Assembly: GCF_004010195.1 (NCBI RefSeq)
Contig: NC_057737.1
Location: 1,582,779 to 1,646,778 of the forward strand
DNA from: Chiloscyllium plagiosum
Lineage: Eukaryota
DNA: 64,000 nucleotides
Direction of reading: 5' to 3'
A model generated the notes under the pieces. The model was not told the DNA's origin and searched no databases. It worked only from the letters and a program-made list of their open reading frames with translations. The translations under genes were made by a program, and so were the position numbers. How positions within the stretch are numbered: the first letter of the stretch is position 1; every line of letters starts with the position of its first letter. Of the stretch, positions 1 to 64,000 are shown in pieces.

Positions 1-1749
1 TTCTGTTTATTCAGCATACTTTAAAAGCCAGACCTAAATAAACACCCTTTCAGTGATGTATGAAGCTAAACAGGTGTTTGAGAATAAATTATCTCTCATC
101 CCACAAATGGAGAAAATATACACGTACAATATTAAATGAGCTTCAGAACTTGAAACCTGTGTTTAAACATCAGGGGCTCTCTTAAAAAAGACATTCACAT
201 GGGAACAATCAGAAAACATTTACGTAAAATCTGACTCCCTAGGAAATTACTGTCCTCTTGCTTTAATTATACCAATTAGTTAAATGTGCAGACATTTAGG
301 AAATGTGGTTTTAGTACAAGATTTTTTAAAATGTCAACATAATAAGGCAAGTCAACCAAGACACTTGCAAGGTCCATTGAAAATTATACCACAGCTCAAA
401 TTTTAGGTACATGGCTTGAATGTCTGAAGGCCTCAACCTGCTGTGTAGAATGACTTAAATATGAGCAAGTTGCCTGCATTACCAAGCGTCAAAGTGTAAA
501 CGAAATCTTGAGGATTAAACTGATCGAGATGAAATTTGCTTAGCAACCGACTCATTAAAAAGCAGGGTTCAGAAACAGGCCAGCAATTCATGCTCTTATC
601 TCTCCGGCTGGAGATAACACAGTCTCCATCTGCTCACAATGAGCAGCTTCTTGGAGAATTTCAGTGCCTCATACTCACAATTTCAGTGTTGTCCCTCCCC
701 CATAAGACAGTGAAAGAAATAATCTCAGCTTTAATTCCCCCCACATTGCCATAATTCCATGTGTTTTGTTGTCTGATAATACACAAGTGAAAATGAAAAA
801 AAAGGGGACCACACATTGAAAGTACAATGTCGCACGATCAAAATTAATTGTTATTCTCTGGGGGCGGAGGGGGGACATTTAATGACAAACTGCTGCCGTT
901 CTGCGCAATATGATTAGTCACGCTGGATTCCTTGCTAATCAATTCAAGATAAACTGGTTTTTTAAGAAGAGAAAGAAAAACGGGACGAGAAGGGGAAATG
1001 CCTTTGTAACAATGGCGTGCTTGTAAAGATTGCAGATTGCCTCCGCTGATTAAACCGTGTATCAGCCACAAGGTTATGCCACCGCCTCGCACCACAATCC
1101 CTCATGATAGGGGATGGAAAAGGGGGGGGCTGGCAATTCAAACCAAGCAGCGATTTTCTCTCCACACATTAATCTTTCATGTAACACGGACAGGCGGCTT
1201 GGGTCTGAGAGAGAAAGACTTGCAGAGCGGACAACAACCCTCCCCTTGAGAAACGGCATTTTAAGCAGCATTCTTTGAAGTTGCTCTTTTTTGTAAAAAA
1301 AAAAGAGATGAAGGCATTGAAAGGGAAAAAAAGAAAAGGCTTGACACAGGAGGGAAAAATTTCACACACACACAGACACACAAAGCCAGACCTGACAAGG
1401 CAGACTGACGCCTCAGTGGCTACATTTCAAGATGCATTCCCCCTATTAACATCATTTAAAACGTTTTTCTTTTAAAAATAAAAAAAAATAAACTTTTGGG
1501 GAGGATAAGTTAACTTCTTGGAGGAAACTGAAATAAAAAAATATGTCACACCAGAGAGGGGGCTGCCATTTGCAGCAATCTCAGGGCATCGGAGTACAAA
1601 CGCCCTCCCGAAAATAAAACAAAAAAAAATTAAACATTCTGGACATGAATTTCGAGATAATTTTTCAGACATTTAAAGAAGTTAAATAGACACAGCTGGC
1701 AGATTCTTACTCTTAAATATTCTCTGCAAAGGTAGCAACCTCTACACAA

Positions 1750-2480
1750 GACCGGCGGCGTTTGTTACGCATCGTTTAAAACGTTATTGTGTAAGAAAAT
1801 ATCGCTGCGATCGTTAAAATTTCATTTAGAGACACTTTTTGAAAGAGAGAGAGAGGAAAAAAAAACCTCCCGAGCTCCCAGACCCATCTCCCTGCCGGAA
1901 GTAATGCAGCAGCTGGCGTGACCGACAGCGGCGGCCGGCCAATCAGGAGCCTACCTCTGCACCAGCCACCCCGCCCATTGAGGGCACAAAGGACCTATTA
2001 GAGACAGGGAGGAGGCGGGACTTCCGCTGGCCGCCCCGCCGCCCGCTCCTCTTTTGTTAAGCGTCCGACGCCACCTCAAATTATTTCAACTAACACCATC
2101 GACCAGGGCGTGGAACCAAGATCCGCCAGGCGACGACGCCGTGCGGACACTTACTTTCTGTGGAGCTGACAGGACTGCATAGTTAAACTGTGGGTAAGTT
2201 CATGAATTCGTTCGCTGCTCCGGCCCGTGCCGCTCACTCGCTCGCAGCCGCTGCGACTGCGGCAAAAAAAAACGCCAGACGCAGCGACGGGCAGCGCGTA
2301 CGCGTGCGCACTGCCAGCCCACCGCCGGCCAATACGCGTGCGTGCCGTGATTCAATACGCGTGCGCCCTGCCGGCCTATCGCCGGCAAAGACGCATGCGT
2401 CTTGGAAGCGTCCCTGGCAGGGCAATGTCTAATTTCACGTTGGCAGCTCTGACTGTGTAAGCTTTAAACAAAAGTTCACA
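1750..2480. promoter_or_regulatory. CpG island / housekeeping-type promoter
   Basis: CpG-rich stretch with GC boxes (GGCGGGA, CCCCGCC at ~2014-2040), CCAAT boxes (GGCCAATC ~1937, GGCCAATA ~2327) and NRF1-like palindromes (GCGCGTACGCGTGCGCA ~2294-2310, CGCATGCG ~2392). Confidence 0.8.
2155..2280 (-). other. Putative first exon of an unidentified minus-strand gene
   Basis: The reverse strand reads ...CAGCTCCACAGAAA|GTAAGT, a strong donor, directly downstream of the NRF1/CCAAT cluster. The region 800-1700 is unique, TE-free sequence consistent with a first intron. The gene is not recognised. Confidence 0.5.
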
Positions 2481-2779
2481 CGCGTATTTCACAACATGTT
2501 TTGGGTTTTTCTTTGAAGGATCTGTTTCCCTTCATGTTTTCTTGCTTTTTCTATCCCCAGGAACCTTCGAGTGGATGGAGTGTGGCGCCCCTATCGGTAG
2601 GAGGACCAAAGGATTGAAGGCAATGATGCTCAACACCTCTCATTGACATTGACATAGACAATTAACTCATTGTTCAATCATGCATGTTATAGACCCAGGA
2701 GGTTACACAAATAGAAATATAGACTAAGTTATAAATCAGGAGATTTGGAGAAGGGAATGATATGCCTTCTGGATAGATT

Positions 2780-2920
2780 ATTTTGTTAATTCACAGGATG
2801 TGGGTGACATTGGCTAGGCCAGCATTTATTGTCTGTCCCTAATTACCCAGAGGGCAGTTGAGTGTCAACCACGTTGCTGTGGGTCTGGAGTCACATGCAG
2901 GCTTGACCAGGTAAGGAGCC
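2780..2920 (-). mobile_element. 3' fragment of a tRNA-derived SINE (same family as 32597-32940)
   Basis: Reverse-complement similarity to the 3' half of the element at 32597-32940 (gcccTCTGGGyAATTAGGGA; ACATGTrACTCCAGAC). Confidence 0.6.
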
Positions 2921-3637
2921 AATGATGCCGACCTCCCGCCAGTGATTAAACAAAATAAAATAATAAAAATCATTTTGAAAATGCATTACCCCGCCTTGAC
3001 CAAATTCTACCTGCCCTTTTTACATTTTTCATCCGTAAGGGAATCAAGGGTTATAGGGAAAAGGCAGGAAAGTAGAGTTGAGGATTAGCAGGTCAGCCAG
3101 ATCTCACTGAATGGTGAAACAAATCCAAGGGGCGGAATGGCCTACTTCTCATATATCTGATAGCCTTCTCAGCAGGTGTGGCAGCATGTGTCAAGAGAGA
3201 GAAATGATTAACATTTTGAGAATGTTGTGACTTCTTCGCAATGGAAATGGGCTAGTAAATTATGCTTTTTTGCTGTTGACAGAGGGGAGGAAGAGTGAGT
3301 GGAGCAAATGATGAATATGCCTTGAGCAAAAACCAAAGGAAGTGTTACTGGTGGTAAAGGAGAAATAGATGTAAAACAGGTATAAATGGGGTGGGTGTGA
3401 AAAAGAGAAAATGCAACCCACTATGCTTTTAGCAAAGCCAACAAGATATAGCCGTGTGGTTTTGGTGGAGGGGGCAAGTGCAGTATTGTAATCAAGATGG
3501 AGAAAGAGGTCTTACTCTGAGCTTGTTCTGAAGAAGAGTCAGATTGGACTCACAACGTTAACTCCTTCTCTCTCCACAGATGGTGTCAGACCTGCTGAGT
3601 TTCTCCACCATTCGGTGTTTGTTTCAGAGGCAACAGC

Positions 3638-4582
3638 TAGGAGAAAGTGAGGACTGCAGATGCTGGAGATCAGAGCTGAAAAATCTGTTGCTGGAAAAGC
3701 ACAGCAGGTCAGGCAGCATCCAAGGAGCAGGAGAATCGACATTTCAGGCATAAGCCCTTCTTCGGGAATGAGGAGGGTGTGCCAAGCAAGCTAAGATAAA
3801 AGGTAGGGAGGAGGGACTTGGGGGAGGGGCGTTGGGAATGCGATAGGTGGAAGGAGGTTAAGGTGAGGGTGATAGGCCGGAGAAGGGGTGGGGGCAGAGA
3901 GGTTGGGAAGAAGATTGCAGATCAAGAAGGTGGTGCTGAGTTCGAGGGTTGGGACTGAGATAAGGTGAGGTGAGGGGAAAATGAGAAAGCTGGAGAAATC
4001 TGCATTCATCCCTTGTGGTTGGAGGGTTCCTAGGCGGAAGATGAGGTGCTCTTCCTCCAGGCATCGTGTTGCCATGGTCTGGCGATGGAGGAGGCCAAGG
4101 ACCTGCATGTCCTTGGCGGAGTGGGCAGGGGAGTTAAAGTGTTCAGCCATGGGGCAGTTGGGTTGGTTTGGTTGGTGTGGGTGTCCCAGAGGTGTTCTCT
4201 GAAACATTCCGCAAGTAGGGGAGACAGGCTGCCCTCCAATGCTAGGGATGAATGCCGATTTCTCCAGCTTTCTCATTTTTCCCTCACCCCTCCTTATCTC
4301 AGTCCCAACCCTCGGACTCAGCACCGCGTTCTTGATCTGCAATCTTCTTCCCGACCTCTCCGCCCCCACCCCCTCTCTGGCCTATCACCCTCACCTTAAC
4401 CTCCTTCCACCTATCGCATTCCCAACGCCCCTCCCCCAAGTCCCTCCTCCCTACCTTTTATCTTAGCCTGCTTGGCACACCCTCCTCATTCCTGAAGAAG
4501 GGCTTATGTCCGAAACGTCGATTCTCCTGCTCCTTGGATGCTGCCTGACCTGCTGCGCTTTTCCAGCAACACATTTTTCAGC
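3638..4582. mobile_element. Fold-back Penelope-like insertion (two PLE 3' ends joined head-to-head)
   Basis: Arms ~3675-4010 and ~4245-4582 are near-perfect reverse complements. The minus strand encodes a PLE GIY-YIG C-terminus (PMAEHFNSPAHS...EEEHLIFRLGTLQPQGMN). The flanking duplication is TCAGAGGCAACAGC 3624-3637 / TCAGATGCAACAGC 4583-4596. Confidence 0.85.
4492..4519 (+). ncRNA. Minimal type I hammerhead ribozyme core (PLE pLTR)
   Basis: CTGAAGA-A-GGGC TTAT GTCC-GAAA-CGTC: CUGANGA box, helix II hairpin, GAAA, palindromic ACGU helix III and a GUC cleavage triplet. Confidence 0.75.
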
Positions 4583-6079
4583 TCAGATGCAACAGCATTT
4601 TGCTTTTATTATTCTGAAGTTGGGCTCATTGTTGAGTCTATAAAGGCTGTAAAGTGCCAAAGTGGAAACTGAGCTGGTGTTCCCCCAACTTACATTGAGG
4701 TTTATTGGAACACTTAGCAGGCCCGGAGTGGAAATGTTAGCATGAGAGCAAAATGGTTTACTGATAACTCACTGGAAGGTCAGATCAGCCTTGCATAAAA
4801 CAGTCAGCCAGCCCACATTTGGTTTTGCCAATGTAAAAGAAATCGCTTTGTGAGCAGTGAATACATAGAAGTAAAATGCTGCTTCACCTGGAAGGCGTGT
4901 TGGAGCCTTGGACAGTGAGGGCCAAGGAGGTGAAAGGGCAAGTGCAATTGAATGAGAAGTGTTATAGTGAAGGGGAGGAAGTGTTAGGAGTAATGGATGA
5001 ACCAGAGTGTCATGGTGGAAATGGTGCCTGTGGAAGAACTGAACAGGTCTGTCTGGCAGCATTTGTGGAAAGAGAAACAGAGCCAGTATTTCAAGTCCAA
5101 CTATTCTTTTTTATCACTTTAAGCAAGATGGGGCTCATATACCTCACCTTTTGCCCTGTGAGTTTAGACCTTAGTAAGTTCAGGAGAAAACTAACTACGA
5201 TTGATGGTTGTGGGACCTTGCTATGTGTAAATGACCCCACATTTCCATCATATAATAGTCGATATGTTTCAATCCAAAAAATATCTCCAGATGGCCGAAG
5301 GTTGTGAATAGCTAAAGAAATGCAAGTCCTGTTTTTTGACTTTCATGAACCTGTGTCCTAAAGTTAGGCTGCACATAATTGGAATACGAACATAAGTTGA
5401 AAGGTTTTCAGTGGTTCTACAGGAAAGGCCTTCAGTTTTATAAGTCATCTCTCTTCGAAGATTCGAGAAAAGGAATTTTTTTTTCCACCGATGTAAAAAC
5501 TTGGTCTCTTTCCAAACTCAATTTTGGCCAGGATTCCAAAAACAAGTAATCAGACAGCTGCAGCAATTAGCTGAGGACTGCATAACTCAGAATGGGTCCC
5601 ACTGGACACACAATCTCTCCTCAATGAAGGATACTCCAATATGCTACACTGCATTACAGTCTCTCTGCACCACAGTCTTCGCTTGTTCATGGTGTAGTGA
5701 CCAGGTGAAGTTAACCAAGCTGATTTATGAACCCACTCTGCACAGGATCCAGTTTAATGCCCCTAATGGTATGGGGCTGTCTTCAGCTTTTCAAATTTTA
5801 AAATCTGATGTTTGAAATAGTATACAAGGTGCACTCAATGTTCAAGACTACATTGCCCAATTTGCCCCAAGTAAATTAGGCTCTTAAAATTGTCCTTGCC
5901 AACATTTCAGAAATTGACAGTGTTGTAAATGGTTAATACTTGTTGACAAATCTAGATGACTACCTGTTTTAAAATAGATGCTTTTTAAGTGGCAGCCATT
6001 GTATCAGAATCAACAAACAACTAACTGTTTCTGAATAGGCACATTTCCATTATGTCTGCCTCTATATGTGATTATAAGC

Positions 6080-6310
6080 AGAGTGGATGTGGAGAGCACG
6101 TTTCCTCTTGTGGGAGAATCCAGAATTTGGGGGTCACTGTTTCAAAATAGCGAGCAGTCCACTTGAGAGAAATTTCTTCTCTTAAGAGGGTTGTGAAGGT
6201 TTGTAACTCTCTTCCTGAAAATGTGGCAGAAGCACATTCTTTGAATAATTTAATGCAAGGGTTATATAGATTCTTGATAAGCAAGAGATGAAGTGTTAAT
6301 CTGAGTAGGC
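6080..6310 (+). mobile_element. CR1-type LINE 3' fragment
   Basis: Degenerate match to the CR1 ORF2 C-terminus seen elsewhere in the window (SRT-RGH...FF-QRVV-WN-LP pattern). Confidence 0.6.
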
Positions 6311-6493
6311 TGTAATCTGAAGTACATGGATCACCTTTGATTTTATCCACTTCTAATGTGCTTGCTTGTATACTGATGAAGGGTGCGGCTGGATCGAGGT
6401 ACCATTTTGAGGCAGGATCCCAGAAGCTTTTCCATGTCCATGCTTGTAGCATATCTCATCTGGGAGAAGTTAAACCTGACACTGAGTCAAAGT

Positions 6494-6577
6494 GATGAAG
6501 AGCTTATGCCCAAAACGTCGACTCTCTTGCTCCTTGGGTGCTGCCTGACCTGCTGTTCTTTCCACAGTTTTCGACAA
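6494..6577 (+). mobile_element. Solo mini PLE pLTR with degenerate hammerhead
   Basis: Begins (T)GATGAAGAGCTTATGCCCAAAACGTC. The exact 11-bp TSD TGAGTCAAAGT lies at 6483-6493 and 6578-6588. Confidence 0.75.
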
Positions 6578-7659
6578 TGAGTCAAAGTACACAATTTCAC
6601 ATCAAATGTGATGTTGTGGTTGAAACTTCACCACTGGATCAGAGAGTTGCAAGTTCAAACCCCAATCTAACTAAATGGTTCACTCTGTTACAGAATCCCA
6701 TATCCCTATAACATTGCTTAAACAGATCAGCTGGTCTTATCACCCTCGCTGTTTGACAGAGCTTGCTTTGTGGAAATTGGCGAGTTTCCATATATTACAA
6801 CGGTAGCTACAAAAAGTATTCCATTAGCAGTAATGTTATTTGGGATGTCCCGAGATTGTGAAAACTGCCATATCACTTTGATAAGCACAAAAGCTCAGCC
6901 CAGCTCGAGAAAAGAGCTAAACAAAATTAGCAATGACTAGAACACAATCTCTGTATCTTTTTCTCAATCTTCACATCGGAGGGCTTTCAACAACTTCTGA
7001 ATCTCTCATTGTGTTGTAAGTTTTTAAAGACACTGGGCCCTTTATTTACATCATCATATTTTCCCTTGAGAGCTAGCCTCCAGTTGTACATGGAGATACT
7101 ACTTTGGCGTCTTTGTGGCAGTTTGATAATTATAATAGGCTACTCAATATTTGCGTCACCAAACTAGCCTGTGGCCATTACAGTCTGGCACGATCCCCAC
7201 CTCCTCCTTTTAGCCCATAGGCACTGTTTTGCTTGCCATTAAACAATGCTGTTTGAGGTCATTTTGCATACAGTGGCAGCCATGTCCACACCTTCCCTTT
7301 CCTGGAGCCAGTAAGGACTGCAGATATGGAAGTCTGCTTGTGTTTCCTGCTTATGTTAGTAAGTCAGATTAATGTTAGCCCATGTGCAAACACCAAATAC
7401 AACCAGTTCATTTTGAAATACTTCAACTCTGTAACCTCAACGAAAATTCTCATGTTGTTATGTGAGAGAATTGCATTTATGCAGCGCCTTTCTTGACCTC
7501 TGACTTTGAAATGCTTTGTTTCATTCAATGAAATAGCTTTGGAAAAATTGTAATGGGCAAACGTGACCCTCATTTTCAGACAGCTGGCTCCCACAAATGA
7601 CAATAAAATAAATAAAGACAGAAAATGCTGGAAATATTCAGCCAGTGAAGGAAATGGAT

Positions 7660-7920
7660 CACCTGATTATCTTTCTTTAACGATTGTTGGTTGAGAGATA
7701 AATATTAGTCAGGTCACCAAGCGTTCTTCTCTACTCTTCTTCCAATGTGAGATCTTTTATATCCACCTAGGAGATTAGACAAGTCTTTGTTTTAACATCA
7801 CCACTGAAAGATCACATTCTCCATGAACTTAAAGCTGGAGTATCAGCCGTGAGTCTGAAGTCTCTGGAGTGGAATTTGAACCCACAGCCTTCTGACTTCG
7901 GGATGAAAGTTCTCTCACTT
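7660..7920. mobile_element. Ancient Deu-domain/SacSINE-like SINE remnant; related copies at ~14140-14480, 16900-17100, 59950-60330 and 63100-63240
   Basis: Shared degenerate motif among these copies (GATCTTTT..ATCCACCT..GAG...GTTTAAC) plus a B-box-like TTGAACCC. The family name is from recall. Confidence 0.45.
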
Positions 7921-8951
7921 TCTGTCTACAGTTACAACTGTTCCTGTGCCAGATCCTTCACCACACAATCAATGGACTCTGTGTCCCAGTGTACGTGGTG
8001 CAGGATTTAATCATCATTATTCCACTCATCTATTTGACATAACATTTCAATGTTTTGTTGAAACTTTCTGCTGAGAATTAAACAGTTCAGAAGTAATATA
8101 CACATTTATTACAGAGAGAACACTGTCAGCCTCAGGATTATATAATGTGGTTGAGGTCTCATAAGAGCATCACATCTAAAAGACAGGCAAAGGTATATTT
8201 CTGCAGTTATGCACTGACCTGACTGAACTGAAATATCACTTAAGTGTAGCTGAAAAAAAGACGTATTTTGTTTCTGTCTTGCAATTATTTATGTTCTGTT
8301 GTTACCCAATACATTGGTATTTTTTGTGAATTAGCATTAGGATGAAAACATTGACAAAATATGACTTTTTTTAGCAATACTAATGTTCCTTGCTAATCCA
8401 CTACCCTCTTTGCTAAAATATGCTCTTGACATCAGAATTGCGTGGCTTATCTTAATTGTAAGATTCAATCTCCATTGTTCCAGAATCCCCCACCAGAGGA
8501 AACCTGCATCAGTCCTGTCCAATCCATTTTGTAGGTTTAAATACCTTAATCACATTACCTCTTGTTCTCCAATCTTTCATGAATACATGTGAAAACTATC
8601 CCAACTTGTTTCTATAAATGTATTGTCTCTTAGTGTTTATTTTAAAAATTATTTCTGTGTAATTAGATATGCTGCTGAGAAACTGATTGAGCCACAAATG
8701 AAGACATTTGGAGATGCTCTGTGGAAAAGATGGGTTTGAGAACCTTTTTAAAGGCAGGCTGGGATGAGAGAAATGCAGTTAGGACTCTACACTAACCACC
8801 ATCAACTAAAATGATTGATTTTCCCTAACTCTCAGCAACAGATGCCAAACATCTCTGCATCTGGAGATCACATCCGTCATGTTTCCTACCATTAATGGTG
8901 TGTAAAATGACCATCATGTTTCTGAGCAAAGTACATCACAAAAACAGATTG

Positions 8952-9505
8952 TAGAATCATAGAGATGTACAGCTCGGAAACAGACCCTTCAGTCCAACTT
9001 GTCCATGTCGACCAGATATTCTAAATAAATCCAGTCCCATTTGCCAGCATTTGGCCCACATACCTCTAAACGCTTCCCACTCATATACCCATCCAGATGC
9101 CTTTTAAATGTTGTAATTATACCAGCCTCCACCACTTCCTCTGGCAGCTCATTTCATACACGTACCACCCTCTGCATGAAAAAGTTACTCCTTGGGTCCT
9201 TTTTGTATCTTTCCCCTCTCCCCTTAAACCTATGCCCTCTAGTTCTGGACTCCCCCAAGCCAGGGAAAGACCTTGTCTATTCACCCTATTCATGTCCCTT
9301 ATGATTTTATAAACCTCTATAAGGTCACCCCTCAGCTTCCAACAATCCAGAGAAAACAGCCCGACCCTATTCAGCTTGTTCCTGTAGCTCAAACCCTGGC
9401 AACATCCTTGTAAATCCTTTCTGAACCTTTCTAAGTTTCACAACATCCTTGCTATAGAAGGGAGACCAGAATTGCACACAATATTCCAAAAGTGGCCTAA
9501 CCAAG
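8952..9505 (-). mobile_element. CR1 LINE 3' end
   Basis: ORF 9117-9392 (GLFSLDCWKLRGDLIEVYKII) is the CR1 ORF2 C-terminus, followed by the 3' UTR. Confidence 0.85.
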
Positions 9506-9964
9506 GGTCATTTGCTCTAATTGATGCATGCTTATTTTATATTTTACACAAACATCCTGCCAAATTATTCATCCGATCAACATATTCTTCCTCTCCACCT
9601 TCCTTCCTTTCTCAGATCCTCATCGAGCTTTCCTTTAAACACATGTAATGCTCCCTTTGGTGATGAGTTCTGTGTTCCTTCTACTCTGGGTAAATAGGCT
9701 CCTCTCAATTCCCTCTGGGGTGTATTATTCATTCTTTCAGAGGGAAATCTCCAAGCAGGTAGTGTTTTAGATGTAAAACACATCATTTATTTATTTGGCT
9801 CCAATTTAAGATTATAAAGGCCAGTGGGAATGAATAAATTTGCAACTGTTTTTCAGAGCCAAACCCATTCCTAGAGGAATGAGACATGTTGCAATTAGGT
9901 CAGCCAATGTAGTACTGCACAAATATACCTTTTTCTACATTAGTCCAGGGAACAATTTAACATG

Positions 9965-10795
9965 GTTCAGGAAGGTTTGCAGATGACATCAAAATTGGTG
10001 TTGTAGTGAATAAAGAAGAAGGTTGTCTCAGAGTACAGTTGGACCCATGATATGATGGGCCTGTAGGCTGAGGAGTGGTAGACAGAGTCTGATTTAATGT
10101 GAGGTATTGCATCTTGGAAAGGCAAATCAGGACTATGCACTTAATAGTAAGGTCCTGGGGAGTGTTGCTGAACAAGGAGACTGATAGAGTTCAGGTTCAT
10201 AATACCTTGAAAGTGGAGTCACAGGGAGACAGGATAGTAAAGAAGACATTTGGCATGCTTGCCTTTATTGATCAGTACGTTGAGTATAGGAATTGGGATG
10301 TCACGTTGCAGCTAAGCAGGACAATGGTCAGGCAACTTTTGGAATGCTTCATACAATTCTGGTTGCCTTGCTACAGGAAGGATGTTGTTAAACTTGAAAG
10401 GGTTCAGAAAAGCTATCCAAGGATTTTGTTTGGATCGGAGGGCTTGGGCTTTTTCCCTGGAGGCTGAGGAGTGACCTTATAGAGGTTTCGAAAATAATAA
10501 GGGGTGTGGATAGGGTGAATAGCCAAGGTCTTTTTCCCAGGGTAGGGGAGTCCAAAGTTAGAGAGCGTAGATTCCCATTTAGGGTGGTGCATGTATGAAT
10601 TAAGCTGCCAGAGGAAGTGGTGGAGGCTGGTACAATTACAGCATTTAAAAGGCATCTGTGTGGGTACATGAATAGGAAGGGTTTAGAGGGATATGGGCAA
10701 AATGCTGGCAAATGGGACTAGATCAGTTTAGGATACCGGATTGGAATGGATGACTTGGACTGAAGGGTCTGTTTCTGTGCTCTACAGCTCCAAGA
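9965..10795 (+). mobile_element. CR1 LINE 3' part (frameshifted)
   Basis: FADD-K motif followed by KVESQGDRIVKKTFGMLAFI...QFWLPCYRKDVVKLERVQ and the 3' UTR. Confidence 0.85.
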
Positions 10796-11299
10796 CCTGA
10801 AACTGATGATTAATTAAATATTGTATGTTCAGCCTGAGAATGATTGATGAATTAAAAGAAAAATGTCCATTTTTATTTGCTCTTGGGATTATTATTATTG
10901 ATTATGTATCTGTAGCGAGTATAATTATAAAATATGTTCTGACTTTTGAAGAGATGGCAACCTTTGTTACACTGTCTGTTCTGTGGCTCAAAATTTAAAG
11001 TTGTCGTTTCCAAAAAGCTTGTCCACAACGTATTGCGGCCACGCTGCAATTGGTTACCATTCCAAACCCCAGTGAATTCTCAACCTTGGTAACGTAGCCA
11101 CAGAGAGACAGAGAGCGGAAATCCAGCCATTTCTACCAGAACGGGAGGGAATAACGAGAAGACCAGCAGATTTGATCACTACTGAGACCAGTCAATCCCT
11201 GACTTGGAAAGGGATCAGAGGTCAAGTATTTGGTTTTGTCCCTGGCTGGAATCCAAGCCTGCTTGCAAGTATTTACAGTGGAAATGGAAATATTAACAT

Positions 11300-12273
11300 T
11301 TACAGGAGCAGGATGCTTGCTCCAATGGCACACGGCTTTGGTGAGACCACACCTGGAATATTGTGTGCAGGTTTGGTTTCCTTATCTGACGAAGAATGTT
11401 CTGGTGATAGAGGGATTGTAACAAAGGTTGACCAGACTGATTCCTGGGGTGGCAGGACTAACATACGAAGTATGACCTGGATCAGTTAGGACTACATTCC
11501 CTGAAGTTTGGAAGAATGCCAGGGGATCTCACAAAAACCTATAAGATTCTAACGGGACGAGACAGGGCAAACACAGGAAAGACGTTCCGAATGATCACTC
11601 TATTTTGGAAAACAAATAAGGTCAGGACATCTACAATTAATGGTAGGGCCCTGGGTAATGCTGTAGAACAGAGAGACCTAGGGGTTCAAGTATATAATTC
11701 ATTGAAATTTGCATCACAGGTAGACAGGGTGGTTAAGAAGGTGTTTCATGCGCTTGCCTTCATTGCTCAGACTGTTGAGTATAAGAGTTGGGACATCACG
11801 TTGAGGTTATACAGAATGTTGATGAGGCCTCTTCTGGAGCACTGTGACCAGTTCTGGTCACCCTGTTATAGGAACGCTCGTATTAAACTGGAGAGGGTTC
11901 AGAGAAGATTAACCAGGATGTTGCCAGGAATGGAGGGTTTGAGTTCTAAAAATAATATGGAAAGGCTCGGATGTTTTTTCGTGGAGGGTAGGTGATTGAG
12001 GGGTGACATTATTGAGGTTTATAAAATCATGAGGGGTATAGATAAGGTGAATGACAAGAATCTTTTCCCGAATGTGGGGGAATTCAAAACTAGGGGGCAT
12101 ATTTTTTGTGGTGAGGAGAAAGATTTAAAAAGACATGAGAGGTAACGTTTTTACATAGAGGGTGGTTCTTGTCTGGAATAAACTACCAGAGAAAGTGGTG
12201 GATGTGGGTTCAGTTAACAATGTTTAAAAGACATTTGGGTAAGTTCATGAATAGAAAAGACTTGGAGGGATAT
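11300..12273 (+). mobile_element. Two adjoining CR1 LINE fragments; the second is interrupted by a PLE and resumes at ~13785-13890
   Basis: LVRPHLEYCVQ (11340) and ORF 11516-11995 (RDLGVQV...IKLERVQRRLTRMLPGMEGL). Confidence 0.85.
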
Positions 12274-24250: not shown

Positions 24251-25979
24251 AAAAGGGGGGAGGAGTTGCATTGCTAGTTAGGGATGATATCACGGCTGTG
24301 TTAAAGGAGGACACTATGGAGGGCTTGAGCAGTGAGGCATTATGGGTGGAGCTGAGAAACAAGAAGGGTGCAGTTACATTGTTGGGGCTGTATTACAGGC
24401 CTCCCAACAGTGAGCGTGAGGTAGAAGAACAAATAGGTAAACAGATTATGGAAAGATGTAGAGGCAATAGGGCAGTGGCGATGGGAGATTTTAATTTTCC
24501 CAACATTGACTGGGATACACTTTGTGTCAGAGGTCTGGATGGGGCAGAATTTGTAAGGAGCATCGAGGAAAGTTTTCTGGAGAAGTATGTCAATAGTTCA
24601 ACTAGGGAAGGAGCCATATTGGACCTGGTGTTGGGGAATGAGCCAGGCCAGGTGGTAGAAGTTGCGGTGGGGGATTTCTTTCGGAATAGTGACCACAATT
24701 CTGTAAGTTTTAGAATACTCGTAGACAAAGAGGAGAGTGGTTCTAAGGGAAGAGCACTAAACTGGGCCAAGGCCAATTATATCAAAATTAGGCAGGAGCT
24801 GGAAAATGTGGATTGGGGGCAGCTATTAGAAGGAAAGTCCACATTTGAAATTGGGAGGCTTTCAAAGATAGGTGAAAGATAGTGCAGAATAGGCATGTCC
24901 TTTTGAAAACAAGGGATAGGAAGGGCAAGATTTGTGAACCATGGATGACAGGAGAAATTGTGCAACTAGCCAAGAGGAAAGGGGAAGCATACATAAGGTC
25001 TAGGCAGCTAAAAACAGAACAGGCCTTGGTGGAATATTGGAAGAGTAGGACCATTCTTTAACGAGGAATCAAGCTGGCTAAAAGGGGTCATGAAATAACT
25101 TTAGCAAGCAGAATTAAGGAGAATCCCAAGGTCTTTTATTCATTTAGATGAAGCAAGAGGTAACTAGAGCAAGGGTTGGTCCACTAAAGGATAAGGAAGG
25201 AAGGCTGTGTGTCGAACCTGAGAGAATGGGTGAGATTCTGAATGACTACTTTGCATCAGTATTCACTGAGGAGAGGAATATGATGAATGTTGAGATTAGA
25301 GATAGAAGTTTGATTAGTCTGGATCACGTTGACATAAGTAGGGAAGATGTGTTGGGTAGGCTAGAGGTTATTAAAGTGGACAAATCCCCAGGACCGGATG
25401 GGATCTATCACAGGTTGCTGAGGAAGGCGAAGGAGGAAATAGCTAGGGCCCTGACAGATATCTTTGTGGCATCTTTAAATACAGGTGAGGTGCCGGAGGA
25501 CTGGAGGGTTGCTCATGTTGTCCCCCTGTACAAGAAGGGTAGTAGGGATATTCCAGGTAACTACAGTCCAGTGAGCCTGACGTCGGTAGTGGTAAAAGTT
25601 GCTGGAGAAGGTACTGAGTGATAAAATCTATTTATATTTGGAAAAGAATGGGCTTAACAGTGATAGGCAACATGGTTTTGTGTGGGGGAAATCGTGCCTT
25701 ACCAACTTAATAGAGTTCTTCAAGGAAATGACCAAGTTGTTAGATCAAGGAAGGGCTGTTGATGTCATATACATGGACTTTAGTAAGGCGTTTGATAAGG
25801 TTCCCCATGGTAGACTAATGGAGAAAGTGAAGTCATATGGTGTGCAGGGTGTTCTAGCGAGGTGGATAAAGAACTGGTTGAGCAACAGGAGACAGAGAGT
25901 AGTAGTTGAAGGGAGTTTCCCGAAATGGAGAAAAGTGACCAGTGTTGTTCCACAGGGACCAGTGCTGGGGCCACTGTTG

Positions 25980-26771
25980 NNNNNNNNNNNNNNNNNNNNN
26001 NNNNNNNNNNNNNNNNNNNNNNNNNNNNNNNNNNNNNNNNNNNNNNNNNNNNNNNNNNNNNNNNNNNNNNNNNNNNNNNNNNNNNNNNNNNNNNNNNNNN
26101 NNNNNNNNNNNNNNNNNNNNNNNNNNNNNNNNNNNNNNNNNNNNNNNNNNNNNNNNNNNNNNNNNNNNNNNNNNNNNNNNNNNNNNNNNNNNNNNNNNNN
26201 NNNNNNNNNNNNNNNNNNNNNNNNNNNNNNNNNNNNNNNNNNNNNNNNNNNNNNNNNNNNNNNNNNNNNNNNNNNNNNNNNNNNNNNNNNNNNNNNNNNN
26301 NNNNNNNNNNNNNNNNNNNNNNNNNNNNNNNNNNNNNNNNNNNNNNNNNNNNNNNNNNNNNNNNNNNNNNNNNNNNNNNNNNNNNNNNNNNNNNNNNNNN
26401 NNNNNNNNNNNNNNNNNNNNNNNNNNNNNNNNNNNNNNNNNNNNNNNNNNNNNNNNNNNNNNNNNNNNNNNNNNNNNNNNNNNNNNNNNNNNNNNNNNNN
26501 NNNNNNNNNNNNNNNNNNNNNNNNNNNNNNNNNNNNNNNNNNNNNNNNNNNNNNNNNNNNNNNNNNNNNNNNNNNNNNNNNNNNNNNNNNNNNNNNNNNN
26601 NNNNNNNNNNNNNNNNNNNNNNNNNNNNNNNNNNNNNNNNNNNNNNNNNNNNNNNNNNNNNNNNNNNNNNNNNNNNNNNNNNNNNNNNNNNNNNNNNNNN
26701 NNNNNNNNNNNNNNNNNNNNNNNNNNNNNNNNNNNNNNNNNNNNNNNNNNNNNNNNNNNNNNNNNNNNNNN
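25980..26771. other. Assembly gap (792 N) inside a CR1
   Basis: Run of N flanked by collinear CR1 RT sequence. Confidence 1.
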
Positions 26772-27318
26772 TACAAGACATTGGTTCAGCCACATTTAGA
26801 ATACTGTGTACAGTTCTGGTCGCCACATTACCAAAAGGATGTGGATGCTTTGGAGAGGATGCAGAGAAGGTTTACGAGGATGTTGCCTGGTATGGAAGGT
26901 GCTAGCTATGAAGAAAGGTTGAGTAGGTTAGTTTTATTTTCATTAGAAAAAGGAGATTGAGGGGAGATCTGATTGAGGTTTATAAAATCATGAAGGATAT
27001 AAACAGGGTCGATAGAGACAAGCTTTTTCCGAGGGTGAAGGATTCAATAACAAGAAGTCATGCTTTCAAGGTGAGAGGTGGAAAGTGTTTCACACAGAGG
27101 GTGGTGGGCGTTTGGAACGCGTTGCCAGCAGAGTTGGTAGAGGCAGGCACAGTAGATTCATTTAAGATGCGTCTGGATAAATGCATGAGTAGGTGGGGAG
27201 CAGAGGGATACAGATGCTTAGGAATTGATCGACAGGTTTAGATAGTACATTTGGATCAGCTCAGGCTTGGAGGGCCGAAGGGCCTGTTCCTGGGCTGTAA
27301 ATTTTCTTTGTTCTTTAT

Positions 27319-28800
27319 TTCCCTATTTGGCCCCTTGAATTGAAATAAATGCAGTTTAATTTATCAGTTCTCTGCTTTGTTCCTGCCTGCCATGATTGTT
27401 TGATTGCTCCTTTTCCCAATTATACCAGTCTCAGATTGATCTCTTTCCTCACTATTTCCCTGGGTCACACCCCCCACCTTACTAGTTTAAATCCTCCCGA
27501 GCAGCTCTAGCAAATTTCCCTGACAGTATATTAGTCCCCTTCCGATTCAGGTGAAATCTGTCCTTATTGTTCAGGTCACTTCTACCCCAGAAGAGATTCC
27601 AATGAACCTTTCTCCCCTGCATCAGCTCCTCAGCCATGCATGCATCTGCTCTATCCTCCTATTCCTGCCCTCACTAGCTTGTAGCACTGGGAGTAATCCA
27701 GATATTACTACTCTGGAGGACCTCCTTTTTAAATTCCTGCCTAATCTCCTCCTTTTCCCTTCTTATGTCACTGGTTCCAATGTGTACAACAACCTCCTGC
27801 TGGTCCCCCTTCCCTTTGAGAACATTCTGCACCCTCTTTGAGATATCCTTGATCTTGGTATCAGAGAGACAAAACACCCATTCTGATTTTTCGCTTCTGG
27901 CTGTCTGTGCCTCAGACTAGAGAGTCCCCTATCACAATCGATCGCTTGGAACCTGATCTACCCCTCATTATATTAGAGCCAGTTTCAATACCAGAAACTT
28001 GGCTGTTCGTGCTACATTCCCCTAAGAGTCCATCACTCCCTACATTTTCCAAAACTCCATCTTGTTTGAGATGGAGTTAGCCACAGGAGACTCCTGCACT
28101 ACCTGCCTCCCTCACCTACCTTTCCTGGAGTTAACCCACCTACTTGACTGTATCTGTGGCTTTTCTCCCTTCCTATAACTGCCATCCATTACACCACTGG
28201 GCTCCTGTAAATTACTTATTTCCTCTAACTACCGCTCCAACCAATCCATGTGATCTGATAGGATTCACAACCAAAGATACTTCCTGCAGACATAATCATC
28301 AATAACATGGAAGCTCTCCCTAAACTCCCACATCCAACAGGAAGAGCATATCACTCTACTAAAGGCCATCTTTGCTCCTTCACTACCTATAGACCCAGAA
28401 AATAGCACCATCTTTTTGCTCTAAAAAGAAATACTGCTCCAGGCTAACTTAATATTTATGGCTTATATTTTTAAAATTTAACCAAAAGACAGGACTCAAT
28501 AAAACATATAATCAAGAAAGAACCCACTCTACTCATGGCTGCAGACTCACAGCAAGGTTACACATTAAAAACTATGCACTCATCTGTTGCTGTGCTGTGA
28601 GCTCTCCCACACAGGTTCCTCCAAGGCCAGCTGTACATTTCACTGTTGGTTATTTTTTTCCTAGATGCACTCTAATGTCCACATCTACTTGAACTCAAGC
28701 AGCAAAGGTAGTAACTGTGCAGATTCACTGCTGTGTCAGACAGCAGTATAGGTTTCTTTTTCTGACCATGTAGTCACTCCTTTTTCTGTCTTCCTCCTTT
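27319..28800 (-). mobile_element. 5' part of the minus-strand CR1 (start of ORF2, esterase-type ORF1, 5' UTR)
   Basis: Continues the sequence broken at 23077. ORF 27674-27877 has the SGNH-esterase-like VVVHIGTSDI motif typical of CR1 ORF1. The 5' limit is approximate. Confidence 0.75.
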
Positions 28801-28989
28801 ATAAAGTGCCGTTATTTTGATATTTTGTCCCCCAAAAGTTCCTAAACAATGTAACAGTATATAAAACAGTAATTGCTGTTCCTGGAATTGGAGGAAATCC
28901 CCTCCAACACCTAAAATACCTCAAAAAAGGAGGAGCTCACACAGCCACATCCTCTATCTTGGATTACCCAGAATCAATTTCCCTCACAA

Positions 28990-29450
28990 TAAAAAGAATT
29001 TCCTGATTACTTGCTGTACCTGCATACTAATGACCTGCAATTTATGTACAAGGACACCAGATCTCTCTATATATCTGAGTGCTGCCACCCCACCATTTAG
29101 ATCATGTGCTTCTTTTTATATATTTTTTGCCAAAATGGATAATTTCACATTTTCCATTTGCCAGATCTTTGCTCACTTACCGAACCCATTGATATCCTTT
29201 TGTACAGCTCCTTATGTCCTCTTCACAACTCTATCTGTAACTGTCTATCTTTGTGTGATCGGTAAATTTAGCGACCATACCTTGGGTCATGTCATCCAAA
29301 TCATTGGCTAATTTGTGAAGAGTTGACATCCCAGGACCATCCCCTGTGGCACCACACATGTGACATCCTGCCAGCATGATAAAGACTCACTTACTACAAC
29401 TCTCTTTTTTAGCCAACCAATCTCCAATCCTGGCCAATAGGTTATTGCCA
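28990..29450 (-). mobile_element. Old CR1-type LINE fragment
   Basis: Degenerate RT segment (PQG.VLG, KF.D.TK on the reverse strand). Confidence 0.55.
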
Positions 29451-30744
29451 TGGGTTTTCAAGCAAGTTCTTAATTCAATGTCAGAATTCAGTTTTTTTGG
29501 GAACAGAGAGTTCCACTGTCCTTTTGTCTGAAGACGTGTCTCCTGACATTACTCCTGGAGGGCCTAAGGTTAAGGTTATTTCCCTTTTGTTCCAGAATAC
29601 ATTCCCATCCTCAACTTACCAGAGGAAATATCTTCTCTCTTTCTCTCTTTCCCATTAGATCCATCTGATCTGTGAGGGGTGAATGAGCTGTCAGAAAGTA
29701 ACAAGAGATGGTAAAATCTCTGCAATTTGGTGGCAAAAAAATTTCATTAACAGTAACAGACAGGAGCACCTGAAGGAATAAAATCACAGTTGATGAGAAA
29801 GATGAAGCCATTTTGCCGCTGTGCTGATGTGAGAGTCTCACTGAATTTGAAATTACACAGTGTGTTATACTCAGCTTTAAGAGAGAGATTTCTAACATTG
29901 TGAACATAAGGGGCTGTGACTTTGTCAGGCTCTAGATTTTATTCCCCAGGCATGTTGAATAAATTGATTTTCTGCTTCATCCTAACTGCCAATGGTTTTT
30001 TGAGTAAATAGAAAACGTAATATTACATTACTGTTAGCTGCTAATGACACAGACAAGGTCACAGACACAATACTCATCCTTACAGTGTCAAATCAATAGC
30101 AGTACTTTGCAAAGAATTCAGAAGGCAATTTAGTCCTCTAAAGTACTGTCGTCAAAGTTACAGAAGGAGCACAGACAAGATGGGCTGCTCAAAAATACAC
30201 AAGGAAAGCCAAACCAATTAAAGAGCTGACAGGGCAGGGGATGGTACGGAGATTGTCATGAATGAATGAAAGCTCAATCCTCTCTCGTTTCCCCACTTTC
30301 CAGAAAATAAAAATAATGTGCCTCTCACTGGGATCAGAAGGTACCAGTCGCCAGGAGATCCTGTGATATTGAAGTGAAATTCAATTGCTGGATATTTACA
30401 TTAATTGTTTTGTTCATACACTTCCTTCTCTTGAATTTCATTACAATATTTCCCACTCTTGGATATGAGGTTCTGACAGTTTCATTTATGCTGATGTTTC
30501 TGCGACAGGGAAATATTTCACCCATTATCTCATTGAATTTTATTGATTTTTCAAACAGATGTCTGGCCTTTTAATGGGTCCACATGGTCAGATTTCTGTG
30601 ATGATAAATTTGCAGTGCAGTAACAGACCATTTGGCCCATCTGGTCTATACTGATGTTTTTGCTCTGCCTGAGTCTCCTCCCATTTTTCACCCCACTACC
30701 GTATCGTTTTGTTCCTTCCTCACTCCTGTACTTTTCTAGTTTTT

Positions 30745-31940
30745 CCTTAAAAGGATCTGACATATCACCTACATTTTTCATCCTTCAGTTTAAAGCTATG
30801 TCCCCTCATGCTAGCCATCACCACCCGAGGAAAAAGGCTCTCATTGTCCACCCTATCCAACCCTCTGATTATCCTATATGTGTAAGTTAAGTCACCTCTC
30901 GACCTTCTTCTCTCTAATGAAAACAAACTCAAGTTCCTCAGCCTTTCCTCATAAGACCTTCCTTCCATACCAGGCAACATCCTGATAAATCTCCTCTGAA
31001 CCCTTTCCAGAGCTTCCAACCTCCTACAATGTACAACCAGAACTGTGCATAATACTCCAAGTGCAGCCAGACCAGAGTTTTATACAGCTGCAGCATGACC
31101 ACGTGGCTCCAAAACTCAATCCCTCTACCAATAAAAGCCAACACACTGTATGCTTTCAGAACAGCCCTATCAACCTGGGTAGCAACTTTCAGGGATCTAT
31201 GTACATGGACACAGATCTCTCTGCTCATCCACATTACCAAGAATCTTACCATTAGCCCAGTATCTGCATTCCTGTTGCTCCTTCCAAAGTGAATCACCTC
31301 TCACTGTTCTGCATTAAACTCCATTTGCCTCCTCTCAGTCCAGCTCTGCAGCTTATCTATGTCCCCCTGTAACCTGCAACATCCTTCAGCACCATCCACA
31401 ACTGCACCAACCTTAGTGTCATCTGCAAATTTACTAACCCAGCCTTCTATGCTCTCATCCAGGTCATTTATAAAAATGACAAACAGCAGTGGCCCCAAAA
31501 CAGATCCTTGCGGTGCACCACTAGTAACTAAACTCCAGGATGAACATTTCCCATCAACCACCACCCTCTGTCTTCTTTCAGCTTGCCAATTTCTGATCCA
31601 AACCGCTAAATCACCCTCAATTCCATGCCTCTATATTTTGTGCAATAGCCTACTGTGGGGAACCTTATCAAACACCTTAATGAAATCCATACATACCACA
31701 TCAACTGCTTTACCCTCATCCACCTGTTTGGTCACCATCTCAAAGAACTCAATAATGTTTGAGAGGCACGGCCCACCCTTCACAAAACTGTGTTGACTAT
31801 CCCGAAACATCTTAATCCAATCAAGATAATTATAAATCCTCTCTCTTATAACCTTTTCCAACACTTTATCCACAACCAAAGTAAGGCTCACCAGTCTATA
31901 ATTAGCAGGGTTGTCTCGACTCCCCTTTTTGAACAAATAT
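30745..31940 (-). mobile_element. CR1 LINE RT/3' part
   Basis: ORFs with PANYRLVSLT, GAPQGSVLGPLLF, KFADDTK and ALERVQRRFIRMLPG. Confidence 0.9.
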
Positions 31941-32309
31941 AGTGCCTTTAACAATACTAAGACACCCCAAGCTGTTACATGGAAGCACTCAAATACATCA
32001 CCTGGCAACAGATGTCCCTCAAACCTACTCTGTGCTTCACTAAAATGATGGCTGGTTTGTTTGTGTTTCAAGTTCCACATTCCCATTTACATCCAATAAC
32101 TTCTGATTCACCTGCTGAACAATCTATCTACCATTGCCTTGAAAATATTCAATGATTGTCTCCATTACTTTCTGAAGCAAAGACTTCCAAAGTTGAAAAT
32201 CCTCTGAATGGAAAAAACAATTTTTCTCATCTCCCTCCTAAAAGGGGTGACCCCTGATTTTAAACCAGTGCTCCCTCCCTTTAGACTCCCCTGAAGAGGA
32301 AGCATCTGA

Positions 32310-33465
32310 ATACAGGAAAGAGATAGAGTGATTGCTGGTGTGGGCCAAAGATAACAATCAACCCTTCGATGTCAGCACAGTGAAAGAGCTTGTCATTGAC
32401 TTCAGGAAGCAGAGTGGAGGGCACGTCCCTGTCTGTATCAGTAGTGCTGAGGTGGAGATGGTCGAGAGTGTCAAGTTGCTAGGAGTGACGGTCACCAACA
32501 ATCTGTCCTGGTCCACCCACAGTGATGTTGAACTCAAGAAAATGCAACAATGCATCTACTTCCTCAGGAGGCTAAGGAAATTCAGCATGTCTGTCAAGGA
32601 GGTGACAATGGTATTATCAAGTGGTATTACCACTAGACTATTAATCCAGAGACCTAGTTAATGTTCTGGGGACCTGGGTTGAAATCCTGCCATGGCAGAT
32701 GGTGGACTTCAAGTTCAATAAAAATTCTCGAATTAAAAACCTGATGATAGTGAAGCCATTGTTGATTGTTGGAAAAACCCGTCTGGGTCACTAATGTCCT
32801 TTACGGAAGGAAACTGCCCTCCTTACCTGGTCTGGCCGACATGTAACTCCAGACTCACAGCGATGTGGTTGACTCTTAACTGCCCTCTGGGCAATTAGGG
32901 ATGGCCAGTGATGCCATCATCCCATGAATGAACAAAAAGAACGTCTTACCAATTTTTGTAGATGCACCATAGAAAGCATTCTGTCCAGATGCATCACAGC
33001 TTGGAATGGCAACAGCTCTGTCCAGGGCCGTAAGAAACTACAGAAAGTGTGAACACAGCCCAGACCATCCTGGAAACCAATCTTTCATCCATTGACTCCA
33101 TGTCCACTTCCCACTGCCTCAGGAAGGCAGCCAACATCATCAAAGACCCCTCCCACCCTGGTTGTAATCTCTTGAACTTCTTCCATCAAGCAAAAAATAC
33201 AAAACCTTATACACATGTCCCAACAGATTCAGGAACAGCTTCTTCCCGGCTGTCATGAGACTGCTGAACAGACCTCTCCAATTTCAGATTTAATGTTGAT
33301 CTCACTCTTTGTGCACCTTCTCTGCAGCTGTAACATTATATTCCTTGCTCTGTTCTATTACCCTAATACAAATTGTATGGTAATGATCTGTTTGTACTGC
33401 AGGCAAAACAAAACTTTCCACCGTACCTAGGTACATGTGGCAATAGTAAATCAAATCAAAATCAT
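32310..33465 (+). mobile_element. Rex1/Babar-like LINE 3' part, interrupted by a SINE
   Basis: KELVIDFRK...VESVKLLGVTVTNNLSWSTH...YFLRRLRKF, resuming at 32940 (ESILSRCITAW; KAANIIKDPSHP). It ends in an (AAATC)n tail at ~33448-33463. Confidence 0.75.
32597..32940 (+). mobile_element. tRNA-derived SINE (non-HE1 family)
   Basis: A-box/B-box-like head (GTGGTATTA..; GGTTGAAATCC) and an A-rich end. It interrupts the LINE, and related copies lie at 2780-2920 and ~62010-62280. Confidence 0.65.
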
Positions 33466-33559
33466 TTCCACATCAACCTTGTCAAGACCATTCAGCATCA
33501 TATACACTTCCATCAACTCACCTCGCACACTTTTGAATTCCAATTAAGACAAGTCCAGC

Positions 33560-34220
33560 CTATATAACCTTTCCTCATGAGATAACCCCTCCTTCCTGGT
33601 ATCAATCTTGTAACCCTCCACTGAACTACTCCCGCCATGTTCAAACAAAGGTACCAAAGCTGCACACAGTATTTTGGATGTGATTCAACCAATGCCCTTT
33701 ACAGCTGGATTATAAGATGTTCAATTCCTCTTGTATGAAGGATAGGGTTCCAATAGCCTTCCTGATTACTTGCTGTACTTGCATACTAGCTTTTAGTAAT
33801 TCATACAGTGGGACACCCAGCTCCCTTTGCACCTCAGAATTCTGCAGTTCATCTCCTTTTAGGTAATACTCTGCTTTTTTTTTTAAACTTTTCATGCCAA
33901 AGCGTACAATTTCACATGTCCCACATTATACATTGGGAGAGTCCAAATCGAGATGGCATGGGTTTAAGGTGAGAGGGCAAGGATATGAAAGGGGCCGAAA
34001 GGGCAATGTTTTCAAGCATGTGATGCGTACATGGAATGAGCTGCCTTGGTGGAGGCTGGTACAGTTACAGCATTGAAAAGGAACATGGATAGATAGCATT
34101 TGGAGGGATAGGACTCAAATGCTGGCAAATGGGACTAGATTAATTTGGGATATCTGGTCGGCATGAACGAGTTGGATCGAAGGGTCTGTTTCTGTATTCT
34201 CCAGCTCTGTGAATCTATGT
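33560..34220. mobile_element. CR1-type fragments (minus ~33560-33925, plus ~33935-34220)
   Basis: QRELGVP..ASMQVQQVIRKA on the minus strand. A CR1 3' end (GESKSR.HGFKVRG) lies on the plus strand. Confidence 0.7.
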
Positions 34221-34607
34221 GTCATTATATCTGGGCAATGAAAGACCATGTTTGACTGACAGCCAGATTAATGCATGGAATCTATTCCCTTTTTATTTGG
34301 TGTCAGAAGGCCAGTACGGACTTGGGAGGTCAGCAAAAGCAGGAGACTGGGGAAGAGCAGTTGGAAGTGGGAGGCCATGTGATGTGGTCTGCAGGAACAT
34401 GTCCAATAAGAGTTGGGAACCTAGTTATAATGGAAGGAAAACAATCCGAAAAGCATCTAATTTAAAATCTTAAAATAGATAATGTTATGATTATTTCAGT
34501 CCGAAAATAACAGTCCGCAGATTCGGGTGAGTCATACATTTTGTGAGAATTCAGCTTGAGTGGTTTATGGTCAGAGTTTAAATCCTGTGATTGAAAGCAG
34601 CACCTTT

Positions 34608-34692
34608 CACTCACTCCCAGCACCTCTCACCCACTCACTCCCAGCACCTCTCACCCACTCACTCCCACCACCTCTCACTCACTCACTTCCAG
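34608..34692 (+). repeat. 24-bp minisatellite running into the gap
   Basis: CACTCACTCCCAGCACCTCTCACC, about 3.5 units. Confidence 0.9.
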
Positions 34693-35192
34693 NNNNNNNN
34701 NNNNNNNNNNNNNNNNNNNNNNNNNNNNNNNNNNNNNNNNNNNNNNNNNNNNNNNNNNNNNNNNNNNNNNNNNNNNNNNNNNNNNNNNNNNNNNNNNNNN
34801 NNNNNNNNNNNNNNNNNNNNNNNNNNNNNNNNNNNNNNNNNNNNNNNNNNNNNNNNNNNNNNNNNNNNNNNNNNNNNNNNNNNNNNNNNNNNNNNNNNNN
34901 NNNNNNNNNNNNNNNNNNNNNNNNNNNNNNNNNNNNNNNNNNNNNNNNNNNNNNNNNNNNNNNNNNNNNNNNNNNNNNNNNNNNNNNNNNNNNNNNNNNN
35001 NNNNNNNNNNNNNNNNNNNNNNNNNNNNNNNNNNNNNNNNNNNNNNNNNNNNNNNNNNNNNNNNNNNNNNNNNNNNNNNNNNNNNNNNNNNNNNNNNNNN
35101 NNNNNNNNNNNNNNNNNNNNNNNNNNNNNNNNNNNNNNNNNNNNNNNNNNNNNNNNNNNNNNNNNNNNNNNNNNNNNNNNNNNNNNNNNNNN
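34693..35192. other. Assembly gap (exactly 500 N)
   Basis: Run of N. The round length suggests an unsized scaffold join. Confidence 1.
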
Positions 35193-35634
35193 GACGAGGA
35201 AGTACAAGTCCTGGAGGGGTGGGGGCATGAGCAAAGGAACTGTCCTCAGGCAGGTCACTCTACACTTTATACATAAATGATTGTGAAGACCATTGGGGCT
35301 TTGATTGCATGTTCCCCAAGAGACTGAGGGGATGGTTCTCTCCTCTGTAATACTGAGCCACACAAGATAGGGAGGCCCAGTAAAACCCTGTGCTGAGGTA
35401 CCTGGGATATTGCTTCAGTCATCCTGGGCTTGGGCAGCAGGGAATCCATCAATTCCTAATACTCGAACTAGCAATCCTGTGTTTCTGACTGTATCTGTGT
35501 GTCCCTGTGGTTTATGTTTCATCAACATTACACACATTAAAACACGTCTTTCTGTGCCATTTGGGTTACCAGTTGGTTGAACTCCCTTTATCTGTTTGAT
35601 AGGATGCTGAGGATGAGACTGAATGTACTGCTAA

Positions 35635-35796
<162 letters not shown>

Positions 35797-37341
35797 TAGC
35801 TAGTCACTGGGGTCACGTGCTAGCCCAGTGCATTCTGCACCATACACACTGAGCCATCATAATCAGTACAGCCCGCCCTCCACTGTGTCCAAGAAGGTAT
35901 TAGGGCAAATGGCCAAAATAGTCTTAACAGAGAGTCGAAAAGGGGAGAGGGGGGTGTAGGTGTTTAGGGAGGGAATTTCTGGGTTTACAGGCCCAGGTAA
36001 CTGCCTTAGTCATTAAAATTGGGGGTGTTCAAGAGACCGGAACTCAAGAGTTAACAGAGGATTATGGAGGAGCTAATGGAGATACAGGAACTAAGCCCAT
36101 GGAGAGATTTGATTACAAACATTAGTATTTTACATTTAGGGCATTGCCAGACTGGGATAAGTCAGAATTTTGATGAGTGTTAAGATATAATTAACATCCA
36201 GCAACCTGATGCAGATGGATAGGCTGATGGGATTTGTCATGTTTCCGAATGATTCCTTGCCTTTACTGGGAATGCAAGAGCAGAGAGTATTCCAGAGGTG
36301 GAGATTTTTGACTATTAGTTCAGTCCTGATGTTATGCTTCATCACCTCTGGATTCCAGCAGTGTCCTGGCTGTAGTGTTTGTTCTGAACTGTTGGAAGCT
36401 CTTCCAGCCAGATTCTCACCTTCAGGCACATCCCTGTCTGCTTGCATTGTATTCCATGGACCCATCACCCTGTATGTGCCCTGTCTCCCAGTGCAGCTCT
36501 GAATTTCTTACCATTGTGTTTGAGGGGGAGAGCCACAGTTTTGAAATTCTGGGTAAAAATGTACCAGACTGGGCAATGAGGGCTTTTCACACACTGCTGA
36601 AACTCTCTGCACAAAGGCAGCCCTGACCCACAACCTGACATCTCCACCACGGGTTGGGCAAAGAGGCAGGTCCTGAATACATCCTCAGGCCTGAATGGGA
36701 ATTGAACCCTGTGCTGTTGGCCCCAACCAGCTGTCCAACTGATTGAACTCACAGAAACACCCCCCACCCCCACGTCTGTGTTGCTGTGCCTTTTACACAC
36801 AGATTGTAACCTGGAGTTGTGGTTAGTGATGGATTCCTTCACGTGGCTGACCAGGAATATCTCCCGCTCTTACTGCCTGTCACTGGCATTTGTTCTAAAG
36901 ATTGACAAATTGATAACCAGGCTGCTGAGGGAGCCAGTGTAACAATCGTGATTCTGTAAACACTTTAGTTTGGTCATGTTTTAAACACGCCTTCCTTGGT
37001 CATTAAATGCGAGAGTGAACCCAGAGTTTCTGCCCCAGAGACAGGGACACTGCTCACTGTGCCTCCATTTTACACACAGAGGAGACAACTGCATTGGATT
37101 TAGAGCATAAACAGGCCATTCGGCCCAAGCACTCTTTGCTAGTGTTCACAGTCCACACTTACCTCCTCCTCTTTCATCTCCTTCATCGCAGTCTTTCACA
37201 AACCTTTTTATTGCCTTTTCTCTCATTTATTTGACCAGCTTCCGGATGAAACTTTGTTTCAATCACATTCCATGCCAAGGACTACCATATTCTCACCAAT
37301 TTCCAAACACAGAAAGTTCTCCTTATTCCATTATTTTAATG

Positions 37342-37543
37342 GAGAAAGTGAGGTCTGTAGATGTTGGAGATCAGAGCTGAAAATGTGTTGCTGGTAAAGC
37401 GCAGCAGGTCGGGCAGCATCCAAGGAACAGGAGAATCGACGTTTCGGGCATTCCTGATGAAGGGCTTATGCCTGAAACGTCGATTCTCCTGTTCCTTGGA
37501 TGCTGCCTGACCTGCTGTGCTTTACCAGCAACACATTTTCAGC
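37342..37543. mobile_element. 202-bp fold-back mini-PLE with intact hammerhead core, in a BLTP2 intron
   Basis: Arms 37375-37450/37469-37544 are reverse complements. The core CTGATGAAGGGCTTATGCCTGAAACGTC is at 37454-37481. The exact 15-bp TSD TCCATTATTTTAATG lies at 37327-37341 and 37544-37558. Confidence 0.9.
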
Positions 37544-37879
37544 TCCATTATTTTAATGTTTTATAACTTCCTTGTATTTATGGGCCTGGTTTTCCATTCT
37601 TCCCCAACTGGATTGAATTATTGTCTTCTGGTCTGATTTCAAAATCCTTAATTAGACCACATTCTTTAAACAGAACAAAAACCTTAACCCAATTAATCTT
37701 CCCCTGCAGGTAGCTGTAATCTTTTTGCTCTGACAAAATTCTTCTCCAGCATTTTCATAGCCTTTCTTTAATAAAGGAACTTAAACTATGTAGTTATCCA
37801 AGTATGATCTGCCTAGCTGCACTACGTTTAACAATACTTTTGTCTTTGCAATTTTGTATCTTTTATAATTAAATCACAG

Positions 37880-38165
37880 CAGGCAGCATGGTAGCTCAGT
37901 GGTTAGCACTGCTGCCTCTCAGCACCAGGGACCTGGGTTCGATTCCAGTCTCAGGTGACTGTGTGGAGTTTGCACATTCTCCCCGTGTCTGCGTGGGTTT
38001 CCTCCGGGTGCTCCGGTTTCCTCCCACAGTCCAAAGATGTGCAGGTTTGCGTGGATTGGCCAATGGGAAATGCAGGGTCTGGGTAAGGTAGGGTAGGGTA
38101 GGCTGTCTGAGGATTGGTCTGGATTAGATGGGCCAAATGGCCTACTTCCGCACTAAGGTTCTGTG
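37880..38165 (+). mobile_element. HE1/V-SINE-type SINE
   Basis: A box, B box GGTTCGATTCC and V-core. Confidence 0.85.
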
Positions 38166-38469
38166 ATGCTTTGTTAGGTTTTTAAATTGTTTTACGAACC
38201 AATGATGTTATTTTTGCCATATGATCCCTTTGCTCATCTTCACCATTCAACTTTTAACTTCCTGAAGTGTTGGTAATGTTCTGTGCTTCTCACTCAACAC
38301 CTGACAGTGGCAAAGGTGGGAGGATGTGTGTTAAAGTCAGTCTGGACAGTGGGTCGGAAACATTTGTGGGAGAGATACTGAACAAGGGAAATCTCAGTGA
38401 GGGTGCCAGAGGGTTGGCTGTTCAGAGGGGGCGGGGGCAGGGGGGACAGTCAGGGATCAGGGAGAATTT

Positions 38470-39594
<1,125 letters not shown>

Positions 39595-39645
39595 TAGGAG
39601 TTTTTGTGTGGGTTGTGTGTTTCAATAAACACTCTCATTTTCTGA

Positions 39646-39792
<147 letters not shown>

Positions 39793-40359
39793 TGATCAGA
39801 ATGATCGTCTTTGTCTCAGTTTCTTTAACAATCGCCATGGTGGTCTCCTCCTGCCTTCGCTCCCTCAACAATCTCCACTGTCAGATTCCTGGTACTCCTT
39901 TGCTGTTTTCTGAGTCGCCCCCAATTCTTGGGCTTACCACGTTTTCTGACATTCTTATAATCCACTTCCTTTGATCTAATAGATTCTTTAACTCTTTTTA
40001 TTATCAATGTTATCTGGGCACCAAGCTCTGGGATTACTAAGTTAACCCTCCTTTACTTCTCTCTCCAAGCTTTTGGTCATGACCTAATGTCTGGATATAT
40101 GGCTCAACTTCAAACTTTACTTAATAATTGCTCCTGTGAGGCATCCTGGAATGATATTCCTGATTCCTGGATTTTCCCAGTCAGCCAGCTCCCTGATCCA
40201 TGTTGCTGATAGATGGTTTCGGCTGAGGGAAGTCCCTCCTTTGATCCCATACCTCCAACACTGTGACTGCAACTGAAGGAAATGGGGCTGAGCATCAACA
40301 TTCCCAACTCCTGTCAGAATTACCACCATCGCTGGGTTTACTGCACCTAAAGGACCATA

Positions 40360-40750
40360 AGAAACAGGAACAGGAAGAGGCCGTTCAGCCCCTCGAGCTT
40401 GCTCTGCTATTCAACAGGACTATGGGTGATCCGAGATTCCTCACAGCCACTCGCCTGAATTTTCGCTGGTACCCTTGTTTCCCCGACTGATCACGAATCT
40501 CTCTGTCTCTCTCGGCCTTAAATATCCACACGGACTATGCCCTCACAGCCTCTGTGGCAGGGAGTTCCAAAGACACTCAACCCTCTGACAGAAAAAATTC
40601 CTCATCTCAGTCAGAAATTGGAGCCCCTTTATTCTGAGACTAAACCCTCTGGTCCTAGTCTCTCCCATAAGGAGTGACATTTTCTCAGCATTAACCCTGT
40701 CAAGCCCCTTAAGCATCCTGAATGTTATAATGAGATCACCTCTGATTCTT
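40360..40750 (-). mobile_element. CR1-type LINE 3' end
   Basis: RIRGDLIITFRMLKGLDRV...FFCQRVECLWNSLPQ. Confidence 0.8.
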
Positions 40751-40962
40751 TGAAAATTCTCAGTTTTACACCCAGAAATGGCTTGTGTGAATCTGGTGGT
40801 GTGGAGTTGAAGATATTTGCACTCTCCTCTCACACATCTGGGTATTCCACATTGAAGGGCATTGTGTGTCAGGGTCCACTATTAGTCTTGGCTGGAGAGG
40901 GAGCCAATCACTACATAATGATCTGTAATAGGAACCTTTATTAATTTAGCCTCCAAGTATAA

Positions 40963-42470
<1,508 letters not shown>

Positions 42471-42546
42471 AAATATCCAGCGCGAGAGGCCTTTCTGTAA
42501 TTCTGCCTCTACGTGGCCTTTAGATGTGATGGTGGAAAGGTCCTGA

Positions 42547-42819
<273 letters not shown>

Positions 42820-44181
42820 TAGCCACTTCAACCGTATTCCATTGTCATGGAAAGTCACTGAATAGTAAGTCTGGTTTTATTCAGTCTCCCCTCATGTTTA
42901 CTTGTCCACGAGACCCTGTCAGAATAGGCAGATCAACTCACAATGAGCTCTCATCCCAGTGATCCTGCACCCTGCTGCTCTTGTGTGAGCTATACTGATG
43001 TGGACTGCATTCAGTATTGAGTTCGCACTGAATTTGTGACAATGAGGAATAGGTTTAAGTCCCATTAGTTCATCTAGTCTGTGCGTAACAGCTGGGAGAT
43101 CTTATACAGCATGACCGAGACTGACCTTGTAATCTCCTTGGAGATGAGGACAGTGAAGGTAAAAATTCTGCTGCAGCAACTGAAACTAGCCCAAATCTCT
43201 GAGTTACACTGCAGCGTTCCCACCTTTTGTACAAAATTGTTTTAATTTTGGTCAGTTCCCACTTAAAGGGATTCAGAGAGTGGCTTCTTCTGCACTTGCC
43301 CCCAGCCTGTTCCAGCGAGGCCACATTCTCTGGAAGAGCAGCCTCCTGGTGACTGCGGTATCAATTAGCAGAGCAGGCTCAAGGGGCTGCTCCTGATTAT
43401 GTTCTCTGTCTAACCCAGTCCTGCCATTAAGTTAATTGTGACCTGTCGTCCCTCTTGAACCTGTCCAGTTGCATCTTACATCATTATTCTGTATTAATAG
43501 TTGCCATTGTCCCAGAGGACCATGGAGCTGCTCTCTCATTAGAGAGAGGTGACTGCTCAAAGTTGAACCTGAGGGTCACCAAACCACAGGCAAGGTCAAG
43601 CAAAGCAGGAATTGAACCCACACTATTGGCATAATCATGCATTGCATACCAGCCGTCCAGCCTACTGTGCTAACCAGCTCAGTCTTGGTACTTTACCGGA
43701 GCAATTAAACCTCGTTCTAAATTACCTCATCCAGAGCTAAGATCTTAGATTTCCTACAGTGTGGAAACAGGCCATTTGGCCCATCGAGTCCAAACAGCAT
43801 CCTACCCAGACCCACCAGGAGAGAATATGGAACTTCCTACCACAGGGAACATTTGAGGCAAATAATATACCTATAAGAAGGAAGGTTGATAAACAATTGA
43901 GGGAAAAAGGAATGATGGCATGAAGTGAACTGGGATCAGGAGGATAAAATCACAAGAGAATAAATGTTGGCATCATTCTGAAGAGAAGTCTTATTTAAAC
44001 CAGAATCTTGACACTTCAACAGATACAGCCAGAACTGCTGAGCATTCACTGTCTTTATTGCAGATTTCAAACAGCTGCAGTATTTTGCTTTTGTTACGCC
44101 ATCACAGCTCATTCAGGGTGAGCAGCCAGGTTGTGTGCCTCAAATAATTAACAACTCTCTGTACCTGTCTAGGTAGTGTAG

Positions 44182-44466
<285 letters not shown>

Positions 44467-44653
44467 TGCCAGAGATTGATGGATCAATTCTCTCACTCTT
44501 TGCCTCCTTAGAGACAACACGGTGGGCTTCAAGAGGAATATAGTGCTGGGCATTACACAGCCACTTGCTCCTCTCCACCAGACTCAAATATAACCCTGGG
44601 CACTTTCAGCTGCTGTAAAATTGTGTAAAAAAAAAAAGTTATTAAAAGCTTTT

Positions 44654-45780
44654 AATAAACTGTGATGTAATTAATATTCACACTAAAAAGCTGCACTGTT
44701 TTGTAGTAACTGTAAAATTTGTAATTTACTGTTTTCTTTGTCTTTCAGCTGTAATCGTGATATTTTAAAAATTGAGCAAATTATTTTCCTTTCCACTTTA
44801 CCAAAAATGAAAGTTCTGGAAACTTTAGCCAAATGACTATGAACTGTCCAACAGTAGCCCAGGAAGCAATGAATCAGTTAACACAATTGACTGGTCTCTA
44901 TCTTCATTGGATCCAGTTTATGGGCGAGTACCTGATTTGTGTTGGTGCTTTCTGCTGAGGCCTGTTGATGCATGATCACTGGGTGATTCAAGTTTGTATC
45001 TGTCCCTGTTTATGAACAGTCTCCCCTGTTACTAGGGACATAGGCTGGGAGCCTTGTGATGTTACCTGGAACACAGCCCCTTCAAATTCCCACTCCAGTT
45101 ATGAGAGGGAATGAACTGAGCTCCAGATAACATCCTCACTATAAGGATTGTTTTGTTTTGAGAATGTAGATACCCACAGGAACAATACGAAGAAAGCAGC
45201 CACTCAGCGAGAAAAACTACAGAATCAGTTTCTGCTAATTCAATATTTTATCATTTAACCCTTGAAGGATTTTGTAGGAAATTTGCAGGGAGAATTGAGC
45301 TTCTTTGATACTGGGAGGCAGCTTTCTTTTGGTGATATTTCGTGGTTATGGGAAATTTGCTTCACCTGCCTCTTTACACTTTTCTTTGCCCATGTTTGCA
45401 GGGGAGTGGCTATTGGAGGAGGGTTTGTGGGTCTGTACACAATACCCCATTCTCCCATCCCACCTTTTAACTTAAAGTCACCATCGTGGTGCTTTTGGGA
45501 AGTGTTTAGTTCCCTAACCATACCCATACCCTAAAGTACAAACTTACATGGTAAGCACCACCCCCAGTTTTTTTTTTAAGGTTTCAGCTCTGAGCACAGT
45601 TGCACGAGCCATGTACTCAGGATGGGCCAGTGGAATCCTCACATTGTTGTTATAATCAATGCATTGCTTTTTTATAAAAAAAAAAGAATTATTGATTGTT
45701 TTTAAGCAGGTGCTGCTCTGGGTCACAAGTTCCACTGTAACAAGTTCATGAACGTAAAAATGCAAAAGGCTAGGAATAAA
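44654..45780 (+). terminator. Candidate BLTP2 polyadenylation signals
   Basis: AATAAA at 44654-44659 and 45775-45780, within unique, TE-free 3' UTR-like sequence. Confidence 0.5.
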
Positions 45781-46349
45781 GTTGTTTTGTAACAATTGAT
45801 TGTGCATGTTTCTCATTCAGTTAGAGGGCAACCTCAGGACACCTCAAAGTGCTTTTAAAAGTGTCTGCAGTGTTTTAACTAGGGCAGGTTACCGTGCACA
45901 ACAGTAACTTGGTGTTACTGTCCAGCTGAAAGGACAAAGTGGGGCTTTTCAATACTGATCTATGACAAGGCAAAAAGCTCTGAGCTCTGCAATTCCTTAC
46001 AGCACAGGACGCCATTGAGTCCATACCATCTCTTCAAAGAGCAATCCAGTCAGGCACCCTTCATCCCGAGATGCTTTTGATTCTGTGACCAAGACAAATT
46101 GCAGGCATTGCTTCTCATGACCCTAAAAACTTACATTAAGCAAGAGATCAAGGCTGGGAGGTGCAAACTGGTGAGTACACATGGCTGTTTCTGTCTGAAA
46201 TAAACAGGGCAGTTGAACATCTGTCTCCTAGTTGCATCATCGTGTTTTCAATGGCAGTATCTATAATAGGAGCATGCAGCTGGCGTCACAAATACTTTCC
46301 TCTGAATAATCAATGAAGTCTACAGATAGGTACTTCACTGAGGAACATT

Positions 46350-46672
46350 CACAGAATCCCCACAGTGTGGAAACAGACCCTTTGCACCAACAGGTCCACA
46401 CCGACCCTCTGAAGCGTAACCCACCCAGCCCCATTCCCCTACCCTATTACTCCATATTTCCCCAGATGAATGCATCTAAACTACACATTCCTGAACACGA
46501 TGGGCAATTTAGCATAGCCAATTCACCTAATCTGCACATCTTTGGATTGTGGGAGGAAACTGGAGCACTCAGAGGAAACTCACACAGACGTGGAGAATGT
46601 GCAAACTCTACACATGGTGGCTCAAGGCAGGAATCTAACCTGGGTGGCAGCAGTGCTAACCACTGAGCCACT
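46350..46672 (-). mobile_element. HE1/V-SINE-type SINE between the convergent BLTP2 and EMC6 3' ends
   Basis: Reverse-strand A box and V-core. Confidence 0.8.
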
Positions 46673-46824
46673 CTTCATTTTTCAGCACACCTTATTTTAA
46701 AGACTCTGCTGCACTGAGAACATCTCAACAATATAACACCACCCCTCCCCCCCCAATTTTCACAGCTCAAACAAGCCTTAACTATGAACTCAGACGGAAC
46801 TGACATGTGAACAGCCAGGTTGAG

Positions 46825-46830
46825 TTTATT
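46825..46830 (-). terminator. Candidate EMC6 polyadenylation signal
   Basis: AATAAA on the minus strand, about 1.2 kb past the EMC6 stop, at the end of unique sequence. Confidence 0.5.
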
Positions 46831-48060
46831 GTTGTAAAATACAGGCAGGCAGCCTGGAAACATGAATTAAAACAAGGTTATTTGCTACTTTTCTGAAACA
46901 TTCACTGGTTCCCACAAAAATGGGCAAATGTCTCTTGTTAAAAACATATCAATTACCATCAGTAGTGACAAAATTATTTAATTGTAAATCCCTGATTCTC
47001 AGATTTTGAACTTGTTACAGCCTATGTCACAGTGAAACTGATTCCAGCTTTCCCTGCTGTGTTCCAGGATCTCATTTTAAACCTGTCTGCACTCAAAGAT
47101 ACTTCAGCAGCTTCCCAGTCTTCCATTTTCCCCAAATAGAGATGTGAACCATAGAATAAACTTGGTAATGATATAGAAACTGCCAAGCCTCGAAGACTTT
47201 GGCAGTCATGCTCCAACCAATCCCTTCTCTGCACAAAGAGCCATCCCTGTGGGACTCGTTCAGCTTCTGTCGAGAATACCCCCTGAGAATTCCATGACCC
47301 AGCACTGAGGGAGGGAGGATGGCCTGCTAACAAATAAACAATACAGTGAAGACAGAATTCCAAAAGGCACTGCATGCCAGGTGAATACGGACTGTCCTGT
47401 CACAGAGTACAGGAGGCTGGAGCCGGATGTTGGGGCATGGTGCAAGAGGCAATGATCACAAAGCTCCTGATCCCCTGTCAGTGGAGCCTCCACAGGGGAG
47501 GGAAGGTCAGTGCCAATGATCAAGGGGATTACTCACTGCATGCAGTTAGGGAAGTGAGGGGGGGCTGGGGGTGGCTCTCTGTCACAACACATACTAAGTA
47601 GTTAAGTCGAGGCAGGTAATGAAGGGGGAGGTTGGAATCCCAGGGAAAATCATCTCCCCCTTTTCAACAAATACTCTTCATAATATGGTAGAAGAATTTA
47701 AAATCTGTGGCCTCTGCCCAGGAGTATCCATCAACAAGAAGTAACCAGTTCCACAACTCCCCTCACTGACCCATAAAAAGGTTGAGGAACATCCTGGCTG
47801 ACAAAACTCTTCAGCTGCTTTACTGCATTTGGAACGGGAGACTGAAACATTCCCACAGCCTCAGTGATCAACCCAACCACACAAAACTTAAAGACAACAG
47901 AGCCTAAAGCACAATCTGACCTCACAACTGGGAACAGAATCTGTGCAGTTTATGATGATGACAGGTTTAATTTGTAAGATTCAACAAGTGGATGGAGGTG
48001 AGGGTGGAAGTGTTTGTGCTGCTCCAATTGTCTGATGGGAGCAGGAGGCAATTTCCTGCT

Positions 48061-48393
48061 TCAATAAACGTGCACCATGCCATACAGGAAGGTCCAGAAC
48101 AGGATGTAGGTGAAGAGGCCACCGACAAGGCCTCCAGTGAAGAGAGGGCGGCGAGACTTGAAATACTTGCTCCAGCGACGTCCAGCTTTTACAATGAGCA
48201 GCACGGAGAGGAGGAAAGAGGCAACAAAGTAGAAGATGAAACCTGTCAGTGCCGTCAACCCCAGGATCCCAGCAGTGGCACCCGACAGTGCAGACACAGA
48301 CGTGCGGCAATAGTCCAGGATGGCAGCGTTTCCTCGCACTGCTAATTCGCTGATAAACTGTGGACCTTCTCGTTTAAAACCCACAGCAGCCAT
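48061..48393 (-). CDS. EMC6: ER membrane protein complex subunit 6
   Basis: 110-aa intronless [35 protein letters not shown]...[14 protein letters not shown] splice acceptor (TTTTCCTCCCAG) lies 19 nt upstream of the ATG. Confidence 0.98.
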
Positions 48394-48719
48394 GACAAGC
48401 TCAGTAATTCTACTGGGAGGAAAAGCAAATTAATGTTGAGTGAATGAAGGGTGGGGGTGTAATAATAGGAAACAAGAACAACTTGTGGAGATATAGCATC
48501 CTGAATATAGTGAAACATTCTCAAGGTGCTTTCCAGGAGAATTAATCAAACAAACAGTTTGACAGCTACCATAGGAGATGTCAGGTAGGACAGTAGACCA
48601 AAACATTGTTGGAAAGATGGAGGGTTGTAAGGAGCATCTTAGAAATAGGTCGATCAAATTGGATGGCAAGGATATGTTTGGCTCAGTTTCAAACAGAGGC
48701 TGGGAAGATTAGAAATTCC

Positions 48720-49465
48720 AAAGCTTCACAATCCTACAAGAGAAGATATTTCTCCTCATCTCAGTCCCAAATGGTCAGCCACTTATCCTGAGATTGTGCC
48801 ATGTTTTAGATTTCCCCAGCCAGGGGTATCTGCTTCTGAACATCCACAAAGTCAAGCACAACCAGAATCTCATGTTTCAGCTTGATTTCTTCTAAACTCC
48901 TTGTGGGGCCCATTCTACCAAATCTCTCCGTGTAGAATAATTCCCTTTTCCCAGGAGGAAATCAAGTGAACCTTGTTTGCATCAGGTAAACATATTCTCT
49001 CTTAGGTACAGAGGCAAACTGTGTACATTACTCCAGGAACAATCTCACCAAAGGTCCACACAATTGCAGCAAGATAGTGTTACTTATAGAGTCATAGAGC
49101 TGTCTAGCACGTAAAGAAACCCTTCAGTCCAACTCGACAATGCCGACCAGATATTCTAAAATAATCTAATCCCATTTGCTAGCATTTGGCCCATATCCCT
49201 CTAAACCTTTCCTATTCATTTACCCATCCAGATGTATTTTAAATGTTATTGTACCTGCCTTCACCACGTCCTCTGGCAACTCATTCCATACAGACACCAT
49301 CCTCAGCTTGAAAGAGTTGCCCTTTTGAAATGTTTCCCTTCTCAGCTTAAACCTATGCCCTCTATTTTGGACTTCCTACCCTGGGGAAACAATGTTGGCT
49401 ATATACGCTACCCATGACCTTCATGATTTTATAAACATCTAGAAGATCACCCCTCAGCCTCCAAA
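48720..49465 (-). mobile_element. CR1-type LINE remnants
   Basis: A CR1 3' UTR and C-terminus at 49085-49465, nested in an older fragment. Confidence 0.7.
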
Positions 49466-49596
49466 TTTCTTGTATTCCAATGTCATTGCAATTAAAAAAT
49501 CATGTCGTTTTCCTGCCGAAATGCTTGCTCTACTTGCATGTTAATTCTCCACCTTTCTCCTTCAATGAAATCAATTCATCATCATTTACCAGTTTT

Positions 49597-49905
49597 TAGA
49601 TTAGATTCCTTACAGTATGGAAACAGGCCCTCAGGCCCAACAAGTCCACACCGACTCCTCCGAACCCACGCAGATCCATTTCACAACCCATATTTACCCC
49701 TGACTAACGTACCTAACACTATGGGCAATTTAGCATGGCCAATTCTCCTCACCCGCACAACTTTGGACCATGGGAGGAAATCGGAGCACCCGGAGGAAAC
49801 TCATGCAGACACTGGGAGAACGTGCAAACTCCACACAGAGGCAGGAATCGAACCCGGACCCCTGGCGGATGAGGCACCAGTGCTAACCACTGAACCACCA
49901 TGCCA
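49597..49905 (-). mobile_element. HE1/V-SINE-type SINE
   Basis: Reverse-strand A box, B box (GGTTCGATTCC), V-core and (CTAAT) tail. Confidence 0.85.
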
Positions 49906-49957
49906 CACCAGTTTTGTTTAAAAGAAAACCCAGTGTGGAAACAGACCATTTAGCCCA

Positions 49958-50692
49958 ATGCGAGGTGCTGCATTTTGGGAACGCAAATCTTAGCAGGACT
50001 TATACACTGAATGGTAAGGTCCTAGGGAGTGTTGCTGAACAAAGAGACCTTGGAGTGCAGGTTCATAGCTCCTTGAAAGTGGAGTCGCAGGTAGATAGGA
50101 TAGTGAAGAAGGCGTTTGGTATGCTTTCCTTTATTGGTCAGAGTATTGAGTATAGGAGTTGGGAGGTCATGTTGCGGCTGTACAGGACACTGGTTAGGCC
50201 ACTATTGGAATATTGCGTGCGATTCTGATCTCCTTCCTATCGGAAAGATGTTGTGAAACTTGAAAGGGTTCAGAAAAAGATTTACAAGGATGTTGCCAGG
50301 GTTGGAGGATCTGAGCTACAGGGAGAGGCTGACAGGCTGGGGCTGTTTTCCCTGGAGTGTCGGAGGCTGAGGGGCGACCTTGTAGAGGTTTACAGAATTA
50401 TGAGGGGCATGGATAGGATAAATAGACAAAGTTTTTTCCCTGGGGTTGGGGAGTCCAGAACTAGAGGGCATAGGTTTAAGGTGAGAGGGGAAAGATATAA
50501 AAGAGACCTAAAGGGCAACTTTTTCATGCAGAGGGTGGGTACGTGTATGGAATGAGCTGCCAGAGGATGTGGAGGAGGCTGGGATATGGAATGGCTGCTG
50601 GCAGGTGGGACTAGATTGGGTTGGGATATCTGGTTGGTATGGACAGGTTGGACCAAAGAGTTTGTTTCTATGTTGTACATCTCTAGGACTAT
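49958..50692 (+). mobile_element. 5'-truncated CR1 LINE inserted in a SINE (SINE parts ~49930-49957 and 50693-50920, minus)
   Basis: CEVLHFG...RDLGVQV...LEYCVRF and the 3' UTR. Confidence 0.9.
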
Positions 50693-51054
50693 AAGTCCAC
50701 ACCAACCCACCGAACAGTATCCCACCCAGACCCATCACTCTCAACGTGCCTAACCCTCAACACTATGGGCAATTTAGCATGGTCAATCCACCTAACTTGG
50801 ACTGTTGGAGGAAACCAGAGCACCCAGTGGAAATCCACACAGACACAGGGAGAATGTATAAACTGCACACAGTCACCCAAGGATGGAACTGAACCTGGAT
50901 CCCTGGTGTTGTAAGCCACCATTTCACCCCGAAATAAATAACATTTCGATTGTCTTTCTAACAAAGTGAATAACCTTACATTAACGTCAGTTACATACAA
51001 AGTAAAGTTCCCTCTACTCTATTAAACTTACTGCCTCCTCCAGCCTGTCTCCAT

Positions 51055-51240
51055 CAAACATCCAAAGATGTGCAGGTTAGGCCCTGAGTGTTCAGGAATG
51101 TGTAGGTTAAGTGCATTAGTCAGAGGTAAATGTAGAGTTATAGGGCCGGGTAATGGGTCTGGGTGGGTTAGTCTTTGGAGGGTCGGTATGAACTTGTTGG
51201 GCCGAATGGCCTGTTTCCACATTGTAGGGATTCTATGATC
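51055..51240 (+). mobile_element. HE1/V-SINE-type SINE 3' half
   Basis: TCCAAAGATGTGCAGGTTAG...CTTGTTGGGCCGAATGGCCTGTTTCCAC. Confidence 0.75.
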
Positions 51241-51382
51241 CCAGGACAAGTACAGCATGGAGTTAGACTGAGCAAAGTTCTCTCTCTCTCTCTGTACGCT
51301 GTCTCCATCACTCCCAGCAGATACAATACCTGTTTTATACATAGTACAGAGCTGTGTTCAGTGACATTTATACTGTGTAGGT

Positions 51383-51610
51383 GGGGGGAGGGGCTCCTTG
51401 TGGGACAATGCGATGCTCCCCCATGGGGGCTGCCCTCTGCTGGTCACCGCGGGGACAGCGGGGGGAGGGGCTCCTTGTGGGACAATGCGATGCTCGCCCA
51501 TGGGGGCTGCCCTCTGCTGGTCACCGCGGGGACAGCGGGGGGAGGGGCTCCTTGTGGGACAATGCGATGCTCGCCCTTGGGGGAGCCCTCTGCTGGTCAC
51601 CGCGGGGACG
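51383..51610. repeat. 77-bp minisatellite x3 carrying CTCF-consensus motifs
   Basis: Period 77 (CTCC at 51394, 51471, 51548). Each unit contains GCCCTCTGCTGGTCA. Confidence 0.9.
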
Positions 51611-52520
51611 GCACACCTGCCCGGGGTCCTTCCGCCACCCAGCTGTCCAACCCGGTGCCAAACCGGGAGTGGCGGCGCGCCTCAAACGCGCATCCTTCTC
51701 TTCCGGCGCCGCGACTATTCAGCCTAGTGCGTGTTACCGAGCCTCCGTGTCGGCGACAGGCAGCTAATCACTCACCGGCGCGGTACGCAGCTCTCTCACA
51801 CGGTAAGCAGCTTCCTGTCAACCTGCCGCCATTACACAGGAAGCCCCGCCCCCCGACCGTCACCTTTCACCTCTCACCCGCCCTTCCAGAAATAAAACCG
51901 ACATTTCTCAGGATTAAAGTAAATTCTGACATGGGTCAATCCAAACTTATTTTGGCTCTTCGATAATTTTAATTTAAACAAGCGAGATGTTGTCCGCCAG
52001 GGCCCGTCCCCAGGTTCATAGCCCCGCCTCCCAATGTAAGCCCCGCCTCCCAATGTAGGCCCCGCCCAGTCGATGACGACACAACAGACGCGACCTCGCC
52101 CATTTAATAACCACACCCCCTCACGAAGTGACGTTCCGTTTATGACTACCCCCCGTAGATAGCCCCGCCCATTTACGTGTCCGGCCAATCCACTGTGACC
52201 CCGCTTCCTTCACGTCCCCATCCCACTCCATCCAGCTCCGCTTTCCACCGTCCCGACCCATCACGTGGACGTCCCGACCCATCACGTGGACGTCCCTCTG
52301 CGTAACCCCGCCCCATCGCTCCACCCCCGTGCCCTCCACTATACAGCCACGCCCACTCCCCACGTCAGCCCGCCCCCCCTTTCACCAGCCTCGCCCTCTA
52401 TATTAGCCCCACCCCTACGCCCGGCGCGCACCTTCACCATCCCCACACGAGCCCCGCCCCTATGCCCGCCCCCACACGAGCCCCGCCCCCAAACAGTAGC
52501 CCCGCCTCTCCCACGCTGCT
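51600..52520 (-). promoter_or_regulatory. CpG-island promoter of EMC6
   Basis: Many GC boxes (GCCCCGCC), CCAAT (~52184), CRE-like GTGACGT, and tandem TCACGTG E-boxes in a 21-bp duplication (~52250-52295). Confidence 0.75.
51776..51830 (-). other. EMC6: Probable non-coding first exon of EMC6
   Basis: Minus-strand donor CCG|GTGAGT at 51775-51770 within a CpG island. YY1-like CCGCCATT, ETS CAGGAAG and GC boxes lie just upstream. It pairs with the acceptor at 48413. The TSS is approximate. Confidence 0.7.
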
Positions 52521-52539
52521 GTTCCCCTGACCCAGGGCT

Positions 52540-53250
52540 GGATGACACAAACAAGGATTGCTGAAAAATCTCAGCATCTGCGGAGAGAAATCAGAGCTAA
52601 CGTTTCGGGTCCGGTGACCCTTCCTCAGAACTGATGGTAGCTCAGAAAATGATGTTTTTTTACTTGGAGGCTGGGGTGTGGTGTACACTTTAAACAAGAG
52701 GTTTAAATAAAGCCCAGAGAGAGCAGCTGGACAAAGATATGGATAACGGTTAGTCTAAGTGATTGAATGGCTGCTAATGGGTGGTGTGTAGTAGTAGGAG
52801 AAAGTGAGGTCTGCAGAGGCTGGAGATCAGAGCTGAAAATGTGTTGCTGGAAAAGCGCAGCAGGTCAGGCAGCATCCAAGGAACAGGAGAAGCGACGTTT
52901 CTGACATGAGCCCTTCTTCAGGTGTGTAGTAGTAGCCCATGTGGTGATAGGGACTGGTGTGCTGGGGATGGAGTAAGGACATGAGACAAGCCCTAAAATT
53001 GTTCATCTCGAAATTGAATACAGAAGGCTGCAGAGTTCCCTAATGGAAAATGACGTCGATCTTCCGTGGTAGACAAGCAAGCAATACTGGAGATGTTGAC
53101 TTCTCCACCTCCTGATGCTGCCTGGCTTGCTGTGTTCTTCCAGCCTTTTGCTTGTCTACTTTGGATTCCAGCATTTTGCAGTTTTTTGTCTCTAACCGAG
53201 CTTCACTGGAGCACTACAGCACGGCTGAGACAGAGATGTATAACTCTATC
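52540..53250 (-). mobile_element. Penelope-like remnant (third family) with nested mini-pLTRs
   Basis: The minus-strand hammerhead CTGAGGA-A-GGGTC ACCG GACCC-GAAACGTT is at 52599-52628. Nested inserts lie at 52798-52920 and ~53066-53195. Confidence 0.7.
52798..52920 (-). mobile_element. Solo mini PLE pLTR
   Basis: The exact 15-bp TSD GGTGTGTAGTAGTAG lies at 52783-52797 and 52921-52935. The 5' end is at (CC)TGAAGAAGGGC. Confidence 0.85.
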
Positions 53251-53281
53251 AATAGACATAAATCTGGAAGAGCACGGCAGT

Positions 53282-54318
53282 CATAGAGTCATAGAGATGT
53301 ACAGCATGGAAACAGACCCTTCTGTCCAACCCGTCCATGCCTCCCACCTGCCAGCACCCGACCCATATCCGTTCAAACCCTTCCTATTCATAGACCCATC
53401 CAAATGCCTTTTAAATGTTGCAATTGTACCAGCCTCCACCACATCCTCTAGCAGCTCATTCCATACACATACCACCCTCTGCCTGAAAAAGTTGCCCCTT
53501 AAGTCTCTTTTATATCTTTCCCCTCTCACCCTAAACCTATGCCCTCTAGTTCTGGATTCCCCAACCCCAGGGAAAAGACTGCCTATTTATCCTATCCATG
53601 CCCCTCATAATTTTGTAAACCTGTATAAGGTCACCCCTCAGCCTCCGACGCTCCAGGGAAAACAGCCCCAGCCTGTTCAGCCTCTCCCTGTAGCTCAAAT
53701 CCTCCAACCCTGGCAACATCCTTGTAAATCTTTTCTGAACCCTTTCAAGTTTCACAACATCTTTCCGATAGGAATGAGACCAGAATTGCATGCAATATTC
53801 CAACAGTGGCCTAACCAATGTCCTGTACAGGTGCAACATGACCTCCCAACTCCTGTACTCAATACACTGACCAATAAAGGAAAGCATACCAAATGCCTTC
53901 TTCACTATCCTATCTACCTGCGACTCCACTTTCAAGGAGCTATGATCCTGCACTCCAAGGTCTCTTTGTTCAGCAACACTCCCTAGGACCTTACCATTAA
54001 GTGTAGAAGTCCTGCTAAGATTTGCGTTCCCAAAATGCAGCACCTCGCATTTATCTGAATTAAACTCCATCTGCCACTTCTCAGCCCATTGGCCCATCTG
54101 GTCCAGATCCTGTTGTAATCTGAGGTAACCCTCTTCGCTGTCCACTACACCTCCAATTTTGCTGTCATCTGCAAACTTACTAACGGTACCTCTTATGCTC
54201 GCATCCAAACCATTAATGTAAATGACAAAAAGTAATGGACCCAGCAGTGATTGTTGTGGCACTCCACTGGTCACAGGCCTCCAGTCTGAAAAACAACCCT
54301 CCACCACCACCCTCTGTC
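53282..54318 (-). mobile_element. 5'-truncated CR1 LINE
   Basis: 254-aa ORF 53546-54310 (GVPQQSLLGPLLF, KFADDSK, LEYCMQFW) and a (CTCTATGA)n tail. Confidence 0.93.
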
Positions 54319-54441
54319 CAAGCAGTAGGGAATGTCAATGTTGACTTTCCTGCTCCTCGAATGCTGTGCTCTTCCAGTTTCATATCCATGGACTCCTAGT
54401 TCCAGCATCTACAGTAATCCTTAAAGTCTCCGAGTCTATGA

Positions 54442-54730
54442 CTGCAGTCAGGTCCCGCCCTTCCCTGCGCTCAGCCCCGCCCTGCAGTCAGGCCCCGCCC
54501 TTCCCTGCGCTCAGCCCCGCCCCGGCCGTAGCCACGCCCCTTCCCTGTGCTCAGACACGCCCCGCCCTGCAGTCAGGCCCCGCCCTTCCCTGCGCTCAGA
54601 CACGCCCCGCCCTGCAGTCAGGCCCCGCCCTTCCCTGCGCTCAGCCCCGCCCTGCAGTCAGGTCCCGCCCTTCCCTGCGCTCAGCCCCGCCCTGCAGTCA
54701 GGCCCCGCCCCTCTCCGGCCCCGCCCCCTC
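54442..54730 (+). promoter_or_regulatory. GC-box minisatellite forming the SHPK proximal promoter
   Basis: ~40-47 bp unit CTGCAGTCAGGCCCCGCCCTTCCCTGCGCTCAGCCCCGCC, about 6-7 copies with two Sp/KLF sites per unit, immediately 5' of a splice donor. Confidence 0.75.
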
Positions 54731-54744
54731 CGGATAACTGCCCC

Positions 54745-54781
54745 CTTCCTGTCAGAGTCTGTTGGTTTAGAAGCGCGTCAG
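54745..54781 (+). other. SHPK: Probable non-coding first exon of SHPK
   Basis: Donor CAG|GTAATG at 54782, with an alternative GCG|GTAAGA at ~54973. The ATG exon at 57165 has an acceptor, so a 5' exon is required. Confidence 0.55.
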
Positions 54782-55119
54782 GTAATGGCTTTCCCGACCG
54801 TTTTCCCACATTCAAATTCCTGTCACTTTGGTTCTTTCCCACGAGTCAATCGCCCTCTGTTGATCTTCCAGCCGCTTGTTTCTCAATCAGTCATCCACAC
54901 ATTTTTCAAAGTGAATTCCGGCCTGCGGCCGCGGCGGGTTTTGCTGTTGGCGGGGTGGCCTGTCCATCAGCGGTAAGACCCGCCCACCCCCGAATGGTCC
55001 AACCAGAAGCTCAGGGCCATCATGACCTCTCTCCATGGAAACCCTCACCATGGCAACACCTCATCATGGTGACCCCTCTCCATGGCAATTTTCTACTAAT
55101 CACCATCCATGGAAATCTT

Positions 55120-55365
55120 AGAATCCCTACAGTCCAGAAGCAGGCCACTCAGCCCATTGAATCTGCACTGACCCTCCAAAGACCATTCCACCCAAACCCA
55201 GCCACTATCCGTTGACTATCCCGGCCAATCCACTGAACCTGCACATCGTTGGGCTGTGGGAGGAAACTGCAACACTGGATGAAACCCATGCCAACACAGA
55301 GAGAATGTGCTGCCACGCAGTCAACTGATGATGAAATCAAACTTGGGTCCCTGGCACTGTGAGGT
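55120..55365 (-). mobile_element. Diverged HE1/V-SINE-type SINE
   Basis: Degenerate V-core and tail on the reverse strand. Confidence 0.65.
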
Positions 55366-55935
55366 GCCCTGGTGAGACCACAGCTGGAGTACTGTGTGCA
55401 GTTGTGGTCTCCAAATTTGAGGAAAGACATTCTGGCTATTGAGGGAGTGCTGCGTAGGTTCACGAGGTCAATTCCTGGAATGGCGGGATTACCTTACACT
55501 GAAAGACTGGAACGACTGGGCTTGTATACCCTTGAGTTTAGAAGACTGAGGGGATCTGATTGAGACTTATAAGATTATGAAAGGATTGGACACTCTGGAG
55601 GCAGGAAACGTGTTTCCGCTGATGGGTGAGTGCCGAACCAGAGGACACAGCTTAAAAATACGGGGTAGACCATTTAGGACAGAGATGAGGAGAAACGTCT
55701 TCACCCAGAGAGTGGTGACTGTGTGGAATGCTCTGCCCCAGAGGGCAGTGGAGGCCCAGACTCTGGATTCATTTAAGAAAGAGTTGGATAGAGCTCTCAA
55801 GGATAGTGGAATCAAGGATTATGGAGATAAAGCAGGAACAGGATACTGATTAAGGATGATCAGCCATGATCATATTGAATGGTGGTGCAGGCTCGAAGGG
55901 CAGAATGGCCTACTCCTGCACCTATTATCTATTGT
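55366..55935 (+). mobile_element. CR1-type LINE 3' end
   Basis: VRPQLEYCVQLWSP...RTRGHSLKIRG...FTQRVVTVWNALPQ. Confidence 0.9.
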
Positions 55936-56519
55936 AGCAGTACTAATTACTGACCTGCCATCCTACCCCCTTAACAGTACATTTGACAGTCTGCTAATGT
56001 ACTGTGCCTTAAATTGGTATTCCTGCAAACTAACCTGATGAATGAGCATCATCATTTTTTAATCAAAATACTCATGAAAAGCTTTCATTAGATCCCCTTT
56101 GTTCTTTTCTTGGTTAGTTTAGTTCTGAACAAGCATTCACTGGACTGGAAACATTAACTCTGTTTTTCTCTCCAGCAGGTACTGCCACACCTGCTGAATT
56201 TCCCAGCAATTTCTGTTTTTGTTTATTTTAAGCCTGTGGCCTCTGGTTACTGACCCCCATGCAAAGTGAGAATTTCCTATCATTTGTACCATTTAAATTC
56301 GTCATGGCTCAAACCTATTAATCCTCTCAACTCAAACAAAAAAACTGGTATTGCATTCATTTAAGTATATCACTACACTACTTTAAAGGCATTCTCTTTA
56401 AAGCATTCTGCCCAAAATTGAGCACAATACTCCAGTTTGGAGATCAACAAATAATTAACAAAGATTGTATATTTGTAAACATGTATTTTAGGGGATTCTG
56501 GTATGCTTATTTCTATGAA

Positions 56520-56683
56520 GTTAAAAATCACACAACACCAGGTTATAGTCCAACAGGTTTATTTGAAAATACAAGCTTTTGGAATGTTCTTTTTTGTCAG
56601 GAACCTGACAAAGAAGCAGCACTCTGAAAGCTTGTATTTTCAAACAAACCTGTTGGACTATAACCTGGTGTGTGATTTTCAAC
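56520..56683. mobile_element. 164-bp palindromic mini-PLE (same family as 18625-20258)
   Basis: Arms GTTAAAAATCACACAACACCAGGTTATAGTCCAACAGG... and its reverse complement, with the centre GTCAGG-AA-CCTGAC at the degenerate hammerhead 5' ends. The degenerate TSD is TTATTTCTATGAA / TTGTTTCCGTGAA. Confidence 0.8.
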
Positions 56684-57170
56684 GTTGTTTCCGTGAAATA
56701 TGTATCTAGTTAAGGTACACATCTTTGCCTTCAAATTTTACAATGCTAAACCACTTCACAATTATAGAAAATACACCTGTAATTTCAATGCGGACATCTC
56801 ACTCTCCTTTTTAAATGCCTTCATGATTTCTCTGTAGCCTCCTTGATTCCTACCACCTTCTGTGATCAGAGTGACACTGTAATTCACATCTCTTGTATTC
56901 CTGATCTTAATCCAGCATTGGTAATGCTGCCTGGCTCCATGGCTCTGAAATTTCCTGCTCAACCTTGTCTCCTTTCTCCTTTAATTTTCACATTTAAAAC
57001 CTCCCTCTTTGACCAAGCTCGGTTTTTTTTTAACCAGTATCTCCATAGCGGCTTAGTGCCAAAATTTGTTTGAATATCCTTCTGTGAAGCAACTAGGGAG
57101 ATTTTATGACATTAAAGGCACTATATAATTAAACAATGTAAGTTTTTTTTGTGTGTTTTCACAGAGGAAA

Positions 57171-57323
57171 ATGAGTTTGCAAGCTCCTTCCCGGTATGTT
57201 TTGGGTCTGGATATTGGTACAAGCTCGGTAAAGGCAGTGTTGTTGGAGGCTGAGAGCCGGGCAGTGGTTGACAGCCAGACAAAGAAAACTAAAGCAGACA
57301 CCAGCAGCCTGGATGGAGAGAAG
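57171..57323 (+). CDS. SHPK: Sedoheptulokinase, first coding exon
   Basis: MSLQAPSRYVLGLDIGTSSVKAVLL... carries the FGGY kinase N-terminal ATP-binding motif. Acceptor before 57165; donor AAG|GTAAAG. Confidence 0.92.
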
Positions 57324-57379
57324 GTAAAGGGAATAAAGTATCAGAAAATCATAGGTGGCTTTGGTTTCAGAGTCGGTCA

Positions 57380-58205
57380 TATAGCATGGAAACAGGCCCT
57401 TCAGCCCAAGCCATCCATGCTGATCAGGCTTCCTAAACTAATCTAGTCCCATTTACCTGCATTTACCCCTCCAAACCTTTTAAGAAGATATTTAGCATGC
57501 TTGCCTTCATTGCTCAGAGTATTGAGTATAGGAGTTGGGACATCATATTGAGGTGAGGCCACTTTTGGAGTACTGTGTACAGTTCTTGTCGCTCAACTAC
57601 AGGATAGATATTATTAAATTGGAGAGGGTTCAGAAAAGATTTACAAGGATATCATCCAGACTGGATGGAGTGGAAAAGTCAAGAGGGATATGGGCCAAAC
57701 ATAGGAAAGTGGGACTGGTTTATTTTTGGAAACTTGGTTGGCATGGACAAGTTGGACCGAAGGGTCTGTTTCCATGCTGTATGACTCTATCCATATACCT
57801 GTCCGAATGTCTTTTAAATGTTGTAGTTGTACCCACTCCTACCACTTCCTCTGGCAGCTTGTTCTATGTACGCACAAAACCTCTGTGTGAAATGTTACTC
57901 CTCAGGTCCCCTTTAAATCTTTCCCATATCACCTTAAACATATGCCCTCTGGTTTTGAACTCCTCTACCTGAGGAGAAGACTTTATCTATTCACCTTGTC
58001 TATGATCCTCATGATTTTACAATCTCTATAAGGTCACCCTTCAACCTCCTATGCTCCAGGGAAAACAAAATTCCAGCCTCTCCTTATAACTCAAACCTTT
58101 CAGTCTCCATAACATCCTTGTAAATCTTCCTTGCACCGTTTCCATTTTAATAGTATTCTTCCTCGAGCCAGGTGACCAGAATTGTACACAATACTCTAAA
58201 TGTGT
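57380..58205. mobile_element. Interleaved CR1 fragments in both orientations
   Basis: A plus-strand piece (~57480-57790, LEYCVQF...KLERVQKRFTR) is inserted in a minus-strand CR1 3' end. Confidence 0.8.
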
Positions 58206-58221
58206 CCTTTCCTTTGTACTG

Positions 58222-59890
58222 TAGACAGGCAGGAGGCTGGAAGAACACAGCAAGCCAAGCAGCTTCAGGAGGTGGAGAAGTCGACGTTTTGGGTGTAACC
58301 CTTCTTCAGGACTGGGGGTGGGTGTAGGGAAAGCTGCAGATAAAGGGGGTGGCGGGACCAGGTTAGTGAAGTGGGGATAGGTGAATACAGGTAGAGGGTA
58401 CGACCTGGTTGGTCAGTGAGAGGTATGAATCTGGTTGATGGCGGGGAGGAGTGGAAGGGAGGGACAGGAGCTGGGAAGGGGGGATTATTTGAAATTGGAG
58501 AACTCAATGTTAAGTCCTTCAGGCTGTAGATTATGCTGGCAGTGTGATAAAGTTCGTTGTGGTAATGGAGGAGGCCAAGGAGGTCATGTTGGAAAGGGAA
58601 TGGGAAGGGGAATTAAAATGGGCGGTGACTGGGAGATCCGGTTGGCCCCTGTGGGCCCGGCTGAGATGCTCGGAGAACCGTTCCCTAAGTTTATGTTCGG
58701 TCTCCCCAGTATAGAGAAGACCACAACGGGAGCACCTGATGCAGTAAAGTAGGGTGGAGGAGAGGCAGGTGAACCTCTGTCTCACCTGGAAGGACTGTTT
58801 GGGGTCCTGGATGGAAGTGAGGGGGGTGGTGTACCGGCAGGATTTGCATCTTTTCCAGTTGCAGGGGAAGGTACCTGGGGGTTCGGGGGTGGGGGTGAGG
58901 GTCAGTGGGGAGAGTAGCACAAACCAAGGACTGTCGAAAGGAACAGTCCTTGCGGGAGGCAGAGAGGGGTGGGGAGGGGAAGATGTTATTGGTGGGGTCT
59001 GGTTGGAGTTGGCAGAATGGTTAAGAATCCAGCACATCATCCTTAAACACTTCCGTCAACTCCAACCAGACCCCACCACCAAGAACATCTTCCCCTCCCC
59101 ACCCCTCTCTGCATCCCGCAAGGACCGTCCCCTTTGACCGTCCTTGGTTTGTGCTACTCTCCCCACTGACCCCCACCCCCACCCCCGAACCCCCAGGTAC
59201 CTTCCCCTGCAACTGGAAAAGATGCAAAACCTGCCGGTACACCACCCCCTCATCTCCATCCACGGCCCAACACAGGTCTTCCAGGTGAGGCAGAGGTTCA
59301 CCTGCCTCTCCTCCACCCTACTTTACTGCATCAGGTGCTCCCGATGTGGTCTTCTCTATACTGGGGAGACCGAACATAAACTTAGGGAACGGTTCTCCGA
59401 GCATCTCAGCCGGGCCCACAGGGGCCAACCGGACCTCCCAGTCACCGCCCATTTTAATTCCCCTTTCCACTCCCTTTCCCACATGACCATCCTTGGCCTC
59501 TTCCATTACCACAATGTACCAAACCACAAATTGGAGGAACAACACCTCACCTTCCAGCTGGGCAGCCTGCAGCCCAGAGATGTCCAATTTCAAAGAACCT
59601 CCCTTCCCACTGACCGACTCCCTTCCCAGCCCCTCCCCCCTCCCTCCTGCCACCAACCCGATTCATTCCTCCCATTGTCCAACCAGGTCGTACCCTCTAT
59701 TAGTCTTCACCTGTCCCCACTTCACCATCCTGCCCATGCCATCCCCTTTAACTGCAGCTCCCCCTACACCCACCCCCTGTCTTGGAGAAAGGTTACACCC
59801 AATACGCGATGCTGCCTGGCTTGCTTTGTTCCTCTAGCCTCCTGCCTGTCTACTTTGGATTCTAGCATCTGCGGGGTTTTTTGTCTCTTA
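58222..59890. mobile_element. Large fold-back Penelope-like insertion in an SHPK intron
   Basis: Arms ~58222-59020 (-) and ~59030-59890 (+) both encode the GIY-YIG region (CNWKRCK.C; LLYCIRCSRCGLLYTGETEHKLRERFSEH). Flanks are CCTTTGTACTG / CCTTTGCACTG. A hammerhead-like core is at 58283-58309 (-). Confidence 0.9.
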
Positions 59891-60505
59891 CCTTTGCACT
59901 GGCTGACTCATTAAATTGCATGTTCAAGGCCATTTGTCCTAATAAAGAAAACTCTTGCCTTCCTAGAATGATTTCACAACATCCCAAAGTGGCTTTCAGC
60001 CAAGGACAATGAAATACGTTTGAAGTGTTGTGATTGTTGTCTGCAAGAAACACAGCTGCCTACTTGCACACAGCAATGTCTCTCACAACACAAGGCAATC
60101 ATGACTAGTTCATCTGTTTTTGTGGTGGTGACAGTGTGATAACTATTGTCCAGGACATCAGGAGAATGCCCCTGTTGTTCTTTGAAGTCATTCCAGGGCA
60201 TCTTTTGCTTGGAAATGGAAGCCTGGTTTAACATTTGCCACAAATAATGGCATCTCAGCAGTGAAGCCCTCCTTCAGCTCTGCACCTAGATTTTTGTGCC
60301 TGAATCTTTTGCAAGAACCCTAGCTCTACAGGTCAATTTATTTAACTTAAGGTAATGTGCCAAAGAAAGAGGGGAAGTGATGGAAGATTTTACTCAGCGA
60401 TTATGATGTAGAATGTTTGGAAGGTGACAGTAGCAAATTCATTAGTAACTTTCTGAAGAGAATTAGATAAATAGGAACAGGTGTAGGCCAATAAGCCCCT
60501 TGAGT

Positions 60506-61189
60506 TGACAGTGTGGTGATGGAAAAGCACAACAGGTCAGATGGCATCTGAGGAGCAGGAGAATCAAAGTTTCAGGCATAAGCCCTTCATCAGGATTGAG
60601 GCTTATGGGCTGGGGAGCTGAGAGATAACTGGGAAGGGGGTGGGGTTGGGGGTAAGGTAGCTGCGAAGGAGATAGGTAGGTGAAGGCGAGGGAGAAGGTG
60701 ATAGGTCAGAGAGGAAGGTGGAGCGGATAGATGGGAAAGTTGATGGACAGACCAGGAGGGCAGTGCCAAGTTCAAGGCTTGGGGCTGGGACAATGTGGGG
60801 TGAGGGAAGGGAAATGAGGAAACTGTTGTAATCCACATTTATCCCATGTGGTTGCAGTTCCCATATTATCCCAGTCCCAAGCCTTGAACTCAGCACTGCC
60901 CTCCTAACCTGTCCATCACCTTTCCCATCTAGGCCCTCCACCCCTCTACCGACCTATCACCTTCTCCCTCACCTTCATCTACCTATCGTTTTCTCAGCTA
61001 CCTTACCCCCAACCCCACTCCCCCTCACATTTATTTCTCAGCCCCCTGGCCCACAAGCCTCATTCCTGATGAAGGGCTTATGCCTGAAACGTTGTTTCTC
61101 CTGATCCTTGGTTGCTGCCTGACCTGCTGCGCTTTTCCAGCACCACACTCTCGACTCTGATCTCCAGCACCTGCAGTTCTCACTTTCTC
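60506..61189. mobile_element. Fold-back Penelope-like insertion in an SHPK intron
   Basis: Arms ~60510-60795 and ~60870-61150 are reverse complements. Hammerhead cores are at 60566-60593 (-) and 61066-61093 (+). The 18-bp TSD (2 mismatches) is CCAATAAGCCCCTTGAGT / CCAATCAGCCCTTTGAGT. Confidence 0.85.
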
Positions 61190-62309
61190 CCAATCAGCCC
61201 TTTGAGTCTCTTCCACCATTCAGTAATATCATGGCTGATCTGTGGTCTGACCCCATATGACATGCTTGGGCCCGTCACCCTTGATACCCTCACTTAATAA
61301 AAAATTGTCTATCTCAGAAAGAAAATCTACATGAAAAGAAAATACTTTCAGGAATGTGAGGAAAGAAGATGGACACCGAGAAGATAATTGAACAGTTTTT
61401 CCATGATCTAGAAAAGGCCCAATGAATAAAATTGTCTCGTTCTGTACCATAAACTCTGTAATTTTATGAAGTGGAATTAATTGCTAATTCAAATTAGAGA
61501 AGAAAAAGCAAGAAGGATCTCCTGTGTTATTATGTAGATGATGGGTACAAATAAGGTTACTTGGTTTTGAATCAACAGAAATCTGCATGTACCTGTATTC
61601 AGTTACTATCACATTGTTTTCCCTGTTAGTGTTGCAATTTGGACTTTTGTAAAGTGTAACCATGGAAATAAAGTCCTCGCATTGCACCATGTTTACTTTG
61701 AAGAAATCCAGCCAGGACCTCCCGCAAAGCCTGACAATACAGCCAAAGAAAACCAGAGAATATGCTGATTCCAGGAGGCTTTCCTTCACATCCTCCATCA
61801 CAGTTAGAGAAAATAAGGAAGAGAATCCCTCTTGTCTTTCCGGGGCATCTCCCCCTTCCCAAAAACTACTCGAATTTCTCCCACCAAACATGAAGGCCAT
61901 GCCCAGCGAGCATCTACTCAGTTGTACCTAGGAGTACAGTGGCCTGTCATTGCTGCTGGTAGTGATCTGAGCGATTTAATCAACACATTAAGAGGATTGG
62001 GGACACAGGGCTATAGAGGTAATGTTGCTGCACTAGTAGTCCTCTGGAACACAGGTTCAAATGGTGAAATTAAAACTCAATCTGGAATTGAAAGCTTGTC
62101 TCAGTAATGGCCAACATGAAGCTATCATTGGTTGTTGTAAAAGCCATTCTGATTTGCTAATGTCCTTTAGGGAAAAATCTGCCATCCTTACCTGTACTGG
62201 CCTACATGTGACTCCTGACGCATGGCCATATGGTTGACTCTAATCTGCCTGCTGATATGAAATGGCCCAGCACCTCCCAAGTAGTTTGTCTCCTTGGTTT
62301 TTATTTCAG

Positions 62310-62451
62310 TGTCGGGAACAGGATGTTGCTCGGATTGTGTCAGCCGTTAACAGCTGTGTTTCTGCTCTGCCCAGAGAACATCTCTGCAAGGTGATGAGAA
62401 TTGGAGTCTCCGGACAGATGCATGGTGTTGTATTGTGGAAAAGTGAGGAAG
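62310..62451 (+). CDS. SHPK: Sedoheptulokinase, second coding exon
   Basis: TTTCAG|...G|GTAAGT, 142 nt. CREQDVARIVSAVNSC...IGVSGQMHGVVLWKSEE contains the FGGY 'SGQMHG' motif. Confidence 0.95.
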
Positions 62452-63744
62452 GTAAGTGGGGGAAAGACAGCAGGGGTGGAAATCAGCTTGCTCCTTTTTA
62501 CTCACTGAGGTCTGGCACAGACACAGGACCCAGCACTGTGTGAGGGAGAGCAGGAATTTCAGACTGCAGTTCATTCTGCATGCAAGTTTGGGAATATGGT
62601 TTGAACCATCTCCATGGTGAGATCCCAGAGATCTCCTCCTAGGTTCCCAATTTGACAGTTGTTAGTCTTCAGCCAGTTTGATTCATGCCACTGGATATCA
62701 AGCAATAGCTGAAGGCACTGGATGCTGCAGAGACTAAAGGCACCGATCACTGGTGATCATAACATTTGATAGCTTCTGGAATGGTTCCTGCAGATTCTCA
62801 CCCCATTATATAATAAGGGAGCTTGACATCAGAAGTAGGAAAAATGCTAGAATCTATCATAAAAAGGTGTGTTCAATGAACACTTGGATAATAATGATCT
62901 GATTAGGCACAATCAGTTTGGTTCATTCAACAGCACCTTTCAAATCTTGAGGTCTCTATCACCCGCTGAACAAGGGCAGCAAGTGTACAGGAACACCATA
63001 GTAGCTAATAAAACACATCAAGCTCCCACAGACAGTATTGACTGGAACCTCAGTCTTTTAGATGCTAGTTGAGATACATGTTGACCACGACACTGGATAA
63101 AGTGCCTTACTCTTTTTTAAATTGTGTCAAAGGATCCCTTATAGCCACCTGAGGAGCAGACAGGGTTTCAGTTTAATGTCTTGAACAAAAGACAGTGCCT
63201 TTGATAGTACAGCTCTCCTTCAGTACTGTGCTAAAGACCCAGGCAGCTTTGTGTTACAGTCGAAAAGTTCTGTGAATTACGGAGAATCAGCTACAGCCTG
63301 GAAAATGTCACATCCTCCACCATCAGTTCCAAAAGAGTGGGGTGACATTACTGCTGTTGCTGTCTCTTGGTATTTTTCTCAATCACTGATACCTCGCAGC
63401 TTTTGATGATCCCAGCGTTTTGATTTTGATAATGCATCGAATCAAGGCTAACAGCAAGAGAAAACACTCAACGTTTGGCAAATAGGGTTTTGCATTTAAA
63501 CTGAACCCATTTTGCCTTTCATTTTGAAAACTCTAATTGAGCTAAAAGCCGAGGGAACAAAGTCAGGGAAGGAACCAATTTCACCCCCTTACTAAGTAAG
63601 GTCATGAGTGTGTTGTGGACAAGCTGGAACAGCCGCAATTAATTATAAAATATTGATGGGAAATGAGATCAGGAGCAGTGGGACGTTGCGCATCTGGTTC
63701 ACCTTGAGAGACACAGATTCAATGCCTTTTCTCCTCTGCTTTAG

Positions 63745-63928
63745 GTTGTATTTGGCAGGGAGGTGAAAAAGGTTTCACATTCCAGCCCAAGAAGACTAGT
63801 CACCTGATCACATGGCAAGATGGTCGCTGTAGCCGTGAGTTTCTCGATTCACTCACCCGGCCTGATTCCCATCTCAGCCTTGCCACCGGCTTTGGCTGTG
63901 CCACCATTTTCTGGTACATGAGAAACAG
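63745..63928 (+). CDS. SHPK: Sedoheptulokinase, third coding exon (gene continues beyond the window)
   Basis: TTAG|...AG|GT, 184 nt, phase-compatible. SHLITWQDGRCSREFLDSL...SLATGFGCATIFWY. Confidence 0.95.
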
Positions 63929-64000
63929 GTAGATGCCTCCAAACTTCTTCACAAGCATCTCCGCAGGCAACAATGTTTCAGCAGCAGTTGTAAAGTTGAA

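Follow-up and report, generated by a model that had tools for sequence, protein, structure and literature searches.

Host genes and motif census

The window (the whole stretch of DNA analysed here, 64,000 nucleotides of Chiloscyllium plagiosum contig NC_057737.1) carries the last coding exons of BLTP2/KIAA0100 on the plus strand (35674..44463; exons at about 35674-35790, 39349-39500, 39650-39783, 41017-41124, 42556-42699, and 44266-44463). Further along the same strand lies an intron between two FGGY-kinase exons (57324..62309) of a gene that, judging by its protein sequence, is probably SHPK. Within 1-34.7 kb, no BLTP2 exon was found, P2X and PDZ motifs were not found in the search for a host gene, and the ORFs, among 122 scanned (143 listed), matched no host gene family except for one ALKBH8_N.

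Eighteen hammerhead cores from five sequence families (A to E) were identified in about 62 kb (61.9 kb) of the window. The 15 motif sites listed in a preliminary description of this DNA were all present, none displaced by more than two bases: the site placed at ~6494 has its register at 6492 and lacks C3, that at ~56606 lies at 56605, and that at ~52896 at 52894. Family-seed BLAST with a relaxed descriptor added three further cores, at 3528-3559(+), 56573-56600(-), and 59782-59808(+, six core mismatches), as well as three partial arms beyond the 18 cores. When the window was searched with a type I hammerhead descriptor, as had been proposed, seven perfect-core matches were obtained, compared to none in each of eight block-wise dinucleotide shuffles. 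With one mismatch allowed there were 13 matches (0-2 in the shuffles), one of them outside any repeat family, and with two mismatches there were 15 (again 0-2 in the shuffles), three of them outside the families' cores.

The conserved boxes, CUGANGA and GAAA..UH, had no mismatches in nine of the 18 cores, one in five, and two or more in four. Only the cores at 4492, 18715, 37454, and 52599 were intact by all tests, those at 4492 and 37454 only if a G·U pair in helix II was allowed, while the other 14 were damaged. None of the 22 Rfam matches in the window at E ≤ 1 belonged to a hammerhead family; they were miRNA- and UTR-type hairpins on inverted repeats, all under the gathering score. The 32-base family A pattern gave no matches in a metagenome scan.

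Copies of the five families and their insertion architecture

Family A begins with an inverted insertion, tails outward (3638..4582), flanked by a 14-bp target duplication with one mismatch (3624-3637, 4583-4596). The full tail of this unit is confined to the left arm, and an endonuclease C-terminal remnant lies at 3944-4168(-). In the core at 3738..3765(-), U4 is changed and the palindrome lost; the core at 4492..4519(+) has intact boxes and palindrome with one helix II G·U, and the fold prediction places it inside the duplex formed by the unit's inverted repeat. The solo stub at 6492..6577(+) starts inside the CUGANGA box, with a damaged core (6492-6519) and a target duplication of 11-16 bp, and that at 18398..18490(+) starts at the core, with a damaged core (18397-18424) and a 12-bp target duplication. 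Between them, the core at 12374..12401(-) has lost its palindrome. Within a BLTP2 intron, a palindromic stub with a 15-bp target duplication (37342..37543) combines a sense core with intact boxes and a G·U at 10.1-11.1, 37454-37481(+), and a partial antisense core, 37438-37451(-). Another stub in a BLTP2 intron (42001..42133), with a weaker target duplication, has its core at 42056-42083(-) fused to a tail-only piece in inverted orientation. The solo stub with a full tail at 52798..52920(-), which is inserted in the family C 3ʹ region with a 15-bp target duplication, has a core (52894-52921) with a broken 10.1-11.1 pair. The last family A copy is an inverted insertion in the SHPK intron (60506..61195; 12-bp duplication with one mismatch), in which only the right arm carries the full tail and the cores lie at 60566-60593(-) and 61066-61093(+, sense).

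The family B core at 18715..18743(-), intact with an AGCU palindrome, forms the left arm of an inverted unit of about 18625-20260, with an endonuclease remnant at 19373-19586(-) and a right-arm core at 20177..20205(+) in which U4 is changed. In a palindromic family B stub (56518..56688), the cores 56573-56600(-) and 56605-56633(+) are both decayed and face each other head to head. Family C is represented by an intact core with a GUU triplet, 52599..52628(-), and by an upstream endonuclease C-terminal remnant at about 52990-53068(-), read by eye from the translation. In family D, a short inverted stub (53069..53195) keeps only the 3ʹ edge of the core, and an inverted insertion in the SHPK intron (58222..59890; 11-bp duplication with one mismatch) contains cores at 58283-58309(-) and 59782-59808(+, decayed), together with GIY-YIG remnants at 58573-59017(-) and 59021-59605(+) and a CX4CXXC linker. 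The family E core at 3528..3559(+) has a damaged GAAA box, and no Penelope coding remnant was found beside it.

Some copies had been expected in sense orientation inside host introns, and three were found there: 37454 in BLTP2, and 61066 and the decayed 59782 in SHPK. Intron assignments cover the cores after 34.7 kb, eight cores preceding that point. Each of the three sense copies is one arm of an inverted insertion, with no tandem partner. In minimum free energy folds of the plus strand of five inverted units, the core lay within a long duplex in four and half within it in one; by this prediction, the folded sense-intronic copies (61066 fully and 37454 half paired) would be masked in long duplexes. 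The spacing of same-strand cores ranged from 293 to 23,340 bases. Retrozyme-type tandem repeats were not seen, as no core fell in any of 17 TRF rows, and the nearest same-strand cores, 293 bp apart, belong to different families. A cis heterodimer of these two, 52894 and 52599, was rejected, since their helix I strands are incompatible and the 10.1-11.1 pair is missing from 52894.

A target duplication score of at least 10 was reached by 6 of 14 units, compared to 1 of 60 random pairs, the unit ends having been chosen by eye, which favours the units. Among seven two-armed units with readable ends, six carry the full tail on just one arm. A one-sided tail is likewise drawn by Craig et al. 2021 (PMC8557442) and Arkhipova et al. 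2013 (PMC3846280), and Frangieh et al. 2024 (PMC11167929) account for it by two sites at which reverse transcription starts and by extension of both strands. For the 19 arms with a placeable 5ʹ end, read by eye, seven start from 5 bases before to 2 bases into the core, two start deeper in the core, and 10 extend into the 3ʹ UTR. The 5ʹ ends of short copies fall just upstream of the core, within a few bases of it, rather than at the cut site. Insertion junctions show 1-3 bases of microhomology. The stubs are similar to a long copy, the segments 52826-52922 and 37449-37545 being 94% and 93% identical to the copy at 4492, respectively.

The view that the genome is densely seeded with such motifs was borne out: 140,148 and 161,141 contig records (two runs) matched one 631-base family A arm. 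Depth in these genome-wide contigs falls upstream of the core, at the same edge as the short copies, a drop to which long subfamily copies that differ in their 3ʹ UTR would add, since they too would be clipped at the core edge. The loose-end consensus (870 and 1110 contigs) follows the element until 4 bases before C3 and then turns into mixed AT-rich letters. Head-to-tail joints from core edge to tail end occurred in at least 5 and at least 18 contigs. In RNA run X21, a fragmented poly(A) single-cell library and hence a poor indicator of cleavage or caps, 4,414 of 12,955,460 records matched, in both orientations and without piled-up starts or ends. At the proposed start, the loose end seen in RNA (157 reads; agreement 0.42) was unlike a template-switch oligo, so there is no sign of a capped end at that position in this library. 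Initiator-like motifs occur at the edge, on the 5ʹ strand of helix I, in families A (TCATTC), C (TCAGTT), and D (CCAGTC), and none was found at the family B edge. For family A, the variable letters past the edge led to rejection of a spliced 5ʹ exon preceding helix I, the arrangement known from Drosophila virilis. The ACGT palindrome was also discarded as a possible DPE, since it lies at +27, +28, or +30 from the edge depending on the family.

Stem covariation and Penelope-like origin

Helix II had been described as changing in sequence while keeping its pairing. Between families this was upheld: using a core-anchored script with one representative for each of six (sub)families, that of family A having a G·U at 10.1-11.1, helix II was paired in 24 of 24 cells (equalled in 2 of 720 permutations) and helix I in 16 of 18 (12 of 720). 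Inside family A, it did not hold, the changes being mostly one-sided decay; nine helix II pairs were changed across 10 copies, six of them one-sidedly to G·U, two broken, and one compensatory. The covariation amounts to about five family-level events, not 15. The AATC/GATT form of helix I that had been reported was present in family A in one of 10 copies, most of the others having ATTC/GATT with a U·U third pair. Helix I is 3-4 bp long in families B, C, D, and E, and 2 bp plus U·U in most family A copies, with a pair probability of at most 0.22 in six monomer folds.

The extra A after the CUGANGA box, unpaired between positions 9 and 10.1, was present in all 18 cores, and the loopless palindromic helix III was kept in 13; the five copies that lost the palindrome are all of family A and changed at a CpG. 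Both features agree with the preliminary description. Changes at non-CpG positions were rarer in the conserved boxes (1/99) than downstream (34/430; p = 0.012), which fits selection on the parent subfamilies, but selection after insertion could also account for it.

Together with the core features, reverse transcriptase (RT) and endonuclease remnants support the assignment of these minimal type I hammerheads to pseudo-LTR pieces of several Penelope-like (PLE) families. Such remnants lie upstream of the cores in four families, detected by tblastn or Pfam in A, B, and D and by eye in C. A Penelope-type RT fragment at 13360..13779(-), whose closest named relative is a bamboo-shark protein (Chiloscyllium punctatum, P0001, 96% identity), sits upstream of the core at 12374 on the same strand, a link that crosses an 855-N gap. 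Pfam gave RVT_1 at E = 2.4e-6 and GIY-YIG at E = 3e-4 to 6e-4, both under the Pfam cut-offs. An 806-aa relative has both RT and GIY-YIG domains and matches both window pieces; the window has fragments only. The CX4CXXC linker in the family D ORF 58531-59055 also occurs in P0028, a 59-62% relative of the RT fragment, and the linker region is absent from families B, C, and E. This motif, rather than a tree, suggests placement with endonuclease-positive PLEs of the Neptune/Nematis type.

Interpretation of the stubs and the sense-intronic copies

We consider it quite probable (about 0.85) that the motifs are minimal hammerhead cores of Penelope-like retroelements, lying in truncated, often inverted end-pieces that are likely inert now. 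According to the literature, the 4-base palindrome would join two cores of the parent element, with cleavage following GUC, CUA, or GUU; this cleavage would be weak and may be assisted by the element's protein. In our reading, that protein would cut both DNA strands and prime copying at two positions within the RNA, ~60 and ~100 bases beyond the cut site, so that tail-out inverted units with the tail on one arm would result. At roughly even odds, the template RNA begins 1-5 bases before the core, so that many copies stop there and the stubs would be run-off copies of uncleaved RNA. We further suggest, as a tentative proposal that we rather doubt, that the 5ʹ strand of helix I acts as a transcription initiator, with RNA starting 4 bases before the core and internal priming 60-100 bases on giving strong-stop-like copies of 90-130 bp. 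The genome would then contain 10^5-10^6 stubs headed by a ribozyme, which might be the densest population of ribozyme motifs in a vertebrate, with occasional head-to-tail pairs as raw material for retrozymes.

Other readings fare differently against these data. Chance matching in a repeat-rich window, which the Rfam result and the non-independence of copies of one repeat might favour, can hardly be maintained, given that the descriptor found no perfect-core match in eight shuffles and that five unlike families keep the same boxes, spacing, extra A, paired stems, and element position. Cutting of host pre-mRNA by sense intronic copies, as cis or trans dimers that alter BLTP2 or SHPK expression, could draw on the intact boxes and ACGU palindrome of 37454(+) and on the very high copy number, by which trans partners exist, ACGU being common to four families. 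We regard it as very unlikely, considering the placement of all three sense copies in inverted units, the pairing of 61066 and 37454 in the folds, the six core mismatches of 59782, and the short family A helix I. Moreover, published dimers cleave poorly (eight of nine Xenopus dimer elements showed no cleavage), and RNA read ends were not piled up at the cut site in either orientation, which is a weak test. Since lone copies are partnerless and inverted ones fold on themselves, the host introns are probably uncut.

For the sharp-ended stubs, one alternative is that the 90-130 bp copies form a SINE- or retrozyme-like, non-autonomous family of their own, self-transcribed and amplified through tandem dimers or circles. 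The ends that are sharp on both sides in genome-wide contigs and the head-to-tail joints speak for such a family, as does the report that non-LTR retrozymes derive from pLTRs and are known in one chondrichthyan. It is nevertheless improbable in view of the missing tandem core array in the window, the close match of stubs to long copies, and the occurrence of stubs in four families whose 3ʹ ends and inversion centres differ, which would be expected of stubs made anew at each insertion. The clustered 5ʹ edge may instead be a processing or template-switch hotspot, either an endonuclease cut or RT exit at the edge of the folded core, a reading with a real though minority claim. The family A edge is ATT, the motif most often cut by the anole Poseidon enzyme in the data described in PMC11167929. 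The junction microhomology and the RNA lacking a cap signature point the same way. Against it, family B ends at the same core-relative place without ATT, and helix I is weak. A structural stop would be expected 3ʹ of the core, which also counts against a folded-core stop.

The cores resemble the minimal hammerheads (min-HHR) in metazoan PLE pseudo-LTRs described by Cervera and de la Peña 2014 (PMC4209133): type I without a helix III loop, palindromic at 15.2-16.2, with an extra base between 9 and 10.1, a G10.1-C11.1 pair, more than one family in a genome, truncated elements present mostly as single copies, and opposite-strand pairs 100-700 bp apart. The motif class, extra A, loopless palindrome, and opposite-strand pairs are thus already published, and the finding is in this respect an ordinary one. 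In the portions of that paper drawn on here, min-HHRs are present in fish Xena, Poseidon, and Neptune elements with no shark named, and a clustered 5ʹ edge is not mentioned. Unlike the Schistosoma families there, with a helix I of 4-5 bp, family A has 2 bp plus U·U, and helix II here is 4-6 bp; the density is also higher, with 18 cores in 62 kb compared to about 4,000 (coelacanth) and 9,000 (Xenopus) descriptor hits per genome.

As in the Neptune/Nematis-type insertions described in PMC8557442 and PMC3846280, 5ʹ truncation, an inverted adjacent copy, a 30-40 bp tail at one end, target duplications, palindromic junctions, and a CX2-5CxxC linker before GIY-YIG occur, whereas only fragments are found here, many units are 90-220 bp without coding sequence, and duplications are 11-16 bp. 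In green anole Poseidon PAc (PMC11167929), the two alternative 3ʹ ends likewise lie about 60-100 bases downstream of the core, and copies extend through the cut site, expected if the template is uncleaved RNA; it belongs to another clade and host, the comparison with the shark elements is by sequence, and core-edge run-off stubs are not among the products described in that account. Non-LTR retrozymes (Li, Clavereau & Pollet 2026, bioRxiv 10.64898/2026.07.22.740005) are similar in being non-coding, hammerhead-bearing pLTR derivatives with dispersed monomers, but are defined in that preprint's account by ribozyme-bearing tandem repeats, which the window lacks. They are reported there in one chondrichthyan genome and may overlap the shark families described here.

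On the ribozyme side, these results add only a host lineage, as earlier publications cover the class together with its unusual traits and its abundance in fish and amphibians. The very large number of sharp-ended stubs offers a genome-scale readout of where PLE reverse transcription starts and stops; the one-sided tails fit two-site internal priming, and read-through of the cut site fits uncleaved templates. Should the 5ʹ edge prove to be where transcription starts, the excess of solo hammerheads over full elements would be explained.

Hammerhead cores and their carrier elements

All 15 sites listed in the preliminary description were located in the window, and the type I descriptor search that it proposed returned seven perfect cores, compared to none in eight shuffles. 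When one mismatch was allowed, 13 matches were obtained, compared to 0–2 per shuffle (eight shuffles). Extending the set by BLAST from five seeds and by a relaxed descriptor brought the total across the 61,853 known bases to 18 cores, plus three partial arms, with 10 cores in family A, four in B, one in C, two in D, and one in E. The conserved boxes were undamaged in nine of these 18, and four cores passed every test. The extra A after the CUGANGA box was found in 18/18; the palindromic helix III (ACGU or AGCU), previously presented as a general property, was kept in 13 cores but lost in the rest. An Rfam search of the window found no model matching these hammerheads.

The attribution to Penelope-like elements (PLEs) was correct, as a reverse transcriptase (RT) fragment and GIY-YIG remnants were found with the cores. 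The RT fragment (13360–13779, minus strand) had its closest match in a Chiloscyllium punctatum protein (96% identity), followed by proteins of whale shark, zebra shark, and rays. GIY-YIG remnants lay upstream of family A, B, C, and D cores, and family D showed a CX4CXXC linker, the type that PMC8557442 gives for Neptune and Nematis elements. A protein search with the RT fragment also retrieved Penelope RT (66%–69% identity) inside several gene models of rays and skates that bear host names (chitinase domain protein 1, nicotinamide riboside kinase 1, and DIPK1C isoforms), indicating mis-annotation or exonisation. A GATGCTG motif with a small GCTG/CAGC hairpin after it (e.g., 4535–4570) was shared by families A, C, D, and E on the downstream side of their cores; it may mark an ORF start or the site where a protein binds for internal priming. 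Remnants of LINEs (endonuclease-RT) and tRNA-SINE-like repeats were plentiful in many places within 8950–55900, and self-BLAST masking covered 38% of the window.

Stem covariation

The covariation of the stems held between families, where pairing was seen in 24 of 24 helix II cells (equalled by 2/720 permutations) and 16 of 18 helix I cells (equalled by 12/720), and comprises only a handful of events. It did not hold within family A, in which eight of nine helix II changes were one-sided: six to G·U, four of them at a CpG, and two breaking the pair. Helix I of family A was typically 2 bp plus U·U, and the reported AATC/GATT version was present in only one of the 10 copies. Non-CpG changes were rarer in the conserved boxes (1/99) than downstream (34/430, p = 0.012), which we read as selection on the parent subfamilies, with selection after insertion as a possible alternative.

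Insertion architecture and host introns

The majority of units were inverted with tails facing outward, and the tail was confined to one arm in six of the seven two-armed units with readable ends. This layout is described for PLEs (PMC8557442, PMC3846280), and it is consistent with reverse transcription starting at two sites and extending on both strands, as shown for the anole element (PMC11167929). Target duplications scoring at least 10 were found in 6/14 units, whose ends were picked by eye, and in 1/60 random pairs. Anatomy, families, decay, insertion marks, and sharp ends are visible in the copies, and the inverted units would be built by two-strand, two-site priming. The left target duplication of one family A unit overlaps a family E tail, indicating that A was inserted into E; the family E arms (3168–3637) lay 308 bp from each other, separated by a purine-rich spacer. 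Insertions of families A, C, and D were also nested within GC-rich DNA at ~51.3–55.1 kb, which contains 77-bp and 40-bp tandem repeats.

Host features comprised BLTP2 exons (35674–44463, plus), EMC6 (48061–48429, minus), and an intron (57324–62309, plus) between two FGGY-kinase exons of a gene that we take to be SHPK. As proposed, some cores lay in sense orientation inside host introns, namely 37454–37481(+), 61066–61093(+), and the decayed 59782–59808(+); those at 42056–42083(−), 58283–58309(−), and 60566–60593(−) were antisense. All three sense copies were arms of inverted units, and the core set of the window held no compatible same-strand partner near them. In minimum free energy folds of the plus strand of five inverted units, which did not include that of 59782, the core lay within long duplex in four and half within it at 37454. 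Of BLTP2, the window contained just the final ~265 codons (35193–44463), and no upstream exons were found in 1–34692, left of the N gap (34693–35192), which suggests a misjoined scaffold or a gap of far greater size. Within 48061–57323, EMC6 and the FGGY kinase gene stood head to head on either side of the GC-rich DNA at ~51.3–55.1 kb, and a CpG-island-like region at 1900–2600, with splice donors at 2155 (−) and 2195 (+), looks like a bidirectional promoter.

The 5ʹ edge and the fate of the copies

Among 19 arms with placed 5ʹ ends, seven started from 5 bases before to 2 bases into the core, two started deeper inside it, and 10 extended upstream. Matching public runs to one arm of family A yielded 140,148 and 161,141 contig records, which are not copy counts, and contig depth dropped steeply upstream of the core, a drop to which subfamilies with other 3ʹ UTRs contribute. 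In a public RNA run (X21) compared with this 631-base arm (3600–4230), depth was 1,875 and 835 over the core and 180 in the adjoining upstream bin, and no template-switch signature was seen at the RNA loose end. The loose-end consensus of the contigs agreed with the element until 4 bases before C3 and was mixed from there on, lacking the pyrimidines just upstream of the core that are common to the window's three A subfamilies. X21 depth over the end-piece of family A differed ~1.3–2.6-fold between the two orientations, a ratio that reversed over the endonuclease part; library priming bias may explain this.

As the cut site lies 32 bases downstream of the edge, the edge copies derived from uncleaved RNA, as reported for the anole element (PMC11167929). 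We put the chance that the edge is the RNA start of the element transcript at about one half, and stubs, the short end-pieces, would be built by run-off there. The helix I 5ʹ strand is initiator-like in families A, C, and D, but not in B. Penelope of Drosophila virilis has an internal promoter that lacks a TATA box and contains Inr and DPE (PMC2377424); its start, unlike the edge seen here, sits well upstream of helix I. Joints running head to tail from the core edge (3760) to the tail end (3639) occurred in 5 and in 18 contigs; stubs of ~130 bp are therefore found in tandem at other places in the genome and, like retrozymes, could dimerize in cis.

Palindrome-mediated dimer cleavage is reported to be weak (Cervera & de la Peña 2014, PMC4209133), is protein-assisted and not needed for insertion in vitro (PMC11167929), and was lacking in 8/9 Xenopus dimer elements (Li et al. 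2026, bioRxiv 10.64898/2026.07.22.740005). The genomic copies would be inert passengers.

The PLE hammerheads described by Cervera & de la Peña (2014) resemble ours in the extra base and palindrome, in the diversity of families, and in occurring as solo copies and as pairs on opposite strands. Retrozymes derived from pLTRs are known from one chondrichthyan (Li et al. 2026) and may overlap with families A–E. Literature searches, which also covered truncated or palindromic stubs and had most subscription papers outside their reach, turned up neither a description of PLE hammerheads in sharks nor one of a clustered 5ʹ edge; ribozymes in cartilaginous fish were absent among the matches listed, and the whale shark genome paper names Penelope once. 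Core density was one per 3.4 kb; extrapolated from this one window to ~3 Gb (the whale shark genome size), it corresponds to about 10^6 motifs, about 2 × 10^5 of them intact. The motifs first reported are real and correctly identified, and the shark is a new host example of an already described kind of hammerhead.

Follow-up and report, generated by a model that had tools for sequence, protein, structure and literature searches.

In the genome of Chiloscyllium plagiosum, most copies of a set of hammerhead-bearing repeats are stubs of ~90-130 bases that start a few bases before the hammerhead motif. The stubs are pieces of what appears to be a Neptune-type Penelope-like element (PLE), their 5′ ends lie at an initiator (Inr)-like A, and they are likely to be run-off cDNAs that fully cover the initial 90-130 bases of a capped RNA. 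The coordinates given below refer to the window, a stretch of 64,000 nucleotides (GCF_004010195.1 NC_057737.1:1582779-1646778); positions within the element are counted from the C of CUGA (= 0), so numbered that the predicted GAAACGTC cleavage site falls after +27.

The 5′ ends of the short copies

A reading of the window made from its sequence only had pointed to three solo insertions beginning at or within the CTGANGA box, and their exact target-site duplications (TSDs) of 11, 12 and 15 bp were verified. All are family-A stubs: 6494..6577 (+ strand) spans +2 to ~+85 without the tail and lies between TSD copies at 6483-6493 and 6578-6588, the T of CTGA being common to stub and TSD; 18398..18490 (+) is flanked by 18386-18397 and 18491-18502, the last three bases of which (TCC) equal element positions -2 to 0; and 52798..52920 (-), which includes the tail and reaches ~+125, is flanked by 52783-52797 and 52921-52935, sharing CC with positions -1 to 0. 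Counting the 1-3 bases shared with the TSD, the three start at +1, -2 and -1. The hard edge seen genome-wide lies upstream of the box, at -4 in family A and at -8 in family C; the solos in the window have lost 2-5 nt and were joined through microhomology. The inversion points of three mini fold-backs had been placed near the same position. In two of them one arm starts close to the edge: the + arm of 37342..37543 runs from -5/-4 (37449/37450) to ~+91 and the - strand arm of 42001..42135 from -5 (42088) to ~+84, whereas the inverted arm of the former extends from ~+13 to the tail end and that of the latter is tail-only. Their TSDs measure 15 bp (37327-37341 and 37544-37558) and 9 bp (exact), respectively. 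The third, 56520..56683, has its centre at ~-1 of the core and belongs to family C, and the search for its TSD gave no clear one (best match 6 bp).

The observation is real and genome-wide. Eighty arbitrary 10-kb stretches contain 99 family-A insertions: the 5′ end falls at the core in 54 and downstream of it in 10, 29 insertions are long and 6 are censored. In a second set, for which 80 young insertions were chosen solely by the 3′ tail, 62 of the 76 uncensored members end at -10 to +10 of the core, with a mode 3-4 nt upstream, ~28 of the 76 end at -2 to +10, and none ends at the cleavage site. Expressed per nucleotide at risk, the stop rate is 24.8% at -3 to -6 (31 of the 46 insertions at risk), 0.6% at -11 to -200 and 0.02% at +11 to +78. 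The sequence-only reading was right that the boundary lies ~28 nt upstream of the predicted cut and is not the end of a self-cleavage product, no event having occurred in 693 nt at risk between +24 and +32. Counted over the whole genome, exact matches drop from 29,950 for -3..+28 to 13,735 for -6..+28, that is, within 3 nt.

Family C behaves alike, 17 of 32 young loci reaching -11 to -2 (7 of them at -8 to -10), with 10 long and 5 starting downstream, and so by eye do many copies of families B, D and E. The negative control is the Poseidon-type hammerhead family F of the same genome, which makes no stubs: 15 of 15 copies extend upstream, to -46 or further. With swapped flanks a TSD of at least 9 bp within 15 nt of the core appeared in 4 of 1,499 trials, and a scan for the hammerhead motif gave 41 matches in the 80 arbitrary stretches versus 0 in shuffled sequence. 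Exact TSDs of 11-17 bp flank 35 of the 80 tail-picked insertions, 48 of which are fold-backs, and the 3′ ends of copies fall at ~+77 to +98 and at ~+125. Family A alone comprises ~580,000 arms, or 1.7% of the sampled bases. Long palindromes often contain N gaps, long copies being under-assembled.

The parent element

On sequence features the parent of the stubs can be assigned to the EN+ PLEs of Neptune type. At locus L019 the arms encode a reverse transcriptase (RT; RVT_1, E 9.7e-8) followed by a C-terminal GIY-YIG (E 3.5e-4; 21.3 bits, just below the Pfam cut-off of 22.6), the order that characterizes EN+ PLEs, and both arms end in a family-A hammerhead. The pseudo-LTR (pLTR) with its hammerhead, the optional tail of 30-40 nt, the inverted or tandem arms and the TSD are likewise those of EN+ PLEs, and in families A and B a FPCHRRNCKTCAH-type motif precedes GIY-YIG, a feature of the Neptune clade according to the accessible part of PMC8557442. 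A tblastn of the RT against phages gave no match, a result that has no bearing on the assignment.

The motif at 4492..4523 (+), compared with those in the accessible text of PMC4209133, is a minimal type-I hammerhead composed of CTGAAGA, an extra A, helix II, GAAACGTC (with the palindromic ACGT) and the helix I 3′ strand GATT, with the predicted cut after 4519. The characters of the minimal PLE hammerhead (CUGANGA, extra base, helix II, GAAA, palindromic helix III, UH and short helix I) are all found, and helix I covaries among families (ATTC/GAAT-GATT, AGTC/GACT, CAC/GTG, GCA/TGC). An Rfam search found no hammerhead: its 22 matches at E up to 1 were all to hairpin (miRNA) models, on the palindromes.

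In long copies the motif is preceded by the end of the RT/GIY-YIG ORF, by a UTR rich in pyrimidines and by a TATA(-like) box. In the window the upstream pLTR is kept in the long family-A arm 4232..4588 (+), whose inverted partner (3639-4080, -) also bears the ORF C-terminus, and in both arms of the long family-A fold-back 60502..61190 (cores at 60593, -, and 61066, +); the large family-B fold-back 58221..59853 contains GIY-YIG and Zn-finger-linker ORF ends, with a hammerhead at 58309 (-), and the long family-C arm 18660..18856 (-) has its core at 18743 and an inverted partner at 20064-20260. Downstream of the motif the tail continues into the ORF leader, also in L245 and L174, and the same leader joins the ORF in L212; L096 has the order TSD, G, -4..~+197, G, -4..+90, TSD. 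A query with the leader gave at least 42 matches (40 of 1,179 candidates scored), and three genome searches for a full-length pLTR-ORF-pLTR locus yielded only 5′-truncated copies or mini tandems.

The edge as a probable capped transcription start

The edge is neither the CUGA nor the ribozyme fold; it lies at an Inr-like A that has a TATA(-like) box ~30 nt upstream. This A is found at -4 in families A and B and at -8 in family C, with the box 29-32 nt upstream: TATAAA at -38 (C) and -33 (D), and TTTATCT, a poor TATA match, at -35/-36 (A, B). In the long family-A arm of the window the TTTATCT at 4457..4463 (+), a candidate TATA box, lies at -35, 31 nt before the putative start, and is followed by the Inr-like CTCA(+1)TT at 4485..4490 (+), whose A at 4488 (-4), the first base of helix I, would be the capped start judging from the genome-wide edge and the extra G described below. 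In the family-C arm 18660..18856 TATAAA is at -38 (18781-18776) and the A of the Inr-like TCCA(+1)CA at -8 (18751). A strict BBCABW pattern at -4 is not fitted by the TTTATTC subfamily or by family D, and one copy of family F has TATAAA at -48, yet this family makes no stubs, which counts against the start-site reading. A transcript start, one of the options offered by the sequence-only reading, is supported by the TATA/Inr spacing, by the family-specific offset and by a single extra G.

This G was counted by hand in families A and C among the first 100 matches listed, from one contig. For family A, arms ending at A-4 with a non-reference preceding base (5,610 genome-wide) had G in 58, A in 26 and T in 16 of the first 100 listed (p ~1e-10); one base further out G accounts for 24 of 88 non-C bases, the genome background of G being 26%, and of the 53 rows whose flanks do not resemble the element ~31 have G by eye. 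Since GG occurs in only 12 of the 58, the addition is a single G and not a run. For family C, arms ending at A-8 number 2,227 genome-wide; after 21 listed rows had been dropped (long copies, changed base), G preceded A-8 in 62 of 79 true junctions among the matches listed, against a background of ~26%, and in 37 of 54 when every G explainable by an inverted arm was also removed. At -13, used as a control, a subfamily variant dominated the matches and left ~6 true ends, 1 with G. In L1-made retrocopies a single untemplated 5′ G is taken as the mark of copying to the capped end of the template (PMC6425141, accessible part) and the extra G here would be this known signature of reverse transcription across an m7G cap. 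Another possible source of a single G is an RT adding C at an uncapped RNA end. In polyA single-cell raw reads (one run, another organism label, ~2% read) the molecule-start table was empty, and the 127 loose ends at -4, having mixed flanks, correspond to read-through of genomic stubs.

Origin of the stubs and alternative explanations

Pol II would start ~30 nt behind the TATA box, at -4 in family A and -8 in family C, and cap the RNA; with such a start just before the motif, the hammerhead would be the first fold of the mRNA. The element's protein would prime inside this RNA, as suggested by Frangieh et al. 2024 (PMC11167929) and by the 3′ ends at ~+90 and ~+125; the priming site being present at both ends of a pLTR-ORF-pLTR transcript, the 5′ copy would be used more, and priming at the 3′ copy would yield the long, randomly truncated minority. 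The RT would then copy through the uncleaved ribozyme up to the cap, adding C opposite m7G. The junctions of solos show 1-4 nt of microhomology between cDNA end and target, often with a few bases lost; in mini fold-backs the cDNA end adjoins an inverted arm, and in mini tandems it continues on a second template, patterns that suggest end joining, arm fusion and template continuation; trimming is needed as an added step for the ~28 of 76 ends at -2 to +10. On whether the two arms of a fold-back stem from one template or from two, arms paired in 45 fold-backs differ at three diagnostic columns in 12 of 87 cases (14%), the corresponding figures being 4% for other sites and 41% when arms are paired at random, and in some family-C rows both arms end at -8/-7 with different variants. 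The stubs are best read as by-products and not as a self-copying family. Of the proposed class of tiny non-autonomous elements, the non-autonomy stands, but the stubs look like one-off products of an autonomous element.

In LTR elements, priming near the 5′ end of the RNA yields a short run-off cDNA, the minus-strand strong-stop DNA. A more far-reaching proposal, to which we give slightly less than an even chance, is that in Neptune-type PLEs an integrated strong-stop cDNA is the main product, that the same cap-end event drives regeneration of the pLTR, and that the hammerhead serves mainly as an uncleaved structure for protein loading or initiation. At the cap the RT would jump to the internal site on a second RNA, as the two G-headed units within one TSD in L096 suggest, and a jump landing on the 3′ site would rebuild a partial tandem, restoring the lost TATA box.

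The template might instead have a processed, uncapped 5′ end, a longer RNA being trimmed to a protein-protected ribozyme domain and the G being an ordinary untemplated addition by the RT. The family-A edge coincides exactly with the first base of helix I, the PAc ribozyme of Anolis is protein-assisted (PMC11167929, accessible part), untemplated G and T occur at in vitro R2 junctions (PMC13000458, accessible part) and the polyA single-cell run (~2% read) gave no RNA start; this explanation is nevertheless unlikely, since the family-C edge is separated from helix I by 4-5 nt and has a perfect TATAAA 30 nt upstream, the single G found at 58-78%, without mixed bases or runs, suits a cap better, and family F has the same fold without the edge. 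That the fold itself stops the RT or forces a template switch, so that cDNAs of long RNAs end at the core, as the sequence-only reading also envisaged, would account for the ends lying no more than 10 nt from the core in families A and C (and, by eye, many in B, D and E), and the TTC/GAA micro-palindrome at -3 to +7 would explain recurring fold-back centres. It is very improbable in view of the 3′ side of the helices, which the RT meets first and which has no ends (0 in 693 nt at risk), of an edge that follows the TATA box and in family C (-8) falls outside helix I (-3/-4), of the absence of any stop in the 15 family-F copies, of the extra G, for which pausing does not account, and of the PAc products, which become shorter when the template is truncated at its 5′ end and do not change with ribozyme mutations (PMC11167929, accessible part).

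A common 5′ end with TSDs in so many family-A arms, the recurrence of some fold-back centres and an Inr that alone might start transcription in stubs keeping -6 would also suit a SINE- or retrozyme-like family that amplifies itself through renewed transcription of master mini copies, perhaps via circles. We consider this a very small probability: junctions, inserted bases and short-arm 3′ ends vary from copy to copy, the TATA box is left out of the stubs, some of which bear the ORF leader, the 80-insertion set contains no head-to-tail arrays cut at the cleavage site, and by eye the same sequence variants occur in stubs and in long copies. Least probable of all, to the point of being scarcely credible, is that the short forms are later deletions of longer insertions or artefacts of assembly or alignment. 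N gaps are frequent in long palindromes, and the upstream pLTR varies by subfamily and could pile alignment ends at the core, but the stubs are directly flanked by two undamaged TSD copies (exact in 35 of 80), exact-pattern counts are independent of alignment, reads from another organism have loose ends at the same base, and a deletion would add no G.

Also rejected were a splice acceptor at the edge in the style of D. virilis (no AG before A-4 or A-8, no exon common to the upstream flanks), an endonuclease cut at ATT in the element's own pLTR (the family-C edge is ACAAYC) and a DPE-like role of GAAACGTC, which is 2 nt off the DPE spacing and shifts with helix II length.

Comparison with known elements and implications

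The literature is compared here as far as the accessible parts of the cited sources go. The Neptune-clade EN+ PLEs of Craig et al. 2021 (PMC8557442) and Arkhipova et al. 2013 (PMC3846280) share with the present element the RT with C-terminal GIY-YIG, the Zn-finger-like linker, the pLTR hammerhead, an optional ~34-nt tail, inverted and partial-tandem insertions and TSDs; their 5′ truncation is variable, whereas here there is mostly one fixed end behind an extra G, so that the copies look complete at the 5′ end of the RNA. As with the Anolis Poseidon PAc, for which internal priming, a tail and use of uncleaved RNA are documented in vitro (PMC11167929), the RT of the present element would begin internally at two sites one tail apart, with both strands extended and ribozyme cleavage unneeded, and no ends fall at the cleavage site. 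In that source the transcript start is unmapped and run-off products are undiscussed in the part accessible, and the PAc ORF starts in helix II, whereas the long frame of the present element seems, from L212, to begin beyond the tail (~+165).

The metazoan PLE hammerheads of Cervera and de la Pena 2014 (PMC4209133) have the same CUGANGA, extra base before helix II, palindromic helix III and 4-bp helix I, and occur mostly as single motifs, ascribed to truncated PLEs, or as opposite-strand pairs 100-700 bp apart; its accessible part contains no breakpoint analysis, and its model, in which the ribozyme cuts a precursor and forms circles, differs from our case in that the copies here retain sequence 5′ of the cut site. 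In Drosophila virilis Penelope (Schostak et al. 2008, PMC2377424) the start site, mapped by 5′ RACE, is also inside the pLTR, and partial tandems supply the promoter, but this promoter is a TATA-less Inr/DPE one with an intron between start and ribozyme, whereas here a TATA box is present upstream of a putative start that directly adjoins helix I, and the edge lacks an AG acceptor. The non-LTR retrozymes (Li et al. 2026, bioRxiv 10.64898/2026.07.22.740005) are similarly non-coding, derived from PLE pLTRs with a type-I hammerhead, and many are monomers; they are defined as head-to-tail repeats with a complete ribozyme per unit, unlike the stubs, which are solos, head-to-head pairs and uneven tandems from the putative cap site, solos and head-to-head pairs dominating the 80-insertion set, where direct repeats are few and uneven. 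Unlike both L1 retrocopies and strong-stop DNA, the short cDNA here would be primed at the target, and it is the integrated product, present in hundreds of thousands of copies.

The component parts are known, and the reading of the short copies is new within the literature searched, in which subscription journals are largely missing and no description of PLE copies with their 5′ end fixed at a cap site was found. If this reading is true, most so-called 5′-truncated PLE copies in this genome are complete copies of the front end of the RNA, and the stubs reveal, from DNA alone, the exact cap-marked base at which transcription of each family starts. The inserted RNAs would carry an uncleaved ribozyme, in agreement with the in vitro PAc result, and internal priming would be tied to pLTR regeneration, for which no obvious mechanism was known according to the accessible part of PMC2377424. 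SINE or MITE labels given to the stubs in repeat libraries would be mislabelling, because the ~580,000 family-A arms belong to a PLE family. Furthermore, the extra-G test can be applied to any PLE-rich genome.

Genome-wide 5′ ends at the hammerhead core

With the C of the CUGA box numbered 0 and upstream positions negative, the three solo insertions of the window start at +1, -2 and -1 (bases shared with the target-site duplication, TSD, being counted); the sequence-only reading was right about their TSDs (11, 12 and 15 bp, all exact) and about the nearness of their starts to CUGA, but the hard edge itself lies slightly further upstream, at -4 in family A and -8 in family C. Of its three fold-backs, each made of two head-to-head arms, two carry a TSD (15 bp; 9 bp exact) and an arm start at -5/-4; the third, 56520-56683, has its centre near -1, belongs to a different family and is without a clear TSD. 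The 42001-42135 fold-back is located within one of the GC-rich tandem or satellite-like repeats seen at 17884-18337, 41294-42459, 51383-51612 and 54442-54727 of the window. Many copies of two other interspersed families, having LINE-like and SINE-like 3′ ends as judged by appearance, occupy 8949-10796, 19023-22776, 49084-50696 and 53277-54318, and 15689-16284 and 23212-23544.

The motif matches the minimal hammerheads of type I described in the accessible text of PMC4209133; it has 41 matches in 80 arbitrary 10-kb stretches and none in shuffles, its helix I strands covary across families, and it was undetected by an Rfam search.

In an age-unbiased set, nhmmer yielded 186 arms in 80 stretches plus the window (placed on contig C28 of the 3.56-Gb genome). 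Left out were 50 weak or other-family matches, the 11 arms from the window and 2 more for which the core, when extrapolated, lay off the stretch; the 123 arms kept represent 99 insertions. Of these, 54 have their start at the core and 10 downstream of it, 29 are long and 6 are censored; family A thereby makes up 1.7% of sampled bases, or ~580,000 arms by extrapolation. Young insertions were collected with a 36-nt tail pattern having 27,752 exact matches, 80 of the first 81 listed being fetched and one dropped as the second arm of another insertion. The predicted genome-wide breakpoint peak is present: among these first-listed loci the furthest upstream reach falls at -10..+10 in 62 of 76 uncensored insertions (11 at -4, 11 at -3 and 31 within -3..-6), while 10 are long, two of them (L154 and L189) solely via a piece past an N gap, and 4 start further downstream. 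The stop rate per nt at risk is 24.8% at -3..-6, 3.3% at +10..-2, 0.6% at -11..-200 and 0.02% at +11..+78, and it is 0 around the cut site (+24..+32) in the young set. Fold-backs make up 48 of the 80 young insertions, and 35 of the 80 are flanked by an exact TSD, 11-17 bp in length. Throughout the genome, exact matches drop from 29,950 to 13,735 upon lengthening the pattern from -3 to -6, a drop partly due to mutation and to microhomology at fold-back centres. The 5′ pile-up is thus real and genome-wide.

The parent element

Upstream of the edge, long copies contain a pyrimidine-rich UTR and then the last part of an ORF that encodes GIY-YIG and a Zn-finger-like linker; one of them, L019, additionally carries a reverse transcriptase (RVT_1, E 1e-7; GIY-YIG E 3.5e-4, slightly below cut-off). 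On sequence grounds, families A and B are Neptune-type Penelope-like elements (PLEs) by the linker criterion, as worded in the available part of PMC8557442. The nhmmer arms end 3′ at ~+77..+98 and ~+125, a difference corresponding to the optional tail that the available sections of PMC11167929 ascribe to two internal RT start sites.

In three loci (L096, L174 and L245) the tail continues into a leader sequence, itself connected to the long frame of L212, and a query with this leader gave 1,179 first-look candidates. This continuity implies that at least some templates come from loci with an ORF downstream; no full-length locus (pLTR-ORF-pLTR) was recovered among the loci fetched.

L019:2452-8952 contains a head-to-head pair of family-A arms ~6.5 kb apart, one extending to the N-terminal part of the ORF, and an arm 5′ end there is adjoined by a 206-bp stretch of a different, nearly identical multi-copy repeat. 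In one long copy (L034, upstream of the minus-strand arm at 3528) a GIY-YIG coding stretch occurs three times in frame (CTRCGLLYIGGTGRLLAERFR), and the flank L207:1-1070 resembles, by eye, an LTR-retroelement pol fragment.

What sets the edge

Long copies display a TATA or TATA-like box, which lies at -33 in family D, at -35/-36 in A and B and at -38 in C. Downstream of it comes an A resembling an initiator, at -4 in A and B and at -8 in C; both labels follow the TATA and Inr consensus sequences. Among 32 young family-C loci, 17 reach -11..-2 (7 at -8..-10), 10 are long and 5 begin downstream. Since helix I of family C starts at -3/-4 and its edge lies at -8, the edge tracks promoter spacing rather than the fold. 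Hence, of the two origins proposed earlier, a transcript start is favored by the position of the edge, whereas an RT stop at the ribozyme fold is disfavored by an edge outside helix I. Against a promoter-set edge stand the weak TATA of family A and the departure of family D and one A subfamily from the strict initiator pattern. Family F, which has a like ribozyme and a Penelope/Poseidon-type endonuclease end, also speaks against a stop at the fold, as 15 of 15 sampled copies (loci L012, L013, L025, L032, L051, L054, L057, L067, L068 and L075) extend to -46 or beyond. Its lack of stubs counts against the capped-start reading as well: at least one family-F copy has TATAAA at -48, yet the sampled family is without run-off stubs, a clade difference.

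The extra G and a probably capped template

Family-A arms ending at A-4 with a non-reference preceding base number 5,610; in the first 100 listed, counted by hand, this base is G in 58, A in 26 and T in 16 (p ~1e-10), ~6 long copies with a changed base being retained, and G is found in ~31 of 53 rows with element-unlike flanks. One base further out G occurs in 24 of 88 non-C cases, the genome level being 26%. For family C (2,227 arms ending at A-8), 21 of 100 rows were set aside, being long copies that carry a base change; G precedes A-8 in 62 of the remaining 79, or in 37 of 54 when each G that could come from the inverted arm is removed. A control at -13 gave G in 1 of ~6 true ends, too few to weigh. 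In the portion of PMC6425141 consulted, one untemplated G is taken as the mark of a capped template in L1 retrocopies. The G seen here may instead reflect a C added by RT at an uncapped RNA end.

Directly seen are a fixed edge, an extra G, promoter-like spacing, microhomology and inserts at junctions, and a lack of cut-site ends. From these we infer that the stubs (insertions of ~90-130 nt) are probably run-off cDNAs of a capped, uncut PLE RNA, primed at the start-site copy nearer its 5′ end. Pol II would start at the initiator, yielding a capped RNA, inside which the element protein would prime at the 5′ start-site copy; RT would then traverse the uncut ribozyme up to the cap, there adding one C, and the cDNA end would be joined to the target, an inverted arm or a second template. 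In the RNA reads (a single polyA single-cell run) a start peak is absent; their 127 loose ends at -4, with mixed flanks, are the genomic edge again, in another organism.

The architecture of PLEs, their minimal hammerheads, priming inside the RNA and promoters within the pLTR have already been described in the accessible parts of PMC8557442, PMC3846280, PMC4209133, PMC11167929 and PMC2377424; likewise, as far as the consulted passages go, very short PLE insertions (median 128 bp) are ascribed to 5′ truncation in PMC9977147, and retrozymes are described as tandem arrays (bioRxiv 10.64898/2026.07.22.740005). In the literature that could be searched, no paper was found that locates the 5′ ends of PLEs at the start of a capped RNA. 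The element itself is of a known kind; the analysis adds evidence, at the level of single bases, for a capped start, along with a testable way in which pLTRs may be regenerated.

Second templates and fold-back arms

L096 holds two arms within one 12-bp TSD, each beginning G-ATTC, the one spanning -4..~+197 and the next -4..+90, and this order implies that cDNA synthesis, once at the cap end, is able to go on along a second template. L096:1446-1741 and L245:1414-1672 are mini tandems with a single TSD, in which an arm to ~+197 in the leader is followed by an arm to ~+90; that the first arm ends at nearly the same base in both may mark a third site, near +197, where RT starts or lands. In L240, family-C units that begin near -3..-8 form a direct tandem, separated by a short unique spacer.

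Between the arms of fold-backs, 12 of 87 diagnostic comparisons differ, a level between the background (4%) and random pairing (41%), so that a two-RNA origin is possible for some of them. Nearly all fold-backs in the 80 young insertions pair a tailed arm (+125) with a tailless one (~+83..+98). Junctions show microhomology, and some contain short inserts copied from a template. At the 5′ junctions of L096 (1400-1446), L107, L117 and L178, short stretches of the flank or the element are duplicated by templated copying, a pattern like that of microhomology-mediated end joining.
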